Below are positions 1-64,000 of a stretch of DNA of 64,000 nt, one piece after another. The DNA lies in contig CM119372.1 in the NCBI GenBank assembly GCA_051294905.1, forward strand, positions 26,476,001-26,540,000. Reading direction: 5' to 3'. The stretch comes from Botryllus schlosseri (taxonomy: Eukaryota). The position numbers and the translations under genes were made by a program. Position 1 is the first letter of the stretch. Each line of letters begins with the position of its first letter. The notes beneath the pieces were generated by a model. The model did not search any database and was not told the origin of the DNA. It saw nothing but the letters and a program-made list of their open reading frames with translations.

Positions 1-483
1 CGCTGTATCCCGTCTGGCAATTCTTAACCTCAATCTTCCTCGCTAATCCCCTGGGATATCGAACAAAAGAACTATCGCTGGCTTCCCGCCTGATGAAAGT
101 TGCGAGTTGAGTGACTTTGCGCCTGATTAGCTCCTGTTATTAAATATAAAGATGACTATAACCCTTCAAGTCGATGTACCACCATACAATCTATTCTTAA
201 GCCTACTTGGTGTTAGAACGGCTGGCCTACTGAAATTATGTCAATATGAAACTATTGATTGTTGCGATATTGAATTCCTATATCTATAAATGCATATTTT
301 CAAAATGCTGATTGTCAGCAATCTCTGACACGCCGTGCTGAAATCGTACTAGCAAAATCGTAATACTCTACGGGTTTATGTAACCCTATTGTATATGGAA
401 TTACAATTTTATCAAAATCTTTCTTTCTTGGCCACAAGAAATGTCCACCCACGTCCCACACCCATACGTGTGACAAATGAAAT

Positions 484-860
484 AATTTACGGATTGATTC
501 GGTGAATCGAATTACGATCTCATGTCCGTAATTGAATACGGCGTAAATAACAGTAAATTTCGTTACGACCACGCATGTAAACTCGTTTACTGCTCAAAAA
601 GTGTAAATTTACGGATTGATTCGGTGAATCGAATTACGATCTCATGTCCGTAATTGAATACGGCGTAAATAACAGTAAATTTCGTTACGACCACGCATGT
701 AAACTCGTTTACTGCTCAAAAAGTGTAAATTTACGGATTGATTCGGTGAATCGAATTACGATCTCGTGTCCATAATTGACTACGGCTTAAATAACCGTAA
801 ATTTAGTTACGATCACGTATGTAAACTCGTTTACTGCTCAAAAAGGTGTGAATTTACGGA
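484..860. repeat. Tandem repeat of ~122-bp unit, about 3 copies, subterminal to a CACTG-ended element
   Basis: AATTTACGGATTGATTCGGTGAATCGAATTACGATCTC recurs at 484, 606 and 728, with a partial start at 851. Only one unit is present in the inverted partner (~52005-52140). Confidence 0.9.
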
Positions 861-979
861 TTTTTCTAACAGTGTATGCCAATATCTCTCTAAGTACAAT
901 AGCCAGGTAAAAGTTATTGCGTGCAATCGATGTAACTTTCAGAGTTATACAATCTGATACCGGAATTGTAGCTCTAGGC

Positions 980-2639
980 CAGTGGTTCTCAACCTTTTTC
1001 ACCTCGCGGACCGGTAAAATTTCAAAAAAATATTTTGCGGACCGGTGGACTTTCAGAAATTGAAATCAACCCCAAATGTAGAGTATGAAGCCGTTTTTTG
1101 CAAGTATATGGTGCTAGAGAGTGACATTTTAGGGTTTGGATCGTAATTAATTATGTTCATGATGGTATCCATGAGATTTTTCGGTAGTGAGTCTGCTGCG
1201 TCAAGGTAAAATTGCCTTGGCCAGATAAACGTGCGACCGCGGACAGTCGTTTAAAGTCTTTCGCCCCGTATGCCCTGGATTTAACCGACCATGTCAACTC
1301 GAATAAAATTATTCTCTTCGACAATATCGTGAGAAGAAGTGTTTGGGAGTCGAACCAAGCACCTTGTCGTGCTACCTTGCTGAAAGCTGATTGCTCACTA
1401 CCACCAGACGTAGGCTACTCTGGCTACTACGGATTCAATGTGCCGCACGAAAACACCTGTCAACAGCTATACCTGGCCAATGGCCATACACAAAACCAGT
1501 GCCGAAAAGGCACTTTGTCAGTCAACCCCTGAAAAACGTTAGTTTTTGGCCCCACAGCTAGATGGATGCTCTCACCACTGCTTGAGAGCACATCCGTTCT
1601 ACTAAGTGCCGGCAGAGAGTCTACGTAGCCTAATCGCTAAAAGCGTGGAAATTTTCTATAATTCATGACCAAATCCGTCAATAATATTGGTAATTGCGTA
1701 TATATTGCTATATTTTATTTTATCCTATCAGAATCAGATTCTCCGGTAGAGCTGAGTGAGGTGTCGTCTTGGAAAATTTATGGCATGTAATTAAATTAAA
1801 CATATTCGGGCTGGACTGTCAGTAATAATTACTTTGTTGCATGTCATTAATTCATGACCTACTGTCTGTTACATAGTGAATAGATATTGAAATCGCCCAA
1901 GCGTACTAAGCTAAAAGAAGCACACGATTCCAAATTGCTATTTCTTCACAGGAAAATAACTTTCTCTGTGGGATGGCGTTTTTCCTGTGGGGTACAGATT
2001 GCCAGTACTGGGAAATTCGGCTCCATTCATTTAGCTGCCAATGGACAATTTGACATATTTATATCGCGGTTTTTTGTCTACAAAGGGCAGTCATTTCGGC
2101 CAAGGTTTTGTCGCTGCAAAATGTTTGGCACACTTCGCGCAGTCCTGTATTAGCCCAAACTTCATCATGCATTGGTGCGTCGTGACGCGGCAATGGCTGA
2201 CGCCGAAAATGCCTGATCACTCAATATCCAATTTATTTAGTGACACCAAATCGGACAAAGTGTGAAATTTTGTTTTTAAAAGTTGGATGAAGTTTCACCT
2301 AAAATAATCTTTAGTTTATGTTCATTCACGAAATAACTTCGAGCTCCTTCAAGCTCGGCCCCTATCAATTAGGGGTTGTAGTGTGGCAGTTACCATAGTT
2401 ACTATACTGCACAAAATGAATGAATGGAAAACCAATCATCCTGCAAACTGCGCATTTTAGCAAGTCATCTTGTACTGGTTGCTCACGATGTTCTCAATCA
2501 GTTTAAATTTTGATGCTTTATTGATTTTATCAATCGACAAGCCTTCAACATATTTCACCTTGAAATTAAGGTATGAAATTGTAAAATGCCTCGCGGACCG
2601 GCAGTAAAGTCGTCGCGGACCGGCGGTTGAGAACCACTG
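980..2639. mobile_element. Non-autonomous hAT (Buster/Charlie-like) element inserted in a satellite monomer
   Basis: TIR CAGTGGTTCTCAACC...GGTTGAGAACCACTG; 8-bp TSD CTCTAGGC at 972-979 and 2640-2647; no transposase ORF. Confidence 0.9.
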
Positions 2640-4286
2640 CTCTAGGCCTTCGGGAGCATAGAGAAATCTTGGTCAATTTCATACCCCCCAAAATGTCTAA
2701 GTATGCCAATATCTCTCTAAGTACAATAGCCAGGGAAAGGTTATTGCGTGCAATCGATGTAACTTTCAGAGTTATGCAATCTGCTTGTAGTCGCGCAATT
2801 ATAAAAAAAATCTTACTCAACCGTTACTCGATCAACTAATCTTTTTCGCCATCGAAGCTCTGTAATGTACATGGCACTTGAATGTGTTGCCTCGCCATTT
2901 AGTGAATCCCTCTTCTAGTATTATTCACTATTCACTCCGATGGTATCGGCTACGCTAGTTAATCCAAACGCTCTTCTCTGGGTCGCGCAGATTCCAGTTA
3001 ACTTTAATTCGAATTCAAAATAACACTTCGAATTCAAAATCACACGTCCCAAACGATTAAACAATTACGCACACGTGTTTTTGAAATGATAATCACACCG
3101 TACATCACTCGATCCAGTTTATTCTGTCCACATCAAGTTTTGATCCGCACTGAAATGTTTTTCACAATTCGAACTGTTAGCATGACGCCTCAACCGATTG
3201 ACTTTGTTAATATGCCAATGGCCGTAATATTTGCACCCCACGATTTTGTGTTGTCACCAGTATTTGAATTGTATATTTAGTGTGACAATCGTTCATTTTT
3301 CCGTCATCACTTATTAGTTTCGCCGCAAGCTTATATTCACCTCTTTGTATGTCATATGCGTCTACCGAGCCTTTCACTTTGGCAATTGTTTATTTATCGC
3401 TAAAGCAATATTTTGTCGTTAATGTCTTTACCACCATACCCACCCCCCTTTCGTTCGCCGTTAAACCATTAGAGTTGTACTAAGTATTCGAATTTTAGTC
3501 TGTTATCACTACCGTGTCATGCTGATAGAGTCCTTCACTTAGTAGTTAAATCGTTGTCTCTGGTTTCCGTAATATCCTAAAGCTTTTACCAACCAGGGGG
3601 GCCCTTGTAGCGTACCGCTCCACGATTATCCTAATTACCCTCGCTGATCACTGATTATGCTTCTATACTTGTTGCTGTTGCGAACCTATGTGGCAGTCGC
3701 ATTTTGTCACCGTCCGAGGCGCGGTCGGCTCTTAGTCACCGTCGGAGGTGCAGTCGGCTTTTAGTCACCGTCGGAGGCAGTCGTCTTTTAGTCTCCGTCG
3801 GACGAGCGTCGTCATGTTTTAGTCATTTTATTAAAAGAGCAATGCTGACTTGTCTACTTTGACTTATCGAGCCGCGGACCTAGAAGAACGCGTGCCCACG
3901 ATAGAGCACGCCAACCGTTATTTGGTTGTATTAACGTAAGCATCCCTTTGTTGGACGCTGAGGGATGCGAAGCCCTAGCGGTACAACCAATACTTCCAAT
4001 CACTCTCACACCCAGGAAGAGTATGGCCCTTGGCCTTCATATTCCTGAACGGGATCGGAAACCGCTTGACGGGGCAGTATCCCATGCATAGTCATGGTGG
4101 CGAGGACAAGCTTGTGGCCGCAGACTCAAGCCCCTCAAAGCCTGGCTATGCAGACTCGTTGCACCAGTAACAAGAGAGAAACTGAAGCAAAACGAGATGG
4201 GTGTCTATGTGTACCACATAGACACCCTGGCAAACCCTACAGGGGGAGGTTGGCTGCGGTCCCTCAAGACCCTAAAAAAATAAAAA

Positions 4287-4420
4287 ATCTTTACACCGTA
4301 AACGGAAATATTATAAATCTTAGCCTCCGGCGATCCATCTTTACACCGTAAACGGAAATATTCAACATGTTCGCTTCGGGCGATCCATCTTTACTCCGTA
4401 AACGGAAATATTCAAAATTC
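4287..4420. repeat. Short tandem repeat (~50-bp unit x3) abutting the satellite
   Basis: ATCTTTACACCGTAAACGGAAATATT repeated three times, followed by a ~40-bp inverted satellite fragment (4420-4458). Confidence 0.8.
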
Positions 4421-4458
4421 ATTCCCCCCAAAATGTCAAAGTATGCCAATATCTCTCT

Positions 4459-7400
4459 ATGAAATTTACCAAGATTTCTCTATATTCCCGAAGGCCTAGA
4501 ACTACAATTCCGGTATCAGAGTGTCTAACTCTGAAAGTTTCATCGATTGCACGCAATAACTTTTCCCTGGCTATTGTACTTAGAGAGATATTGGCATACT
4601 TTGACATTTTGGGGGGTATGAAATTTACCAAGATTTCTCTATGTTCCCGAAGGCCTAGAACTACAATTCCGGTATCAGAGTATCTAACTCAGAAAGTTAC
4701 ATCGATTGCACGCAATAACTTTTCCCTGGCTATTGTACTTAGAGAGATATTGGCATACTTTGACATTTTTGGGGGTATGAAATTTACAAAGATTTCTCTA
4801 TGTTCCCGAAGGCCTAGAGCTTCAATTCCGGTATTAGATTGCATAACTCTAAAAGTTACATCGATTGCACGCATTCACCTTTCCAGGCTATGGTACTTAG
4901 AGAGATATTGGCATATTTCGACATTTTTGGGGGTATGAAATTTACCAAGATTTCTCTATGTTCCCGAAGGCCTGGAGCTACAATTCCAGTATCAGATTGT
5001 ATAACTCTAAAAGTTGCATAGATTGCACGCAATAACTTTTTCCTGGCTATTGTACTTAGAGAGATGTTGGCATATTTCGACATTTTAGGGTGTATGAAAT
5101 TGACCAAGACTTCTCTATGTACCCGAAGGCCTAGAGCTATAATTCCGGTATCAGATTGTATAACTCTAAAAGTTACATCGATTGCACGCAATAACTTTTC
5201 CCTGGCTATTGTACTTAGAGAGATGTTGGCATATTTAGACATTTTAGGGTGTATGAAATTGACCAAGACTTCTCTATGTACCCAAGGCCTAGAGCTATAA
5301 TTCCGGTATCAGATTGTATAACTCAGAAAGTTACATCGATTGCACGCAATAACTTTTCCTTGGCTATTGTACTTAGAGCGATATGGGCATATTTCGACAT
5401 TTTGGGGGGTATGGAATTGACCAAGATTTCTCTATGTACCCGAAGGCCTAGAGTCACAATTCCGGTATCAGATTGCATAACTCTAAAATTTACATCGATT
5501 GCACGCAATAACTTTTCCCTGGCTATTGTACTTAGAGAGATATTGGCATACTTAGACATTTTTGGGGGTATGAAATTGACCAAGATGTCTCTATGTTCCC
5601 GAGGGCCTAGAGCTACAATTCCGGTATCAGATTGTATAACTCTAAAATTTACATCGATTGCACGCAATAACTTTTCCCTGGCTAATGTACTTAGAGAGAT
5701 ATTGGCATACTTAGACATTTTTGGGTTATGAAATTGACCAAGATTTCTCTATGTTCCCGAAGGCCTGGAGCTACAATTCCAGTATCAGATTGTATAACTC
5801 TAAAAGTTACATCGATTGCACGCAAAAACTTTTCCCTGGCTATTGTACTTGGAGAGATATTGGCATATTTCCTCATTTTGGGGGGTATGAAATTGACCAA
5901 GATTTCTCTATGTTCCCGAAGGCCTGGAGCTACAATTCCGGTATCAGATTGTATAACTCTAAAAGTTACATCGATTGCACGCAATAACTTTTTCCTGACT
6001 ATTGTACTTAGATAGATATTGGCATATCTCGACATTTTCGGGGGTAGGAAATTGACCAAGATGTCTCTATGTTCCCGAGGGCCTAGAGCTACAATTCCGG
6101 TATCAGATTGTATAACTCTAAAATTTACATCGATTGCACGCAATAACTTTTCCCTGGCTAATGTACTTAGAGAGATATTGGCATACTTAGACATTTTTGG
6201 GTTATGAAATTGACCAAGATTTCTCTATGTTCCCGAAGGTCAAGAGCTACAATTCCAGTATCAGATTGTATGACTCTGAAAATTACATCGATTGCACGCA
6301 ATAACTTTTCCCTGGCTATTGTACTTAGAGAGATATTGGCATACTTAGACATTTTGGGGGGTATGAAATTGACCAAGATTTCTCTATGTCCCCGAAGGCC
6401 TAGAGCTACAATTCCGGTATCAGATTGTATAACTCTGAAAGTTACATCGATTGCACGCAAAAACTTTTCCCTGGCTATTGTACTTAGAGAGATATTGGCA
6501 TATTTCGACATTTTGGGGGGTAGGAAATTTACCAAGATTTCTCTATGTTCCCAGGGGCCTAGAGCTACAATTCCGGTATCAGATTGTATAACTCTAAAAG
6601 TTACATCGACTGCACGCAATAACTTTTCCCTGGCTATTGTACTTAGAGCGATATTGGCATATTTCGACATTTTGGGGGTATGGAATTGACCAAAATTTCT
6701 CTATGTTCCCGAAGGCCTGGAGCTACAATTCCGGTATCAGATTGTATAACTCTAAAAGTTACATCGATTGCACGCAAAAACTTTTCCCTGGCTATTGTAC
6801 TTAGAGAGATATTGGCATATTTCGACATTTTAGGGGGTATGAAATTGACCAAGATTTCTTTATATTCCCGAAGGCCTAGAGCTTCAATTCCGGTATTAGA
6901 TTGCATAACTCTAAAAGTTACATCGCTTGCACGCATCCACCTTTCCCAGGCTATTGTACTTAGAGAGATATTGGCATATTTCGACATTTTTGGGGGTATG
7001 AAATGGACCAAGATTTCTCTATGTTCCCGAAGGCCTGGAGCTACAATTCCAGTATCAGATTGTATAACTCTAAAAGTTACATCGATTGCACGCAAAAACT
7101 TTTCCCTGGCTATTGTACTTGGAGAGATATTGGCATATTTCCTCATTTTGGGGGGTATGAAACTGACCAAGATTTCTCTATGTTCCCGAAGGCCTGGAGC
7201 TACAATTCCGGTATCAGATTGTATAACTCTAAAAGTTACATCGATTGCACGCAATAACTTTTTCCTGACTATTGTACTTAGATAGATATTGGCATATTTC
7301 GACATTTTGAGGGGTATGAAATTGACCAAGATTTTTCTATGTTCTCGAAGTCTTAGAGCTACAATTCCGGTGTCAGATTGTATAACTCTGAAAGTTACAT

Positions 7401-10400
7401 CGATTGCACGCAATAACTTTTCCCTGGCTATTGTACTTAGAGAGATGTTGGCATACTTAGACATTTTGGGATGTATGAAATTGACCAAGATTTCTCTATG
7501 TTCCCGAAGACCTGGAGCTACAATTCTGGGATCAGATTGTATAACTCTAAAAGTTACATCGATTGCATGCAATAACTTTTCCCTGGCTATTGTACTTAGA
7601 GCGATATGGGCATATTTCGACATTTTGGGGGGAATGGAATTGACCAAGATTTCTCTATGTACCCGAAGGCCTAGAGTCACAATTCCGGTATCAGATTGTA
7701 TAACTCTAAAATTTACATCGATTGCACGCAATAACTTTTCCCTGGCTATTGTACTTAGAGAGATATTGGCATACTTAGACATTTTTGGGGGTATGAAATT
7801 TACCAAGATTTCTCTATGTTCCCGAAGGCCTGGAGCTACAATTCCAGTATCAGATTGTATAACTCTAAAAGTTGCATAGATTGCACGCAATAACTTTTTC
7901 CTGGCTATTGTACTTAGAGAGATGTTGGCATATTTCGACATTTTAGGGTGTATGAAATTGACCAAGACTTCTCTATGTACCCGAAGGCCTAGAGCTATAA
8001 TTCCGGTATCAGATTGTATAACTCAGAAAGTTACATCGATTGCACGCAATAACTTTTCCCTGGCTATTGTACTTAGAGAGATGTTGGCATATTTAGACAT
8101 TTTAGGGTGTATGAAATTGACCAAGACTTCTCTATGTACCCAAGGCCTAGAGCTATAATTCCGGTATCAGATTGTATAACTCAGAAAGTTACATCGATTG
8201 CACGCAATAACTTTTCCTTGGCTATTGTACTTAGAGCGATATGGGCATATTTCGACATTTTGGGGGGTATGGAATTGACCAAGATTTCTCTATGTACCCG
8301 AAGGCCTAGAGTCACAATTCCGGTATCAGATTGCATAACTCTAAAATTTACATCGATTGCACGCAATAACTTTTCCCTGGCTATTGTACTTAGAGAGATA
8401 TTGGCATACTTAGACATTTTTGGGGGTATGAAATTGACCAAGATGTCTCTATGTTCCCGAGGGCCTAGAGCTACAATTCCGGTATCAGATTGTATAACTC
8501 TAAAATTTACATCGATTGCACGCAATAACTTTTCCCTGGCTAATGTACTTAGAGAGATATTGGCATACTTAGACATTTTTGGGTTATGAAATTGACCAAG
8601 ATTTCTCTATGTTCCCGAAGGCCTGGAGCTACAATTCCAGTATCAGATTGTATAACTCTAAAAGTTACATCGATTGCACGCAAAAACTTTTCCCTGGCTA
8701 TTGTACTTGGAGAGATATTGGCATATTTCCTCATTTTGGGGGGTATGAAATTGACCAAGATTTCTCTATGTTCCCGAAGGCCTGGAGCTACAATTCCGGT
8801 ATCAGATTGTATAACTCGAAAAGTTACATCGATTGCACGCAATAACTTTTTCCTGACTATTGTACTTAGATAGATATTGGCATATCTCGACATTTTCGGG
8901 GGTAGGAAATTGACCAAGATGTCTCTATGTTCCCGAGGGCCTAGAGCTACAATTCCGGTATCAGATTGTATAACTCTAAAATTTACATCGATTGCACGCA
9001 ATAACTTTTCCCTGGCTAATGTACTTAGAGAGATATTGGCATACTTAGACATTTTTGGGTTATGAAATTGACCAAGATTTCTCTATGTTCCCGAAGGTCA
9101 AGAGCTACAATTCCAGTATCAGATTGTATGACTCTGAAAATTACATCGATTGCACGCAATAACTTTTCCCTGGCTATTGTACTTAGAGAGATATTGGCAT
9201 ACTTAGACATTTTGGGGGGTATGAAATTGACCAAGATTTCTCTATGTCCCCGAAGGCCTAGAGCTACAATTCCGGTATCAGATTGTATAACTCTGAAAGT
9301 TACATCGATTGCACGCAAAAACTTTTCCCTGGCTATTGTACTTAGAGAGATATTGGCATATTTCGACATTTTGGGGGGTAGGAAATTTACCAAGATTTCT
9401 CTATGTTCCCAGGGGCCTAGAGCTACAATTCCGGTATCAGATTGTATAACTCTAAAAGTTACATCGACTGCACGCAATAACTTTTCCCTGGCTATTGTAC
9501 TTAGAGCGATATTGGCATATTTCGACATTTTGGGGGTATGGAATTGACCAAAATTTCTCTATGTTCCCGAAGGCCTGGAGCTACAATTCCGGTATCAGAT
9601 TGTATAACTCTAAAAGTTACATCGATTGCACGCAAAAACTTTTCCCTGGCTATTGTACTTAGAGAGATATTGGCATATTTCGACATTTTAGGGGGTATGA
9701 AATTGACCAAGATTTCTTTATATTCCCGAAGGCCTAGAGCTTCAATTCCGGTATTAGATTGCATAACTCTAAAAGTTACATCGATTGCACGCATCCACCT
9801 TTCCCAGGCTATTGTACTTAGAGAGATATTGGCATATTTCGACATTTTTGGGGGTATGAAATGGACCAAGATTTCTCTATGTTCCCGAAGGCCTGGAGCT
9901 ACAATTCCAGTATCAGATTGTATAACTCTAAAAGTTACATCGATTGCACGCAAAAACTTTTCCCTGGCTATTGTACTTGGAGAGATATTGGCATATTTCC
10001 TCATTTTGGGGGGTATGAAACTGACCAAGATTTCTCTATGTTCCCGAAGGCCTGGAGCTACAATTCCGGTATCAGATTGTATAACTCTAAAAGTTACATC
10101 GATTGCACGCAATAACTTTTTCCTGACTATTGTACTTAGATAGATATTGGCATATTTCGACATTTTGAGGGGTATGAAATTGACCAAGATTTTTCTATGT
10201 TCTCGAAGTCTTAGAGCTACAATTCCGGTGTCAGATTGTATAACTCTGAAAGTTACATCGATTGCACGCAATAACTTTTCCCTGGCTATTGTACTTAGAG
10301 AGATGTTGGCATACTTAGACATTTTGGGATGTATGAAATTGACCAAGATTTCTCTATGTTCCCGAAGACCTGGAGCTACAATTCTGGGATCAGATTGTAT

Positions 10401-12577
10401 AACTCTAAAAGTTACATCGATTGCATGCAATAACTTTTCCCTGGCTATTGTACTTAGAGCGATATGGGCATATTTCGACATTTTGGGGGGAATGGAATTG
10501 ACCAAGATTTCTCTATGTACCCGAAGGCCTAGAGTCACAATTCCGGTATCAGATTGTATAACTCTAAAATTTACATCGATTGCACGCAATAACTTTTCCC
10601 TGGCTATTGTACTTAGAGAGATATTGGCATACTTAGACATTTTGGGGGGTATGAAATTGACCAAGATTTCTCTATGTTCCCGAAGGCCTGGAGCTACAAT
10701 TCCGGTATCAGATGGTATAACTCTGAAAGTTACATCGATTGCAAGCAATATCTTTTCCCTGGCTATTGTACTTAGAGAGATATTGGCATACTTAGACATT
10801 TTGGAGAGTATGAAAATGACCAAGATTTCTCTATGTTCCCGAAGGCCTAGAGCTACAATTCCGGTATCAGATTGTATAAGTCTGAAAGTTACATCGATTG
10901 CACGCAATAACTTTTCCCTTGCTATTGTACTTAGAGAGATATTGGCATACTTAGACATTTTGGGGGGTATGAAATTGACCAAGATTTCTCTATGTCCCCG
11001 AAGACCTGGAGCTACAATTCCAGTATCAGATCGTATAACTCTAAAAGTTACATCGATTGCACGCAATAACTTTTCCTTGGCTATTGTACTTAGAGAGATA
11101 TTAGCATATTTCGACATTTTAGGGTGTATGAAATTGACCAAGACTTCTCTATGTACCCGAAGGCCTAGAGCTATAATTCCGGTATCAGATTGTATAACTC
11201 TAAAAGTTATATCGATTGCACGCAATAACTTTTCCCTGGCTATTGTACTTAGAGAGATATTGGCATACTTAGACATTTTGGGGGGTATGAAATTGACCAA
11301 GATTTCTCTATGTCCCCGAAGGCCTAGAGCTACAATTCCGGTATCAGATTGTATAACTCTGAAAGTTACATCGATTGCACGTAATAACTTTTCCCTGGCT
11401 ATTGTACTTAGAGCGATATTGGCATATTTCGACATTTTGGGGGTATGGAATTGACCAAGATTTCTCTATGTTCCCGAAGGCCTGGAGCTACAATTCCGGT
11501 ATCAGATTGTATAACTCTAAAAGTTACATCGATTGCACGCAAAAACTTTTCCCTGGCTATTGTACTTAGACAGATATTGGCATATTTCGACATTTTAAGG
11601 GGGTATGAAATTGACCAAGATTTCTTTATATTCCCGAAGGCCTAGAGCTTCAATTCCGGTATTAGATTGCATAACTCTAAAAGTTACATCGATTGCACGC
11701 ATCCACCTTTCCCAGGCTATTGTACTTAGAGAGATATTGGCATATTTCGACATTTTTGGGGGTATGAAATGGACCAAGATTTCTTTATGTTCCCGAAGGC
11801 CTGGAGCTACAATTCCAGTATCAGATTGTATAACTCTAAAAGTTACATCGATTGCACGCAAAAACTTTTCCCTGGCTATTGTACTTGGAGAGATATTGGC
11901 ATATCTCGACATTTTCGGGGGTAGGAAATTGACCAAGATGTCTCTATGTTCCCGAGGGCCTAGAGCTACAATTCCGGTATCAGATTGTATAACTCTAAAA
12001 TTTACATCGATTGCACGCAATAACTTTTCCCTGGCTAATGTACTTAGAGAGATATTGGCATACTTAGACATTTTTGGGTTATGAAATTGACCAAGATTTC
12101 TCTATGTTCCCGAAGGCCAAGAGCTACAATTCCAGTATCAGATTGTATAACTCTGAAAATTACATCGATTGCACGCAATAACTTTTCCCTGGCTATTGTA
12201 CTTAGAGAGATATTGGCATACTTTGACATTTTAGGGGGTATGAAATGGACCAAGATTTCTCTATGTTCCCGAAGGCCTGGAGCTACAATTCCAGTATCAG
12301 ATTGTATAACTCTAAACGTTACATCGATTGCACGCAAAAACTTTTCCCTGGCTCTTGTACTTGGAGAGATATTGGCATATTTCCTCATTTTGGGGGGTAT
12401 GAAATTGACCAAGATTTCTCTATGTTCCCGAAAGCCTGGAGCTACAATTCCGGTATCAGATTGTATAACTCTAAAAGTTACATCGATTGCACGCAATAAC
12501 TTTTTCCTGGCTATTGTACTTAGATAGATATTGGCATATTTCGACATTTTGAGGGGTATGAAATTGACCAAGATTTC
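4459..12577 (+). repeat. 159-bp satellite array, left part (~51 monomers), with a 2858-bp (18-mer) higher-order duplication
   Basis: Monomer GGGGGTATGAAATTGACCAAGATTTCTCTATGTTCCCGAAGGCCTAGAGCTACAATTCCGGTATCAGATTG... repeats head to tail. The variant series recurs at an offset of 2858 (5064/7922, 5249/8107, 6680/9538, 7289/10147). Confidence 0.97.
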
Positions 12578-12852
12578 GGAACTCCTGCACCAGACGCCGT
12601 CCTTTACTCGTACATGTGAATCACTATCTATTTAGTGTTTCACATGTATTTTTTATCTAAACTCAAGTGTTTCCCCATGAACATCGAAATTACGTATACA
12701 TTTTAGGGCTTATAATTCATGTATTGCATATAGAAGCAAATGCAACAAACAACCAATCTTCGCAGTACTACTTCTAAACATTTAAAGCAGATTCAAACAA
12801 GAAAAAAAATATTTTTTATTTTTTTATTTTTAATTACCTTTTGCCCACGACT

Positions 12853-13425
12853 TTATGCGCTGTTCGATCGTGTTCGTTTCACGATCCCGTGCGCGAGTCG
12901 TATATGTGAGTTAGGGATAGGGTCTTCACATAAAACTACGTCCGAATTGGGCGATTGCAATAGAGTTAATCCCAATTTTCGGAGATCGCATGAGTCCATT
13001 TCTGAAGCAGCTCCCCGAATATATTTATAGCTTGGCTCCTGTATGCTGAGGTGTACATACCTCCTACCCATACGTCTGAGTTCGCTATTCATGATTTGTA
13101 TGGCTCTGGTACGTGTAGTCATATGATACAATTTGTCATTATTTAAATATTGTTCATAATGAGGGGGTTCTCCCACGGTATGTCCCTGTGTGGCCGCCAA
13201 CCCTTTATCCGAGACTACCGCTCTGGTACTGTCCCGCATTATCTGTTTTAGCGTGGCCATCGGGAGATCCCTCCCCAACTTCTCTTTCAGGAGTTGTTGT
13301 ACGTTTTCCCAGGGATGAATACCGTTTTGACTGTTATCACATACTTCGTGTCTACAGTGACGTATCAAAAATCTCTGCACACTTTCGCGATCTCGTGCGC
13401 TGTTGACTGTGTGTCCCTTGGTGTT
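12853..13425 (-). CDS. C-terminal extension of pol, in frame after a single TAA; unknown function, no DDE integrase core
   Basis: Same frame as 13426-15294 with no other stop between 13425 and 13380. The segment RHCRHEVCDNSQNGIHPWENVQQLLKEK loosely resembles a degenerate integrase HHCC helix region. Confidence 0.5.
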   Translation of the reverse strand, partial: NTKGHTVNSARDRESVQRFLIRHCRHEVCDNSQNGIHPWENVQQLLKEKLGRDLPMATLKQIMRDSTRAVVSDKGLAATQGHTVGEPPHYEQYLNNDKLYHMTTRTRAIQIMNSELRRMGRRYVHLSIQEPSYKYIRGAASEMDSCDLRKLGLTLLQSPNSDVVLCEDPIPNSHIRLAHGIVKRTRSNSA

Positions 13426-15294
13426 TTAGCTTGAAGGACGAGCCGTCCATACTCCGGGGTCATCTTCTCCAGCAGCCATCTCCATCCAGTAAGAGCGGGA
13501 AAGGCCGTCGGAAGTAAACACTTGTAAGGTACTCAAGTGTATCACCTTTTCGATTTGGAAACCCGATAACTGATTGAGCCACCGTTGAATTAGTGGTTTA
13601 GGGCTTGGGTTCTTGGCATTGTCTGTCATTCTTTTCAACAGCCCAAACACGCCCATGTTGTCTGTGATGATTGTGAACGGTAGTGCGCGTAACATCGATT
13701 GCCATTTTTCCACAGAATCCTTCAGAGCCTTTAGTTCTTTTGTACAGGGGTCGTACACTTTCGCCGTGGGTGTAGCCCATTTTTGGCTGTAAAAGGCGAT
13801 AGGGTACACCTTGTCGAATGGTGGGGTACATCCCACTTCAGTCTGAAATATCACTGAACCAAAACCCACATCAGACGCATCTGATTCGACATACAAGGGA
13901 AGATTTGGGTTGAGATGATACAGCACCCTTGTATCGTTTAGCAGGGCTTGCGCTGTCTTGAAATCCTGCAGCAATTCTTTAGTCCAAAGCAACGGTGTTA
14001 TCCTGCCCTGAGTCGCTGGAACTTTTCCAGTGAGAGCATCAAACTTAGCCAGTTTTAGGCTCAACTCCGGTATATGTTCTGAGATATATCGAAGTGCACC
14101 AATCCACCCCCGGAGTTCGTAAATATTGTGGGGTGGCGCAAGTTCTTTGAGCGCTCGCACTCGTTCGGGCTGAACTTCGATTTCCTTACCCGTTACGGTT
14201 GCACCCAGCAGATTTACCCGTCGTTTACCAAAGAAACACTTATTGATGCTTACAGTCAGTTTCATCTTAGCCAGTTGTTCAAACACCAGTCGTAATAGCA
14301 CCAGGTGATCGTCGACTGTCTTCGTACTTAGAAATATATCATCAATGTAGGCCTCGATGGGCGTCGCTGTAGCTTCGTCCAGACGACCATGTTCTTTCAT
14401 GCACTTCCGGTAACTCTCTGTGATAGGCGTGACCACGCATTTCTGCATATTTGACATCCAAAAAGCCAGAGAAATGCGGAGCCCCATCGGCATCTTGCGC
14501 CATCGTATATGCATTCCCTTCACAGCAATGCCTACATACTGCTTAGACCTTTCCGTCATATCCATGTGGAAATAGGCCTTCTTCAAGTCCAGCAGGGAAA
14601 GTACCTCTCGGCCTTGCGCGAGCTGCTTTACGTCAGGTACAAGGGGTGGGGGAACCTCTATAGACTTGATGGCTGCATTCAGAGGCTGAAGATTTTGTAC
14701 AACCCTCCACGCTTGTTTCCATCCGTCCTCTTGTTTTTGCCGTTCATTCATTTTCTGGGGTACCACGAAAATGGCCAGTTTCCATTGGGCAAACCCTTGT
14801 TCAATGACTCCCAAATCCAGGAAGTTTTCTACGGATTCTTGCAATGCCTTAGCCTGTTCCTCCCCCTTCAGGTTATATGGACCTGACACAAATGGTTTGG
14901 TAGAGGGGTCCTTAAGTTCAATGTCACATTTATAATCCATAACTTGTGGAGCTTTGAGATGACCTCGCAGGTCTTCAAGTTCGTTCGCGTACGGCTCGTA
15001 AATCTCTCTCCAAACCTGGTCCGGTATGATTGTATTATCCGGACATGTGAGGTCCGGAGGTTTGTATGGAGATTTGGCAAGTTCAACTGCTTGGCTGCAT
15101 AGCCGTTCCAACTCTGTCCTCACTTTCTTATCAGTTCCATCATACAGTTCATACGTTTTTATCGGGCCACGACCATGTCTATAGAGGCCGTGGCGCGGTT
15201 TTGATGCCGGTGGAGAGAGAGCGAGGGTATCAGTAATCAGTGGGGCTTCCACACTCGATTTTTTTCTGCCTCTGAAGGGGCTGCGTGCCCGCAT
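13426..15294 (-). CDS. pol: Reverse transcriptase-RNase H, Ty3/gypsy-like (Ortervirales type)
   Basis: RT motifs: WRVVQNLQPLN, LLDLKKAYFHM, MPMGLR, YIDDIFL, KCFFGKRRVNLLG. RNase H motifs: VESDASDVGFGSVIFQ, YPIAFYSQK, KELKAL, IITDN, SDGLSR. Confidence 0.95.
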   Translation of the reverse strand: MRARSPFRGRKKSSVEAPLITDTLALSPPASKPRHGLYRHGRGPIKTYELYDGTDKKVRTELERLCSQAVELAKSPYKPPDLTCPDNTIIPDQVWREIYEPYANELEDLRGHLKAPQVMDYKCDIELKDPSTKPFVSGPYNLKGEEQAKALQESVENFLDLGVIEQGFAQWKLAIFVVPQKMNERQKQEDGWKQAWRVVQNLQPLNAAIKSIEVPPPLVPDVKQLAQGREVLSLLDLKKAYFHMDMTERSKQYVGIAVKGMHIRWRKMPMGLRISLAFWMSNMQKCVVTPITESYRKCMKEHGRLDEATATPIEAYIDDIFLSTKTVDDHLVLLRLVFEQLAKMKLTVSINKCFFGKRRVNLLGATVTGKEIEVQPERVRALKELAPPHNIYELRGWIGALRYISEHIPELSLKLAKFDALTGKVPATQGRITPLLWTKELLQDFKTAQALLNDTRVLYHLNPNLPLYVESDASDVGFGSVIFQTEVGCTPPFDKVYPIAFYSQKWATPTAKVYDPCTKELKALKDSVEKWQSMLRALPFTIITDNMGVFGLLKRMTDNAKNPSPKPLIQRWLNQLSGFQIEKVIHLSTLQVFTSDGLSRSYWMEMAAGEDDPGVWTARPSS

Positions 15295-16309
15295 CCAACT
15301 TCACGCCGGCGGTTTCAACGCCCGCCGGGGGCCCTTTTTCTGGAGAGGCGTGCATATGGCCTCCAGACTCTTCTTCATCCACAAAATTTGTAGTGTGGAT
15401 GTCGACAGCTGCTTTCAATGCTATCTTCTCGGTTTGCGGCACAACTGCTGCGGCCATGGAGCCGTCGTGAACGATTCCCACTCTTCTATCGTGGCGAATG
15501 CAGTAGCCGTAGTTTTCAGGAATCTCTTGAACATGTCGTTCCTGAGAGGTGCTAGCGGGGCTTCCGCGCTCAGCACGCAAGGATTTCGGGGTCACAGCGC
15601 TCACCCGACTTAATTTTGTATCCGTGGTTTCTCCACACTTGGCGCAAAATCCTTCCGAGAGACAGGGACATCTATGGTCCCGAGGGGCGTCAGCTGGGCT
15701 TCCAGTCTCGACGCTATGTAACGTTGCAGCTTCCACCGACCCATCACCAGTAGCAGCGTTGCAAGTACTGCTCCCAGCTATGGTTTTTGCCGTGTCCGAA
15801 TACACGGACAATGATAGTTCATAATTCACTGTAGTGGGATCCTTCAATTCTGTCGCTACTGAGGGTAGCCGTTGAACTTGCTCAATCCACTTTAGTCCGA
15901 TAATGTTCAACGGGACTCCTTCACCAGTTGCAAATGGAACCGGTAAGTTGTCCAGCTTGATGATGACGACAAAGTCGACACTGGATGATCCTCCTATGCC
16001 GCGTAATTTCATATCGAGTTGCTGCCTTTCAGTCCAGCTTTCTGGGTAGGCCGCTTTAACCGCATCTTGGGTTATCAGGTTAGGAACACTTCTTGTATCC
16101 GCAAGAAATTGTGTACCTGTTTTTGTGTCTGTAAAATACAATAATTGGCCGCCAAATAAGTCCCTAAAATCGGGCTGCGGCATTTTGTCCGGCAAATCGA
16201 AAAATGTAAATAAGGGTAATTCAGAGTTATGTATAGTCTTTGTATAATGGTGTAACACTAAATCGGGCAACTGATTTACCGGATCCATCAGCGCCCCCAA
16301 GCGTTTTTT
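15230..16309 (-). CDS. Retropepsin-like protease region, reached by -1 frameshift from gag
   Basis: FLADTRSVPNLI is a DTG motif with G->R. The flap-like LRGIGG and C-terminal NIIGLKWI (ILGxD/W-type) motifs are present. It lies between the zinc knuckle and RT. Confidence 0.75.
   Translation of the reverse strand, partial: KKRLGALMDPVNQLPDLVLHHYTKTIHNSELPLFTFFDLPDKMPQPDFRDLFGGQLLYFTDTKTGTQFLADTRSVPNLITQDAVKAAYPESWTERQQLDMKLRGIGGSSSVDFVVIIKLDNLPVPFATGEGVPLNIIGLKWIEQVQRLPSVATELKDPTTVNYELSLSVYSDTAKTIAGSSTCNAATGDGSVEAATLHSVETGSPADAPRDHRCPCLSEGFCAKCGETTDTKLSRVSAVTPKSLRAERGSPASTSQERHVQEIPENYGYCIRHDRRVGIVHDGSMAAAVVPQTEKIALKAAVDIHTTNFVDEEESGGHMHASPEKGPPAGVETAGVKLDAGTQPLQRQKKIECGSPTDY
16262..16309 (-). 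promoter_or_regulatory. -1 programmed ribosomal frameshift signal (A AAA AAC plus downstream stem-loop)
   Basis: The gag frame reads GCA AAA AAC GCT TGG GGG CGC TGA, and the -1 frame opens the protease ORF. GGGCGCTGAT...ATCAGTTGCCC can pair about 6 nt downstream. Confidence 0.8.
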
Positions 16310-18750
16310 GCCAGCACCAAACCCTGGTGCAATTCCTCATCAGTCCAGTACGGGTTATTACTGGGTTGGAATTGTGGGTGATAATGGGGTTCGTGATATT
16401 GGGTTTGGTGATATTGGGATGGGGCATATTGAGGTTGGGTCCATGCGACAGTATTAGCGTTATTGGCAGGCTGACCCCCCGTATTTGGTGGTCCTTGTGG
16501 CCCCCATTGCTCTCTATTATGCCAATGCGTCTTGTCACGATTTTTGGGTCTATCGTCATAATAATTCTCACATAGGGTGGTTCTCTCAATGAACGAGGGA
16601 GACCCCTGGGACGCAAAATACCGGTCCAAATCGGGTATTGTTAGTAGTTGGTTAGCCTCCAAAAAAGGAAGCCAATTTCTCTCAGTTGTTTCTTTGACAT
16701 GGGCGGGCACCGGTCGAACACGTTTTCTTATAACCCAGCCCAATACATCATCTTTAGTCAGTACTTGATCATTCAGCCATAATATGAATTTTACCACGCA
16801 ATTGCGAGATTGATGCCCCGGTGATTTACAATAATAACAGACCGACAAGGCCTGTCCCTGCGAGGGGTTTAAATACAATCCTAACGGCGCAAATATATTA
16901 GGGTTGCCAAGGAAATTATACCTCTCACCTTGGGTGTTCGAAATCTGGCTCGCCTCTTGACTGTTGGACGGCGTCAGCTGCGAATGGTCAACCCCGACAC
17001 CCGAATCTTAAGTCTGCGGAAGGCCGCGCCCCCTCTGGTCTGAAGCTGGCATCCCCGGAGTCGGTCGTGCGTTCTGAGAGTTTCGTGGACGCTGGCCGTT
17101 GTTTCTGCTCGCGTCGGGCTGTCTTCCCGACCTTCCTAGGACCCTCGATCCCGTCTGCCTCTCGGGTGCAGCACTCCTTCGATAGGGGTTTCCACCAGCC
17201 ATCACGGCATTAGGAAAACGATTTGTTTTGGCTGTACGACCAGGATTTCGTCGTGGCAGCGGATTACGATCCGGTGCCGGGTTTCGCTGACGTCCGGTTG
17301 CTTGCGCAGACTGGGGAGGCCTGCTAGCAGGCATGGGCGGCGGAGGGGGCGGTGGGGCTGAATTTATCACGGCAGGCGCTGTACCAGCTTGCACCGGTCG
17401 AGTAGGATAACTCGGCATTATCTGCCCCGCCGGTTGCACATTATAGATATGCACTGGTGGTAGGGGTGGCACAGTATCAGCATTCTTTCGCTTACTGTTG
17501 TGTTTGTCTTTTCGGGGGAATCTTCCCTCTTCTTGATCATCCAAAAATTCCGTGTTCCAGAACATCTGCAATTCCTCAGCCACATTTCTCCAAGAGCCAT
17601 ATTCATACCCACGGATTAAGATCCTAAGGGCCTGAGGGAGTTGACGTCGTAAGTGTCTGAAAAGGCGCAGTCCATCCGGATTTTTCGTGATACAATCACT
17701 CATATTAATTTCAAGCTGCTTTAGCGTGCTGTTGAGCAGTGGTAGTGGTTCGTCGTCCCAGGAGTAGTTATTTCGAAACTCATTTATGATTTTCTCATTG
17801 TTCGCCAATCCTTGTGGGTTGGACAATGATAGAGATCGCATGACAGACTCCCAGCTGGGTTTACCAGAATTGGTATTGAAGAAATTTCCCAATTGCCTGA
17901 CTTGTTTTTGGCGTCCAGCTTGTTTCAGCTTTTTCTGCATCGCATTTGACAATATGATATCTTCGTTAGTATCACCCTCCCCATGCTCAATGCGCTCCAT
18001 TGTATTCGCCATCCATTTGACGAGCGGCATGTCATCAGGGTCCATCATGAGCTGCATCATTTCTTTCTCAGTCTGAAGTCTGGCAGGTCTTTCGGCAACA
18101 TGTACTGTATGTGCATGAGCCCGGTTGCCAGCAAGCTCCCCATACGGGCCGCCGAATTGTCGTTGTGGGCGATTGGGGCTCCCATCAATGTCATCAGGGG
18201 TAGATTGAAATCTAGGTGGTCCTGTTGTGAACTGAGAAGGCGCATAATCTTCATCAAAATAACCTGGACCCCTAAGCGCGTCAAACAGCTCATCTGGTCG
18301 GCGTTCATGCTGTCGTGGCAAGTCATTTGGAGAGGGGCCCTCACATTTTGGCTCTCCTCCCTGGGAGACCCGGCCAGCTTCTTCGAAAACCACATGCCTT
18401 GTCTCATCAGGTTCACTACGCGCCCGACGCTTTCCTAGCGCGTTGAAAGTTAGTCGTACATTGTCCCGGCCATTCCTGGCTACCCCCGCCTGCAAAAACC
18501 TTGACGGTTCGGTGTATCTGGGTAGGTAATCGTCATCAAATCGCACTTCGACGTCTGATCCAGGGCCATTTTTAGGAGCAGGAGCGGGCATATTGTCTCG
18601 CTCACACCTGTCCAGGGACCTCGATCGCATCTGTTCCATTGCGTCCGACAGTCTCTGGCCGGGCGTCGTAGTCAGTCGAAGTGCAGGACCGGCCTGTTGT
18701 GATGTTCCGGTGCGACGAGCCGATGATGTTCGGGCCGTCTTACGTACCAT
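16288..18750 (-). CDS. gag: Gag-like polyprotein (~820 codons) with a CCHC zinc knuckle, interrupted by one in-frame TAA at 17008-17010
   Basis: ORFs 17008-18750 and 16288-16878 share a frame, and I read no other stop between them. Knuckle CYYCKSPGHQSRNC (CX2CX4HX4C); helical capsid-like middle; Pro/Arg-rich linker; located upstream of pro-pol. Confidence 0.8.
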
Positions 18751-18806
18751 ATCTCCAGATTTTGATCCGGGTAGAGTGGGATAGACTGCCGTTACTGTAT
18801 GACAAT

Positions 18807-19295
18807 CTAGGCCTTTGGTAACCTGGAGTTTAGGTCGGAGCGTCGCCCTATCGGTGCCTCGTCCAGATTGTTGATCGTATGACGATGGTAGCGTGGCAGG
18901 TAATATTGCGAGAGCGGGAGATGGTCGGGGGGGGGCTTATCTCCGACCGCTCTAGTGTGTTCTCTCCCTAACTCAAACTCGGCCTTCAAGACTTGATTCA
19001 GTACATCAGTGGACACTTTACCACTGACTTTAGCTGTGGCATCGCTGACTGCTTTCAAATCAGCTTGGGCCTGTTTAACCTCTTCTTTGGCTTTGTCCAA
19101 TTCTTTTACCGCTACTGGCAAAACTGCTTTGACGTCCTGAAGGAGCTTCGTCTGTTCAGCGGCGCTTTGAGCTAGTCTTTTCTCCTGGTCTCTTACGTTT
19201 TCGTGACGCCTTTGCGTAGCTTTGAACAGTTGTATACCCTGCTCAAGCTCAGCAACCGCCTCCGGCGATTTTTTCTTTCGGAAGAATTTCTTCAT
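18807..19295 (-). CDS. Small coiled-coil protein with basic N-terminus upstream of gag (accessory or matrix-like; unknown)
   Basis: ATG-initiated 162 aa, starting MKKFFRKKK and followed by heptad-rich Ala/Glu/Lys/Gln sequence; co-oriented, ends 57 bp before the gag ATG. Confidence 0.6.
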   Translation of the reverse strand: MKKFFRKKKSPEAVAELEQGIQLFKATQRRHENVRDQEKRLAQSAAEQTKLLQDVKAVLPVAVKELDKAKEEVKQAQADLKAVSDATAKVSGKVSTDVLNQVLKAEFELGREHTRAVGDKPPPDHLPLSQYYLPRYHRHTINNLDEAPIGRRSDLNSRLPKA

Positions 19296-19611
19296 CTCGC
19301 CTCCCTATTGACGGGCGATTTTGTTAGAGAACCGCTTGTTCGTAGTACCGATCTCTAAATCAGCTGCAAATCGCCGCAAGTAGATAGAGTTCAGTCTGGC
19401 AAATAGCGTGATCAGTACCGAGATGAAGGTGACGAAAGACAGAGTTCGAACAACGCAGGGATCGGGTCGCATCAGCTTCCAGCTCCCTTCTTATGCGAGT
19501 GGGGCTCAAGTAGTTACTTTTGACGCCGCTGAGAAACGGTTGGGACCTCCAGTAGTTTATAGTGTAGCTTGAGGTCTTTGTGGCCTCCAAGTAGCCTACA
19601 CTGTGTTCATA

Positions 19612-20050
19612 GGTGTCCGGTCAATACCGAGAAAACCATTACCGAGAATGCCATTACCGAGAATGGACACCACCGAGAATGGACATTACCGAGAATGGAC
19701 ACCACAGAGAATGGACATTACCGAGAATGGACACCACCGAGAATGGACATTACCGAGAATGCCATATATGCAATGCAGGCATGTTGTGCATATGCACAGG
19801 TCGTGTGAGTGCATCACGGCGTTGCCACATTCAGTAGCGATGCTCAGGTATAAATTTCTCGACAACGTCAGTCCCAGTTAGCTATATTCTTGACATTGGC
19901 CATTCTCGGTAATGTCCATTCTCGGTGGTGTCCATTCTCGGTAATGATCATTCTCGGTAATGTCCATTCTCGGTAATGTCCATTCTCGGTAATGCCGTTC
20001 TCGGTAATGTCCATTCTCGGTAATGGTTTTCTCGGTATTGGTATAGAACC
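19612..20050. mobile_element. Foldback-type MITE (Mutator- or Merlin-like) with internally repetitive TIRs
   Basis: 9-bp TSD GTGTTCATA at 19603-19611 and 20051-20059; GG...CC ends. Arrays of ACCGAGAATGGACA(TT/CC) on the left are mirrored by CCATTCTCGGT arrays on the right. Confidence 0.88.
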
Positions 20051-22635
20051 GTGTTCATATACCTCAGCGGATGCAAAAGTTCACTTGATGTATGTCTTTG
20101 TGTGATCCCCACTCTTTTCGGCGAAGTCGATCTTTGATTGAAGTCTTTGTAGTTGCAGCAGCTACAGCAATGACCGTTCAAGGCCCAGATGACTATTATA
20201 ACTCTTATACGGTAGCCTATAACCTTAATACAACCAAATACTCCAATCAGGTCGTGCAGATAACAATAGGGCTTCTCTATGCACATTACACATACTGATA
20301 AAAAACCAAAAGTTAACCTATTTATCATCATGCACGATCTAAAATCAAAATAATTCTCCAAGGTTTGTTTTCACAATAGATGTGATGGCCTTTCCTGCCA
20401 GATACATAATATGCAAGTGATATGCCAGTAGATGCCCACAAAAGTATCAGCACTCAGAGTCCAAGCCAACCAATTGGCAGATCACCAGTTCATTCATAAA
20501 AGTATCACAGTCTTTGCAGATTGCAGGTGTATATGTATATACCCATTTTCAGTTGAGGCATTGATTTCTTGTTGAGTCGTTTCTTCAAATCCTTTCGTGT
20601 CATATTCGGGGACAGGGAATTCCATCAGGATACGGGGGTTCGTGCGGGGCTCTGTAGTAGCGAGATTTCAAATTCAATATATCTCGAATACTGTTCTGGT
20701 TTGGTCCATCAGTTCATCGACTTCATGGACCTGTACCGACGCATTTATTCGCACTGCTTCATTTCTGTGTACCTTACAACTGTGGCAAGCAGGCGATCCT
20801 ATCAATGTATGCTTGAGAGCCTTTACGGGGACATCCGAACATCACCCTATGAGCCCAAACGACGTCAGACTCTTTCAATGCCGTCGTCAATGTTTTGTGG
20901 ATGTTCTGCTTCGGTGGTGGTGGAGGTGGTGGTGGTGGTTGAATTTGGCATCCATGCTGCCTACATGGGTAACAATTGTTCACAGCAGCTGCTATACAAT
21001 TCGTGTGGGCACCACATGACACATAGATATAAAATGCATACACTAATATAAAATAACGGCAACACTTACTGCAAAAGTTCGCATGCACGAAAAATGGTGG
21101 CCCCATTTAATGGCAGCATGATCGTAAAACTGGCATGCATACGACAATTCCATATAAGCATCACTCTATTTTCGACACATTTGCATCGCAAACCATAGTT
21201 TCAGTTCCGTACTGGTGATTGAATGGCTACGCCGCACTACATAGAGACGCCAATCAGATTATCCAGCCAGGCAAATATACCACAAGTTATGGCCAGCTCA
21301 TTCCAATCAACCTTCCGAAACTGCCCACTCTTTTCCAATCATTAAATTTAGATGGTATTTAAGATTTTTTTTTTATTATGACCAGGGCAAGCTGTGCCCT
21401 GCTAGGCATAATACTTATATACTTTTATATTTGATTTTCGATTTCGGGGTCCATCCACTCTTACATAGGGGCGGGAGGATATAGCCCATACTCTGCAATT
21501 ACGCATATAGGTTCGATTCCAGTGTCAAGAATGCCACCGTCTTAGCTCAATGAACACAGCTATCGTGCCAAATATGGCGCACTACTAGTGATATTATTCT
21601 TGACCAAGTATTATTCAGAATTACTTTCTTCGAATTGTCTTTATGCGTAAGGTTACAGATTTATAATTATAATAATCAATACAAACAAGACAGGGTGATT
21701 ACATATCTGTCGCTTCCGCGATGGCTTATTCCGTATTAGCAGCTTCATATGGGTAGCTAGGCGATTCATATAGACCACCGCTATTCTTTTCAGTTACTAT
21801 AGCCTTCTCCATACTCTAGTAGCTATAATGGTGCTATTTTCTTAGCTTTTAGGTGGGGAGGACCTTATCGGAATCCTAAAGAGACCGTGTCGATCTAATT
21901 AATATATACATAACTACATATTTGACTCATATCATCAATATTTCATTTTTGTTAGTACACTGATATATCACAAAACAAGCGAATTCCAAGCATCCCGTGT
22001 ACAGTACATATTTTTTTGTTTGTAATATTTTATTCGGCATGTTCAAAAAATGAAATATGCACGTTGAATAAATATACTCGCGACTTCGGTCACCTTGCGA
22101 AAATGGAAAAACATAAACGCAGAACAAAACCCACCATTTACGGTGGTGGGGAAAAGATTTTATTTAACAAAAAATAAATGCGAGAAATCACAAAATGAAA
22201 ATGCGATAATATATTGACATGGGCCAGAGAAGACATGGCCAGTTCGCCCGGGGACGGGGGGCACCAACAAACAAAGGCCTCCACCAAAAACACACAATAT
22301 ATGTGGTGGAGGCCGACAAACAACACAAAAATAAGGGGGCGAACTGGCGAGGTCCGACTGCGGGCATTATCATAAGTATTGTGGTGATGAAAATCCAAAA
22401 ATGAAGTTATGCAACATGAGGTGGGGGAACTCCTCCCCTTAGCATTTAGTACCACTCTGAAACTAAATTCGAAAACTAAAACTATCAGGGGTCCATTTAT
22501 GTTAATTTGGGGAGGAGTTCCGTGAATCAATCCAGTGTCCAGTTGCCTGCAGTCGAACCCCGTGATGGCTAGCGGACTAAGCTAATAACCAGAACACAAA
22601 ACACATAACAAATAAAAAGCACGTGAAGGGGGGGA

Positions 22636-25600
22636 TCAAGTCCTCTCGTGGTCCCGCACACTACACCAAGCCTTCCAGACACGATGAGAGCCGCGCTGAG
22701 AAGCGACCACGGCTCGCTCGGAGACCAGTCTGGACTCGAAGACCGAAACACCCATTGCACGTAAGGTGGTCAGGTTCCCGGGGTGGTAACTCCCCAGGGA
22801 CCCGACCGCGAACGTATGCATCTCCACCACCTTGGCCGTGGCAACGCGGAGAGACTCACAGAGGTCCTTGTACTTTGAGTGTTTCAGTGCAACGGCAGCG
22901 TCCATACTGGCTACTCCATTCTCGAAGGGGCACACCACATCGATGACCAAGACCCGGCGACGATCCGCTAAGATGAGGTCGGGCCTCAGCCGCCTGTTGG
23001 CCAATGTGGCGTGCTCCTCGCAAACGCGGTCCACATCGAATCTGGAAAAAGAAGAGGAGCTTGGTATACAGTCCAGGAGCACCCCAAGTACCGAATTGTG
23101 CCTGTTCGTGATGCTATCCATCACTGGCAGGCAGTGGTTCAGTACGTGGGGCAGGGTCTCAGTATGCTGTCCGCACTTGCAGCAGACCACACTTGGCTCC
23201 ACACGTTTTCTAAACCGACCCCGGATCGACCGGAGCGGCAGAAGATTCAGTCGAGCTTTAAGCATCCAGCTACGCTCGACTGCCGTCAGGACGTTGGAAG
23301 ACCGGAGGAAGCGATTGGAGCTCCCGTACCGGCTGTGGCACTCCACAGTTTTGCCCTGGTCGGGAAGCTCCATCCACCGTGTCTTCCAACGTTGGTTCAC
23401 CTTCAGGTGAAGGAATTTGGTTAAACGACCCAAATCCTGACAGCAGTCGGCGCCTAGAGCCAACTGGTAGAGCCCGTCTTCGGTCACGAACCAGCGAGCA
23501 CCGAGACGCCTAGCAACGGGTCGGACCTCGGTCCAAAGCCCGTAGGCGTCTCCGTACGCCCTGGAATCGTGCCCTGTTAGACTCACGCAGTTCAAGAACT
23601 CGACTGTCAGGGTCTCCGACGCCTCTGGGACTCGGCAAGTCCTCCGGACGACCAGCGCCAACCTTCCACGCGCAACCGCCCGCACAGAGGGGTCAGTGGA
23701 ATTGACCATTTTGACGGCCTGGGAAAGCCTCAACACATCTGCTTCGCAGCAGAGGTTGGGAATCCCCAGACCGCCAGTCGTCAGCCCAGCATGGAAGAAG
23801 GGCTGACACGCTCTGTTAGGGAGGCGGAATTCCGCCTTCACCAACGTGCGGACACGCGCATCCAGGCGACGCAGATCGCCTCGGAAAAACTTGCGGATTC
23901 TCAACTGAAAAAGGATTCTTGGAATAACGAACCTCTTCAGTGCGAGCAGCTTCTGAAATGAGGTGAGATGTGACAGGAAAAGTCTGTCACAATAGGCCTC
24001 GAAAGTTTTAAGGGCCTTCCCACCTTTCTCGGTTGCCTGGTAACCCATGTTCTTGCCCAGGTATCGCCAGAAAGAGTCACGATCGAGGACCCGGACCTCG
24101 CCACCATCGAGGCAGAACGGGGCCGAGTCCACGATCGATCGGCTTCCCTTGAAACCCAAGGCAAGAACACGACACTTGGCGGGCTTGAACTTCATACCAG
24201 ACCACCGAGAAAATTCATCGCACAGATCTAGTTGTGCTTGAAGCTGGTCGCGAGACGAAGCACACAGACAGGTGTCATCTGCGTAACCCTGAACTCTGAC
24301 GGTGACGCCATCCGCTGCAGAAAACCGATAACCGCTGCTTTGAAGCCCAGCAACGCCACGCAGGAGAACCTCCATGACCAGGTTGAAGGTGATGGCCGAT
24401 AAAGGGCATCCTTGACGGACACCCTTCCCCGCTGGAATGGGGTCTGTCGGACCAGAGCTGGTCGCGACTGCAAACACGTTAGACGCGTAGATATCGGTCA
24501 TCACCTCCACCAGATACTCCGGGGCGTTAAAGTGCTTCAGGACCTCGATCACGGATCCATGCCGAACGGTACCGAATGCATTGCGGATGTCAAGCCAGGC
24601 AAGATAAATATCCTGCCTTGACGACTTGGCATCCGCAAGCAAGGACTCAAGCATGAACACGTGCTCGAAGACCCCCTCTCGCGGAACAAACCCCTTTTGT
24701 TCCATGGAGATAACGTCTCCATCGGAAGCCCAGCTCTGAAGACGGCGAGCGATTACGGACGCGTAGATCTTGTACAGCGTCCTGGATAGCGCGATGGGTC
24801 TCCAGTTACCGACGTCTTGCATGTCGCCGTCGCGGTCCTTTGGAATCAGGATTACCCGCGACGAGCGCCACACAAGTGGAATACGTCGGCAACGCCTACA
24901 GACTTCGAAAAGCTCAGAGAGGATTTCTCCCTTGGGGTCTAAGCGTTTCCAAAATCCATAGGTGAGACCATCGGAGCCTGGCGAACTACTGGTGTTTAGG
25001 GTCGCCAGCACTCCTGCTACCTCTGATGAAGTAATCGACTCGTCGTCAACAGCAGAAGCCAGGTTGCCCTGGTAACTGTGCTGAGACATCCAGCGAGGAA
25101 AAGCAGCAATATTATCAGTGACGTCAGCGGCGGCGTCAGCACGAAATTTCCGCTCGATTATGTCGGCAGGAATTTCGCACCGTTTACCGCCAGAATCATC
25201 CTCGATGATCTGTCTGACCGTTTCCTTCTGATTGCGCCAGAAAGCGGACCGAAGATGTTGGGCTGCCCCAGGTCGACACTCGCGCTGGCCATTCAATTGA
25301 TTGACCTTAGCACGGCGTTGTGCTTCGCGCGAGTATCGGTTCCTAGGGCGTTTACGGCCGGGAGGGCGGCTGCAATCAGAGGCACGGTCAGTCCAGAGCT
25401 CCAGCTCACGTTCAAGGTGCCCGAAAGCCTCGATGGTGTGAGGACATTCTGACACCAAGTCCGCAAGCTCCGAGCGCAACTCGCGCAGATCGACTTGTGC
25501 ACGAGGTGCGCCCGGTTCGGGAGAAGGCACGTCGACATCTATTTGGTCGCGTGCATTTACCGAAGGAGACAATCTCGTCGGGCTTTCACAGCCGCCGACA

Positions 25601-27138
25601 GCTCCGGTAACTTCGGAGCGTTCGACCGCTGGTCCAGCCGTCACAGCACATGTCTCGTCCGCAAGTGGGCGCGAGGGAGACATGCCCTGACCGACGGGAG
25701 GCGAGTCTACGATGTTCGGACTCGATCCCGCCGACGATATCTGTTTCAGATCATCGCGTGTGGTGGGGAAGGGACTTCCCCGGTCCAACCTGGCAAGGAG
25801 CTCTTGAGTAGAGCTCGGGCTGCCAGGCAAAGGTGCTTTAAACAATTCCGAAAGCGATGGAATGGGGCTTGGTGAAGAGACAGGGGTCAAACGTCTCTTC
25901 ACTAACGTTTGGGGTGGGGAGGGAGTAAACTCCCTTGGGGGGGAAACCACAATTTTCGGGGGTGTGGTACGTCGGCTTAGGGACTGTCTGCTATCCCCGG
26001 CAGTCCGAAGCCAGGCACGGGCGGCAGGTAAGGCCCCAGCGACTGGCCTACGGACCGGGAATCGGCTGATAAGGATAGGGGAAGGGGTTCGGGGCGCAGA
26101 GGAATTTGGTGACGTCACGACTGTTGGCGAGTCGCGCGGCCCAGAGGATGTAGCAGAAGACACGGAGCTGTTACTACTAGAAGAGGGATAGAATCTCATG
26201 GACTTTATTTTATTTTTTGACTTTTTACAAGAATTGACAGAGCGTCGAGATTTATTCGAAATCCGTGACCAAGGCCTAGATGACACGGTTACCAAGGAGG
26301 TGGTATCCGACGAGAGTGAGAGATTGGCCACGGATAAGGCAGGGTCCGGTATAGTACCGGGAAAAGAAGTAGGAGAGTTTTCCGCTGCGTCAACGGCAAA
26401 GGGGACTACAGAACGCGAAGAAATAGGGGAGATCGAGTCGACTCGCGAAACAGTCGTGGACGTGGTTGGGGATAAGTTACCGGGTGCAGGCACAGCTTCC
26501 CGTAGGCGGCAGGCGGACCAATGGTTCTTGGCAGCGATCATGTCTGGCTGCGCAAGAATTGTCCATTGGTCACACCTGCCGCACACGACATCAAAATTTA
26601 TAAGATTTTTTGTGATGTCGTGCTTGCTACAAATGTGCTTCTGAAGAGAAACCAACAATTTGTACGGGAAGCCCTGCTTATTGCACCCGGTAACTGGGCA
26701 AGGATACCTAGTTGCATCCTTGCCGTTATATTTAATGGGGACCGTCAATAAAATTTCAGAGGGGATTCCAGATTGCTTAAAAGCCGAGTCCAAGGGGAGA
26801 GCAGACTCGGGGTGACTGGATTTAAAATGGTCCTTCGCTTTCGGAATCGCGTTAAAACACTTTCCACAAGTGGGACAGGCAAACCAACTATGATGTCGCG
26901 TGCCCTTGCACCGCCTATAGTGACAGCTTATTTTATGATCAGAATCAGAAAAGAAATTACCGCATTTCATACACTTGTATATAAGACTGTCACAGCGGTG
27001 CAAAAAAGCCAAGTGTTCCGCTAAGCTTATGGCTGCAGAAAAGGACGCACCGCAATTTAGTTTCGGACACGCGACATCAACGCTCGTTCCTGGACCGTGG
27101 TACGGAACAACGAGAGGGCTTGAGTTTCCACTAGCCAT
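22636..27138 (-). CDS. Zinc fingers + reverse transcriptase + CCHC + restriction-like endonuclease (R2-group non-LTR ORF)
   Basis: N-terminal C2H2/C2HC fingers; SSPGSDG, NWRPIAL, QKGF, WLDIRNAFGTV, GVRQGCPLS, GYADD, YLG; CCKCGQHTETLPHVLNHC; RHNSV; RPDLIL...IDVVCPFE...KHSKY. Confidence 0.95.
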   Translation of the reverse strand: MASGNSSPLVVPYHGPGTSVDVACPKLNCGASFSAAISLAEHLAFLHRCDSLIYKCMKCGNFFSDSDHKISCHYRRCKGTRHHSWFACPTCGKCFNAIPKAKDHFKSSHPESALPLDSAFKQSGIPSEILLTVPIKYNGKDATRYPCPVTGCNKQGFPYKLLVSLQKHICSKHDITKNLINFDVVCGRCDQWTILAQPDMIAAKNHWSACRLREAVPAPGNLSPTTSTTVSRVDSISPISSRSVVPFAVDAAENSPTSFPGTIPDPALSVANLSLSSDTTSLVTVSSRPWSRISNKSRRSVNSCKKSKNKIKSMRFYPSSSSNSSVSSATSSGPRDSPTVVTSPNSSAPRTPSPILISRFPVRRPVAGALPAARAWLRTAGDSRQSLSRRTTPPKIVVSPPREFTPSPPQTLVKRRLTPVSSPSPIPSLSELFKAPLPGSPSSTQELLARLDRGSPFPTTRDDLKQISSAGSSPNIVDSPPVGQGMSPSRPLADETCAVTAGPAVERSEVTGAVGGCESPTRLSPSVNARDQIDVDVPSPEPGAPRAQVDLRELRSELADLVSECPHTIEAFGHLERELELWTDRASDCSRPPGRKRPRNRYSREAQRRAKVNQLNGQRECRPGAAQHLRSAFWRNQKETVRQIIEDDSGGKRCEIPADIIERKFRADAAADVTDNIAAFPRWMSQHSYQGNLASAVDDESITSSEVAGVLATLNTSSSPGSDGLTYGFWKRLDPKGEILSELFEVCRRCRRIPLVWRSSRVILIPKDRDGDMQDVGNWRPIALSRTLYKIYASVIARRLQSWASDGDVISMEQKGFVPREGVFEHVFMLESLLADAKSSRQDIYLAWLDIRNAFGTVRHGSVIEVLKHFNAPEYLVEVMTDIYASNVFAVATSSGPTDPIPAGKGVRQGCPLSAITFNLVMEVLLRGVAGLQSSGYRFSAADGVTVRVQGYADDTCLCASSRDQLQAQLDLCDEFSRWSGMKFKPAKCRVLALGFKGSRSIVDSAPFCLDGGEVRVLDRDSFWRYLGKNMGYQATEKGGKALKTFEAYCDRLFLSHLTSFQKLLALKRFVIPRILFQLRIRKFFRGDLRRLDARVRTLVKAEFRLPNRACQPFFHAGLTTGGLGIPNLCCEADVLRLSQAVKMVNSTDPSVRAVARGRLALVVRRTCRVPEASETLTVEFLNCVSLTGHDSRAYGDAYGLWTEVRPVARRLGARWFVTEDGLYQLALGADCCQDLGRLTKFLHLKVNQRWKTRWMELPDQGKTVECHSRYGSSNRFLRSSNVLTAVERSWMLKARLNLLPLRSIRGRFRKRVEPSVVCCKCGQHTETLPHVLNHCLPVMDSITNRHNSVLGVLLDCIPSSSSFSRFDVDRVCEEHATLANRRLRPDLILADRRRVLVIDVVCPFENGVASMDAAVALKHSKYKDLCESLRVATAKVVEMHTFAVGSLGSYHPGNLTTLRAMGVSVFESRLVSERAVVASQRGSHRVWKAWCSVRDHERT

Positions 27139-28176
27139 CGAAGAAAATTGCGGAATCTAGGCCTAAAGGTGACCGAGTCGCGACCTATTACAAATAATAA
27201 TATGAATATAGCCAAAATCAACCCACGAATACAATTAAACGAAATGAAATTAGAAGTGGTACAATAACAAGAAGCAAAGACTAAGGGGCCTGCACCGGCG
27301 TTCGCTATTAGAGTGGATAGGAAAGAGCACAATACAAACGAATACAATACAAACGAATACAAACGGACAATTACACTTAAAAGGTTAACTAAGGGTTCAC
27401 AAAGGAATAGCGAACGCGTTAGGATGCAGGCCAGACGTAATTGTATACCCACGCCGGACTTGATTGCCCCCGCGTCAGCAGCGCTACTGCTACGCCCTAC
27501 ACGTATGTTAACGCGAACGGTAAAAACGAAATTTACCTTACGAATGCGCGTTAACACCCGGGTTTTCCTCGCCTTTGCAGATCGACGGCTCTTTCTTGAT
27601 ATAGATGTTAATTCCCAACGATTCGCCGTCGATCTTACGCCGTCCTTACGAAGCGGTCTTGGTGTTCTCGATATTCCGCTTCTTATGATGTTGTTTTGGA
27701 CGGCGTAGCAGTTCGTCTCGCTGCTTTGAAGATGCTTTGCAGCGAGGTGGCGAGGAATCCCGACGTGTAGGGCCTCGACCAGAGTTACACACGGCAGCCT
27801 TTCTGCTATAAACGAACAGTTAAGGCAAGCGATCCAAGATCACTCCGGTGGTTGAACGACGTGTTCAAATCACACCGTACCGTGGCAAAAGCAACGGAAT
27901 TGATGGACTTCTTCGTTGCTTATCCCTTGTTGCAGCGTAGACGGCTACGCCTTAGTTGAGCAACAAGGAATCTCTGGCCGGCGTTGGAATTGTAGCTCCG
28001 GAATAACTAACCTTTCCGGAGATTCCAACGTTGTAGCAGGAGATGGTGTTCAGATGACCCACGGCAGAGGCGCGGCAAGCGGCTGCTGAGACGGAGGCGG
28101 TCGAAGAATCTTCCTGTCGAGTTGAGTAGTCCGGCGTGGGCGGCGTCTTCGGTTGAACGAACGTAGAGCTTTCGTG

Positions 28177-28204
28177 ACTTGATCTTAGCCATAAAGGCCG
28201 AGAA
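28177..28204 (-). ncRNA. U2 snRNA 5' fragment (not a full gene) at the 5' end of the retrotransposon
   Basis: The minus strand reads TTCTCGGCCTTTATGGCTAAGATCAAGT, matching conserved U2 (..UUCUCGGCCUUUUGGCUAAGAUCAAGU..). The rest of U2 is absent. Confidence 0.85.
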
Positions 28205-31200
28205 CCATTGCTATGCATTAAGTAGTACATTTGCAGTACTAAGGGTATATGCATTATAACTCTCAATTAATAATATACAAGTAGTTATTTTTAGGGTTAG
28301 CTAGCTTCAGGTTTGCACTCAAAACTAGCATCATTTTTTTCAATTACAATACATGATACAAAAAATTTTTTTATTCATTTTTTTTATATCATTTTCATTC
28401 TCTGACGGATACCACAAAATATGTACAACGAAGTTACCCCTCCCCTTCTTTTAATTAGCGGAGGATGCCATGAAGCCATGCTATTCCCTAGTGTCGTGGC
28501 AGTAGAGAATATGAGCATGGTATTTCCTCAAACAAAATAATTTATTCTTCAAATGGCGACGAGGCACAGCGTCTGTTAATCAAAGTGCGCTGCCTCACTT
28601 TGGGAGTGGGGGTAATAAAGGGCATTATGATTACACTCAATCCAGTATAAAAATAGCATTTCTACAAACAAATTGGTTAGTGCGCAGTCGGACTAAACAT
28701 AGGCTGATAACTACAAGTACCATGATGACAAAATGCTCGATACCAACTGTAAACAATTAGAATAGTACATAACTCATTATTAGCCAATCAATAATATCAT
28801 ATGTACGCCATAAATCACATCTATAGATATGAAAGGTTAATTCATACGGGTGTTGACACAGAAAATATTTCGTCTCAAATAGGGGAAGTGTCACATAAAT
28901 TCAAACTTTTACGCAGGGTAGTTCGGCGTTGTTTCTGGTAACTAACGCCATATCGCTTTGCTACAAATAGGGATCATTAACAGAATTTAAACACGAGAAG
29001 TAAGGCATATACCAACATATAGGTTTATTGTCCACCCTGTCTACGGGGTGTATTTAGTATTATGGGGTGTTTTTGTATGATCTCCAATTTGCTAGTTCAA
29101 TCAAGAATAAATAGTATTAGCACTTTTACTGACCAATTATTTTCTTCTAACCTGCGCTAATACAGCAGCGCTTACGCAAAGTGAGGGAACACCATAATAG
29201 TGTTACAAGCTGGCGAGTATTTCTAATAATAGGGAATCACATTGGTTTCAAAAATATGTCACCATCTTTGTGCGACAATAGATCTTGAGTCATGACATCT
29301 CTTGTGCTAGCCAAATTAGTAGGTGGTTCTGAGCATGCCGAGTCGGGTCTACAAAAGAGTTATCAACCACAATGATTCGTGCACTATATTAGCTGATCAG
29401 TATACAGACCGGGTACCTATGGTTATTCTCAACAGCGAACGAGCACAGATTTAAATGTTAGAAAATCGGTAATGTCAATAATCACACAAGCGCAAAGCTG
29501 CTAAATTGAGTTAAGCCCTAGCATATATAGAGTAGAGTCTGAAGCATTAGAAATTGTAAAGATAAGTAGATATGACGCAGGACCAAAATCACATGCACAA
29601 TTGTACTTTCATGAGATACCGTTCTGCAAACACACGCTACGTTTATGAGGGCGCAAACGCATAAGCATTATCGATTCGATTATAGCCATGCACGGAACTT
29701 GCTACAAGCGAGAGCCAAACACTGTGGAGTGTGGATAATAGACATTTCATGAAAAAGAGTTACGCACCGCAAGCCAGATTACTCAAACATCATTGTAGCC
29801 TGAGCAGAATTTAGCAATACTGAATAACGAGTTGATTTTGAACCGCGTATTTCAACCAATTTCAAATCACTTATCACTGTTTTAAACGCCTTACCCATAT
29901 GTCGCGTACTATAGCTCTTTTCATACGTATCGTATCCGCACACTTTTTTAGGCAATACATTGATCGGAACAGAGGTTATTAGCTCGTGGGCAATGAAGGC
30001 GTATGTTTTGGCTTGATCATAGGTTAAAAGTGCGCCAGCAATACTTAGCTTTTACGGAAGGTTTACATCTATTTGGTAGCGAACTTATTGAAATTGTGCT
30101 GCAAAGGCCTGATAATCGCCACTAGCTGACGCCGTAAATCTAGTGGAGAGTTTGTTGTTCAGAAAAGTTTATGCAGCGGATACAGACTCAGCTTTGGCGA
30201 GATTTAGAACTATTCCCATCGTGTTACGCACGATTTGATGCGAATTGATTTTACGATTCCAACTCCGCAGTGTCGTGTAATCTGATCCCCACACGCCAAA
30301 CGCGAGCCGCAGAAGAAAATCAGGTGATCCATAAAAAAAAAATACCAACTTGGGTACGTAGTGTCGTTTACGGCACACCTAGGCGAGTCCAACATTTTTC
30401 CCAATCCCGATAGGAGGCCAAGAAATCAAAGCATGCAACGAAATGACCAATATTAGGGCGACCATTCTTTGATATACATGAGAAATTCAAAAATTATATC
30501 GTTGGTTAAAAAAATTGTCAAAATTCTGTACGTAATTCAAATTTGCTTTGCAAACAACATTTCGTTTCTTACGTAGAGATTGCAGCGGCTGTGACCCTAT
30601 CCTATCGCTTTTTTAGACCACACCCTGTAGTCTATTTTAGGGTCTTATGTTTTCCCAAACTTACGCACATAACGTAATTCTGAATCTGATATTTGACGGC
30701 TTGGGGACATAGTTTCTCTTAGTACAGTGATTCTCAACGGATGTGTGATTCTCGAGATCACCATAAAATTTGTGTTAGGTAGCGGTCAAAAAATTACGAT
30801 GTAGCCAATATTGTGGTGTGAAACAGCGTGTGTGTTATTACCAAACTATGCGCAGCAATGCCTAATTTAAATACTTGAATGCAGAATTTTGTCAGAATTA
30901 GGCTTTTGTTATACGTCCACTAAATACCAAAATGTTCACTTTTAGTGTAAAATCTCCCATTTTTTCTTTAATAATCGTCACACCAATAACAATCGGTCCA
31001 CGCGAAGATACATCATCCTTAATATCCGCCACTAATTTTCGAAGGCATACGCTCATTAATTACATTGATAAATCTCACCATATGTGCTAGGAAAGGACAA
31101 CTATTCGATAGCACCATCTGCAATCCCAAATATCAATGACGAATTTTATGCATGAAGTCGATAAAACCTTGTGCCTCGCGCAACTAGATAACGAAACGCA

Positions 31201-34200
31201 GTATTTATTCAAAACATGACCTTTTGTGATTACGGCGCGCATTAGCCGATACGAAACAATGTATTAGTCCAGAGTCCGCCGGCCACCGACCGCTTAACAT
31301 TGGATATTATAACATAAAGGCTTGTTGGACCGATTTGCTTACTTTTACAAGGTTTCTCACGTGTTCCAGTTTAAAGGACCGCTGTACTAGCGACGGGGCA
31401 CCTTAGTTTTGCCAAGATATCCAAAAAATTTTTTAGGAGGTGACATAAGTCAAATCCAAATGAATTTCCAAACCAGAAACCATGGCCAAGATGAATACAT
31501 TCAGCAGATTGTCTGAACTATCAATTATGTAGTTATTTAATATAAATTGCGGATCATTATAAAAGTAATTGTACCAGCCAGAAATCAAAGTATAACTTTG
31601 CCACATGTTCAGCACTGCAAAGCTCCCAGAGCAGACCACCTACATTTGCCTAGTCTATATCAGCACATCTATTCTAACTGACTGAAACATAGAACATACA
31701 ACTCAAAAAACGGAAATAACTTAACCCAATACGATGCGTGGCCGACTTATCTAGTCCTCAAAATTAAAAGTTTGTTGCAACTGAAATGCATGCTTAAACG
31801 TTCAAACTATATTAGTTCGATTTAAATACGAGAGTGACGGGTCCAAATTCTATATTGCGAAAGGTGTAAAAACAATCGAAATTTTCCTCGCCCAGGGCAT
31901 ACCCATATTATATTGTTTTTTAGTCAAAAATGAATGCGGCTCAGGACGGCAGTGTGCGGGTATGTTGACCCGCAATGCCGCCTTTTCATATCTGTATGTG
32001 CTCGGAGGCGGTCGAAGTAGTCAACAAGGTTACTCAAGTGGAGGTAACTGCAGTGACACAATTATTATTTAAACATGAGTAGAAGTGATAATTTAAAAGG
32101 TCATACAAAATTTATTCAAGCAGAATAGCCACCAGCTGATCAATTTAAGATTGTAGTAAGGTTGTAACCAATTTATAAGGCGTCGCGTCATAAGTCAATC
32201 TTCGCTTTATCGGTTTAGGCCGTCTGAGTCTCGAGTTATACTTCTTGACTCGAGCCATCACAACTCTGAGTGTTAGTGAGCTCGAACGAATCCTCAATGG
32301 GGAATTGAGTTGCGCCAACGGGGTGGGATAATTTACTTATTAGTGCGTCTTATAAGGTGTGTGCCAGCTACGGGCTAGATTGCGAAACAGTATTTCACAA
32401 TTTCCTGATAAATCATATTCACTTAGACAGCACAGAACATATAGGCAACAATGCAAAAACAAGCAGCTCGTATCCTAACTTATCTTCACTGATACTTAAT
32501 TATAATGTACGTTTTTGGCTGTTGCCTAGTTTTAAAACAATAGTGCGTTATATTGGCCATAGCATACTGGCTGTAACGAATTTTGTAAAATGGGATTGTA
32601 ATTCCTCTTATTTGAGTCTGACGCCGGGGTGCAGTCAAGAAATTTAAACAATTTCGGTATAGGATCAATATTTACCCCTTTAAAGGTTTACAGCAAATGT
32701 AAGATTAATTAATCGTAATTGTGTAGCAACAGTTAACAATCCAGGCACTCAACGTTAAACTCTGAATACATGAAGTAAACTCACCCAGATGATGTCTCGT
32801 ATTTATAATCCATTTTGATATCTTGTATTCTTAAATCTAGCCTAACTCAGACCGCTGATCAAGTCATAGTACACCGAGACTATAAAATTGAATAATGACT
32901 ACCAAAATCAGAAGGAGGAATGACGATAGCTAGATCATTTCGTGTGTTACTGCTTTTACATATTTACTTTGCTCTAGGCGCGCCGAAACCCTGCGATCTT
33001 ACTCAATGCCGGAGGAAGTAGTGGGCTATTAACGCGAATTTGTCCAGGGCAGCGGTTTATTACACCAACCAAACCTCTATTCTACGAACGAACCGATTGC
33101 TCAGCAGATGCAGCGTGATTCAAACGAAATCGACCTATACAATCTACCTTGAAACCGTACCCCCCGACCAAGAGACCTATGACCTAGATTGTAGGCCAGT
33201 ATACCGCCTTTTATCAGGACGCTTGCTTCAGGCCAATAGGCCTTAAAGGACTAGTCTTTAGTATAGAACGGAAGGTTTAAGGCCTAAGAGGCCGCATTTT
33301 AGCATAATACGAATTACAACCCAAGACGCAAGTTTTGAATCAATATGATATCAACCCAAGACACGGAAACAATGGACACATATTTATAGAAAAAGCCATA
33401 TTAATTTGATATACCCGTGCATCAAAAAACATTATTGAAACTTATCTGTTAGCCTAGTTGTCTATTTTTGGAATGAGGCATCAATTCTAAAGCAGCACAA
33501 TTTATTCCTAACAGTACATAAGATGAATCCGCCCAACACTCGCACGCACCGGTTTTACTGAAAACTCGATTGGGCACACATGTCGGTCATTCGCTATCGG
33601 CAACGCTTAACCTCTGGTTATTTTGTGACAATCACCTGAGGAAAAGCATAATGTCAAAAGAGTCGAGATCACTGTAATTATAATTAATTTAGCAACTGGC
33701 ATTCTATTTCAAAGCTTTTATTTTATATTATCGACCATCGCCGCAGCAGGCATTTACGCCATGAAACTACACGTTACACTTCAATTCTTGTATTATCAGA
33801 AAGTAATTGAAATTCATTTCAGGCAATTGCAACATACTTATTTCTTTTGCCGTAAGCCCTTCAAACCCTGACTAGGGTTGGGGTTCTAAACTGTCCGCCT
33901 GATATGATTTCGGACTTACGCAATACTGTCAGCAATTGTTCACTTATGGTCTATTAACGCGGTAAAACTAGCGTTGGCACAGAGACTCTCTGTTTCAAAT
34001 CCAGAAACTTTCTCAATAGATGCCCCCTTATTTGCTTCTACTAAAAATCATATGTTACGTTTTAATCCCACAATTTGACCGAATACTTCGCAACTCCAAA
34101 CCTATTTTCAAAATAAGTCAAGATATTTTGGTCTTAATCGAACATCACGCACTCCCAACAATCTAGTAATATCCTCAAGCAAGGTTAAGTTCAATAATCA

Positions 34201-35377
34201 TGAGACCTGTATTCTGCTCCGCAATTACTGGTAACTTATTGATTATAACTTGAACGATAGATCAACCATTGCAACTCGCGTTGAATATTGAATAACTCAT
34301 TGAAGTCTCAGCACTGTGCACCGCCTTAACCATTACTTTCAGAATGACAAGAGGGTAGATTGCTCGATCATTATATTGACTAACTGGTTGCCACGTCTTT
34401 TGCCGAAGAGAAAAAAAAAGCCTTCGGTAAGGTGACACTCTGTGATGTCAAAACGCCGTGTCCCCAATTTTAGCAACACCAGAACAATTCTGAAAATTCA
34501 ATTGACCGCGACAACTGGGTGTTTATAGGAACGCCTCAAAATTCGGGTTTATCAAAAATAGATCTTTCGTAACGCCTATGTGTCCATAATTGGTCAGGTA
34601 AACCCCAATCGTTGCCAGTTCCCATGCAAAATTGCACCGGAAGTCAGGTTCCTCCAATTGCAGCTTCCAAATAAGGCTTCGGGGCCGCTTTTTCTAACAC
34701 GCGATAAAATTTCTGACAGTACTTCATTTATGGAATTTCGCCCAACAACATTTAGATTATATCACCACTTTATCTCTAGCAAAATTTAGATACCAACAAA
34801 GTTGACAGGCGTAAAAGTTGTCGTTGATCATCGGCTATTTTTGTAGGTTAAGGTTTCCGAGTCGCTCATTAAGAATACGAGGGCCGTTCACGTGTAATTC
34901 TTTCTATGGCCCATTGACTGCACCGTAACATACGTGTTCTAGCACTTAAAAGGTGGCACGACGCTATACTTACAGTAGGGTCAGTAATTATGTGCAAAAG
35001 ATCCCGTTATTTAATTCAAATCGTGCGAACATTTGCGCCCATGGCCATGCAAAACAGCATGTCAACCCTATGTATAGTATAATTTCGCTAACCTTTTTTA
35101 GAACTTGTTTCCTCGCGTCGCAACGCACAATTTATTAAAAAAGATTTCAACCCAATTTTAATTAATCTGGTAGATGTGATAGATTATAGCCGATTATGTG
35201 CCAGCCACTCTATATTTCATTTTTTAAACAAGCTGTTCGCGAGGGTTCCTAAAGGTTGCTATCCTAAATCACTTATTTGAATTAATTGAACAATTTTACG
35301 TCATCCCGTAAGTGTAAGTTTTGTCTTCAAATTATATACCATTAAATCTTGCGGCAATGAATTGGAACCATTCCACT

Positions 35378-38300
35378 TCAAGAGTCATTTTCGTGGTTTT
35401 CTATCGCCTCCAACCAATTTCCCGTGTTGTTACGCTTAATCACCCCTTTCAGATAGTTGGCAGAGTCCCGATATTTACATAGTCGATAGGTTAACAATGC
35501 CATAGTTACGGCGAAAATTAAGGTTATGGACACAATAATCTTATTGAAATGTCGATCAAAGTTTAAATTTTTAAAATTTTCCGCACGAAATTCCGTCCCT
35601 AATGCATATCCACTTTCGATTCGATATAGTTCACGTAGCCTGATCAAATATAATGTACTGGTGTTTGCAGGATTATCCATTTTAATCTCGCCCGGTAACG
35701 TTTCATTTGAATCTATAACTTCGTCAGATGTGATTTCCAAAGGTATTATTGTGGGTCCGGACGCGATAGCGATGTTGTTAAGGGCGACAGGAATTGTTGT
35801 TTTTTCTGAATTAGTTTGACGGACAAGGTTTGTGCTCGGGTCCAGATTCGAGGCATTATCACGCAATGTCGTATGGACGGCAGGTGAACTACTCAATATG
35901 GGGGATTTATCGTGGGAACTAACTACCAAACGCGAAACCTTCGGAATCTCAATTTTATGTAGCCTCGAATAACCTGACAAATTTACTTCAGAGGTGATTC
36001 CAACCTGCGTATGAGTCACCTCGTTCCACTAGGTGCTTGCGCCGATAGGTAAATATTTTGGAACCGTTGTAGTATTTTGGTCACGGCTGAAATAAGCTAA
36101 AGACTCTATTAGAGGCGACCGTGGGTTTAGAATTGTTGAGGTATCTCTGTTATCAGGTGTAGCTACCGAATCGGGAGTAGTTGTTTGCTCAGCGAGGGTC
36201 GTACCATAATCGTTAGTCTTTATATCCGACACTGACATTGTAGTTGACGTGGGCATAATAATTTCATCATCTTTCGTTTGTTTCCTATTTAACAGACCGG
36301 AAGGCACTTTGTTAACCCATGCTGGTGGGGTATTGTTGCGTATTTTGTAAATATTCAAAGTCTTACCTGCGGCCTTCGTTCGTAAATTTCGGCTATTCAG
36401 CTTTTCCAAAGGGTCGGTTGTCTCATACCCAAATGATTCGCTGGTGATGTTATTTGCCGATTTAGGCTGGGTACTAGTAGCTGATTCTCGCGGGGACGCG
36501 TTCGAGTGTAATTTGCTTGATAATAACATCGCCGCTGTAGTTGTTCGGTAGAGTTTCTGCATCAAGTTCTGTACCTGCTCAAACGTGTTGTTACTTAAGG
36601 TTCTTGCGGATATATTTACTTGCACTATATGTCCACTGTCACCATTTTCATTTGGAAAGTACGATGTAGTGTCTTCCACACTTGTGCTTATTGAGGTGGC
36701 CAGCGTAGTATCATTTGAATTAGTAACAGTGGCCCGTCCAGGGGGTGTTAACATTGATTGGATTTCCCCTGCGGAGATTTCAGATCTTATGGTTGAGACT
36801 GTAGAGTCTACTTTAGAAGTCCGAATGCTAGGTGTGGTTTTTGGATTAAGCATATTCCTAATATTGGTCAGGGGTTTTGTTCCGGACTGCCGAGTTGACA
36901 GACTAGCCAGTTTCACCATTTCCGTGGGTGAAAAGGTATTCGTGGGCCAAGTCAAAGGGTCAGCTGTCGTCTTGTCCATAACAGTTTTTGATAATGACGG
37001 GAATCCAGAAGTAGGGTTGGTCACAACCGACGATACTGTTGCACTTGTATTTGAAGTCAAGCCGATATCAATACCAGACGCATTTTCTGTGTGAGTATAC
37101 GCTATGCTACTTCTACCAACGTTTCTGCGCGTAACGGAACCAGATTTAGACATGCTCGCATTAATAGTTGTGGGTTTTTCAGACGTAACTATAGCACGGG
37201 CGGTGTCATTTCTTACATAGTCGAGCCACTGAATATTATCGGGTGTTTCGCTAGCATTATTAGTAATATATTTCGCGGCTCTTGAGTCAGAGGTGATCAG
37301 TTCATGCTGGATAGCAGGAGAGTAGGGCTTATATCCACTAGTAATTGTGGACATCTCGGATGTACGGGTGGTACTTTTCTGAATTTGGCCCCCATCCGGA
37401 GTCACCTTTGTCGTTGCGATATTACCATTACTGTGAGACTGAGAGATTTTAGAGGCAATGAGGGTAGGTTCGTAGGTAGACTGGGCTTCATCGTAAGTCT
37501 CTACATGCATTTTTGTAGATCTGGTAGCGATTATAGGGGTATTTGCTGGGCTGTGAGTGACAATTTCGGTCACCAGATCTGTTGTCTGTGGACTAGAGGT
37601 ATGGGGAATGCTCTCATTTTTACGATACCCGTAAACTGAATAAATTAGGGCCCCTCGACAAATTACTGCTTTGTAAACTGTATTGGGGTCAAAAAGCGTA
37701 AGGTTTGCCATTTTGGCATTCAATAATAGATTTGCGGCTGTCGCACTCATCAGTAAATCCAACACTTGTCGGTTAAGATTTCGTCCTATCCTATGTCGAG
37801 TTTGATTGACACTGTTCTGAAACCTATTTACTTCATTGGTAATTGCATATTTGTCCTGTAATTGTAATAGCTCATTTCTTAAAATTTTCATGGGAGCTGC
37901 CATCTGTCTGAGTAGCAGTTTGGCCTCAGCAAGATACCTTGAGGCAGTTACTTGCAAAAAATGGCTTAGTCCACGTAGTGATTTGCTTATTTGATCCTTG
38001 AACGGTGACCATATCATAAAATATCTGTCTGGCCGAGGTCGTGAGCATGAAACTCGGATATCAGCTCTTAGCGGATGGATTATGGCTTCATTAAAATTTG
38101 GGTATATGGGCTGATTTCCCGCCACATCGTAATAGACCGAGTCAAACACAAGCGCGGTATCAAAACTGCCAACGGGAGATTCGCATTCCGGTTTCTGAAG
38201 TTTCCTCAGACAAAAGGGGCTATTTTTTCCCAACGCCGGAAATGATCTATAAACTCTCAAGTTCGGGTTTTCCAGTATCGGCGAGCCGACCCTGTAATTC

Positions 38301-39145
38301 ACCCCTCTCGTCTGTAGCCATACTATGTGTTTATTCAGAGTAGGCATAGGAATATCGTCGGGCCATAGGATTCTTAGAGTGGTTTGTTGCCTACTTTTCT
38401 CATGAACGACAAAGTCCCTGTGAGCTAGATTTGCAATTTTCCGACTACCAGTGATTCTACAACGCGTACAAATAATTCTACGTGTTCGTCCGCCCCTATT
38501 ATCACAATAAGTGAACCCGTTTTCCCTAATCTTCCAACGTGAGTTTCCTCCCGTTGGACTGGGCCTTGAGCAGTAGGCATTCACCTCTAGGTATTGGCTT
38601 AGAAAGTGGATGACCAACGCCTTATAGACCGTCAGCACTCGTAGGGTAGTAAATGATATAGGGAGTTCATCTTCGCCTATCACCCATCGCCAGACATGTA
38701 TTAGATCAACACCAGTACCACGTCGGTATGTTATGTCCTGTTTTATGCTTCCGGGCGTCAATTCTGGTAATATTTTTGAATTATTTCGGACACATAAACA
38801 CTCCCTCTCAAATTGTTTTGGAGATCGCCAATATTTGCCGGCTCTTGGAGACAGGATTCTGGACAACCTTTGTGAGTGGGCCTTTACGGCACCAAATTCT
38901 ATTGTATTAGCATACACGGAATAACGTCCATTTGCGCGTGACCAGTCAATTCCAATTTTTGGGAAAATCTGACTTAACGGCACTCGTTTAATACCTACAA
39001 ACTCACTAACTCGATTCCATCCTGTGTGATTAAACTCCACCACTGGCTCCGAATTTACAGCTGACAATGGGAGTAGTTCCGACGCATACGCGTGATTTAT
39101 CACACCAACACAGCACAGCAGCAATGCCCATATAATATTTGCCAT
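35378..39145 (-). CDS. Type I membrane glycoprotein paralogous to the env SU region, with a long Ser/Thr mucin-like stalk; one in-frame TAG at 36029-36031
   Basis: Signal peptide MANIIWALLLCCVGVINHAYA; blocks align by eye to 40278-42668; S/T-rich C-terminal half. The same-frame ORF 35378-36019 supplies the TM helix IIVSITLIFAVTMALL. Confidence 0.8.
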
Positions 39146-40277
39146 CTTATATTTTAATCTTAGATCTGAACAACCGAGTAAACAATGTTGTACATTAAAT
39201 AAATAATGAACATTATTTCTTATGGCTTCTTTAAGACACTTATACCAAAGGGTTCGATTTGAATCACCAAGACACTCAATGTGGGGTCAGGTAAATTTTG
39301 CCTGCAAGAAACTCATACTTCAAAATGACCGCACCCTGACAGCGATAACTCTTAGGTATTGACAAGTATGGTAACAATAATGATAGATATAGGTCCCGCC
39401 CGGCACGACCGCGGCCGTACGGGGGTATGCGAAAACAACATCTTATCCATATGAAAACATTTTTTTTTATCCAATAATATAATAAACTCGCAATCCCCGT
39501 AAACGTTGGTAATTTTAAATCGTTCAGTAACCCCGGTTGGTGTAGGTCGACTTGCACATTTATCTACTTACAGTAGACAGAGAGCATGTGTAGAGTTCTG
39601 TTAGGACCTGAGGTACGCGATGCAGCCAGTCTGAGCTAAACTAGAGCGTTGTTGGCTGAAGGCTAACATTGTCAACTATCCTATGTGAGTGAACGATCTC
39701 GTTGTCCGGTTACGCAACGCCGGATTTTCGTGAAAATCTGATTGTACTCCGCGCTTTCAGCAGGCCCTAGCTAACCATTAGAGCAGCAGACACACTCAAA
39801 TCCTATTGAGGAAACCTGTGGATTAGGTCGGAATGACCAGGGAAAGTAAAGTCCTGTATTTATTGCCAGACGGATCAATTAGGGGATCGTACTTCTCGTT
39901 GGCCAAGTATTCTGCAAGTATGTATGTCGGGATAGCACTAAATTAGTTGATACAGCTGCATGGAATACCTGAATAGATTACCCCAAGTGTATTTTATATG
40001 CTTAAATCTACAATTTTGGCTGTATAGGCTGACGCTCTTTAGCGCTTCAGTACCTTGCAAGCGCACATCTATGTTAGTGACGAGCACGGTCGCAACTAAC
40101 ACCAATAGGTTCATTTTGGGACTCAAATGTTAAAACTAACAATTTTACTTTACTCAGGGCCAGATCATTATTGACAACATACAGTCCGTAAATCTCAAAC
40201 ACACTTACAAATATACACACAATTGAAATACGAGAGTTAGCCGTGGCCCTACCTTCAAGTATAAGCCGGGCACGATA

Positions 40278-42668
40278 TCAGTAGCCGAGATTTCCAAACC
40301 TATCGGGATTCTTTGCAATTCGCCGCGCAGTTTTTGATGGATTCATTAAGGTCACATAAACTTCCATTTCCGATTTGTTGTTACGCTGTCTTATCGTATT
40401 TCGGGATCTCTTCTTTTTTGGAAAACAAACTGGGTATAATTTAACAATCAAAAATAACGTGACTAGAATTACAGCAATGATGATAATGGGTGTTATGAGG
40501 GGTTTGAATATGGCACCCAATCCTGACCCAAAGATGCCGGTAATACCCTCGATCCCTTGAGAAATAATATCCCCAGCCCCAGAAGCTAAAGACTTTAAAA
40601 TTACACCAGTCCCGTTTGTGGCACTTTTCACTGCGTCGCCGAAATCATCAAAGAACTCTTCCCCGATTATACGATTCAAATGAGCAAAGCTGACATTATC
40701 ATGTTCTAAATTTGTAGTGTTGATGTAAACACTATGGTTCACCTCTTTTTGCCAACGTTCTATTTCGACTTCCGCCTGGTTGTCAATGGCTTCTATTTCT
40801 CTCCGTGTGGCTTGTAGTTCCAACGCTTGGCTCTGAGAAACATTCACATATTCATTCTTTAATTTGACAATTTTTTCAGCAATTTCACGTAGACTTAGGA
40901 TCCCTGACTTTATTCGTACGGCATAAGCTTTGTTCTTGTCGAATAGGGGTTTTGCCGTTAGGTTCTGTAGTTGTTGCATAACTAATTGGTTAAGGGAAAG
41001 TTCAGCAATCGACATTTCTTGAACGGTCTGGATAGTGGACAAATGGCTATCTACCTGAGAAATTATCATATTTCGGTTGTTCCAAATCATACTTGTGATT
41101 GTTTGGAGTCTTGCCTCAGTTACCGCCCCCTTACGTAGATTAGTTACAATCAATTCATTGAGCTTTTGAGCTCGAGCTACTCCTATGAGCGAGAGGTCAT
41201 TCAATCCGTCTGCCACTGTTTTCAGATCACTTTCAATTTTAGTAAACCTCGCGTTCATCTGAAAAGTCAAGTCGTCCATGTTGCGGTTTATCATGCTTTC
41301 AAGGTTAGAAGTGATAGCCAAGCTTAGAATCGTCGAAAAAGCCAGTACGAATAATGAGAAGAATAATCTCTTTCGTCTCCCCTTTCCTCCTGGAAGATTA
41401 GGATCCCTAGTTTCCAAATCAGTTTTGCGACCTCCTAATACGACAAGCGGTTTCCCAGGGTACCTTTTTAGATTGGCCTGGGAATCATATATTACTTGGT
41501 CCCAATAGGCCAGTTTCATATGTAAACTTCCCACAGGATCTTTACAGATTGCCTTGTTTCCTCGTATTCGTCTGACACATCGTTGATCTTCTTTTAGTAA
41601 TGAAGGATACAGCCGGTATATTGGCAGTCCTCCAGCAATTTTTGTAGGTATCTGTGAATCCCTGTAGTTCGTTCCGTACTTGTTAGGGTAGGAGGGAAAA
41701 ACCCAAACTATCTCTTCTGGTAAGGTTGGTTTGTCCCCGACTATGGCATTTGACCATACGGGCGTAGAAGGGTGATAGTTGTGTATACCTGGAGTAAAAT
41801 CCATTTCAATGTTCAATGACGTCCTTAGATTTCTAGTTTCGTCTTCTTCCTGAATGATAATCTTGTTAGGATGGGGTCGATAGGCAATGACCAATCCGCG
41901 AAAAGAGCAGGTAGTGCAACGCAGCATCTGTAGCAAGCGAACACAATCTACCAGATCTGTAGAATTATCATTGTAGACATTCCTTTCCTTCATAATCTCT
42001 TCATTCGCCACCGTATCGGTGACACAGTTTATTTTAACACTCGAATATGTGGCAAACATTTTTAAGGCCTTTAGTTTGTACTTCATGATGGCTATTTGAA
42101 ATAGCCCTCGAGGATTCCACCCCCTTACGGTTGAGTCATCGATTTTCCATCGCCATGCTAACCGGAAGTCATTTCCGGTAGGCACTATATATGTTCTCTC
42201 TGACTCCAGGGCTTTTAAGTCCAAATCTGGGGTGATATATGCCTTTTGACGCCTACATGTGCATGTGTTTTCAAACGCATTTATGTCATCCCAATAATGT
42301 CCGGTTGGATACATGTATTCTTGAAACGTGACCCTCTCAGCCTTGACATAGCCAAACGTCGATGAGAAAAACAGACCCGGGTTTGTAAAATTGTGAGTCG
42401 TGTTTCTTATTTCCCAGCACTTTGCTAGCGAAATAAACTCCCACGGTGACGACTCCAATTTAGCCCAATCTTTAGGAAACTCTCTGGGTAATTTTCCAAA
42501 CTGGGCCTGAGTTATAGTTCTAGCTCTGTCCTCATAGTTGGGTAAGGTGCTTGATGTGGTCGTTATATTGCTTGCAGGTATTGTCGTTCCTTCCGCCCAA
42601 GACAGTAACAAAGCAGATGTATGAAGCAGCATACAACCGTAATGACCAATAAAAGAAACGCTGACCAT
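40278..42668 (-). CDS. env: Env-like class I viral fusion glycoprotein (796 aa, intact)
   Basis: N-terminal signal peptide; many N-X-S/T sites; furin site GRRKR directly followed by hydrophobic LFFSLFVLAFSTILSLAI; heptad-repeat helices; Gly-rich membrane-proximal region; TM PIIIIAVILVTLFLIV; basic tail. Confidence 0.85.
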   Translation of the reverse strand: MVSVSFIGHYGCMLLHTSALLLSWAEGTTIPASNITTTSSTLPNYEDRARTITQAQFGKLPREFPKDWAKLESSPWEFISLAKCWEIRNTTHNFTNPGLFFSSTFGYVKAERVTFQEYMYPTGHYWDDINAFENTCTCRRQKAYITPDLDLKALESERTYIVPTGNDFRLAWRWKIDDSTVRGWNPRGLFQIAIMKYKLKALKMFATYSSVKINCVTDTVANEEIMKERNVYNDNSTDLVDCVRLLQMLRCTTCSFRGLVIAYRPHPNKIIIQEEDETRNLRTSLNIEMDFTPGIHNYHPSTPVWSNAIVGDKPTLPEEIVWVFPSYPNKYGTNYRDSQIPTKIAGGLPIYRLYPSLLKEDQRCVRRIRGNKAICKDPVGSLHMKLAYWDQVIYDSQANLKRYPGKPLVVLGGRKTDLETRDPNLPGGKGRRKRLFFSLFVLAFSTILSLAITSNLESMINRNMDDLTFQMNARFTKIESDLKTVADGLNDLSLIGVARAQKLNELIVTNLRKGAVTEARLQTITSMIWNNRNMIISQVDSHLSTIQTVQEMSIAELSLNQLVMQQLQNLTAKPLFDKNKAYAVRIKSGILSLREIAEKIVKLKNEYVNVSQSQALELQATRREIEAIDNQAEVEIERWQKEVNHSVYINTTNLEHDNVSFAHLNRIIGEEFFDDFGDAVKSATNGTGVILKSLASGAGDIISQGIEGITGIFGSGLGAIFKPLITPIIIIAVILVTLFLIVKLYPVCFPKKKRSRNTIRQRNNKSEMEVYVTLMNPSKTARRIAKNPDRFGNLGY

Positions 42669-42955
42669 TGTGCAGGCACGGGTACGTCAGGAAAATTCAT
42701 TAATTATCAAATTTGGCAATATGTGTAATTCTATCAGTCTGTAAAAGTAGGAACAGGGTTAGACCTGTCTCTTCTAGGTTCTACAGATACTCTTGATCGA
42801 TCAGTTAATTTAATTGTTTAGTCATGAGATGTAAACGTTCTACCTAGGCAACATGGTACATATTTTCGGGAAAGAGAGAAAAGTTGACGTCATACGTCAG
42901 TCCGGTGTTTGTTTGTGCAAGCAGGTTTGGCCTAGGAAGGTCCGGATATTCGGTT

Positions 42956-43981
42956 CTAGGTGCAAGTAGCCTGTCGCATGTCAAACCGCGGATCTTCGCG
43001 TTTGGATTTCAACAAAGCCGCAAATACATTACTCCTGCCATATCGCCGTTTATATAACCATTCATCAACGTACTCTTGCAGAAGATGCCTTGCTAAACCT
43101 CTTGAGCGCCTCAAGTGGTATTTCAGGCTACTCCATTGGGCCTCCTGATCATTAGAATGAACAAAGGCTTGAGAAACGAACCCAATTGAATGATCCACGG
43201 ATCTGTGTTGATAATCCTGGCCCCACTGCTCTATTCCATTGTAGGACGGGTAACAATCTGTCACTATGGTAGAGCCTCTGGCTATATTTTCGACGAGGAT
43301 ACGTTTCATGACCTCTGCAGTCCTGTCTGCCGTTATTTCCGCGAACATTTCTCCCGTCGTCCGGTCAGTGCCACCTACAACCCAAATAGCCTTTCTAGCG
43401 GCCTGGCCCCCGGCCACGCCACGGCGGCGCTTAGCTAGATGGGATTCATCAACTACCACAGTTCTCTGATAGCCCCCCAGTTTCTTCGTATGGCGTCGTA
43501 CGTCTGCTGCGCACACCCGTCGTAAATGGCCAGACCATACCACGATTGATCGAGGGCTAATTTCGGATTCGTGCGAGATGTGATTTTGGACACTATCATC
43601 TGCCCAAAAATACGATATTATAAGTAATTCAGGGAGTCCAACCTTGCTGTTGTTGAATAGTGACCATTTTCGTATAGTACTCGTCGTGCGGCAGTCTTTA
43701 TCCCGACAACGAAACCTCCACCCGTCATCCATAGTACGCGTCCGTTCCTCCACCATCGGGGCTGAGCACCTTTGACAATCCATTTGCCGAGCCAATAATC
43801 CCTGACTCCTCAAGAACATGATGCAATCCCGATTGTTTAGCAGAATTCCAGATTGGGCCAGGCGCAGAACGTTGTGAGGTACTCCTGATGCTTCTGTAAT
43901 ATTAAGACGGCAAAGATACACGTATTTGTATGATATTTCCCTTTTAACCGAACGTATAATGTAGCCGGCATGCCTCTGCAC
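42956..43981 (-). CDS. Merlin / IS1595 (ISXO2-like) DDE transposase, intact; first ATG at 43819
   Basis: Zn ribbon CQRC...RCRDKDC, SIR-like TIRKWSLF, LGG..VVVDES, WVVGG, I..GSTIVTDCYPSY, HRSVDHS..FV, HSNDQEAQWSSLK, LQEYVDEWLYKRR. Confidence 0.93.
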   Translation of the reverse strand: MQRHAGYIIRSVKREISYKYVYLCRLNITEASGVPHNVLRLAQSGILLNNRDCIMFLRSQGLLARQMDCQRCSAPMVEERTRTMDDGWRFRCRDKDCRTTSTIRKWSLFNNSKVGLPELLIISYFWADDSVQNHISHESEISPRSIVVWSGHLRRVCAADVRRHTKKLGGYQRTVVVDESHLAKRRRGVAGGQAARKAIWVVGGTDRTTGEMFAEITADRTAEVMKRILVENIARGSTIVTDCYPSYNGIEQWGQDYQHRSVDHSIGFVSQAFVHSNDQEAQWSSLKYHLRRSRGLARHLLQEYVDEWLYKRRYGRSNVFAALLKSKREDPRFDMRQATCT

Positions 43982-44239
43982 AAAATGTTACATTTTTAGG
44001 TTTGAAGGTTTGCTCGCAAGCGCCCACTCCAGTCGTCATTTCTGGATTTGGCAAATCCACGTTTTAACATCCTAGGGCTTATAATACACCTGTTCCATAT
44101 GGGTCGTACTACTCAATCCACCCGCTAATTTTCCATTTATGTGCAACATTTTCACGTATATAGTGCAACACTTCAATATCTACACTCAGTGTTCCCATTA
44201 TACCCCGTTATTGGTTACGGCCTTTAATTCACTTGTACC

Positions 44240-47200
44240 AAGATTTCTCTATGTTCTCGAAGTCTTAGAGCTACAATTCCGGTGTCAGATTGTATAACTC
44301 TGAAAGTTACATCGATTGCACGCAATAACTTTTCCCTGGCTATTGTACTTAGAGAGATGTTGGCATACTTAGACATTTTGGGTTGTATGAAATTGACCAA
44401 GATTTCTCTATGTTCCCGAAGACCTGGAGCTACAATTCTGGGATCAGATTGTATAACTCTAAAAGTTACATCGATTGCACGCAATAACTTTTCCCTGGCT
44501 ATTGTACTTAGAGAGATGTTGGCATATTTCGACATTTTAGGGTGTATGAAATTGACCAAGACTTCTCTATGTACCCGAAGGCCTAGAGCTATAATTCCGG
44601 CATCAGATTGTATAACTCTAAAAGTTACATCGATTGCACGCAATAACTTTTCCCTGGCTATTGTACTTAGAGAGATATTGGCATATTTCGACATTTTGGA
44701 GGGTAGGAAATTGACCAAGATTTCTCTATGTTCCCAGGGGCCTAGAGCTACAATTCCGGTATCAGATTGTATAACTCTAAAAGTTACATCGATTGCACGT
44801 AATAACTTTTCCCTGGCTATTGTACTTAGAGCGATATTGGCATATTTCGACATTTTGGGGGTATGGAATTGACCAAAATTTCTCTATGTTCCCAAAGGCC
44901 TGGAGCTACAATTCCGGTATCAGATTGTATAACTCTAAAAGTTACATCGATTGCACGCAAAAACTTTTCCCTGGCTATTGTACTTAGAGAGATATTGGCA
45001 TATTTCGACATTTTAGGGGGTATGAAATTGACCAAGATTTCTTTATATTCCCGAAGGCCTAGAGCTTCAATTCCGGTATTAGATTGCATAACTCTAAAAG
45101 TTACATCGATTGCACGCATCCACCTTTCCCAGGCTATTGTACTTAGAGAGATATTGGCATATTTCGACATTTTTGGGGGTATGAAATGGACCAAGATTTC
45201 TCTATGTTCCCGAAGGCCTGGAGCTACAATTCCAGTATCAGATTGTATAACTCTAAAAGTTACATCGATTGCACGCAAAAACTTTTCCCTGGCTATTGTA
45301 CTTGGAGAGATATTGGCATATCTCGACATTTTCGGGGGTAGGAAATTGACCAAGATGTCTCTATGTTCCCGAGGGCCTAGAGCTACAATTCCGGTATCAG
45401 ATTGTATAACTCTAAAATTTACATCGATTGCACGCAATAACTTTTCCCTGGCTAATGTACTTAGAGAGATATTGGCATACTTAGACATTTTTGGGTTATG
45501 AAATTGACCAAGATTTCTCTATGTTCCCGAAGGCCAAGAGCTACAATTCCAGTATCAGATTGTATAACTCTGAAAATTACATCGATTGCACGCAATAACT
45601 TTTCCCTGGCTATTGTACTTAGAGCGATATTGGCATATTTCGACATTTTGGGGGTATGAAATGGACCAAGATTTCTCTATGTTCCCGAAGGCCTGGAGCT
45701 ACAATTCCAGTATCAGATTGTATAACTCTAAAAGTTACATCGATTGCACGCAAAAACTTTTCCATGTCTATTGTACTTGGAGAGATATTGGCATATTTCC
45801 TCATTTTGGGGGGTATGAAACTGACCAAGATTTCTCTATGTTCCCGAAGGCCTGGAGCTACAATTCCGGTATCAGATTGTATAACTCTAAAAGTTACATC
45901 GATTGCACGCAATAACTTTTTCCTGGCTATTGTACTTAGATAGATATTGGCATATTTCGACATTTTGAGGGGTATGAAATTGACCAAGATTTCTCTATGT
46001 TCTCGAAGTCTTAGAGCTACAATTCCGGTGTCAGATTGTATAACTCTGAAAGTTACATCGATTGCACGCAATAACTTTTCCCTGGCTATTGTACTTAGAG
46101 AGATGTTGGCATACTTAGACATTTTGGGTTGTACGAAATTGACCAAGATTTCTCTATGTTCCCGAAGATCTGGAGCTACAATTCTGGGATCAGATTGTAT
46201 AACTCTAAAAGTTACATCGATTGCACGCAATAACTTTTCCCTGGCTATTGTACTTAGAGAGATATTGGCATATTTCGACATTTTGGGGGGTATGAAATTG
46301 ACGAAGATTTCTCTATGTTCCCGAAGATCTGGAGCTACAATTCCAGTATCAGATTGTATAACTCTAAAAGTTACATCGATTGCACGCAATAACTTTTCCC
46401 TGGCTATTGTACTTAGAGCGATATGGGCATATTTCGACATTTTGGGGGGTATGGAATTGACCAAGATTTCTCTATGTACCCGAAGGCCTAGAGTCACAAT
46501 TCCGGTATCAGATTGTATAACTCTAAAAGTTACATCGATTGCACGCAATAACTTTTCCCTGGCAATTGTACTTAGAGAGATATTGGCATACTTAGACATT
46601 TTGGGGGGTATGAAATTGACCAAGATTTCTCTATGTTCCCGAAGGCCTAGAGCTACAATTCCGGTATCAGAGTGTCTAACTCTAAAAGTTACATCGATTG
46701 CACGCAAAAACTTTTCCCTGGCTATTGTACTTAGAGAGATATTGGCATATTTCGACATTTTAGGGGGTATGAAATTGACCAAGATTTCTTTATATTCCCG
46801 AAGGCCTAGAGCTTCAATTCCGGTATTAGATTGCATAACTCTAAAAGTTACATCGATTGCACGCATCCACCTTTCCCAGGCTATTGTACTTAGAGAGATG
46901 TTGGCATATTTCGACATTTTAGGGTGTATGAAATTGACCAAGACTTCTCTATGTACCCGAAGGCCTAGAGCTATAATTCCGGCATCAGATTGTATAACTC
47001 TAAAAGTTACATCGATTGCACGCAATAACTTTTCCCTGGCTATTGTACTTAGAGAGATATTGGCATATTTCGACATTTTGGAGGGTAGGAAATTGACCAA
47101 GATTTCTCTATGTTCCCAGGGGCCTAGAGCTACAATTCCGGTATCAGATTGTATAACTCTAAAAGTTACATCGATTGCACGTAATAACTTTTCCCTGGCT

Positions 47201-50200
47201 ATTGTACTTAGAGCGATATTGGCATATTTCGACATTTTGGGGGTATGGAATTGACCAAAATTTCTCTATGTTCCCAAAGGCCTGGAGCTACAATTCCGGT
47301 ATCAGATTGTATAACTCTAAAAGTTACATCGATTGCACGCATCCACCTTTCCCAGGCTATTGTACTTAGAGAGATATTGGCATATTTCGACATTTTAGGG
47401 GGTATGAATTTGACCAAGATTTCTTTATATTCCCGAAGGCCTAGAGCTTCAATTCCGGTATCAGATTGTATAACTCTAAAAGTTACATCGATTGCACGCA
47501 TCCACCTTTCCCAGGCTATTGTACTTAGAGAGATATTGGCATATTTCGACATTTTTGGGGGTATGAAATGGACCAAGATTTCTCTATGTTCCCGAAGGCC
47601 TGGAGCTACAATTCCAGTATCAGATTGTATAACTCTAAAAGTTACATCGATTGCACGCAAAAACTTTTCCCTGGCTATTGTACTTGGAAAGATATTGGCA
47701 TATCTCGACATTTTCGGGGGTAGGAAATTGACCAAGATGTCTCTATGTTCCCGAGGGCCTAGAGCTACAATTCCGGTATCAGATTGTATAACTCTAAAAT
47801 TTACATCGATTGCACGCAATAACTTTTCCCTGGCTAATGTACTTAGAGAGATATTGGCATACTTAGACATTTTTGGGTTATGAAATTGACCAAGATTTCT
47901 CTATGTTCCCGAAGGCCAAGAGCTACAATTCCAGTATCAGATTGTATAACTCTGAAAATTACATCGATTGCACGCAATAACTTTTCCCTGGCTATTGTAC
48001 TTAGAGAGATATTGGCATATTTCGACATTTTGGGGGGTAGGAAATTGACCAAGATTTCTCTATGTTCCCAGGGGCCTAGAGCTACAATTCCGGTATCAGA
48101 TTGTATAACTCTAAAAGTTACATCGATTGCACGCAATAACTTTTCCCTGGCTATTGTACTTAGAGCGATATTGGCATATTTCGACATTTTGGGGGTATGA
48201 AATGGACCAAGATTTCTCTATGTTCCCGAAGGCCTGGAGCTACAATTCCAGTATCAGATTGTATAACTCTAAAAGTTACATCGATTGCACGCAAAAACTT
48301 TTCCATGTCTATTGTACTTGGAGAGATATTGGCATATTTCCTCATTTTGGGGGGTATGAAACTGACCAAGATTTCTCTATGTTCCCGAAGGCCTGGAGCT
48401 ACAATTCCGGTATCAGATTGTATAACTCTAAAAGTTACATCGATTGCACGCAATAACTTTTTCCTGGCTATTGTACTTAGATAGATATTGGCATATTTCG
48501 ACATTTTGAGGGGTATGAAATTGACCAAGATTTCTCTATGTTCTCGAAGTCTTAGAGCTACAATTCCGGTGTCAGATTGTATAACTCTGAAAGTTACATC
48601 GATTGCACGCAATAACTTTTCCCTGGCTATTGTACTTAGAGAGATGTTGGCATACTTAGACATTTTGGGTTGTATGAAATTGACCAAGATTTCTCTATGT
48701 TCCCGAAGATCTGGAGCTACAATTCTGGGATCAGATTGTATAACTCTAAAAGTTACATCGATTGCACGCAATAACTTTTCCCTGGCTATTGTACTTAGAG
48801 AGATATTGGCATATTTCGACATTTTGGGGGGTATGAAATTGACGAAGATTTCTCTATGTTCCCGAAGATCTGGAGCTACAATTCCAGTATCAGATTGTAT
48901 AACTCTAAAAGTTACATCGATTGCACGCAATAACTTTTCCCTGGCTATTGTACTTAGAGCGATATGGGCATATTTCGACATTTTGGGGGGTATGGAATTG
49001 ACCAAGATTTCTCTATGTACCCGAAGGCCTAGAGTCACAATTCCGGTATCAGATTGTATAACTCTAAAATTTACATCGATTGCACGCAATAACTTTTCCC
49101 TGGCAATTGTACTTAGAGAGATATTGGCATACTTAGACATTTTGGGGGGTATGAAATTGACCAAGATTTCTCTATGTTCCCGAAGGCCTAGAGCTACAAT
49201 TCCGGTATCAGATTGTATAACTCTGAAAGTTACATCGATTGCACGCAATAACTTTTCCCTGGCTATTGTACTTAGAGAGATATTGGCATACTTAGACATT
49301 TTGGGGGGTATGAAATTGACCAAGATTTCTCTATGTTCCCGAAGGCCAAGAGCTACAATTCCGGTATCAGATTGTATAACTCTGAAAGTTACATCGATTG
49401 CAAGCAATATCTTTTCCCTGGCTATTGTACTTAGAGAGATATTGGCATACTTAGACATTTTGGAGAGTATGAAAATGACCAAGATTTCTCTATGTTCCCG
49501 AAGGCCTAGAGCTACAATTCCGGTATCAGATTGTATAACTCGGAAATTTACATCGATTGCACGCAATAACTTTTCCCTGGCTATTGTACTTAGAGAGATA
49601 GTGGCATACTTAGACATTTTGGGGGGTATGAAATTGACCAAGATTTCTCAATGTCCCCGAAGACCTGGAGCTACAATTCCAGTATCAGATTGTATAACTC
49701 TAAAAGTTACATCGATTGCACGCAATAACTTTTCCTTGGCTATTGTACTTAGAGAGATATTGGCATATCTCGACATTTTCGGGGGTAGGAAATTGACCAA
49801 GATGTCTCTATGTTCCCGAGGGCCTAGAGCTACAATTCCGGTATCAGATTGTATAACTCTAAAATTTACATCGATTGCACGCAATAACTTTTCCCTGGCT
49901 AATGTACTTAGAGAGATATTGGCATACTTAGACATTTTGGGGTGTATGAAATTCACCAAGATTTCTCTATGTTCCCGAAGGCCTAGAGCTACAATTCCGG
50001 TATCAGATTGTATAACTCTGAAAGTTACACCGATTGCACGCAATAACTTTTCCCTGGCTATTGTACTTAGAGAGATATTGGCATACTTAGACATTTTGGG
50101 GGGTATGAAATTGACCAAGATTTCTCTATGCTCCCGAAGGCCTAGAGCAGTGGTTCTCAACCGCCGGTCCGCGGACCGGTGCCGGTCCGCGACGACTTTA

Positions 50201-51991
50201 CTGCCGGTCCGCGAGGCATTTTACAATTTCATACCTTAATTTCATGGTGAAATATGTTGAAGGCTTGTCGATTGATAAAATCAATAAAGCATCAAAATTT
50301 AAACTGATTGAGAACATCGTGAGGTAGTATTAGGTCTGGAAACATTTGACTTGAAGTTCAAGCCGTGTCATTCGACGACATGTGAGCGACCAGTACAAGA
50401 TGACTTGCTAAAATGCGCAGTTTGCAGGATGATTGGTTTTCCATTCATTCGTTTTGTGCAGTATAGTAACTATGGTAACTGCCACACTACAACCCCTAAT
50501 TGATAGGGGCCGAGCTTGAAGGAGCTCGAAGTTATTTCGTGAATGAACATAAACTAAAGATTATTTTAGGTGAAACTTCATCCAACTTTTAAAAACAAAA
50601 TTTCACACTTTGTCCGATTTGGTGTCACTAAATAAATTGGATATTGAGTGATCAGGCATTTTCGGCGTCAGCCATTGCCGCGTCACGACGCACCAATGCA
50701 TGATGAAGTTTGGGCTAATACAGGACTGCGCGAAGTGTGCCAAACATTTTGCAGCGACAAAACCTTGGCCGAAATGACTGCCCTTTGTAGACAAAAAACC
50801 GCGATATAAATATGTTAAATTGTCCATTGGCAGCTAAATGAATGGAGCCGAATTTCCCAGTACTGGCAATCTTTACCCCACAGGAAAAACGCCATCCCAC
50901 AGAGAAAGTTATTTTCCTGTGAAGAAATAGCAATTTGGAATCGTGTGCTTCTTTTAGCTTAGTACACTTGGGCGATTTCAATATCTATTCACTATGTAAC
51001 AGACAGTAGGTCATGAATTAATGACATGCAACAAAGTAATTATTAGTGACAGTCCAGCCCGAATATGTTTAATTTGATTACATGCCATAAATTTTCCAAG
51101 ACGACACCTCACTCAGCTCTACCGGAGAATCTGCTTCTGATAGGATAAAATAAAATATAGCAATATATACGCAATTACCAATATTATTGACGGATTTGGT
51201 CATGAATTATAGAAAATTTCCACGCTTTTAGCGATTAGGCTACGTAGACTCTCTGCCGGCACTTAGTAGAACGGATGTGCTCTCAAGCAGTGGTGAGAGC
51301 ATCCATCTAGCTGTGGGGCCAAAAACTAACGTTTTTCAGGGGTTGACTGACAAAGTGCCTTTTCGGCACTGGTTTTGTGTATGGCCATTGGCCAGGTATA
51401 GCTGTTGACAGGTGTTTTCGTGCGGCACATTGTATCCGTAGTAGCCAGAGTAGCCTACGTCTGGTGGTAGTGAGCAATCAGCATTCAGCAAGGTAGCACG
51501 ACAAGGTGCTTGGTTCGACTCCCAAACACTTCTTCTCACGATATTGTCGAAGAGAATAATTTTATTCGAGTTGACATGGTCGGTTAAATCCAGGGCATAC
51601 GGCGCGAAAGACTGTAAACGACTCTCCGCGGTCGCACGTTTATCTGGCCAAGGCAATTTTACTTTGACGCAGCAGACTCACTACCGAAAAATCTCATGGA
51701 TACCATCATGAACATAATTAATTACGATCCAAACCCTAAAATGTCACTCTCTAGCACCATATACTTGCAAAAAACGGCTTCATACTCTACATTTGGGGTT
51801 GATTTCAATTTCTGAAAGTCCACCGGTCCGCGAAATATTTTTGAAATTTTACCGGTCCGCGAGGTGAAAAAGGTTGAGAACCACTGGCCTAGAGCTACAA
51901 TTCCGGTATCAGATTGTATAACTCTGAAAGTTACATCGATTGCACGCAATAACTTTTACCTGGCTATTGTACTTAGAGAGATATTGGCATA
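44240..51991 (+). repeat. 159-bp satellite array, right part (~37 monomers to 50147, plus a remnant at 51887-51991 after the hAT insertion)
   Basis: Same monomer and orientation as the left array; internal block duplications at offsets 2382 and 2541 (15 and 16 monomers). Confidence 0.97.
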
Positions 51992-52614
51992 CACTGTTAG
52001 AAAAATCCGTAAATTCACACCTTTTTGAGCAGTAAACGAGTTTACATACGTGATCGTAACTAAATTTACGGTTGTTTAAGCCGTAGTCAATTACGGACAC
52101 GAGATCGTAATTCGATTCACCGAATCAATCCGTAAATTATTTCATTTGTCACACGAATGGGTGTGGGTGGACATTTCTTGTGGCCAAGAAAGAAAGATTT
52201 TGATAAAATTGTAATTCCATATACAATAGGGTTACATAAACCCGTACAGTATTACGATTTTGCTAGTACGATTTCAGCACGGCGTGTCAGAGATTGCTGA
52301 CAATCAGCATTTTGAAAATATGCATTTATAGATATAGGAATTCAATATCGCAACAATCAATAGTTTCATGTTGACATAATTTCAGTAGGCCAGCCGTTCT
52401 AACACCAAGTAGGCTTAAGAATAGATTGTATGGTGGTACATCGACTTGAAGGGTTATAGTCATCTTTATATTTAATAACAGGAGCTAATCAGGCGCAAAG
52501 TCACTCAACTCGCAACTTTCATCAGGCGGGAAGCCAGCGATAGTTCTTTTGTTCGATATCCCAGGGGATTAGCGAGGAAAATTGAGGTTAAGAATTGCCA
52601 GACGGGATACAGCG
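50004..52614 (+). repeat. Right arm of the long inverted duplication
   Basis: Reverse complement of 1-2783 with scattered substitutions and indels. Confidence 0.95.
50148..51886. mobile_element. Non-autonomous hAT element (inverted duplicate of 980-2639)
   Basis: Same TIR CAGTGGTTCTCAACC; TSD GCCTAGAG at 50140-50147 and 51887-51894. Confidence 0.9.
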
Positions 52615-53802
52615 GTTGTTTTCTACTGCAGTGATTTTAGTATTTGATTAATCAGCAATACGATACGCTGAATGTGAAATAATGACGCTCTGTACCTACA
52701 GGGAGCTCTACAAATACAAAAGTGATAAGCTTTTCATTTTCTTTTCGTGTAATAAATTCCAGCTGGCTGGTGCGAATTAAATTGTTTTTCAAAAAAAGTA
52801 CGAATGGAGCTCAAAAAGGTTGAAAAGCACTGGTCTACGGTATTGTCTTGCTCTACCCAGAGTCTTCGTAATAGTATATACAATATACATTGACATTATT
52901 GCAAGCTGCAATGACATCGACAAGCTGTGCCGTTACATCGTGTGATGTCAAAAGGAATGACGCATCGCATACTCTTCATAAAATTCCTTCTGAAATTGCA
53001 CTAAGACGACAGTGGTTTAGTGCCATAGGAATCTCGTTGACCAAGAAAGAGCAGAAAAAAAAATTTGTATGCAGTAAGCATTTCAAGAGGGGCGATTTTA
53101 CTCGTCATCGTAAAGGAAATAGCAAGCGCCGACGACTTAAAAAGGGTTGGTGGCAATCATCTCTAGCAAACTCCTGTGTATATTTATATAATGTTCCTTT
53201 GTATTTATTGACAGAAGCTGTACCTTCGATGTATCTTACGAAGAAGTTCTATAAAACCAAGAACGTAACAGATCACAAATTGACTATAGTTTTGAAGGAA
53301 GATCAATCTTTGGAGGAATCTTGTCAAGTAAGGCTGCATTTGCTTTCCCCTAAGACGTGTTGGATTGACTTTTGGTCCTCTCTGTTTAGTCATCTGACTC
53401 GGATTTTATGGGCTCAACATGTTCGAAATTGATTGGTGGGAAGCCCACCAAGTCTAAGGTATTGGTGGGTAACTATATTTAAAGTTCCCTATATGCATTA
53501 TATGACTTTTATCTCGACAGGCAGTTGCAAAAACAACAGCAATTAAAGAATCTCCATAGTCACCAAAACTCAATTAATCTTGCAATGTAAGTCCTTGTTT
53601 TCAATTTCACATAACAATGATTCCATAGGCATTTGCAACGTTTTCTTTCAGTCATCGGATTCAGATTTTATTGAATCGAAATCTAATACAGCCATCAATA
53701 AAAAACCTTCCACGCAGAAGCTTCAAGTAAGTACACTTGAGTTAATTGATTTGAGAAGGTATACTTGCATGAATATGTGTGTAGCGTCTTTGTTGTGTAG
53801 TC

Positions 53803-55452
53803 CATGGGTCGGCAACCTTTTGCTAGTCACGGGCCAGACATCGATTGTACAACTCTTTGGCGGGCCGGAATTTTCATTTTTACTATAATTCACACTCACT
53901 TTAGGGGGTCGCCAGCTCAAATTAGTCTAGGATCACTTTCCCAACTTGATAGACGTCGCGGGCCGCACGATTTTATTGTCAACACCTAATATTTGGCATC
54001 TGATGAGCTTTTAGCTAAGGTGAAAAGGCATTATATCAATGTAACGTGTTGTCGTCTACACGTGTGGTAAAAATATTGTTAAAAAGAATCGCTGCTTTAC
54101 CTTAATACAGCACTAATAATTATACGTATTGAAAGGAAAGGACATAGTCCATTTTTGTCATTGATTTTTTTTGCGGCATACACACCCATTCATGATATAG
54201 GCCTACAAACACGCGATCTGTGCATACTGCATACGCATACCATCAGTGCGTGGATGTGCATATGCCGCTGGACAAGGAAGGTGGATTTCCAAGTCTTGCA
54301 CCCAGCGTTACTCAATCAGGTCCTTGATCAGATCCGGCCAGGAATCAAACCCGCAATCTACCGATCAAGAAGCCGGACGCTTCACCTTTACACTATCTTG
54401 ACGGTATTTATCATAGCATGATGCATATTCTGTTTAAGTTAATATTTGCATAAGACGGTGGCACGACAATTGAGCTAAATTTGAACTTGAACTGGGGGGT
54501 CCGCGGGGGTGCGTGATCGTTCAAAAGGGTTCTGTGAAGACAAAAAGGTTGGGAATCACCGACATATTGGATCTACCTTACGCTCGAGACTGCCAGAACA
54601 TCTCCAAGTGGTCTTGACACCAGCAAATCAACGACCTATCAGCATCCAGTCGCAGCAAAAGCGCGGCCAGCTATCGAGTGCAGGGCATACTACAGAATCT
54701 ACATCATGCTATTAAGAGGTTTAGAGATTTTTCGGGCCTCCTGAAAGTGCTTCGCGGACCCGCGGTTGATAACCACTGCATTGTGTTGACCATGGCTATC
54801 TAGTTGCTAGTAAGGGCATGGTGGGCGGGGTGAATTCAGTTTCATCGGCCTGTCGTCTTTTGCGAGCACGCTATATGTAATGTCGAAGTCATTTTTAGCG
54901 CAAAATGGTGATGTTGAAAGCGAGAGAATAATCTTTGCGGAAACGATCAAGATTTTTACAAATAGTATTTCAAGCATTTAGAAATACAATATTGATATAC
55001 ATTTTCCGAAATCTGAAACAAGGTCGCGGGCTGCAAAAACACACCTGGCAGCGTGTTGGTGACCCCTGGTCTAATGTAATGCGGTGCATCGTATACTGGT
55101 ACGCCCTTCTAAAATTAAGTCACACTTTCGGGTGTACGATACATCTGGATGAAGAGAACTGGTCTACTCTACGAGTTTACTCTGCAGACAATCTCGTAAT
55201 TACTTGGTACGAGATACTATAACTATAATCTATCGTTTTCGAGACAGTTTTATGGCGTAACAATGGTCTATTAGGGTGTTTTGATATAGTAGAAATACCA
55301 CACTATTTCCAAACAGTGCCAACACTGCAGTTTGGAACTCCACGGGAAACGGCGGGTCGCATTCTCTTGATAACTAATTATCATGTCGCGGGCCAGACGA
55401 TTTCGCTTGGCGGGCCGGATCCGGCCCGCGGGCCGAAGGTTGCCGACCCTTG
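53803..55452. mobile_element. hAT MITE with further nested fragments, in an intron of the transposase gene
   Basis: TIR CATGGGTCGGCAACC...GGTTGCCGACCCTTG; TSD GTGTAGTC at 53795-53802 and 55453-55460. Confidence 0.85.
54300..54403 (-). mobile_element. tRNA-derived SINE head (degenerate)
   Basis: Minus strand GATAGTGTAAAGGTGAAGCG...GCGGGTTTGATTCCTGGCCGG has A-box- and B-box-like motifs at tRNA spacing. Confidence 0.5.
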
Positions 55453-55566
55453 GTGTAGTCATTGGAATTGCATGAAAAAAGCTTTGTCTAAGATTGCAGT
55501 TAGTGCACTTGTACAGTGACCCCAATTTGTCCACTTGATGGTTATTATTTGACAAATATTGTAGAT

Positions 55567-56757
55567 CAGAGGTCTCAAACACGCGGCCCGCCAGAGCATT
55601 TTGGGCGGCCCGCAGCGACATTTTAGATTTTTATTAATTTGACAATATCTAAGTGTCACATATATCTTTTCAGCTTATAAAGTGAAAATTCCCTCTTACA
55701 TTGCTCCGAAAGCCTGAAACTATTCATCAAACTTCACGATCACATCAATTGCAAACGCTACCATGCAGTGAAAGATTCACTATTACGCCACATTTCCAAT
55801 GCATGATGACAAAACCTGACCCTAAGACGATTCGTGACTGAAATTTGTGAGTTGGACTTGGACGCGACCTTTCTTAGAATTACGCAGACTCGGGCTAACT
55901 CAATGACAAAATGAAAATGACTCGAGTGGACTCGGAGTGACTCGGAATGCCGTGAATTTGTCAGAACCATGGACGCAACAAAATTATCGCGCATCAGGGG
56001 AATAGTATTAAATCAGAAGGTCGCAGCTTGGTATTTCGCTAACTAAGCAAGTAGTTATGGCAACTATTGGCAATCTGTTAGTTACATCTTTGGTCGGTAA
56101 ATCATGTTATTAAGGCCACTTAAAGGTACCGAGTACCGTGGTGGTACGCTCCAACGATATAACAATAATGGGGCGTTGGGCGTTCCGACATTTCAATCAC
56201 TGGGACACATTCATTAATATATTTATATTATATTTATATTTTTTCTGCTCCTATATTTGAAGATATTTGGACACGAGATTAATAGCCTACTTATCAGAAG
56301 TATACCTGAATCCTGGATTGGAATTACAATGCTCAACCTAAAAATGTTTTGATATCAGATCAGTCTCTATTATCAATCTGTTAAATTGAAAATATTCATA
56401 GTAGCTGCAAAATTATCACCCGATAGCATTCATGATGGCACCATACATTTGTCCGGCCATATGGTGTCTATATCATATAATTAATATATATCAAGTACAA
56501 CAACAATTCCATTCAAATAGTTATAAATGTGATGATTCTTTTCGTGTCAGGTCTAAATTGATGCAAGAGTAAATCAAAGTTTGGCGATCTGTGTTTACTG
56601 TCAGTCTGTTGGATCGGCTCACTTCAATAGGACAATTCATTCCCGCCAAATAAGGCCTACTTGGAAAGGCATAAAATACACCTACAAATGCTGCGGCCCG
56701 CATTGTCGTCAAAACTGGAAAACTGGCCCGCGAGCACATTTGAGTTTGAGACCTCTG
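55567..56757. mobile_element. hAT MITE
   Basis: TIR CAGAGGTCTCAAAC...GTTTGAGACCTCTG; 8-bp TSD TTGTAGAT/CTGTAGAT (one mismatch). Confidence 0.8.
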
Positions 56758-59408
56758 CTGTAGATTTTGGTGAGAAGACTCCCTCGTGAACTTCTTGCTG
56801 GTGCAGCTACTGAATCGAGTCATGTAAGTAGATATCCCATATCATACCGTGCGTATTAATATCTTCAACATATTTCTATTCAGTCATCAGACTCCGACTT
56901 CATGACACCAGTTTGCCGTTCATCCGGCAATACAAAATCGCCTGTGTTCAAGGTGGTGACGGGTATACCAACTTTCTACAAAGTCAGGCTAATGTGTTCC
57001 ATAACATTATTTCTCGGTTGACTCCAATAAACTTGAAAGAACCAAGGAGAACTCTTGCTGATCCGTTTAAAAGCCCCGTTTCTAAACGCAGGAAAGGTGA
57101 TTGTGACGTGAGATAGCCCTGCTACTTTTCTAATCACAGTACATCAAAATAACAACCCATCATTTTGTTACCAAGGACTTCAGCATTACGTCGTCACTCA
57201 GCACGATCGAGCCTCTTTCAAATGTTGAAACAAGCCTGTGTAGTGAAGATGCGACAAACAGTCAACAAATTGATGAAAGTAGGACAATTCTGGTATTTCA
57301 ACAACTACTTCGATACGCATTCAGCAAGTGTGAAGTAAGTCATGTTGCAGCACTTTGTGACATGTGCATCTTCTTTATGTACACCTTTATCAGCTATGCT
57401 GTTCAAAGACTGAAATTAGGACGTCGTACAAGGGTACTCATATGTCCATGGCAATTGTATGCCACAACTGCTCTGAAATCAGGATCTGGAATTCTTCACC
57501 AGAAATTAGAAATATGTCTGCAATGAACCTTTCGGCTGTTGGCGCGACGATATATTCGGGAGCCACGTACACTGATATTGCAGATTTTTTCAAAATACTG
57601 GACACTAACTACATTTCGGAACGTCGTTTTTATGATATACAATCGCACAATATATTTTGCCAACTATTGCGACCTACTATGAGGAACATATGGAGGATGT
57701 CTTACGGGAGATGAAGAGTCAATGTAAACCAATGACGGTGATGGGCGATCAGACTCACTTGGGTATTCTGCAAAATATATGGTTTATTCATTTATGGAAG
57801 AGAAGACTGAGAAGATTGTCCACGTCCAATTGGTTCAAAAAACAGAGTGCTCCAGCAGTGTTGCAATGGAAAAAGTTGGTATGGAGCGTGCCTTGGATGC
57901 ATTACTTGCTCAAGGTTTGTCGATTGAAACCGTTGTGACTGACCGGGCACCAAGCATCAGGAAATTGTTGAAGGATAAATATCCATCAATCAATCACCAG
58001 TTTGATGTGTGGCATGTCTGCAAAGGTAACTGAATACTGTTATTATTTGAATCTTCTTTTGCCTTACTAACCATTTCTCAGCACTGAAAAAAAGTTGGTG
58101 TCTCTGGGTAAGAAGAAAGCTATGGAAGACTTGCTACCATGGACAAGAAGCATCACTAATCACTTGTGGTGGTGCTGTCAGCATTGTGGTCAAGATAGCA
58201 GTGTAAGTCTACATATCAACTACGTCTGACATCACATATTAGGAACTTTTTATATAACAATATGCAATTGCAGGTGCTAAAAAGAATATGGTAATCTCTT
58301 CTGCGTCACATCACCGGCGAACATGAGTGGACAGTTGACGGGGAGACATTTTCCTGCAGACATGGCATTTTGACTGGGGATCAGTGCCTAAGAACTAGAT
58401 GGTTGCAATGTGGATCTCCTAGTTTCAAAGCATCGAAATCTTTGATAGAAAACAAAAGTTTGATCCGGGATTTGGAGCAGATGACTCTGTTCAAACATAC
58501 TGGTAATTTGTATGACTCATCACATCTGCACACCAGTTATCGCAGCATGGTCAGATCATTACAATTCACACCTTCCTTTTTTAGGATCTTTGGAAGTTTA
58601 TCACAACGTCATATTGAAATTTGCACCTAAACGTCTTCATTTAACTTATGAAACGATGCTTGCACGAACCAAATTGGCTGTCCTGGACCACAATGAGAAT
58701 GTTGGTAGATTTCAGGCGGTGACACGAGCAGGTTTGCTGTGCAGATGAAATGTTTGCAAGTCAAGGTACTTAGTTACTTACTCTATATTTGTTTAAGCAG
58801 GCGTTCTACGATGCAAAAAAAGTTACTCTCGGTCAGCAAAAGAGTGGATCTTGAAAAACGTGCATTAAAAGAAGACGAACCACGATGCGAGAGAGCTTTT
58901 GAGGCGAACTACTGAGAATCGCGCTGGCATCAACTTCCCCAGTAACATTTCAAGAAGTGTGCATCCAGTCAGCATTGAACCAGAACCAGCCCCCCCCCCC
59001 CCTCCCCCCTAAAGAGGAATTACGTCGTTCTACATTCTAAAAAGTTTAAGAACCACTGTTCTAGAACGTGACTGAGATACAATACAATACATCTCTACCG
59101 TACATCTTCGAGTTGTATGGCGTGCTGCGTAGCTTACTACCCCAATTTCATTCTTCCACTGCCTGACTTCCCCGTTGTAATACCCTGGCTATATATTCCT
59201 CGGATGTTTCTGTTATTTATTAAAAATTGCGTTTTTAATAAATAACGAGTTAAAAATTGCATTTTTACTAAATAACGAGTAAGCAAAGTAGTGATGTATC
59301 AGGCACAGCAGCCATCGGTGGAATATAGAATGCAAAAAGTTCCAGTTCAGTGTCTAATACAGCTACTGAACTGCTTTAGACTTATATGCAGAGCCGTAGT
59401 GTTATCAA

Positions 59409-59590
59409 TCACAGTTCGTTTTCTATCGGCCATTTGAAACCGACATACAGTCCATCATCACTAGGGTACTTTTGCCTTATAGCAGTCACAATGCAGGCTG
59501 GCAAGGGCATCCTGTTTTTGCTACCCAAAACGTCGCCATCAATAATCCATTCCAGTATGTGTCGATAAGACACCAAGCGATATTGTCTGC
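59409..59590 (-). CDS. Last exon of a KolX-like / P2X7 ballast-domain-like gene, convergent with the transposase
   Basis: YRLVSYRHILEWI...LGSKNRMPLPACIVTAIRQKYPSDDGLYVGFK matches the R..AYR...W...LG...R..LP.C....IR..FP...Y.GF pattern. Upstream exons not resolved. Confidence 0.75.
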
Positions 59591-61749
59591 AATTGGAAAA
59601 TATCAAAGTATATTGCAGCAATAAAAAAAATGCTGAAAACTAATAGCAGCATATATATGACGGATAGTATAATGCTCCCAATTTATAAAGTGTAGGCATT
59701 TATTTAAAAGCATGCGAGAAAAGGTGGAGAATGCAGGAAATGGCCGTTTATATCCGGGAACCATGTCATAAGTCCAAGACCCCTGTCGCATACCCAGTAA
59801 ACACAGTACAGACCAAAGATGTAGAAAGCCGAGACCGATATAGTAGATATTAGATCTCGGCAGGTCGTAGAAAGGGGGATTTTGTGTCGACTCAATTCAA
59901 TGTCTTTTCCATGTCCTTCAATAATGTGAATATTATGCAGATGCTACAGCCTTTAAACATGGTGAGTAGAATGTAGATCCTACATTAAAAGAATATCCTG
60001 ATATAATAACCTGTTTTCTACCACTGGGCATAACCTGATCACGGCTGCGTACACACACACACACCATATTATCTACTACATATTAATCACATTTGCGGTA
60101 ATTTAATTCAAAACGAATTGGCAAGTAAATAATGCCGGTGTAAAAAATGAAACGAACGAAATTACTTGAAGGGTCAAGTAGCAATGAATGAAACTATGAG
60201 AACAGTCAGTAATCAGAAGGCTTCATCGTCTGATGATGATAATCCCTCTGGCGTTTTCTTTTCAACACCCTGTAGAAATAAAATGAAAATGACGATTATT
60301 AGCTAAGACATTCGTACTGCGAAAATGGCAGAGGTAGCGAGTAAAGAATGACTCCTACATTTTTTTCACCCATACTTACTAAAATGGATTTGATTCTGGA
60401 CTATTTCCACTCAAGTTTTCAAGTTTTTATTATTATATTTTTTAATATTATATGACTAGAGAACTGACTTCAATCGCCAATTCTATTTGATTATCAAGAT
60501 CAACGATGACTACTTCAGCAATCTTTGAAAACAGCCACTAACACAAAAAGAATTCTTGACTAAAATTTCTTCACATTCTGTCAAAAATGATCAATTCAAC
60601 AATCCAAATGAATCAGTTATTTGGCAGCTAGTTGGAGAGATATATACTCGAGTCTAGAAAGTGGAATGATACTCTGCCTGGAAAGCTGAAGACCTAACAA
60701 TATTGTGTACAGAGAACAAAACATTTGAGTGGCGGCACTGGTATAGACATTAACAAATTATTAGAATTGACAGCAAGATAACCAGCAAGACATTAAAATG
60801 AGAATTAGTGCAGTTTCTTAGGCTGTAGTGATACTCAGCCAGTAATTGACCTAGCAGAGAGCAAAACGTTGTAAAAAAAGCGAGCGAAACCTCCGACAAA
60901 TGATACGATAAAACATTAGAATCGACAGTCTTACTAGAAGCAGAATAACAATCATGAGGGGTTAGAGAACAGAAGCCCGGGAAGTGACCATCAGAAATTA
61001 CTGCATACTGGCCGAACAAATCCATGACCACTAACAAATGGTCTTTTAATAGTCAATATTGATACCAAATGACACCACCCCTATTTCCCCGCAACATTTA
61101 GCAAATACAGCGCTGGAGTCAACCTTATAAAGCGCTAACCAAACGCTCATTAGTTTTCCCACCTACTACTTCGCGCTTCGCGGATGGACATACGCATTAA
61201 AGCGAATGGACGCGACTTGTCACACTCTTGCTATTTCTGCTCCCTTTTTCTCTTCCTTCCTCTTGAGGAGAGAAACAGTCGGCCGCGTTTACGGATCATG
61301 AATTCCCGGCTTAAGGGTGATTCTTCCTCCAATGGTCAGCACCTTGAAAATTGAGAACAATGTTGTTGCAAAAAGCATGACAATTTGAAAGTTACATCAT
61401 TCTAATTATCCCAGTTATGGCCGTGAATCGTTACAAGTGCGGTAACCATAAGAATTATTACTATACTTCAACTACAAATACAATATATTGTATAAAATAA
61501 TTACTAATTCTTTTACGTTGATCGAGTCGCAAATGGATGAAATATGTCAAAGAATTTGCTAAATTTTTTTTGTATAATTTGACAGATTCTGAAATCTTCT
61601 CAAAGTGCACCTTTCAAAAATTTGATATCAAAACTCCCAACATTTTACAATTCGAAGTTGGATGGCTTAACCGATACAAGCGAACAGTTTGTATCGCAAT
61701 TGACGATTATGTATAGAACGCTGCGAGACATGTGAGTAGGCCTACCCTA

Positions 61750-62105
61750 AAACGTTTCTCTGACATGGACATTAGGGCTCTTAGAAGAGGGCTCTTAGAC
61801 TTTTTTTTCTCAAATCGTTCTTGCTACTTGATAAAATTGTTAGGTTACCTAATTCAAGCCTACACACCAAATTTGGTTCAATTCCAACCAGTAGCCGCAT
61901 TGCTACAGGAAAAGAATGTTTCTATTTATTATATAAAAATAAATAGAAAAAATTTGAAAATTTTCTGTTCACCCCATGAAAGTGTTAGGTTATGTATAGA
62001 AACGATGTTCATCAAATTTGGTTCGATTCAAACCAGTGGAAGCGGAGTTATTGCCATCGAAAAATTCGGATTTTAATAAAATAGCATTTACGGTGGGCAC
62101 CACTA
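61750..62105 (+). mobile_element. Probable Helentron/DINE-1-like non-autonomous repeat fragment
   Basis: Two diverged AAATTTGGTTC.ATTC.AACCAGT units and a terminal GGTGGGCACCACTA hairpin-like end; family resemblance only. Confidence 0.4.
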
Positions 62106-62431
62106 TAATAAATAATTAAAGAATTGTGTCACGCTGTCATACTGTTTTACGCAACCATTGTTATGCACTGCATTGTTGCTGTGTTCTGGCTCCATTGATG
62201 TTATTTCTAAATTCGACATTAATGCGTCATAATTCTCCATCTGGTTTTGAATTAAACTCTGTTTTGCTTCCTTTATGGTGCCGGTAGCTCTTTAATAGGC
62301 ACGCGAAAAGTTCTTCGGGTTTCAATAACGTTTTTCATGAAGGTACTTTTGAAAGCAGTATTAAAATTTTGTACCACCAACCAGTTATTTAATTACTATT
62401 TATCTTCAAAGTAAATGCTCATTGCATGAAG

Positions 62432-62897
62432 CAGGGTTGTAAGACTCGAGTCAGGATTTTCTGTTGACTCGACTTGACTCAGGTCATGTTCTCAAAGTAC
62501 TGAAATGACTCGACTCATTGCGCATGACTTGAGACTCAGACTACCAAGACCGACATTTCATGATTATTTCAAAGAATAGTACAGCAAATCGCTATTGGGA
62601 TTTCGTCTATTGATACTGGTATTTGAAAATGCGGCCAGAAACTGCTAAAAGTAAGGAAAATTCGTATATTATAAATGCGACCCACTCGATATCACAAAAA
62701 AGTTGGTTTAACAAGACTTAAATTGGAAACTGAGCAGCTAACACAATGGCTCTGGCTCGAGTCATAATACCATAACTCGGACTCGGCCCTCTGCTCGCTG
62801 ACTTGGACTCGGTGGTGAATTGAAAATGACTAGAGTAAAAACTATAAAAGTGAGATTGACTTGCGACTCGGAGCCTTGTGACTTGGTTACAACCCTG
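62432..62897. mobile_element. hAT-like MITE with GACTCGAGT-type subterminal repeats
   Basis: TIR CAGGGTTGTAA...TTACAACCCTG; TSD GCATGAAG at 62424-62431 and 62898-62905. Confidence 0.85.
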
Positions 62898-64000
62898 GCA
62901 TGAAGCCTCAATAGTTACATGAGTGGGGTGACTAGACAAAGAACACAGTGACATTTGCAGCATATCATGAATGTCTCTTACTATATGTGATCTTGTTCAA
63001 ATGGAGGTTGATGAAAGCGTATTTCCCATTCTTTCCGACTCTGCTATAATTTCACCAGACTGGCAACCTTCTTCATGATGCTTTTTGCTGACTGACCAAT
63101 ATTGTCGCCGCCAACGGTACGAGTGCAAATGTCTGATATGTCAATATAGGAACAGAATTAGTTGACTGTTCATGACCGTCCACGTTCAGAGTTGCATCTC
63201 AAAGATGCTAAAATAAGCCTAAATATAATCCAAGCAATACGATCGTCCACTTTGACTGACTGAATTTCTAAAAATAATAAACATAACACCTTGATAGCTT
63301 CCACATCTTACACTTATATATACCGTCTGCTATCGGCAAACATTTGAAAAGAACAAAACAGATTCAACATACCAAATCTCTTGCAAAGGCTTTTGCTTTC
63401 ATTCAATATGTCATCAAACTTCTTTAAATCCTCCTTTGTGGTGAGTGGCTTCGTTTTATCATATACAATCTATGGCGGAATAAAGGTTTCGGATAAGTTC
63501 TAAAACGAACACAATTTTCCACACAAAAGTCAATCGCCACACGAAATGCCAAATGCTACGGTGCCATTTTACAGGAGAGAGAGAGAGAGAAATATTTATT
63601 GATTCGTCCAACCGAAACGAAAATAACATTGGCGCATGAAATTATAACAAGATACTTAACGGTGTAGGACAGGGTGTAATCGATATGACTCTGGGTAGGG
63701 TCAACTAGTCTGATCACACCCTGCATTAACAGTGACAGATATTCTTTATAAATTTGGTTGCAGTTGCAAGGTATGGCGAGGTAGTGGTGCGTTCCATTAT
63801 AACTAAACACCAATGAATTGCGCGTTTGAGCCTGACACGACTCCATAATTCCTACCGAAGTGTTGGCCGTTTATCTAGGCTCCTCCTCGCCATCTGATCC
63901 GCATAGCCATGTCTTAAAAAGCCTAGGAGTGGGCCGTGCTAGAAGTGGGCAGATGGTTGCCGATGAGCTCGGCACTTGGTGAATTCGGCCCTCGGGAAAT

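Follow-up and report, generated by a model that had tools for sequence, protein, structure and literature searches.

Gene content of the element

The DNA analyzed in this study, referred to as the window, is a stretch of 64,000 nucleotides from Botryllus schlosseri (contig CM119372.1). Analysis of the window revealed a 31,662-bp insertion at positions 12578-44239, for which the host site is a 159-bp satellite. The left motif region described in the initial annotation is one end of this element. All genes of the element are located on the minus strand and follow the order of its family (family A): a Merlin/IS1595 transposase, two envelope-like genes, a long non-coding stretch, gag, and a gene for protease, reverse transcriptase (RT), RNase H and a Tpt1-like domain (pol). 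The window copy is inflated by two nested elements, and its gag and pol are both broken.

The transposase gene (42956-43893, minus strand) encodes a protein with a DDE triad and has a phase-1 splice acceptor at 43894. The protein matches DDE_Tnp_IS1595 (PF12762, E 1.6e-11), with the residues D, D and E aligned in 19 of 19 rows, and all RT-linked transposases group in a single clade that excludes four stand-alone Merlins (100/100). The gene at 40278-42686 (minus strand) encodes an envelope-like fusion glycoprotein, in which a signal peptide, a basic cleavage site, a hydrophobic peptide and a C-terminal membrane anchor were recognized by eye; its Atlas neighbours are viral fusion proteins at 0.88-0.90, a weak likeness. 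The second envelope-like gene (35378-39286, minus strand) encodes a mucin-rich glycoprotein with no Pfam match and has one in-frame stop in the window copy. The gag-like region (16288-19304, minus strand) contains a CCHC zinc knuckle and a conserved phase-1 splice donor at 16929/16928.

The pol gene (12853-16336, minus strand) consists of a protease region, RT, RNase H and a Tpt1/KptA-like domain, without an integrase. In the window copy, the reading frame breaks near 15230-15300 and a stop interrupts it at 13426-13428. No Pfam match to the integrase domain rve was found in the 11 frames scanned, and the frames scanned gave no Pfam match to a Caulimoviridae movement protein. The pol frame stops after the Tpt1-like domain, as it also does in relatives from other assemblies (P0005-P0009). 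The best PDB match of the RT was 8r0s (E 2e-39), which we take to be a caulimovirus RT, followed by Ty3 (6e-33); these are ranked structure matches and not a tree. Within lineages, dN/dS was found to be 0.05-0.09 for the RT and 0.11-0.15 for the transposase. Judged by these ratios, the RT is under strong purifying selection.

The larger nested element (22015-28203, minus strand) is a non-LTR retrotransposon with a 1506-aa RT frame and is foreign to the element. The smaller one (19612-20050) is a GG..CC miniature element with long, repeat-built terminal inverted repeats (TIRs) and a 9-bp duplication, and it is missing from the second full copy. A 24-bp non-coding motif (20224-20247, minus strand) is conserved in all eight lineages described below, about 215-290 bp before a primer-binding site. 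The distance is larger in the window copy because the nested miniature element intervenes.

Copies, lineages and target site duplications

Searches with the end sequences identified 21 distinct left and 19 distinct right termini, of which 16 could be paired. Among the paired copies examined, one other is full-length and about 95% identical to the window copy; the remaining ones are derivatives that lack RT, env or transposase and keep both ends. In the wider clade in this genome, a same-strand Merlin transposase was present within -82 to +4 kb of 58 of 67 RT matches; short fragments had been dropped, which left 67 of the 82 matches for RT and 102 of the 116 for the transposase in this count. 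No stop was found in 47 of the 52 closest full-length RT matches. Eight lineages were labelled A-H, with the window element in A, and their elements range from 8 to 40 kb. At four RT matches that are more distant (44-47%), no Merlin gene lies in the vicinity, and an env-like gene is present at two of these four (read over about 40 kb).

The window element is flanked by two copies of an 8-bp target site duplication (TSD), AAGATTTC, at 12570-12577, inside the 159-bp satellite, and at 44240-44247. A TSD of 8 bp was found in 16/16 family A copy pairs. GG..CC ends with an 8-bp TSD were also found in 19 of 20 elements from five other lineages, a perfect TSD not being found for the remaining one; the search in these lineages presupposed GG..CC ends, and the alignments between copies end at the same places. 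Comparable ends with an 8-bp TSD were identified in four of seven elements of lineages D and H, and ends were not located for the other three. The initial annotation had cautioned that the duplication could also be read as 11 bp. This reading fails, given 8 bp in every pair; the three extra letters occur only in the window copy, because the satellite by chance reads ACC there.

Terminal inverted repeats and subterminal boxes

The termini had been described as lacking real TIRs, with similarity stopping after 5 bp and with ends outside the range of ordinary Merlins. Our analysis contradicts this description on all three points. The left, pol-side TIR (12578-12600, plus strand) and the right, transposase-side TIR (44217-44239, minus strand), read inward without gaps, are identical at 14 of 23 positions; the 18 positions that follow the fifth contribute 10 of these identities (P=0.005 in comparison with random sequence of the element). 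The left TIR scores 24.4 bits with a profile that itself includes that end. Identity between the two ends is 11-14/23 in all 16 family A pairs and 11-17/23 across the eight lineages (14-17/23 with one element per lineage), and in the latter set only 2-9 matches occur in the next 23 bases inside the TIRs. Six TIR positions are invariant in 16/16 ends from the eight lineages: G1, G2, C5, T9, a purine at 19 and C21. GG is present at 21/21 left ends and CC at 18/19 right ends, and TIR length is 21-23 bp.

According to PMC8101967, Merlin TIRs measure 24-462 bp, with GG ends and 8-9-bp TSDs, and families with TIRs of 23-29 bp, as well as one family with 12 mismatches in 26, are reported there; the window ends are classed as imperfect Merlin TIRs on the strength of this description. 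Comparison of the sequences indicates that the element ends are degenerate 21-23-bp TIRs of Merlin type, at the short and imperfect edge of the Merlin range. The ends of the four stand-alone Merlins were not found within the stretches around them. A search for remnant TIRs deep within the element found only two weak matches (11.5 and 13.2 bits), close to background.

The long hairpin reported at 12611-12648 was borne out: 15 of 16 arm pairs are formed, folding energy as DNA is -11.0 kcal/mol, and 0 of 300 shuffles reach 14/16. Across 21 copies, the outer three pairs persist in 15, 12 and 11, and the inner pairs in 18-21. The hairpin was rejected as a conserved structure, since substitutions break pairs and no compensation was seen by eye. 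Aligned with the other copies, it is two inverted boxes of about 12 bp (boxes 1 and 2).

Three such boxes are present inside each end. The left ones (12613-12678) lie at 12613-12624, facing inward, and at 12635-12646 and 12667-12678, facing outward. The right ones (44138-44200) lie at 44138-44149 and 44160-44171, identified by profile, and at 44189-44200, identified by eye. The third left box (12667-12678) is the conserved half of motif A, one of the motifs that the initial annotation had seen in direct orientation at both ends, and its right counterpart is 44189-44200. Motif A thus consists of a box and a spacer: the box half is present in 21/21 left and 19/19 right ends, and the spacer half, TATCTA(A/C)ACTC, in 6/21 left and 10/19 right ends. 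A profile trained on the left-end boxes, for which 0.4 chance matches are expected per end, gave 1-5 matches per end in lineages B, C, D, E and G and at the 3' end of H, and zero matches in the ends of F and the 5' end of H.

Internal TIR copies

Back-to-back pairs of TIR copies, here called pseudo-junctions, were identified near both ends of the window element. The left one (12705-12755) comprises an outward TIR copy at 12705-12727, a 5-bp spacer and an inward copy at 12733-12755; the right one (44074-44124) comprises an inward copy at 44074-44096, a 5-bp spacer and an outward copy at 44102-44124. In each pseudo-junction, one member (12705-12727 and 44074-44096) has the 13-mer TAGGGCTTATAAT as its inner half, which explains why the 13-mer appears in direct orientation. 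An inward-facing full TIR copy is located 133-146 bp inside the transposase-side end in lineages A, B, C and E and in two of three D elements. The internal copies score 16.5-27.3 bits, against a background maximum of 12.1 (41,554 positions). Lineage A carries pairs 5-6 bp apart at both ends, and they recur in B (4/4), C (5/5) and E (2/2). Their lower-scoring copy reaches 2.9-10.9 bits; the null maximum, from 150 stretches, is -1.5. F lacks the pair, two G elements have it at a shifted position, and in D and H it is weak. Within family A, the pair is present in 18 of 21 left ends and, with both members scoring above zero, in 13 of 16 untruncated right ends. Across lineages the conserved pseudo-junction sits mostly on the transposase side, and the pol-side structure occurs only in family A and one close relative.

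Breakpoints near the ends, two insertions of other elements being left aside, coincide exactly with termini of internal TIR copies in four of five cases; the fifth (L037) lies elsewhere. Deletions of 45 and 56 bp in two copies of different sub-lineages (L018 and L020) begin exactly after the left outward copy. Breaks at the termini of the right pseudo-junction occur in L041 and L070: a 128-bp inverted piece begins at the right inward copy, and a lone right end unit (L041), which has no TSD, stops at the right outward copy. From these positions the internal TIR copies appear to have been cut. The 21 left and 19 right ends include no copy that is delimited by an internal TIR and flanked by a TSD of its own. 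In shape, the pairs resemble the junction of a circle. For an IS256-family enzyme with an 8-bp TSD, integration works best when the TIRs of the junction are 6 bp apart, A/T-rich spacers being preferred (PMC7780238), and the spacing of the pseudo-junctions resembles such a junction, an analogy that crosses transposase families.

The arrangement at the ends could also be read as a composite transposon, in which decayed terminal direct repeats of KolobokP type, two TIR-bearing units of 140-150 bp, flank an inner TIR-bounded body. KolobokP terminal units with their own TIRs offer a precedent (PMC9587614), and in family A the end units are bounded by TIR copies and align in direct rather than inverted orientation (12578-12727 against 44102-44239: direct 52, inverted 20, shuffle maximum 44); the lone right unit of L041 points the same way. 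We consider this reading very unlikely. The direct alignment exceeds the shuffle maximum in only three of seven pairs, the units are diverged, the pol-side structure has the narrow distribution given above, the lone unit has no TSD and no multimers were seen in the assembly. The composite reading also leaves unexplained the primer site and the orphan splice acceptor described below.

The initial annotation had proposed that the direct motifs are transposase-binding or strand-transfer signals. All the strings it quoted were found in place, and the motifs are present in direct orientation, with motif B (TAGGGCTTATAAT) extended to about 24 bp in a part of the copies. Their exact letters are not conserved. 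Alignment of the ends of multiple copies, which fixed the TSD at 8 bp, showed exact TAGGGCTTATAAT in 10 of 21 left ends, in 10 of 16 untruncated right ends and at both ends of 7 of 14 pairs, so that, as with the motif A spacer, only about half of the copies have it. The motifs are absent from the pol-side end of lineages B-H. From this distribution, a role of the direct motifs as transposase sites is likely and a role in reverse-transcription strand transfer unlikely, because they are parts of boxes and TIR copies, vary in letters and lie 7 kb from the tRNA primer site at the nearer end, where strong-stop DNA would begin. The full version of that proposal, with no real TIRs and with direct motifs serving strand transfer, is largely refuted by this non-conservation and by the existence of TIRs, and is very improbable. 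Almost certainly, as far as comparison of copies can tell, both ends consist of degenerate Merlin TIRs accompanied by boxes and by internal pairs that look like junctions, and are predicted transposase sites.

Evidence for an RNA step

An internal primer-binding site was identified before gag (19534-19551, minus strand). It lies 7 kb inside the left end and 18-25 kb away from the opposite one, and has an 11-nt run complementary to host tRNA-Gln. In other lineages the site at the same place matches tRNA-Ile or tRNA-Thr at 18/18 positions, giving three different tRNAs overall. Host genes for tRNA-Thr, tRNA-Ile and tRNA-Gln with complementary 3' ends gave 17, 10 and 51 pattern matches, against 0, 0 and 2 in controls, and tRNA genes were checked with ARAGORN on seven loci. 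Of 20 coding loci, ten match at 18/18 positions and one at 17/18; A, F and G have runs of 8-15 nt, and no match was found in three of six D loci under the scoring used. A test with four tRNA types had given no match, and the later targeted test was positive. The site is kept in 14/14 non-autonomous (RT-less) copies. No LTR-like or other long direct repeat was found in the element, and no clear polypurine tract was seen.

Analysis of the non-autonomous copies revealed the precise absence of an 800-bp GT-AG intron (16129-16928, minus strand), which runs from the conserved gag donor to a cryptic acceptor. The intron region is kept in 11 of 14 of these copies. All 11 break exactly at the canonical splice donor and ten resume at the canonical acceptor; the chance that a random deletion matches the intron exactly is about 3e-7. 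The acceptor is not conserved in D and H, and a single founder event probably accounts for the loss. Read from these breakpoints, at least one passage through spliced RNA is shown, and we consider it very probable that the RNA step is routine. Other deletions in non-autonomous copies (15053/13299-13309 and 20166/17333) were considered as splice junctions and are not.

Splice signals, gene order and the search for joined ends

In A, C, D, E and the majority of B copies, the transposase lacks a usable ATG upstream of the conserved N-terminus; in F and G it has an ATG of its own. A phase-1 acceptor precedes it in seven of eight lineages, F being the one that has none. No donor common to the lineages was found in the 290-345 bp between this acceptor and the terminus. 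The phase-1 donor in gag has identical synonymous letters in six lineages; nearby, 0 of 27 four-fold and 3 of 32 two-fold sites are identical. It is mutated in one of two C copies and weakened in F and G. From this conservation, the far-downstream gag donor is the likely partner of the orphan transposase acceptor. In D and H the gag donor lies about 4 kb upstream of the acceptor, and in family A it would lie 4.7 kb upstream only if the ends are joined; splicing from gag to the transposase would be feasible in the A-type layout only across joined ends. The order in D and H, gag-pol-transposase-env-env, is a circular permutation of the A order with the same kind of ends, and D and H are not sisters (H with A, 98/98, in the transposase tree; D with E, 93/97, in the RT tree). 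With the primer site internal and no LTR-like repeat to jump to, a terminally redundant RNA, and hence joined ends, would be needed. A bacterial IS of the IS1595 family forms circles (PMC12561309).

No head-to-tail or right-end-left-end junction and no multimer was found in the genome assembly, and an apparent tandem on contig C5 was rejected as a segmental duplication, the flank being repeated too. Read mining for end junctions, proposed in the initial annotation, recovered no joined ends among the loose ends listed from seven shallow read runs (3-6% of each RNA run). In lineage D, no DNA copy of the gag-transposase splice was found. Single-cell RNA of the sense strand, most of it from RT-less copies, accumulates at 12773-13005 to a depth of 158-190, next to AATAAA at 12820/12828, a signal that only 11 of the 21 left ends carry. 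Many transcripts may stop short of the left terminus, and priming on an A-rich tract is a possible alternative source of the pile-up. Past the left terminus run 21 and 27 RNA reads, and reads extend past both termini into flanking DNA.

The reads over both termini, together with the internal TIR copies that appear cut, would suit a linear read-through RNA, started from a host or terminal promoter and reverse-transcribed, with the transposase trimming the cDNA at the TIRs and the internal copies serving as spare ends. We regard this as quite unlikely. With the primer site 7 kb and 18-25 kb from the ends, the part downstream of it could not be copied without a repeat, and none is present; nor do the ends include any internal-TIR-bounded copy with its own TSD.

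A second possibility is a giant cut-and-paste Merlin DNA transposon that carries the retrovirus-like genes as cargo, in the manner of Teratorn, and moves as DNA with occasional reverse transcription; the intron would have been lost by one cDNA recombination, and the internal TIR pairs, placed before the transposase gene, would serve in self-regulation. The Merlin-type ends and TSD (PMC8101967), the failure to find a junction, the multiplication of RT-less copies, an intron loss that is likely a single event and the mostly transposase-side position of the conserved pseudo-junction are consistent with it. Cargo genes of this kind do not fit well with strong purifying selection on RT and the scarcity of stops in its closest full-length matches, with a primer site that tracks three different host tRNAs and is kept in every RT-less copy, or with a transposase that has no start codon in the A-type layout. 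The cargo reading is unlikely, if less so than the read-through one.

The circular intermediate suggested in the initial annotation gains likelihood from evidence other than that originally cited, namely primer site, orphan acceptor, permutation and intron loss, and no junction was found in the assembly or among the read ends listed. Taken together, these sequence features moderately favour replication through an end-joined DNA circle.

A proposed cycle

In the cycle that we propose, the transposase would join both ends into a circle with a short A/T-rich spacer. A circle promoter before the primer site would then give a terminally redundant RNA across the junction. Splicing of the gag donor to the transposase acceptor across that junction would produce a Gag-transposase protein, which would be packaged with RT. 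Reverse transcription primed by tRNA would rebuild the circle in pararetrovirus fashion, and the transposase would open the junction and insert the element with an 8-bp duplication. The permuted order of the motifs, pointed out in the initial annotation, means that the joined end units would read junction-unit-junction-unit-junction, and the permuted direct repeats may be the units of one such array, cut at its middle junction.

On balance, the ends probably serve as attachment site for a retrovirus-like element without integrase that would replicate as an end-joined circle. The fuller proposal is more tentative, at slightly under even chances: an enveloped, animal pararetrovirus-like element integrated by a Merlin transposase, whose ends are one junction cut mid-way and whose gag donor is placed upstream of the start-less transposase by circle closure, so that only excised circles make the integration enzyme. 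If true, this would be a new pairing of replicator and integrator among reverse-transcribing elements, and it would link pararetrovirus-style replication to active integration in an animal. A circle-type route, similar to copy-out/paste-in, would also follow for a eukaryotic Merlin enzyme. The anatomy of the ends gives the first testable cycle, with a predicted junction, a predicted cross-junction splice and a predicted cDNA start.

Comparison with known elements

Comparison with Merlin/IS1595 (IS1016) elements revealed the same DDE_Tnp_IS1595 domain, the same DDE triad, 5'-GG ends, 8-bp TSD and short imperfect TIRs (PMC8101967). Unlike these, the element has gag, protease-RT-RNase H-Tpt1, two env-like genes and a tRNA primer site, together with a start-less transposase, internal back-to-back TIR pairs and a size of 8-40 kb. 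A plain Merlin has a single transposase gene and no RNA step; the element differs by its extra genes and by the intron loss. PMC8101967 makes no mention of the term reverse transcriptase. The TIRs alone would make a Merlin variant with imperfect ends, and the newness lies with the element and the cycle suggested for it.

Caulimoviridae have a plant host, a movement protein and no encoded integration enzyme. The element, in contrast, occurs in an animal, has env-like genes and encodes a transposase, to which its TIRs and TSDs belong. It shares with them the lack of an integrase and of an LTR pair and the tRNA primer motif; their genome is circular (PMC9719215), and the element would pass through a circle in the proposed cycle. 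Caulimoviridae also have a terminally redundant RNA, which the proposed cycle would require of the element as well.

Similarity to env-bearing Ty3/gypsy elements (Metaviridae) and retroviruses extends to the CCHC gag, protease-RT-RNase H, env-like genes and an 18-nt primer site before gag. Ty3/gypsy elements and retroviruses have two LTRs, a primer site adjoining the 5' LTR and a TSD of 4-6 bp, whereas the element has no integrase and no LTRs, an 8-bp TSD, TIR ends and a primer site far from the ends. In lineages D and H the transposase occupies the usual place of the integrase.

Teratorn, a fusion of piggyBac and a herpesvirus, is likewise a virus genome fused to a TIR-bounded DNA transposon, with circle excision proposed (PMC10175614); in our case the partner is reverse-transcribing, the enzyme is of Merlin type and there is evidence of passage through spliced RNA. 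The copy-out/paste-in element ISCth4 of the IS256 family has asymmetric TIRs, an 8-bp TSD and TIR-TIR junctions with an A/T-rich spacer of about 6 bp (PMC7780238), and KolobokP has terminal units that carry their own TIRs (PMC9587614). Both belong to other transposase families and have no RT, and in the element studied here the junction-like pairs are fixed inside the ends. Overall, its gene content and ends suggest that the element behaves like a pararetrovirus with a transposase, and it fits none of Metaviridae, Caulimoviridae and plain Merlin.

Mobile elements are classed by polymerase type and integration enzyme, and RT-Gag-Env with a Merlin/IS1595 transposase and TIR ends is an undescribed pairing. 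Whether undescribed pairings of polymerase and integration enzyme exist is a question raised in PMC5718144. No description of an RT-Merlin element was found in the literature searched, a scope that excluded Repbase, most subscription journals and supplements. No relative was found in IMG/VR. Two marine metagenome contigs, too short to reveal a transposase, carry a related pol (47-51%), and related integrase-less protease-RT-RNase H(-Tpt1) proteins occur in other assemblies at 40-52% identity.

Pol genes and conserved non-coding motif

Analysis of the end of pol in the window copy (lineage A) revealed a Tpt1/KptA RNA 2'-phosphotransferase-like domain at 12853-13425 (PF01885, E 1e-8), located at the place expected for an integrase. 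The same domain was found in the related integrase-less pol proteins from other assemblies (P0005-P0007). Comparison of all eight lineages (A-H) of elements carrying both reverse transcriptase (RT) and Merlin transposase identified a near-invariant 24-bp non-coding motif (20224-20247 in the window copy), which precedes the internal tRNA primer-binding site by about 250 bp and is a candidate signal for the start or end of RNA or for strand transfer.

Transposase genes, derivatives and distant relatives

In many B, D and H elements (for example, loci L305, L140 and L138), a further Merlin transposase gene is present that is distinct from the first; its product has the DDE triad and forms a separate clade of its own. 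Among the derivatives is an 8-kb B-type copy (L328-L329) from which env and the greater part of the transposase have been lost; gag, pol, the primer site and the two ends are retained. The RT-less non-autonomous copies (L048:1600-5700 and 13 others) have in common a 3.7-kb segment without a long ORF, which is missing from the window copy. Distant relatives with 44% RT identity (L175-L182, on contigs C3 and C1 of this genome) possess pol and an env-like gene; their termini were not found, nor was a Merlin transposase within about 40 kb of them. One of these relatives contains a long ORF that recurs in the opposite orientation.

Insertion site and nested elements

Insertion of the element divided a 159-bp satellite array (4458-12577 and 44240-50148; about 51 and 37 units, 91-92% matches), with the register kept across both parts. 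Weak palindromy was observed among 16 insertion sites, the first half being A-rich and the second half T-rich.

The element itself hosts a 439-bp miniature element with GG..CC ends (19612-20050), flanked by a 9-bp duplication, whose TIRs are assembled from 16-bp repeats and which likely represents another Merlin-type family. A second copy of it (L334) was found on contig C7, close to the right end (the transposase-side terminus) of a relative. Other DNA elements are inserted within 350 bp of the right end in at least three element copies (L042, L046 and L334). Also nested is a non-LTR retrotransposon (22015-28203) with a 1506-aa open frame containing N-terminal zinc fingers and RT, a layout that we take to be R2-like; its insertion removed a few target bases without duplication.

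Outside the element, an inverted repeat pair occurs at 1641-2624 and 50142-51886, and its family is present within some element copies too. The 4-kb repeat piece at 59791-64000 is 92-98% identical to an insert in an element copy on contig C13.

Follow-up and report, generated by a model that had tools for sequence, protein, structure and literature searches.

The stretch of DNA analysed here, the window, is 64,000 nt of Botryllus schlosseri sequence (GCA_051294905.1, contig CM119372.1, 26,476,001-26,540,000), and all positions given are window positions. Arrays of a 159-bp satellite occupy 4458-12577 and 44237-50148, and a single 31,662-bp insertion (12578-44239) interrupts the satellite between them; joining the flanks without it yields an intact satellite monomer. 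The features of the insertion are collected in Table 1.

An insertion with inverted ends and co-oriented genes

The element begins with GGAACTCC at its left boundary and closes with CTTGTACC at its right. This copy alone would allow a target-site duplication of anything from 8 to 11 bp; it is taken as 8 bp because nine other copies fix that length. GGAAC...GTAC[C/T] ends are present in all 10 copies examined, with ten different perfect 8-bp duplications, and a genome search with the left-end pattern found 19 places, against 0 for the reversed control. The terminal inverted repeat is weak, with 14 of the first 23 bases matching the other end read inwards. In two other lineages, all 9 copies checked have the 5′ terminus motif as well, 277-300 bp upstream of the transposase. 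The original prediction, a clean 31,662-bp insertion into a satellite monomer with an 8-bp duplication and GGAAC/GTACC ends, is confirmed by monomer restoration and by the other copies. Its co-oriented set of DDE transposase, two related glycoproteins and gag-pro-RT-RNase H is also borne out, all long ORFs lying on the minus strand.

Table 1. Features of the insertion and its borders, by window position
Feature	Position	Strand	Description
Left target-site duplication	12570..12577	.	8 bp, aagatttc; identical 8 bases 3′ of right end
Element 3′ terminus (gene orientation)	12578..12600	-	Outer inverted repeat with GGAAC start; ~330 bp conserved in 10 copies
pol	12856..16336	-	Ends 275 bp from element terminus
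Tpt1/KptA-like domain	12856..13425	-	pol C-terminus; RNA 2′-phosphotransferase family
Reverse transcriptase and RNase H of pol	13429..15300	-	YIDD; RVT_1 E 2.4e-16, RT_RNaseH_2 E 8.8e-18
pol N-terminal part	15230..16336	-	Contains retropepsin region
gag	16288..19295	-	Coiled coil at N-terminus, proline-rich regions, single CCHC zinc knuckle
Candidate -1 ribosomal frameshift heptamer	16303..16309	-	A AAA AAC, in gag/pol overlap, read from sequence
Nested hairpin MITE	19611..20053	.	~440 bp, 16-nt subrepeats, GG...CC ends; not the element's own
Non-coding leader upstream of gag	20054..22014	-	Kept in 13-kb derivatives
Nested non-LTR retrotransposon	22015..28203	-	ORFs of 260 and 1506 aa; not the element's own
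7.2-kb ORF-poor stretch	28204..35377	-	28204-31165 common to 13-kb derivatives
Second glycoprotein, gp2	35378..39286	-	1,300 aa; one in-frame stop at 36029-36031; glycoprotein itself placed at 35378..39145
env-like glycoprotein	40278..42686	-	802 aa; glycoprotein itself placed at 40278..42668
Merlin/IS1595-type DDE transposase ORF	42956..43987	-	343 codons, stop to stop; ~250 bp inside 5′ end
Element 5′ terminus (gene orientation)	44217..44239	-	Inward reading GGTACAAGTG
Right target-site duplication	44240..44247	.	8 bp, aagatttc

A second long copy lies on another chromosome in unique flanking DNA, with different flanks and duplication, and is colinear over ~25 kb at ~95% identity. It has neither the MITE, which carries its own 9-bp duplication GTGTTCATA, nor the non-LTR retrotransposon (RVT_1 E 4.9e-32; short poly-A on the 22015 side), so both insertions are truly nested and the element unit is ~25 kb, as had been claimed; the non-LTR retrotransposon is missing from short copies too. 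Neither long copy of this lineage is intact. Between them dN/dS is 0.11 for the transposase, 0.11 for env, 0.14 for pol and 0.25 for gag, and these four genes are under purifying selection; the values for gp2 are 0.45-0.66.

The transposase matches PF12762 (E 1.6e-11, 44.9 bits, cut-off 27), and its sequence has a zinc-ribbon-like CxxC...CxxxxxC motif and a candidate triad D180, D244 and E282. The conserved N-terminus has no ATG upstream, and near 43893, ahead of the coding region, lies a splice-acceptor-like site that is conserved in another lineage; a spliced leader appears to be required.

The zinc knuckle of gag scores as zf-CCHC (E 4.7e-5), and retrotransposon Gag clusters come up as look-alikes by language model (score 0.89-0.93, a lead only). 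Here a poly-C run near 18940 carries a 2-bp indel that breaks the frame, which is open in the other long copy (1011 aa). The candidate heptamer lies 21 nt upstream of the gag stop and in the register of the gag frame; shifting by -1 there would lead into the pol frame. A hairpin sought downstream was no better than shuffles (z -0.35). In pol, a 1-bp indel puts the retropepsin part of this copy out of the RT frame, and the protease active-site motif is DTR here but DTG in the other long copy. The best solved-structure matches of the RT are 8r0s (E 3.5e-15; 'Enzymatic polyprotein', presumably the name of a caulimovirus polymerase), Ty3 RT (E 2.2e-13) and foamy virus RT.

The Tpt1-like domain (PF01885, E 1e-8, 35.9 bits, cut-off 26), an addition to the genes originally listed, aligns to the Tpt1 structure 7kw8 (E 2e-4) and also occurs in the outside relatives P0004, P0011 and P0015. 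A stop codon (13426-13428) severs it from RNase H here, but pol runs on into it without a break in the second long copy.

The env-like protein has a signal peptide, an ectodomain rich in Cys and N-glycosites, RRKR followed by a hydrophobic stretch, then long helices over ~300 aa, a membrane anchor and a short tail. Two AlphaFold runs gave no usable model of the fold, helices 435-754 appearing in both at low confidence (pLDDT 35 and 39). No Pfam family was matched, neither Fusion_gly nor Baculo_F. Class I fusion proteins come up as language-model look-alikes of the protein (score 0.88-0.90, a lead only), and it resembles a furin-cleavable class-I-fusion-like envelope glycoprotein. Relatives at 51-53% identity were found in other runs. 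The second glycoprotein, gp2, is homologous to env over ~500 aa (24% identity, E 8e-20), and consists of a signal peptide, the env-paralogous N-terminal domain, a long Ser/Thr-rich mucin-like region and a C-terminal membrane anchor.

We searched for the usual retroviral insertion machinery. An HMM scan covering 56 of the 77 element ORFs of at least 75 aa (the other 21 lie inside the nested LINE-like element) matched neither rve nor any other recombinase family, tyrosine recombinase included, which agrees with the claim that pol stops near the terminus with no integrase core. Direct repeats of at least 40 nt were confined to the nested MITE, leaving no LTR; internal copies of the ends and terminal redundancy were sought and not found, nor was a primer-binding site with the two tRNA motifs tried. 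There is therefore no pinpointable feature that would let RT rebuild both ends. Neither family match nor long ORF was found in the leader upstream of gag, and the 7.2-kb stretch has no family match and no ORF of at least 120 aa; between the two long copies the latter is 86-94% identical with indels, below gene conservation. Expression was not evident: four RNA runs compared with 28205-44239 (6-13% of each run read) gave 3 to 48 reads each, with zero joints.

Further copies and the linkage of transposase to reverse transcriptase

Paired ends were found at 15 loci of this lineage, and 13 of these copies are roughly 13-kb (or insertion-enlarged) derivatives that lack RT, env and transposase; mobility in trans thus requires none of these in cis, as cut-and-paste predicts. 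The independent copies share ends and gene order with the present one and differ in their 8-bp duplications.

Genome-wide, a transposase lies on the same strand, no more than 60 kb away, for 59 of 66 RT matches of at least 56% identity and for 0 of 4 below that identity. Conversely, 85 of 89 element-type transposases (at least 35% identity) are accompanied by such an RT (49/51 at 49% or more, 36/38 at 35-41%), compared with 0 of 11 more distant Merlin transposases (32% or less); the linkage is near-obligate, and small ordinary Merlins were not found to have this transposase. The linkage is kept in at least eight diverged lineages, and spacing is uniform inside each lineage: 7 copies have 21.8-23.5 kb, and ~25 copies with a second transposase have ~33-38 kb. 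Across at least eight lineages, with RT identity as low as 58%, dozens of copies still have long open frames for gag, pol and env.

Ranked by identity, eight lineages come out in the same order for RT and transposase, but env does not follow in one of them (env 63-69%, RT 58-59%), which points to module exchange. Gene order also varies, transposase-env lying upstream of gag-pol in most lineages and downstream in one. The six copies of one lineage read gag, pol, stop codon, same-frame transposase, env, gp2, placing the transposase at the integrase position.

Outside this genome, the nearest pol relatives lack rve but do contain RT and RNase H, joined in some by Tpt1; proteins 31% or less identical to pol are Ty3/gypsy types with rve. 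A metagenome relative, L068, encodes gag, PR-RT-RH and a furin-site env, and within its 13.9-kb contig integrase, an LTR-flanked form and transposase are all absent. An LTR-flanked version, which would have spoken against the original prediction, turned up neither among the element's repeats nor in this relative.

How the element may move

The chromosomal form is Merlin-built, with imperfect inverted ends starting with GG, 8-bp target duplications and an IS1595-type DDE transposase. The unit is mobile as a whole, and carries its gene set without integrase or LTRs. We think it probable that the interval is a defective copy of a ~25-kb virus-like mobile element, a single unit in which a Merlin transposase has replaced integrase. 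The element's own transposase would do the cutting and inserting, the RT product would be the DNA inserted, and the element may form particles.

The proposed cycle would start with transcription from the 5′ end; the transposase message would be spliced, as probably would that of env, and A AAA AAC (a candidate) and the acceptor-like site may be retroviral-type expression signals. Gag and Gag-Pol would package the RNA, which would then be copied into DNA, env would serve cell-to-cell spread, and transposase rather than integrase would insert the new DNA. More speculatively, a template that is circular or joined end to end, of the kind pararetroviruses use, could yield full-length DNA with both ends; this is the simplest arrangement because there are no LTRs. 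A unit of 25-40 kb with at least 7 kb of non-coding sequence is large for an RT-copied genome, which counts against RT copying. The lack of visible transcription, the missing primer-binding site and terminal redundancy, the prevalence of short derivatives, the damage in both long copies, the weak inverted repeat, the unmodelled env without a Pfam match and the lack of a transposase in L068 likewise weigh against the proposal.

An unlikely alternative is that a large Merlin transposon captured an LTR-less, env-carrying retroelement and moves by cut and paste only, RT never making the inserted DNA; the retroviral genes would be riders, or would have another use, such as vesicle-like transfer of the transposon's own message. 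The purely Merlin-like ends, duplications and transposase fit this, as do the prevalence of derivatives without RT, env and transposase (the commonest form of this lineage), the failed search for primer-binding site, LTR and terminal redundancy, and the size and long non-coding parts of the unit. Idle passengers should decay, however, yet gag, pol and env are under the selection noted above and keep long open frames across many lineages; moreover the transposase clade is almost never without this RT, and the frameshift site and pol-adjacent transposase resemble a working retroviral expression plan.

It is far less probable that two parasites nest repeatedly, one a Merlin with transposase and env, the other an integrase-less retroelement borrowing transposase in trans. 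The differing gene order, the second, distant transposase in many copies and the env identities of one lineage would suit this, but each unit has a single end pair and a single 8-bp duplication enclosing all its genes, ends have no internal copies, spacing within lineages is uniform with all genes on one strand, and pol and transposase abut in one lineage with only a stop codon between. Misassembly is common in satellite regions, but an assembly artefact or chance cluster of unrelated repeats is refuted by the independent copies (the colinear one in unique DNA of another chromosome, paired ends at 15 loci, related units by the dozen) and has practically no chance of being right.

We searched the literature and found no description of an element combining Merlin with gag/pol and env. 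A retroelement with gag, pol and env moved by a Merlin transposase would be, if the single-unit reading is true, a new route by which a virus-like retroelement enters chromosomes.

Comparison with known systems

Described Merlins are small and have a single transposase gene, whereas here the unit spans 25-40 kb and selection acts on the gag, pol and two glycoprotein genes it also carries; its transposase apparently needs a spliced leader. Like Merlin (eukaryotic relatives of bacterial IS1595/IS1016), the unit has DDE_Tnp_IS1595 with an N-terminal Cys-rich motif, 8-bp duplications, GG ends and imperfect inverted repeats. The main text of a Merlin survey gives 8-9-bp duplications, terminal 5′-GG and the DDE_Tnp_IS1595 domain, with a very imperfect inverted-repeat pair in one family, and contains 'reverse transcriptase' 0 times (PMC8101967).

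Env-carrying Ty3/gypsy elements (errantiviruses, Metaviridae) are described across metazoans, including tunicates, with LTRs and integrase, in a paper whose accessible text has 0 matches to 'transposase' and 0 to 'Merlin' (PMC13524379). Shared with these are gag with CCHC, aspartic protease, Ty3-like RT, RNase H, a -1 frameshift-type gag/pol overlap, and an env that has a furin site and a stretch resembling a fusion peptide; in Ty3/gypsy elements env lies downstream. They differ from the present element, where rve and LTRs were sought and are absent, inverted GG...CC ends come with 8-bp duplications, pol has a terminal Tpt1-like domain, and env has no Pfam match.

A review whose accessible portion leaves Merlin unmentioned presents Teratorn of medaka as the first case in which a cut-and-paste transposon fused with a DNA virus (PMC10175614). 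There too a cut-and-paste transposase and ends surround a whole virus-like gene set that multiplies as one unit, but Teratorn joins piggyBac to a 180-kb alloherpesvirus, and the present element joins Merlin to a 25-40-kb reverse-transcribing, retrovirus-like set; host groups also differ.

As in DIRS, a Ty3-related RT and RNase H are found with integrase and normal LTRs replaced by another recombinase. DIRS elements have a tyrosine recombinase, split or inverted repeats, an internal complementary region and no target duplication; here, by contrast, no such recombinase family was matched, no internal end copy was found, and an 8-bp duplication accompanies every copy. Pararetroviruses (Caulimoviridae) likewise have protease, RT and RNase H without integrase or LTR, and the RT match to 8r0s exceeds that to Ty3 RT by a trivial margin. 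Caulimoviruses infect plants, lack both an envelope and a transposase, and have episomal circular DNA, whereas the element described here encodes both a transposase and an env-like protein, and is known from chromosomal copies.

Insertion, termini and copies

A 31,662-bp block (left start GGAACTCC, right end CTTGTACC) separates two arrays of a 159-bp satellite, with aagatttc at both flanks, and the satellite monomer is whole again once the flanks are joined. We searched the 495-Mb assembly (219 contigs) with each end and fetched nine further copies; all ten share the same ends and have a perfect 8-bp target-site duplication, of different sequence each time, so the original prediction of a clean insertion into a satellite monomer is borne out: insertion, borders and duplication are real. 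Genome-wide there are 19 matches to the left-end pattern and none to its reversed control, and at 15 loci a left and a right end are correctly oriented, spaced 12.6-33.5 kb. Read inwards the ends are GGAAC and GGTAC, and they match at 14 of the first 23 positions (P ~7e-4, ungapped), a weak inverted repeat. The sole word of at least 13 nt common to both terminal regions, TAGGGCTTATAAT, has the same orientation at both ends, lies 127 and 155 nt inside the termini and is TATA-like on the coding strand; among copies it is only partially conserved.

Contig C8 carries a copy of 25.7 kb, about 95% identical to the block in the window and colinear with it, in unrelated flanks. It lacks both nested insertions of the window copy, and the unit is therefore about 25 kb, the size originally estimated after discounting these insertions. 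This unit has transposed whole at least once, the C8 copy being an independent one with the same ends and gene order and a different duplication. At the remaining 13 of the 15 paired-end loci lie derivatives of about 13 kb (larger in some cases through further insertions), which have lost RT, env and transposase and share one set of internal deletions. Derivatives outnumber the long form of this lineage 13 to 2. They (L041-L044, L051-L060) carry about 4 kb of their own DNA unmatched in the long form, and their sole surviving long ORF is the protease region (331 aa).

Coordinates of the element, its surroundings and the features discussed
Feature	Location	Strand	Remarks
Element copy in the window	12578-44239	-	5′ end at right; window is G000:C2:26476001-26540000
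Satellite arrays	4458-12577; 44237-50148		Tandem Repeats Finder; 476-bp higher-order period of three 159-bp monomers, ~91% matches, at least 88 monomers in the window
Shared 13-nt word	12704-12716; 44073-44085		
Non-LTR retrotransposon	22015-28203	- (as element)	ORFs of 260 and 1506 aa, RVT_1, short poly-A; GC 0.53-0.56; a few target bases missing at the site
Hairpin MITE	about 19611-20053		in leader upstream of gag; 9-bp duplication, GG...CC ends
MITE unique to the C8 copy	G000:C8 about 10259190-10260070 (junction of sequence pieces L046/L047)		880 bp, GG...CC; 8-bp duplication AAAAACGC
Tpt1/KptA-like domain of pol	window 12856-13425; L047:7352-7927; L061:3-839		PF01885, above Pfam cut-off
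Swapped-order copy, pol and transposase (L061)	G000:C1:24299501-24303500		
Two-transposase lineage (L064)	G000:C5:27030901-27032600		

The MITE nested in the window copy is built from 16-nt subrepeats (CATTACCGAGAATGGA and its complement) and looks like an ordinary Merlin-type MITE. The MITE of the C8 copy interrupts the gag/pol slippery heptamer. Besides its two nested insertions, the window copy is damaged by indels of 2 bp in gag and 1 bp in pol, by stops ahead of the Tpt1-like domain and in gp2, the second glycoprotein, and by DTR for DTG in the protease.

Gene content and what is absent

The unit has six coding regions, all on the minus strand, and the predicted co-oriented set of transposase, two related glycoproteins and gag-protease-RT-RNase H is upheld. 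The transposase ORF, 343 codons long, encodes a Merlin/IS1595 DDE domain (PF12762; 44.9 bits, cut-off 27; E 1.6e-11) and a Cys-rich N-terminal motif. Its motifs VVVD180ESH, IVTD244CYPSY and NDQE282AQW are conserved in another lineage and in outside relatives; going by Merlin block motifs rather than a residue-level reference alignment, we take D180, D244 and E282 to be the candidate catalytic triad. No ATG precedes the conserved N-terminus, and a polypyrimidine-AG acceptor-like site lies just 5′ of the coding region here and in another lineage, so that the protein is likely made via a spliced leader.

Gag combines a coiled coil with a single CCHC knuckle; a PDB sequence search with it gave only a chance-level match, and its language-model look-alikes, retrotransposon Gag clusters, serve as a lead only. 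The overlap of gag and pol is 48 nt and contains A AAA AAC, presumably a retroviral slippery heptamer, in the gag-frame register from which a -1 shift leads into the pol frame; a hairpin 3′ of it was no better than in shuffled sequences. Pol starts with a protease, whose motif is DTG in the C8 copy, and continues through RT (YIDD) and RNase H to the Tpt1/KptA-like domain; the core gene set of LTR retroelements is present (CCHC, the DTG of C8, YIDD, RVT_1, RT_RNaseH). Tpt1/KptA is a family of RNA 2′-phosphotransferases and NAD-dependent ADP-ribosyltransferases with a catalytic tetrad Arg-His-Arg-Arg. In a HMMER alignment with 7kw8 the pol-borne domain retains the first Arg-His and the last Arg and has Ala at the third position, as it does in the lineage of swapped gene order; the domain is conserved across lineages and in the outside pol relatives P0004, P0011 and P0015. 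A literature search found no description of a Tpt1-like domain borne by pol.

The env product (802 aa) begins with a signal peptide; further on come RRKR with a hydrophobic stretch behind it, long helices over about 300 aa, and a membrane anchor that leaves a short tail. Read this way, the sequence shows a candidate class I fusion layout, with a polybasic cleavage site ahead of a fusion peptide, heptad helices and a C-terminal anchor. Two AlphaFold models, both of low confidence (pLDDT 35.1 from the single sequence and 38.8 from six sequences), predict helices at 435-754. Pfam and PDB sequence searches with env gave no match; its language-model look-alikes are class I fusion proteins (score 0.88-0.90), again a lead only. 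The gp2 product (~1,250 aa) is homologous to env over its N-terminal ~500 aa (24% identity, E 8e-20), after which come a mucin-like Ser/Thr-rich region and an anchor. A stretch of 7.2 kb in the window element is non-coding, with neither a long ORF nor a family match, and tblastn and tblastx found no remnants there of a second transposase or of the extra genes of other lineages.

Of 77 ORFs of 75 aa or longer, the Pfam scan for domain content covered 56 (the other 21 lie in the nested LINE), and it included C8 gag and pol, whose frames are uninterrupted. Neither an integrase core (rve) nor an H2C2 finger matched at E up to 0.1 in the 56 ORFs and the 1171-aa C8 pol, and no tyrosine recombinase or second nuclease was found in the same scan. 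Pol ends 275 bp from the element terminus, close to the ~270 bp predicted, and the claim that it stops there with no integrase core thus stands, as does that of missing LTRs: no direct repeat of at least 40 nt links the element ends, whose shared word is one 13-mer. Where LTR elements have TG...CA ends and duplications of 4-6 bp, this one ends in GG...CC and has an 8-bp duplication. A search for internal copies of either end, down to 13 nt, gave nothing beyond one 13-mer; nor were a DIRS-like internal complementary region or terminal redundancy of the element found. Two 16-nt tRNA motifs (initiator Met and Lys3) were used to look for a primer-binding site; neither matched with fewer than three mismatches, and matches with three were at chance level. 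The window contains no tRNA gene.

Between the two long copies dN/dS (Nei-Gojobori) is 0.11 for both transposase and env, 0.14 for pol, 0.25 for gag and, in gp2, 0.45-0.66; some of the substitutions arose after insertion, so these values are upper bounds for the active lineage. Selection preserved transposase, env, gag and pol while the ancestors of both copies diverged.

Linkage across lineages and relatives elsewhere

Protein searches of the genome gave at least 117 transposase, 71 RT, 97 env and 93 gag matches, and pairing on the same strand within 60 kb was analyzed for 100 transposase and 70 RT matches. Among the matches listed, 59 of the 66 RTs of at least 56% identity to that of the window have such a transposase neighbor; three of the seven that do not are on small contigs. 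Conversely, such an RT accompanies 49 of 51 listed transposases of at least 49% identity and 36 of 38 at 35-41%; the transposase was not found in small ordinary Merlins, and the association is absent among listed transposases of at most 32% identity (0/11) and RTs below 56% (0/4).

At least eight lineages were seen, and in all of them the first transposase is followed directly by env. Transposase and RT are 21.8-23.5 kb apart in a lineage of seven copies; in one of about 25 copies a second, distant transposase lies ~13 kb upstream of RT, and the first is ~33-38 kb from RT. The motif of the window's 5′ terminus recurs 277-300 bp upstream of the transposase in all nine listed copies of the two nearest lineages, and pattern scans found the ends, among the matches listed, only in the window's lineage and these two. 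The 37-kb lineage with two transposases (L063, L064) has a leucine-rich-repeat ORF and, just upstream of the second transposase, a conserved ORF of ~165 aa found in nine places with 67-70% DNA identity between copies.

Identity to the window falls in the same rank order for RT and transposase across lineages, in keeping with congruent histories of the two, and departs from it for env: in two lineages RT is just 58-61% identical, and in one with RT at 58-59% env is 63-69% identical. This break in order points to exchange of the env module.

One lineage differs in gene order, the transposase being within 0.6 kb after RT in six copies. The order leader, gag, pol, transposase, env, gp2 was read from one copy (L061/L062) of this sister lineage, to which L065 and L066 also belong. 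In L061 a single stop codon closes pol and its Tpt1-like domain, and the codon after it opens the transposase ORF in the same frame; an acceptor-like site lies 87 bp beyond the start of the transposase ORF, and env and gp2 follow. Upstream of gag this lineage has more than 3 kb in common with the seven-copy lineage, at 68-79% identity. In the window's lineage, unlike this one, both element ends fall between pol and transposase. Compared with the window, two gene blocks have thus changed places, and the transposase occupies the position of a retroviral integrase; candidate causes are a circular stage, recombination or template switching.

Among 1.84 billion representative proteins, the nearest outside relatives of pol, at 37-47% identity, combine RT with RNase H, in many cases also with the Tpt1-like domain, and lack integrase; matches at about 31% identity or lower are Ty3/gypsy polyproteins with integrase. 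The sole named relative, a protein of Styela clava, is 44% identical over the protease region. The best solved structures for the RT are 8r0s ('Enzymatic polyprotein'), Ty3 RT and foamy virus RT, the first two without meaningful margin. In the relative P0011 (ENA; 361-kb contig) the Tpt1-like domain is followed by an Exo_endo_phos (AP-endonuclease-like) stretch (E 4.7e-7), perhaps an alternative module for integration, perhaps the result of a merged gene model. A 13.9-kb metagenome contig (L068, 13,906 bp) encodes gag, PR-RT-RH (RT 34% identical) and a 1338-aa env with RTRR and a fusion-peptide-like stretch, and no integrase, transposase, LTR or inverted repeat was found in it; integrase-less gag-pol-env elements of this clade therefore occur elsewhere. 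Assemblies of other sequencing runs contain env relatives at 51-53% and transposase relatives at 57-78% identity, one of each being on a contig of 7067 bp, possibly the same contig.

Mode of integration and known systems

The chromosomal form is thus of Merlin type, and within it lies a set of retroviral genes under selection. These sequences are read most economically as a replicator that reverse-transcribes, is probably enveloped and would rely on the Merlin transposase for integration; the original prediction of one mobile genome with a cut-and-paste transposase in place of integrase gains support from the ends, the linkage and the lack of integrase. The main rival, in which retroviral genes are passengers of an ordinary cut-and-paste transposon, agrees with how well the gene-less 13-kb derivatives have done, yet leaves unexplained why intact gag, pol and env are tied to this transposase clade over at least eight lineages. 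The weak point of the reverse-transcribing replicator is that DNA bearing both transposon ends is needed without LTRs. By analogy with pararetroviruses, a circular or end-joined template would give such DNA, and it might also account for the block swap. Four RNA runs placed 48, 9, 3 and 26 reads on 28205-44239, mostly of partial fit and with no joints or start sites; they are too few to judge expression and have no bearing on it.

We put forward tentatively, and would on balance sooner doubt than back, the fuller proposal that these are endogenous copies of undescribed enveloped reverse-transcribing viruses, probably of tunicates, which would replicate through pararetrovirus-like end-joined or circular DNA and enter chromosomes by a Merlin DDE transposase. 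If so, they would constitute a new order-level type of retroelement or virus beside LTR, DIRS, Penelope and LINE elements, the Tpt1-like domain fused to pol would be part of the replication chemistry, and the block-swapped gene order would be a trace of the circular stage. Retroelement orders are set by their chromosomal entry (integrase, tyrosine recombinase, GIY-YIG nuclease or target-primed nicking), and an env-carrying element using a Merlin/IS1595 DDE transposase would add a further solution. The case bears on how integrase-less reverse-transcribing viruses turn heritable, on the modularity of the integration step in the evolution of Ortervirales, and on the genome-size limits of RT-based replicons, with units of 25-40 kb carrying extra genes such as the leucine-rich-repeat ORF. 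Since the genome holds dozens of copies with long open frames, these questions are directly testable.

Merlins are usually small elements with the transposase as their only gene. The main text of a Merlin survey (PMC8101967), in which the term 'reverse transcriptase' is absent, gives them a DDE_Tnp_IS1595 domain, 8-9-bp duplications and 5′-GG ends; 'transposase' and 'Merlin' are likewise absent from the main text of an article on env-carrying Ty3/gypsy elements (PMC13524379). Our literature search, most subscription journals and Repbase reports being outside its coverage, found no Merlin/IS1595 transposase together with gag, pol and env. A review (PMC10175614) presents Teratorn as the first case of a cut-and-paste transposon fused to a DNA virus, and the present element would be the second natural merger of transposon and virus, here on the reverse-transcribing side. 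Like LTR retroelements it has gag with protease, RT and RNase H, but no integrase and no LTR; unlike DIRS it has neither a tyrosine recombinase nor an internal complementary region, and by the features that define those two groups it belongs to neither. With Merlin it shares the IS1595 domain, the 8-bp duplication and 5′-GG inverted ends, whereas at about 25 kb with six coding regions it contrasts with the usual small one-gene form: by enzyme and termini it fits Merlin, yet it stands far outside the usual form of that group.
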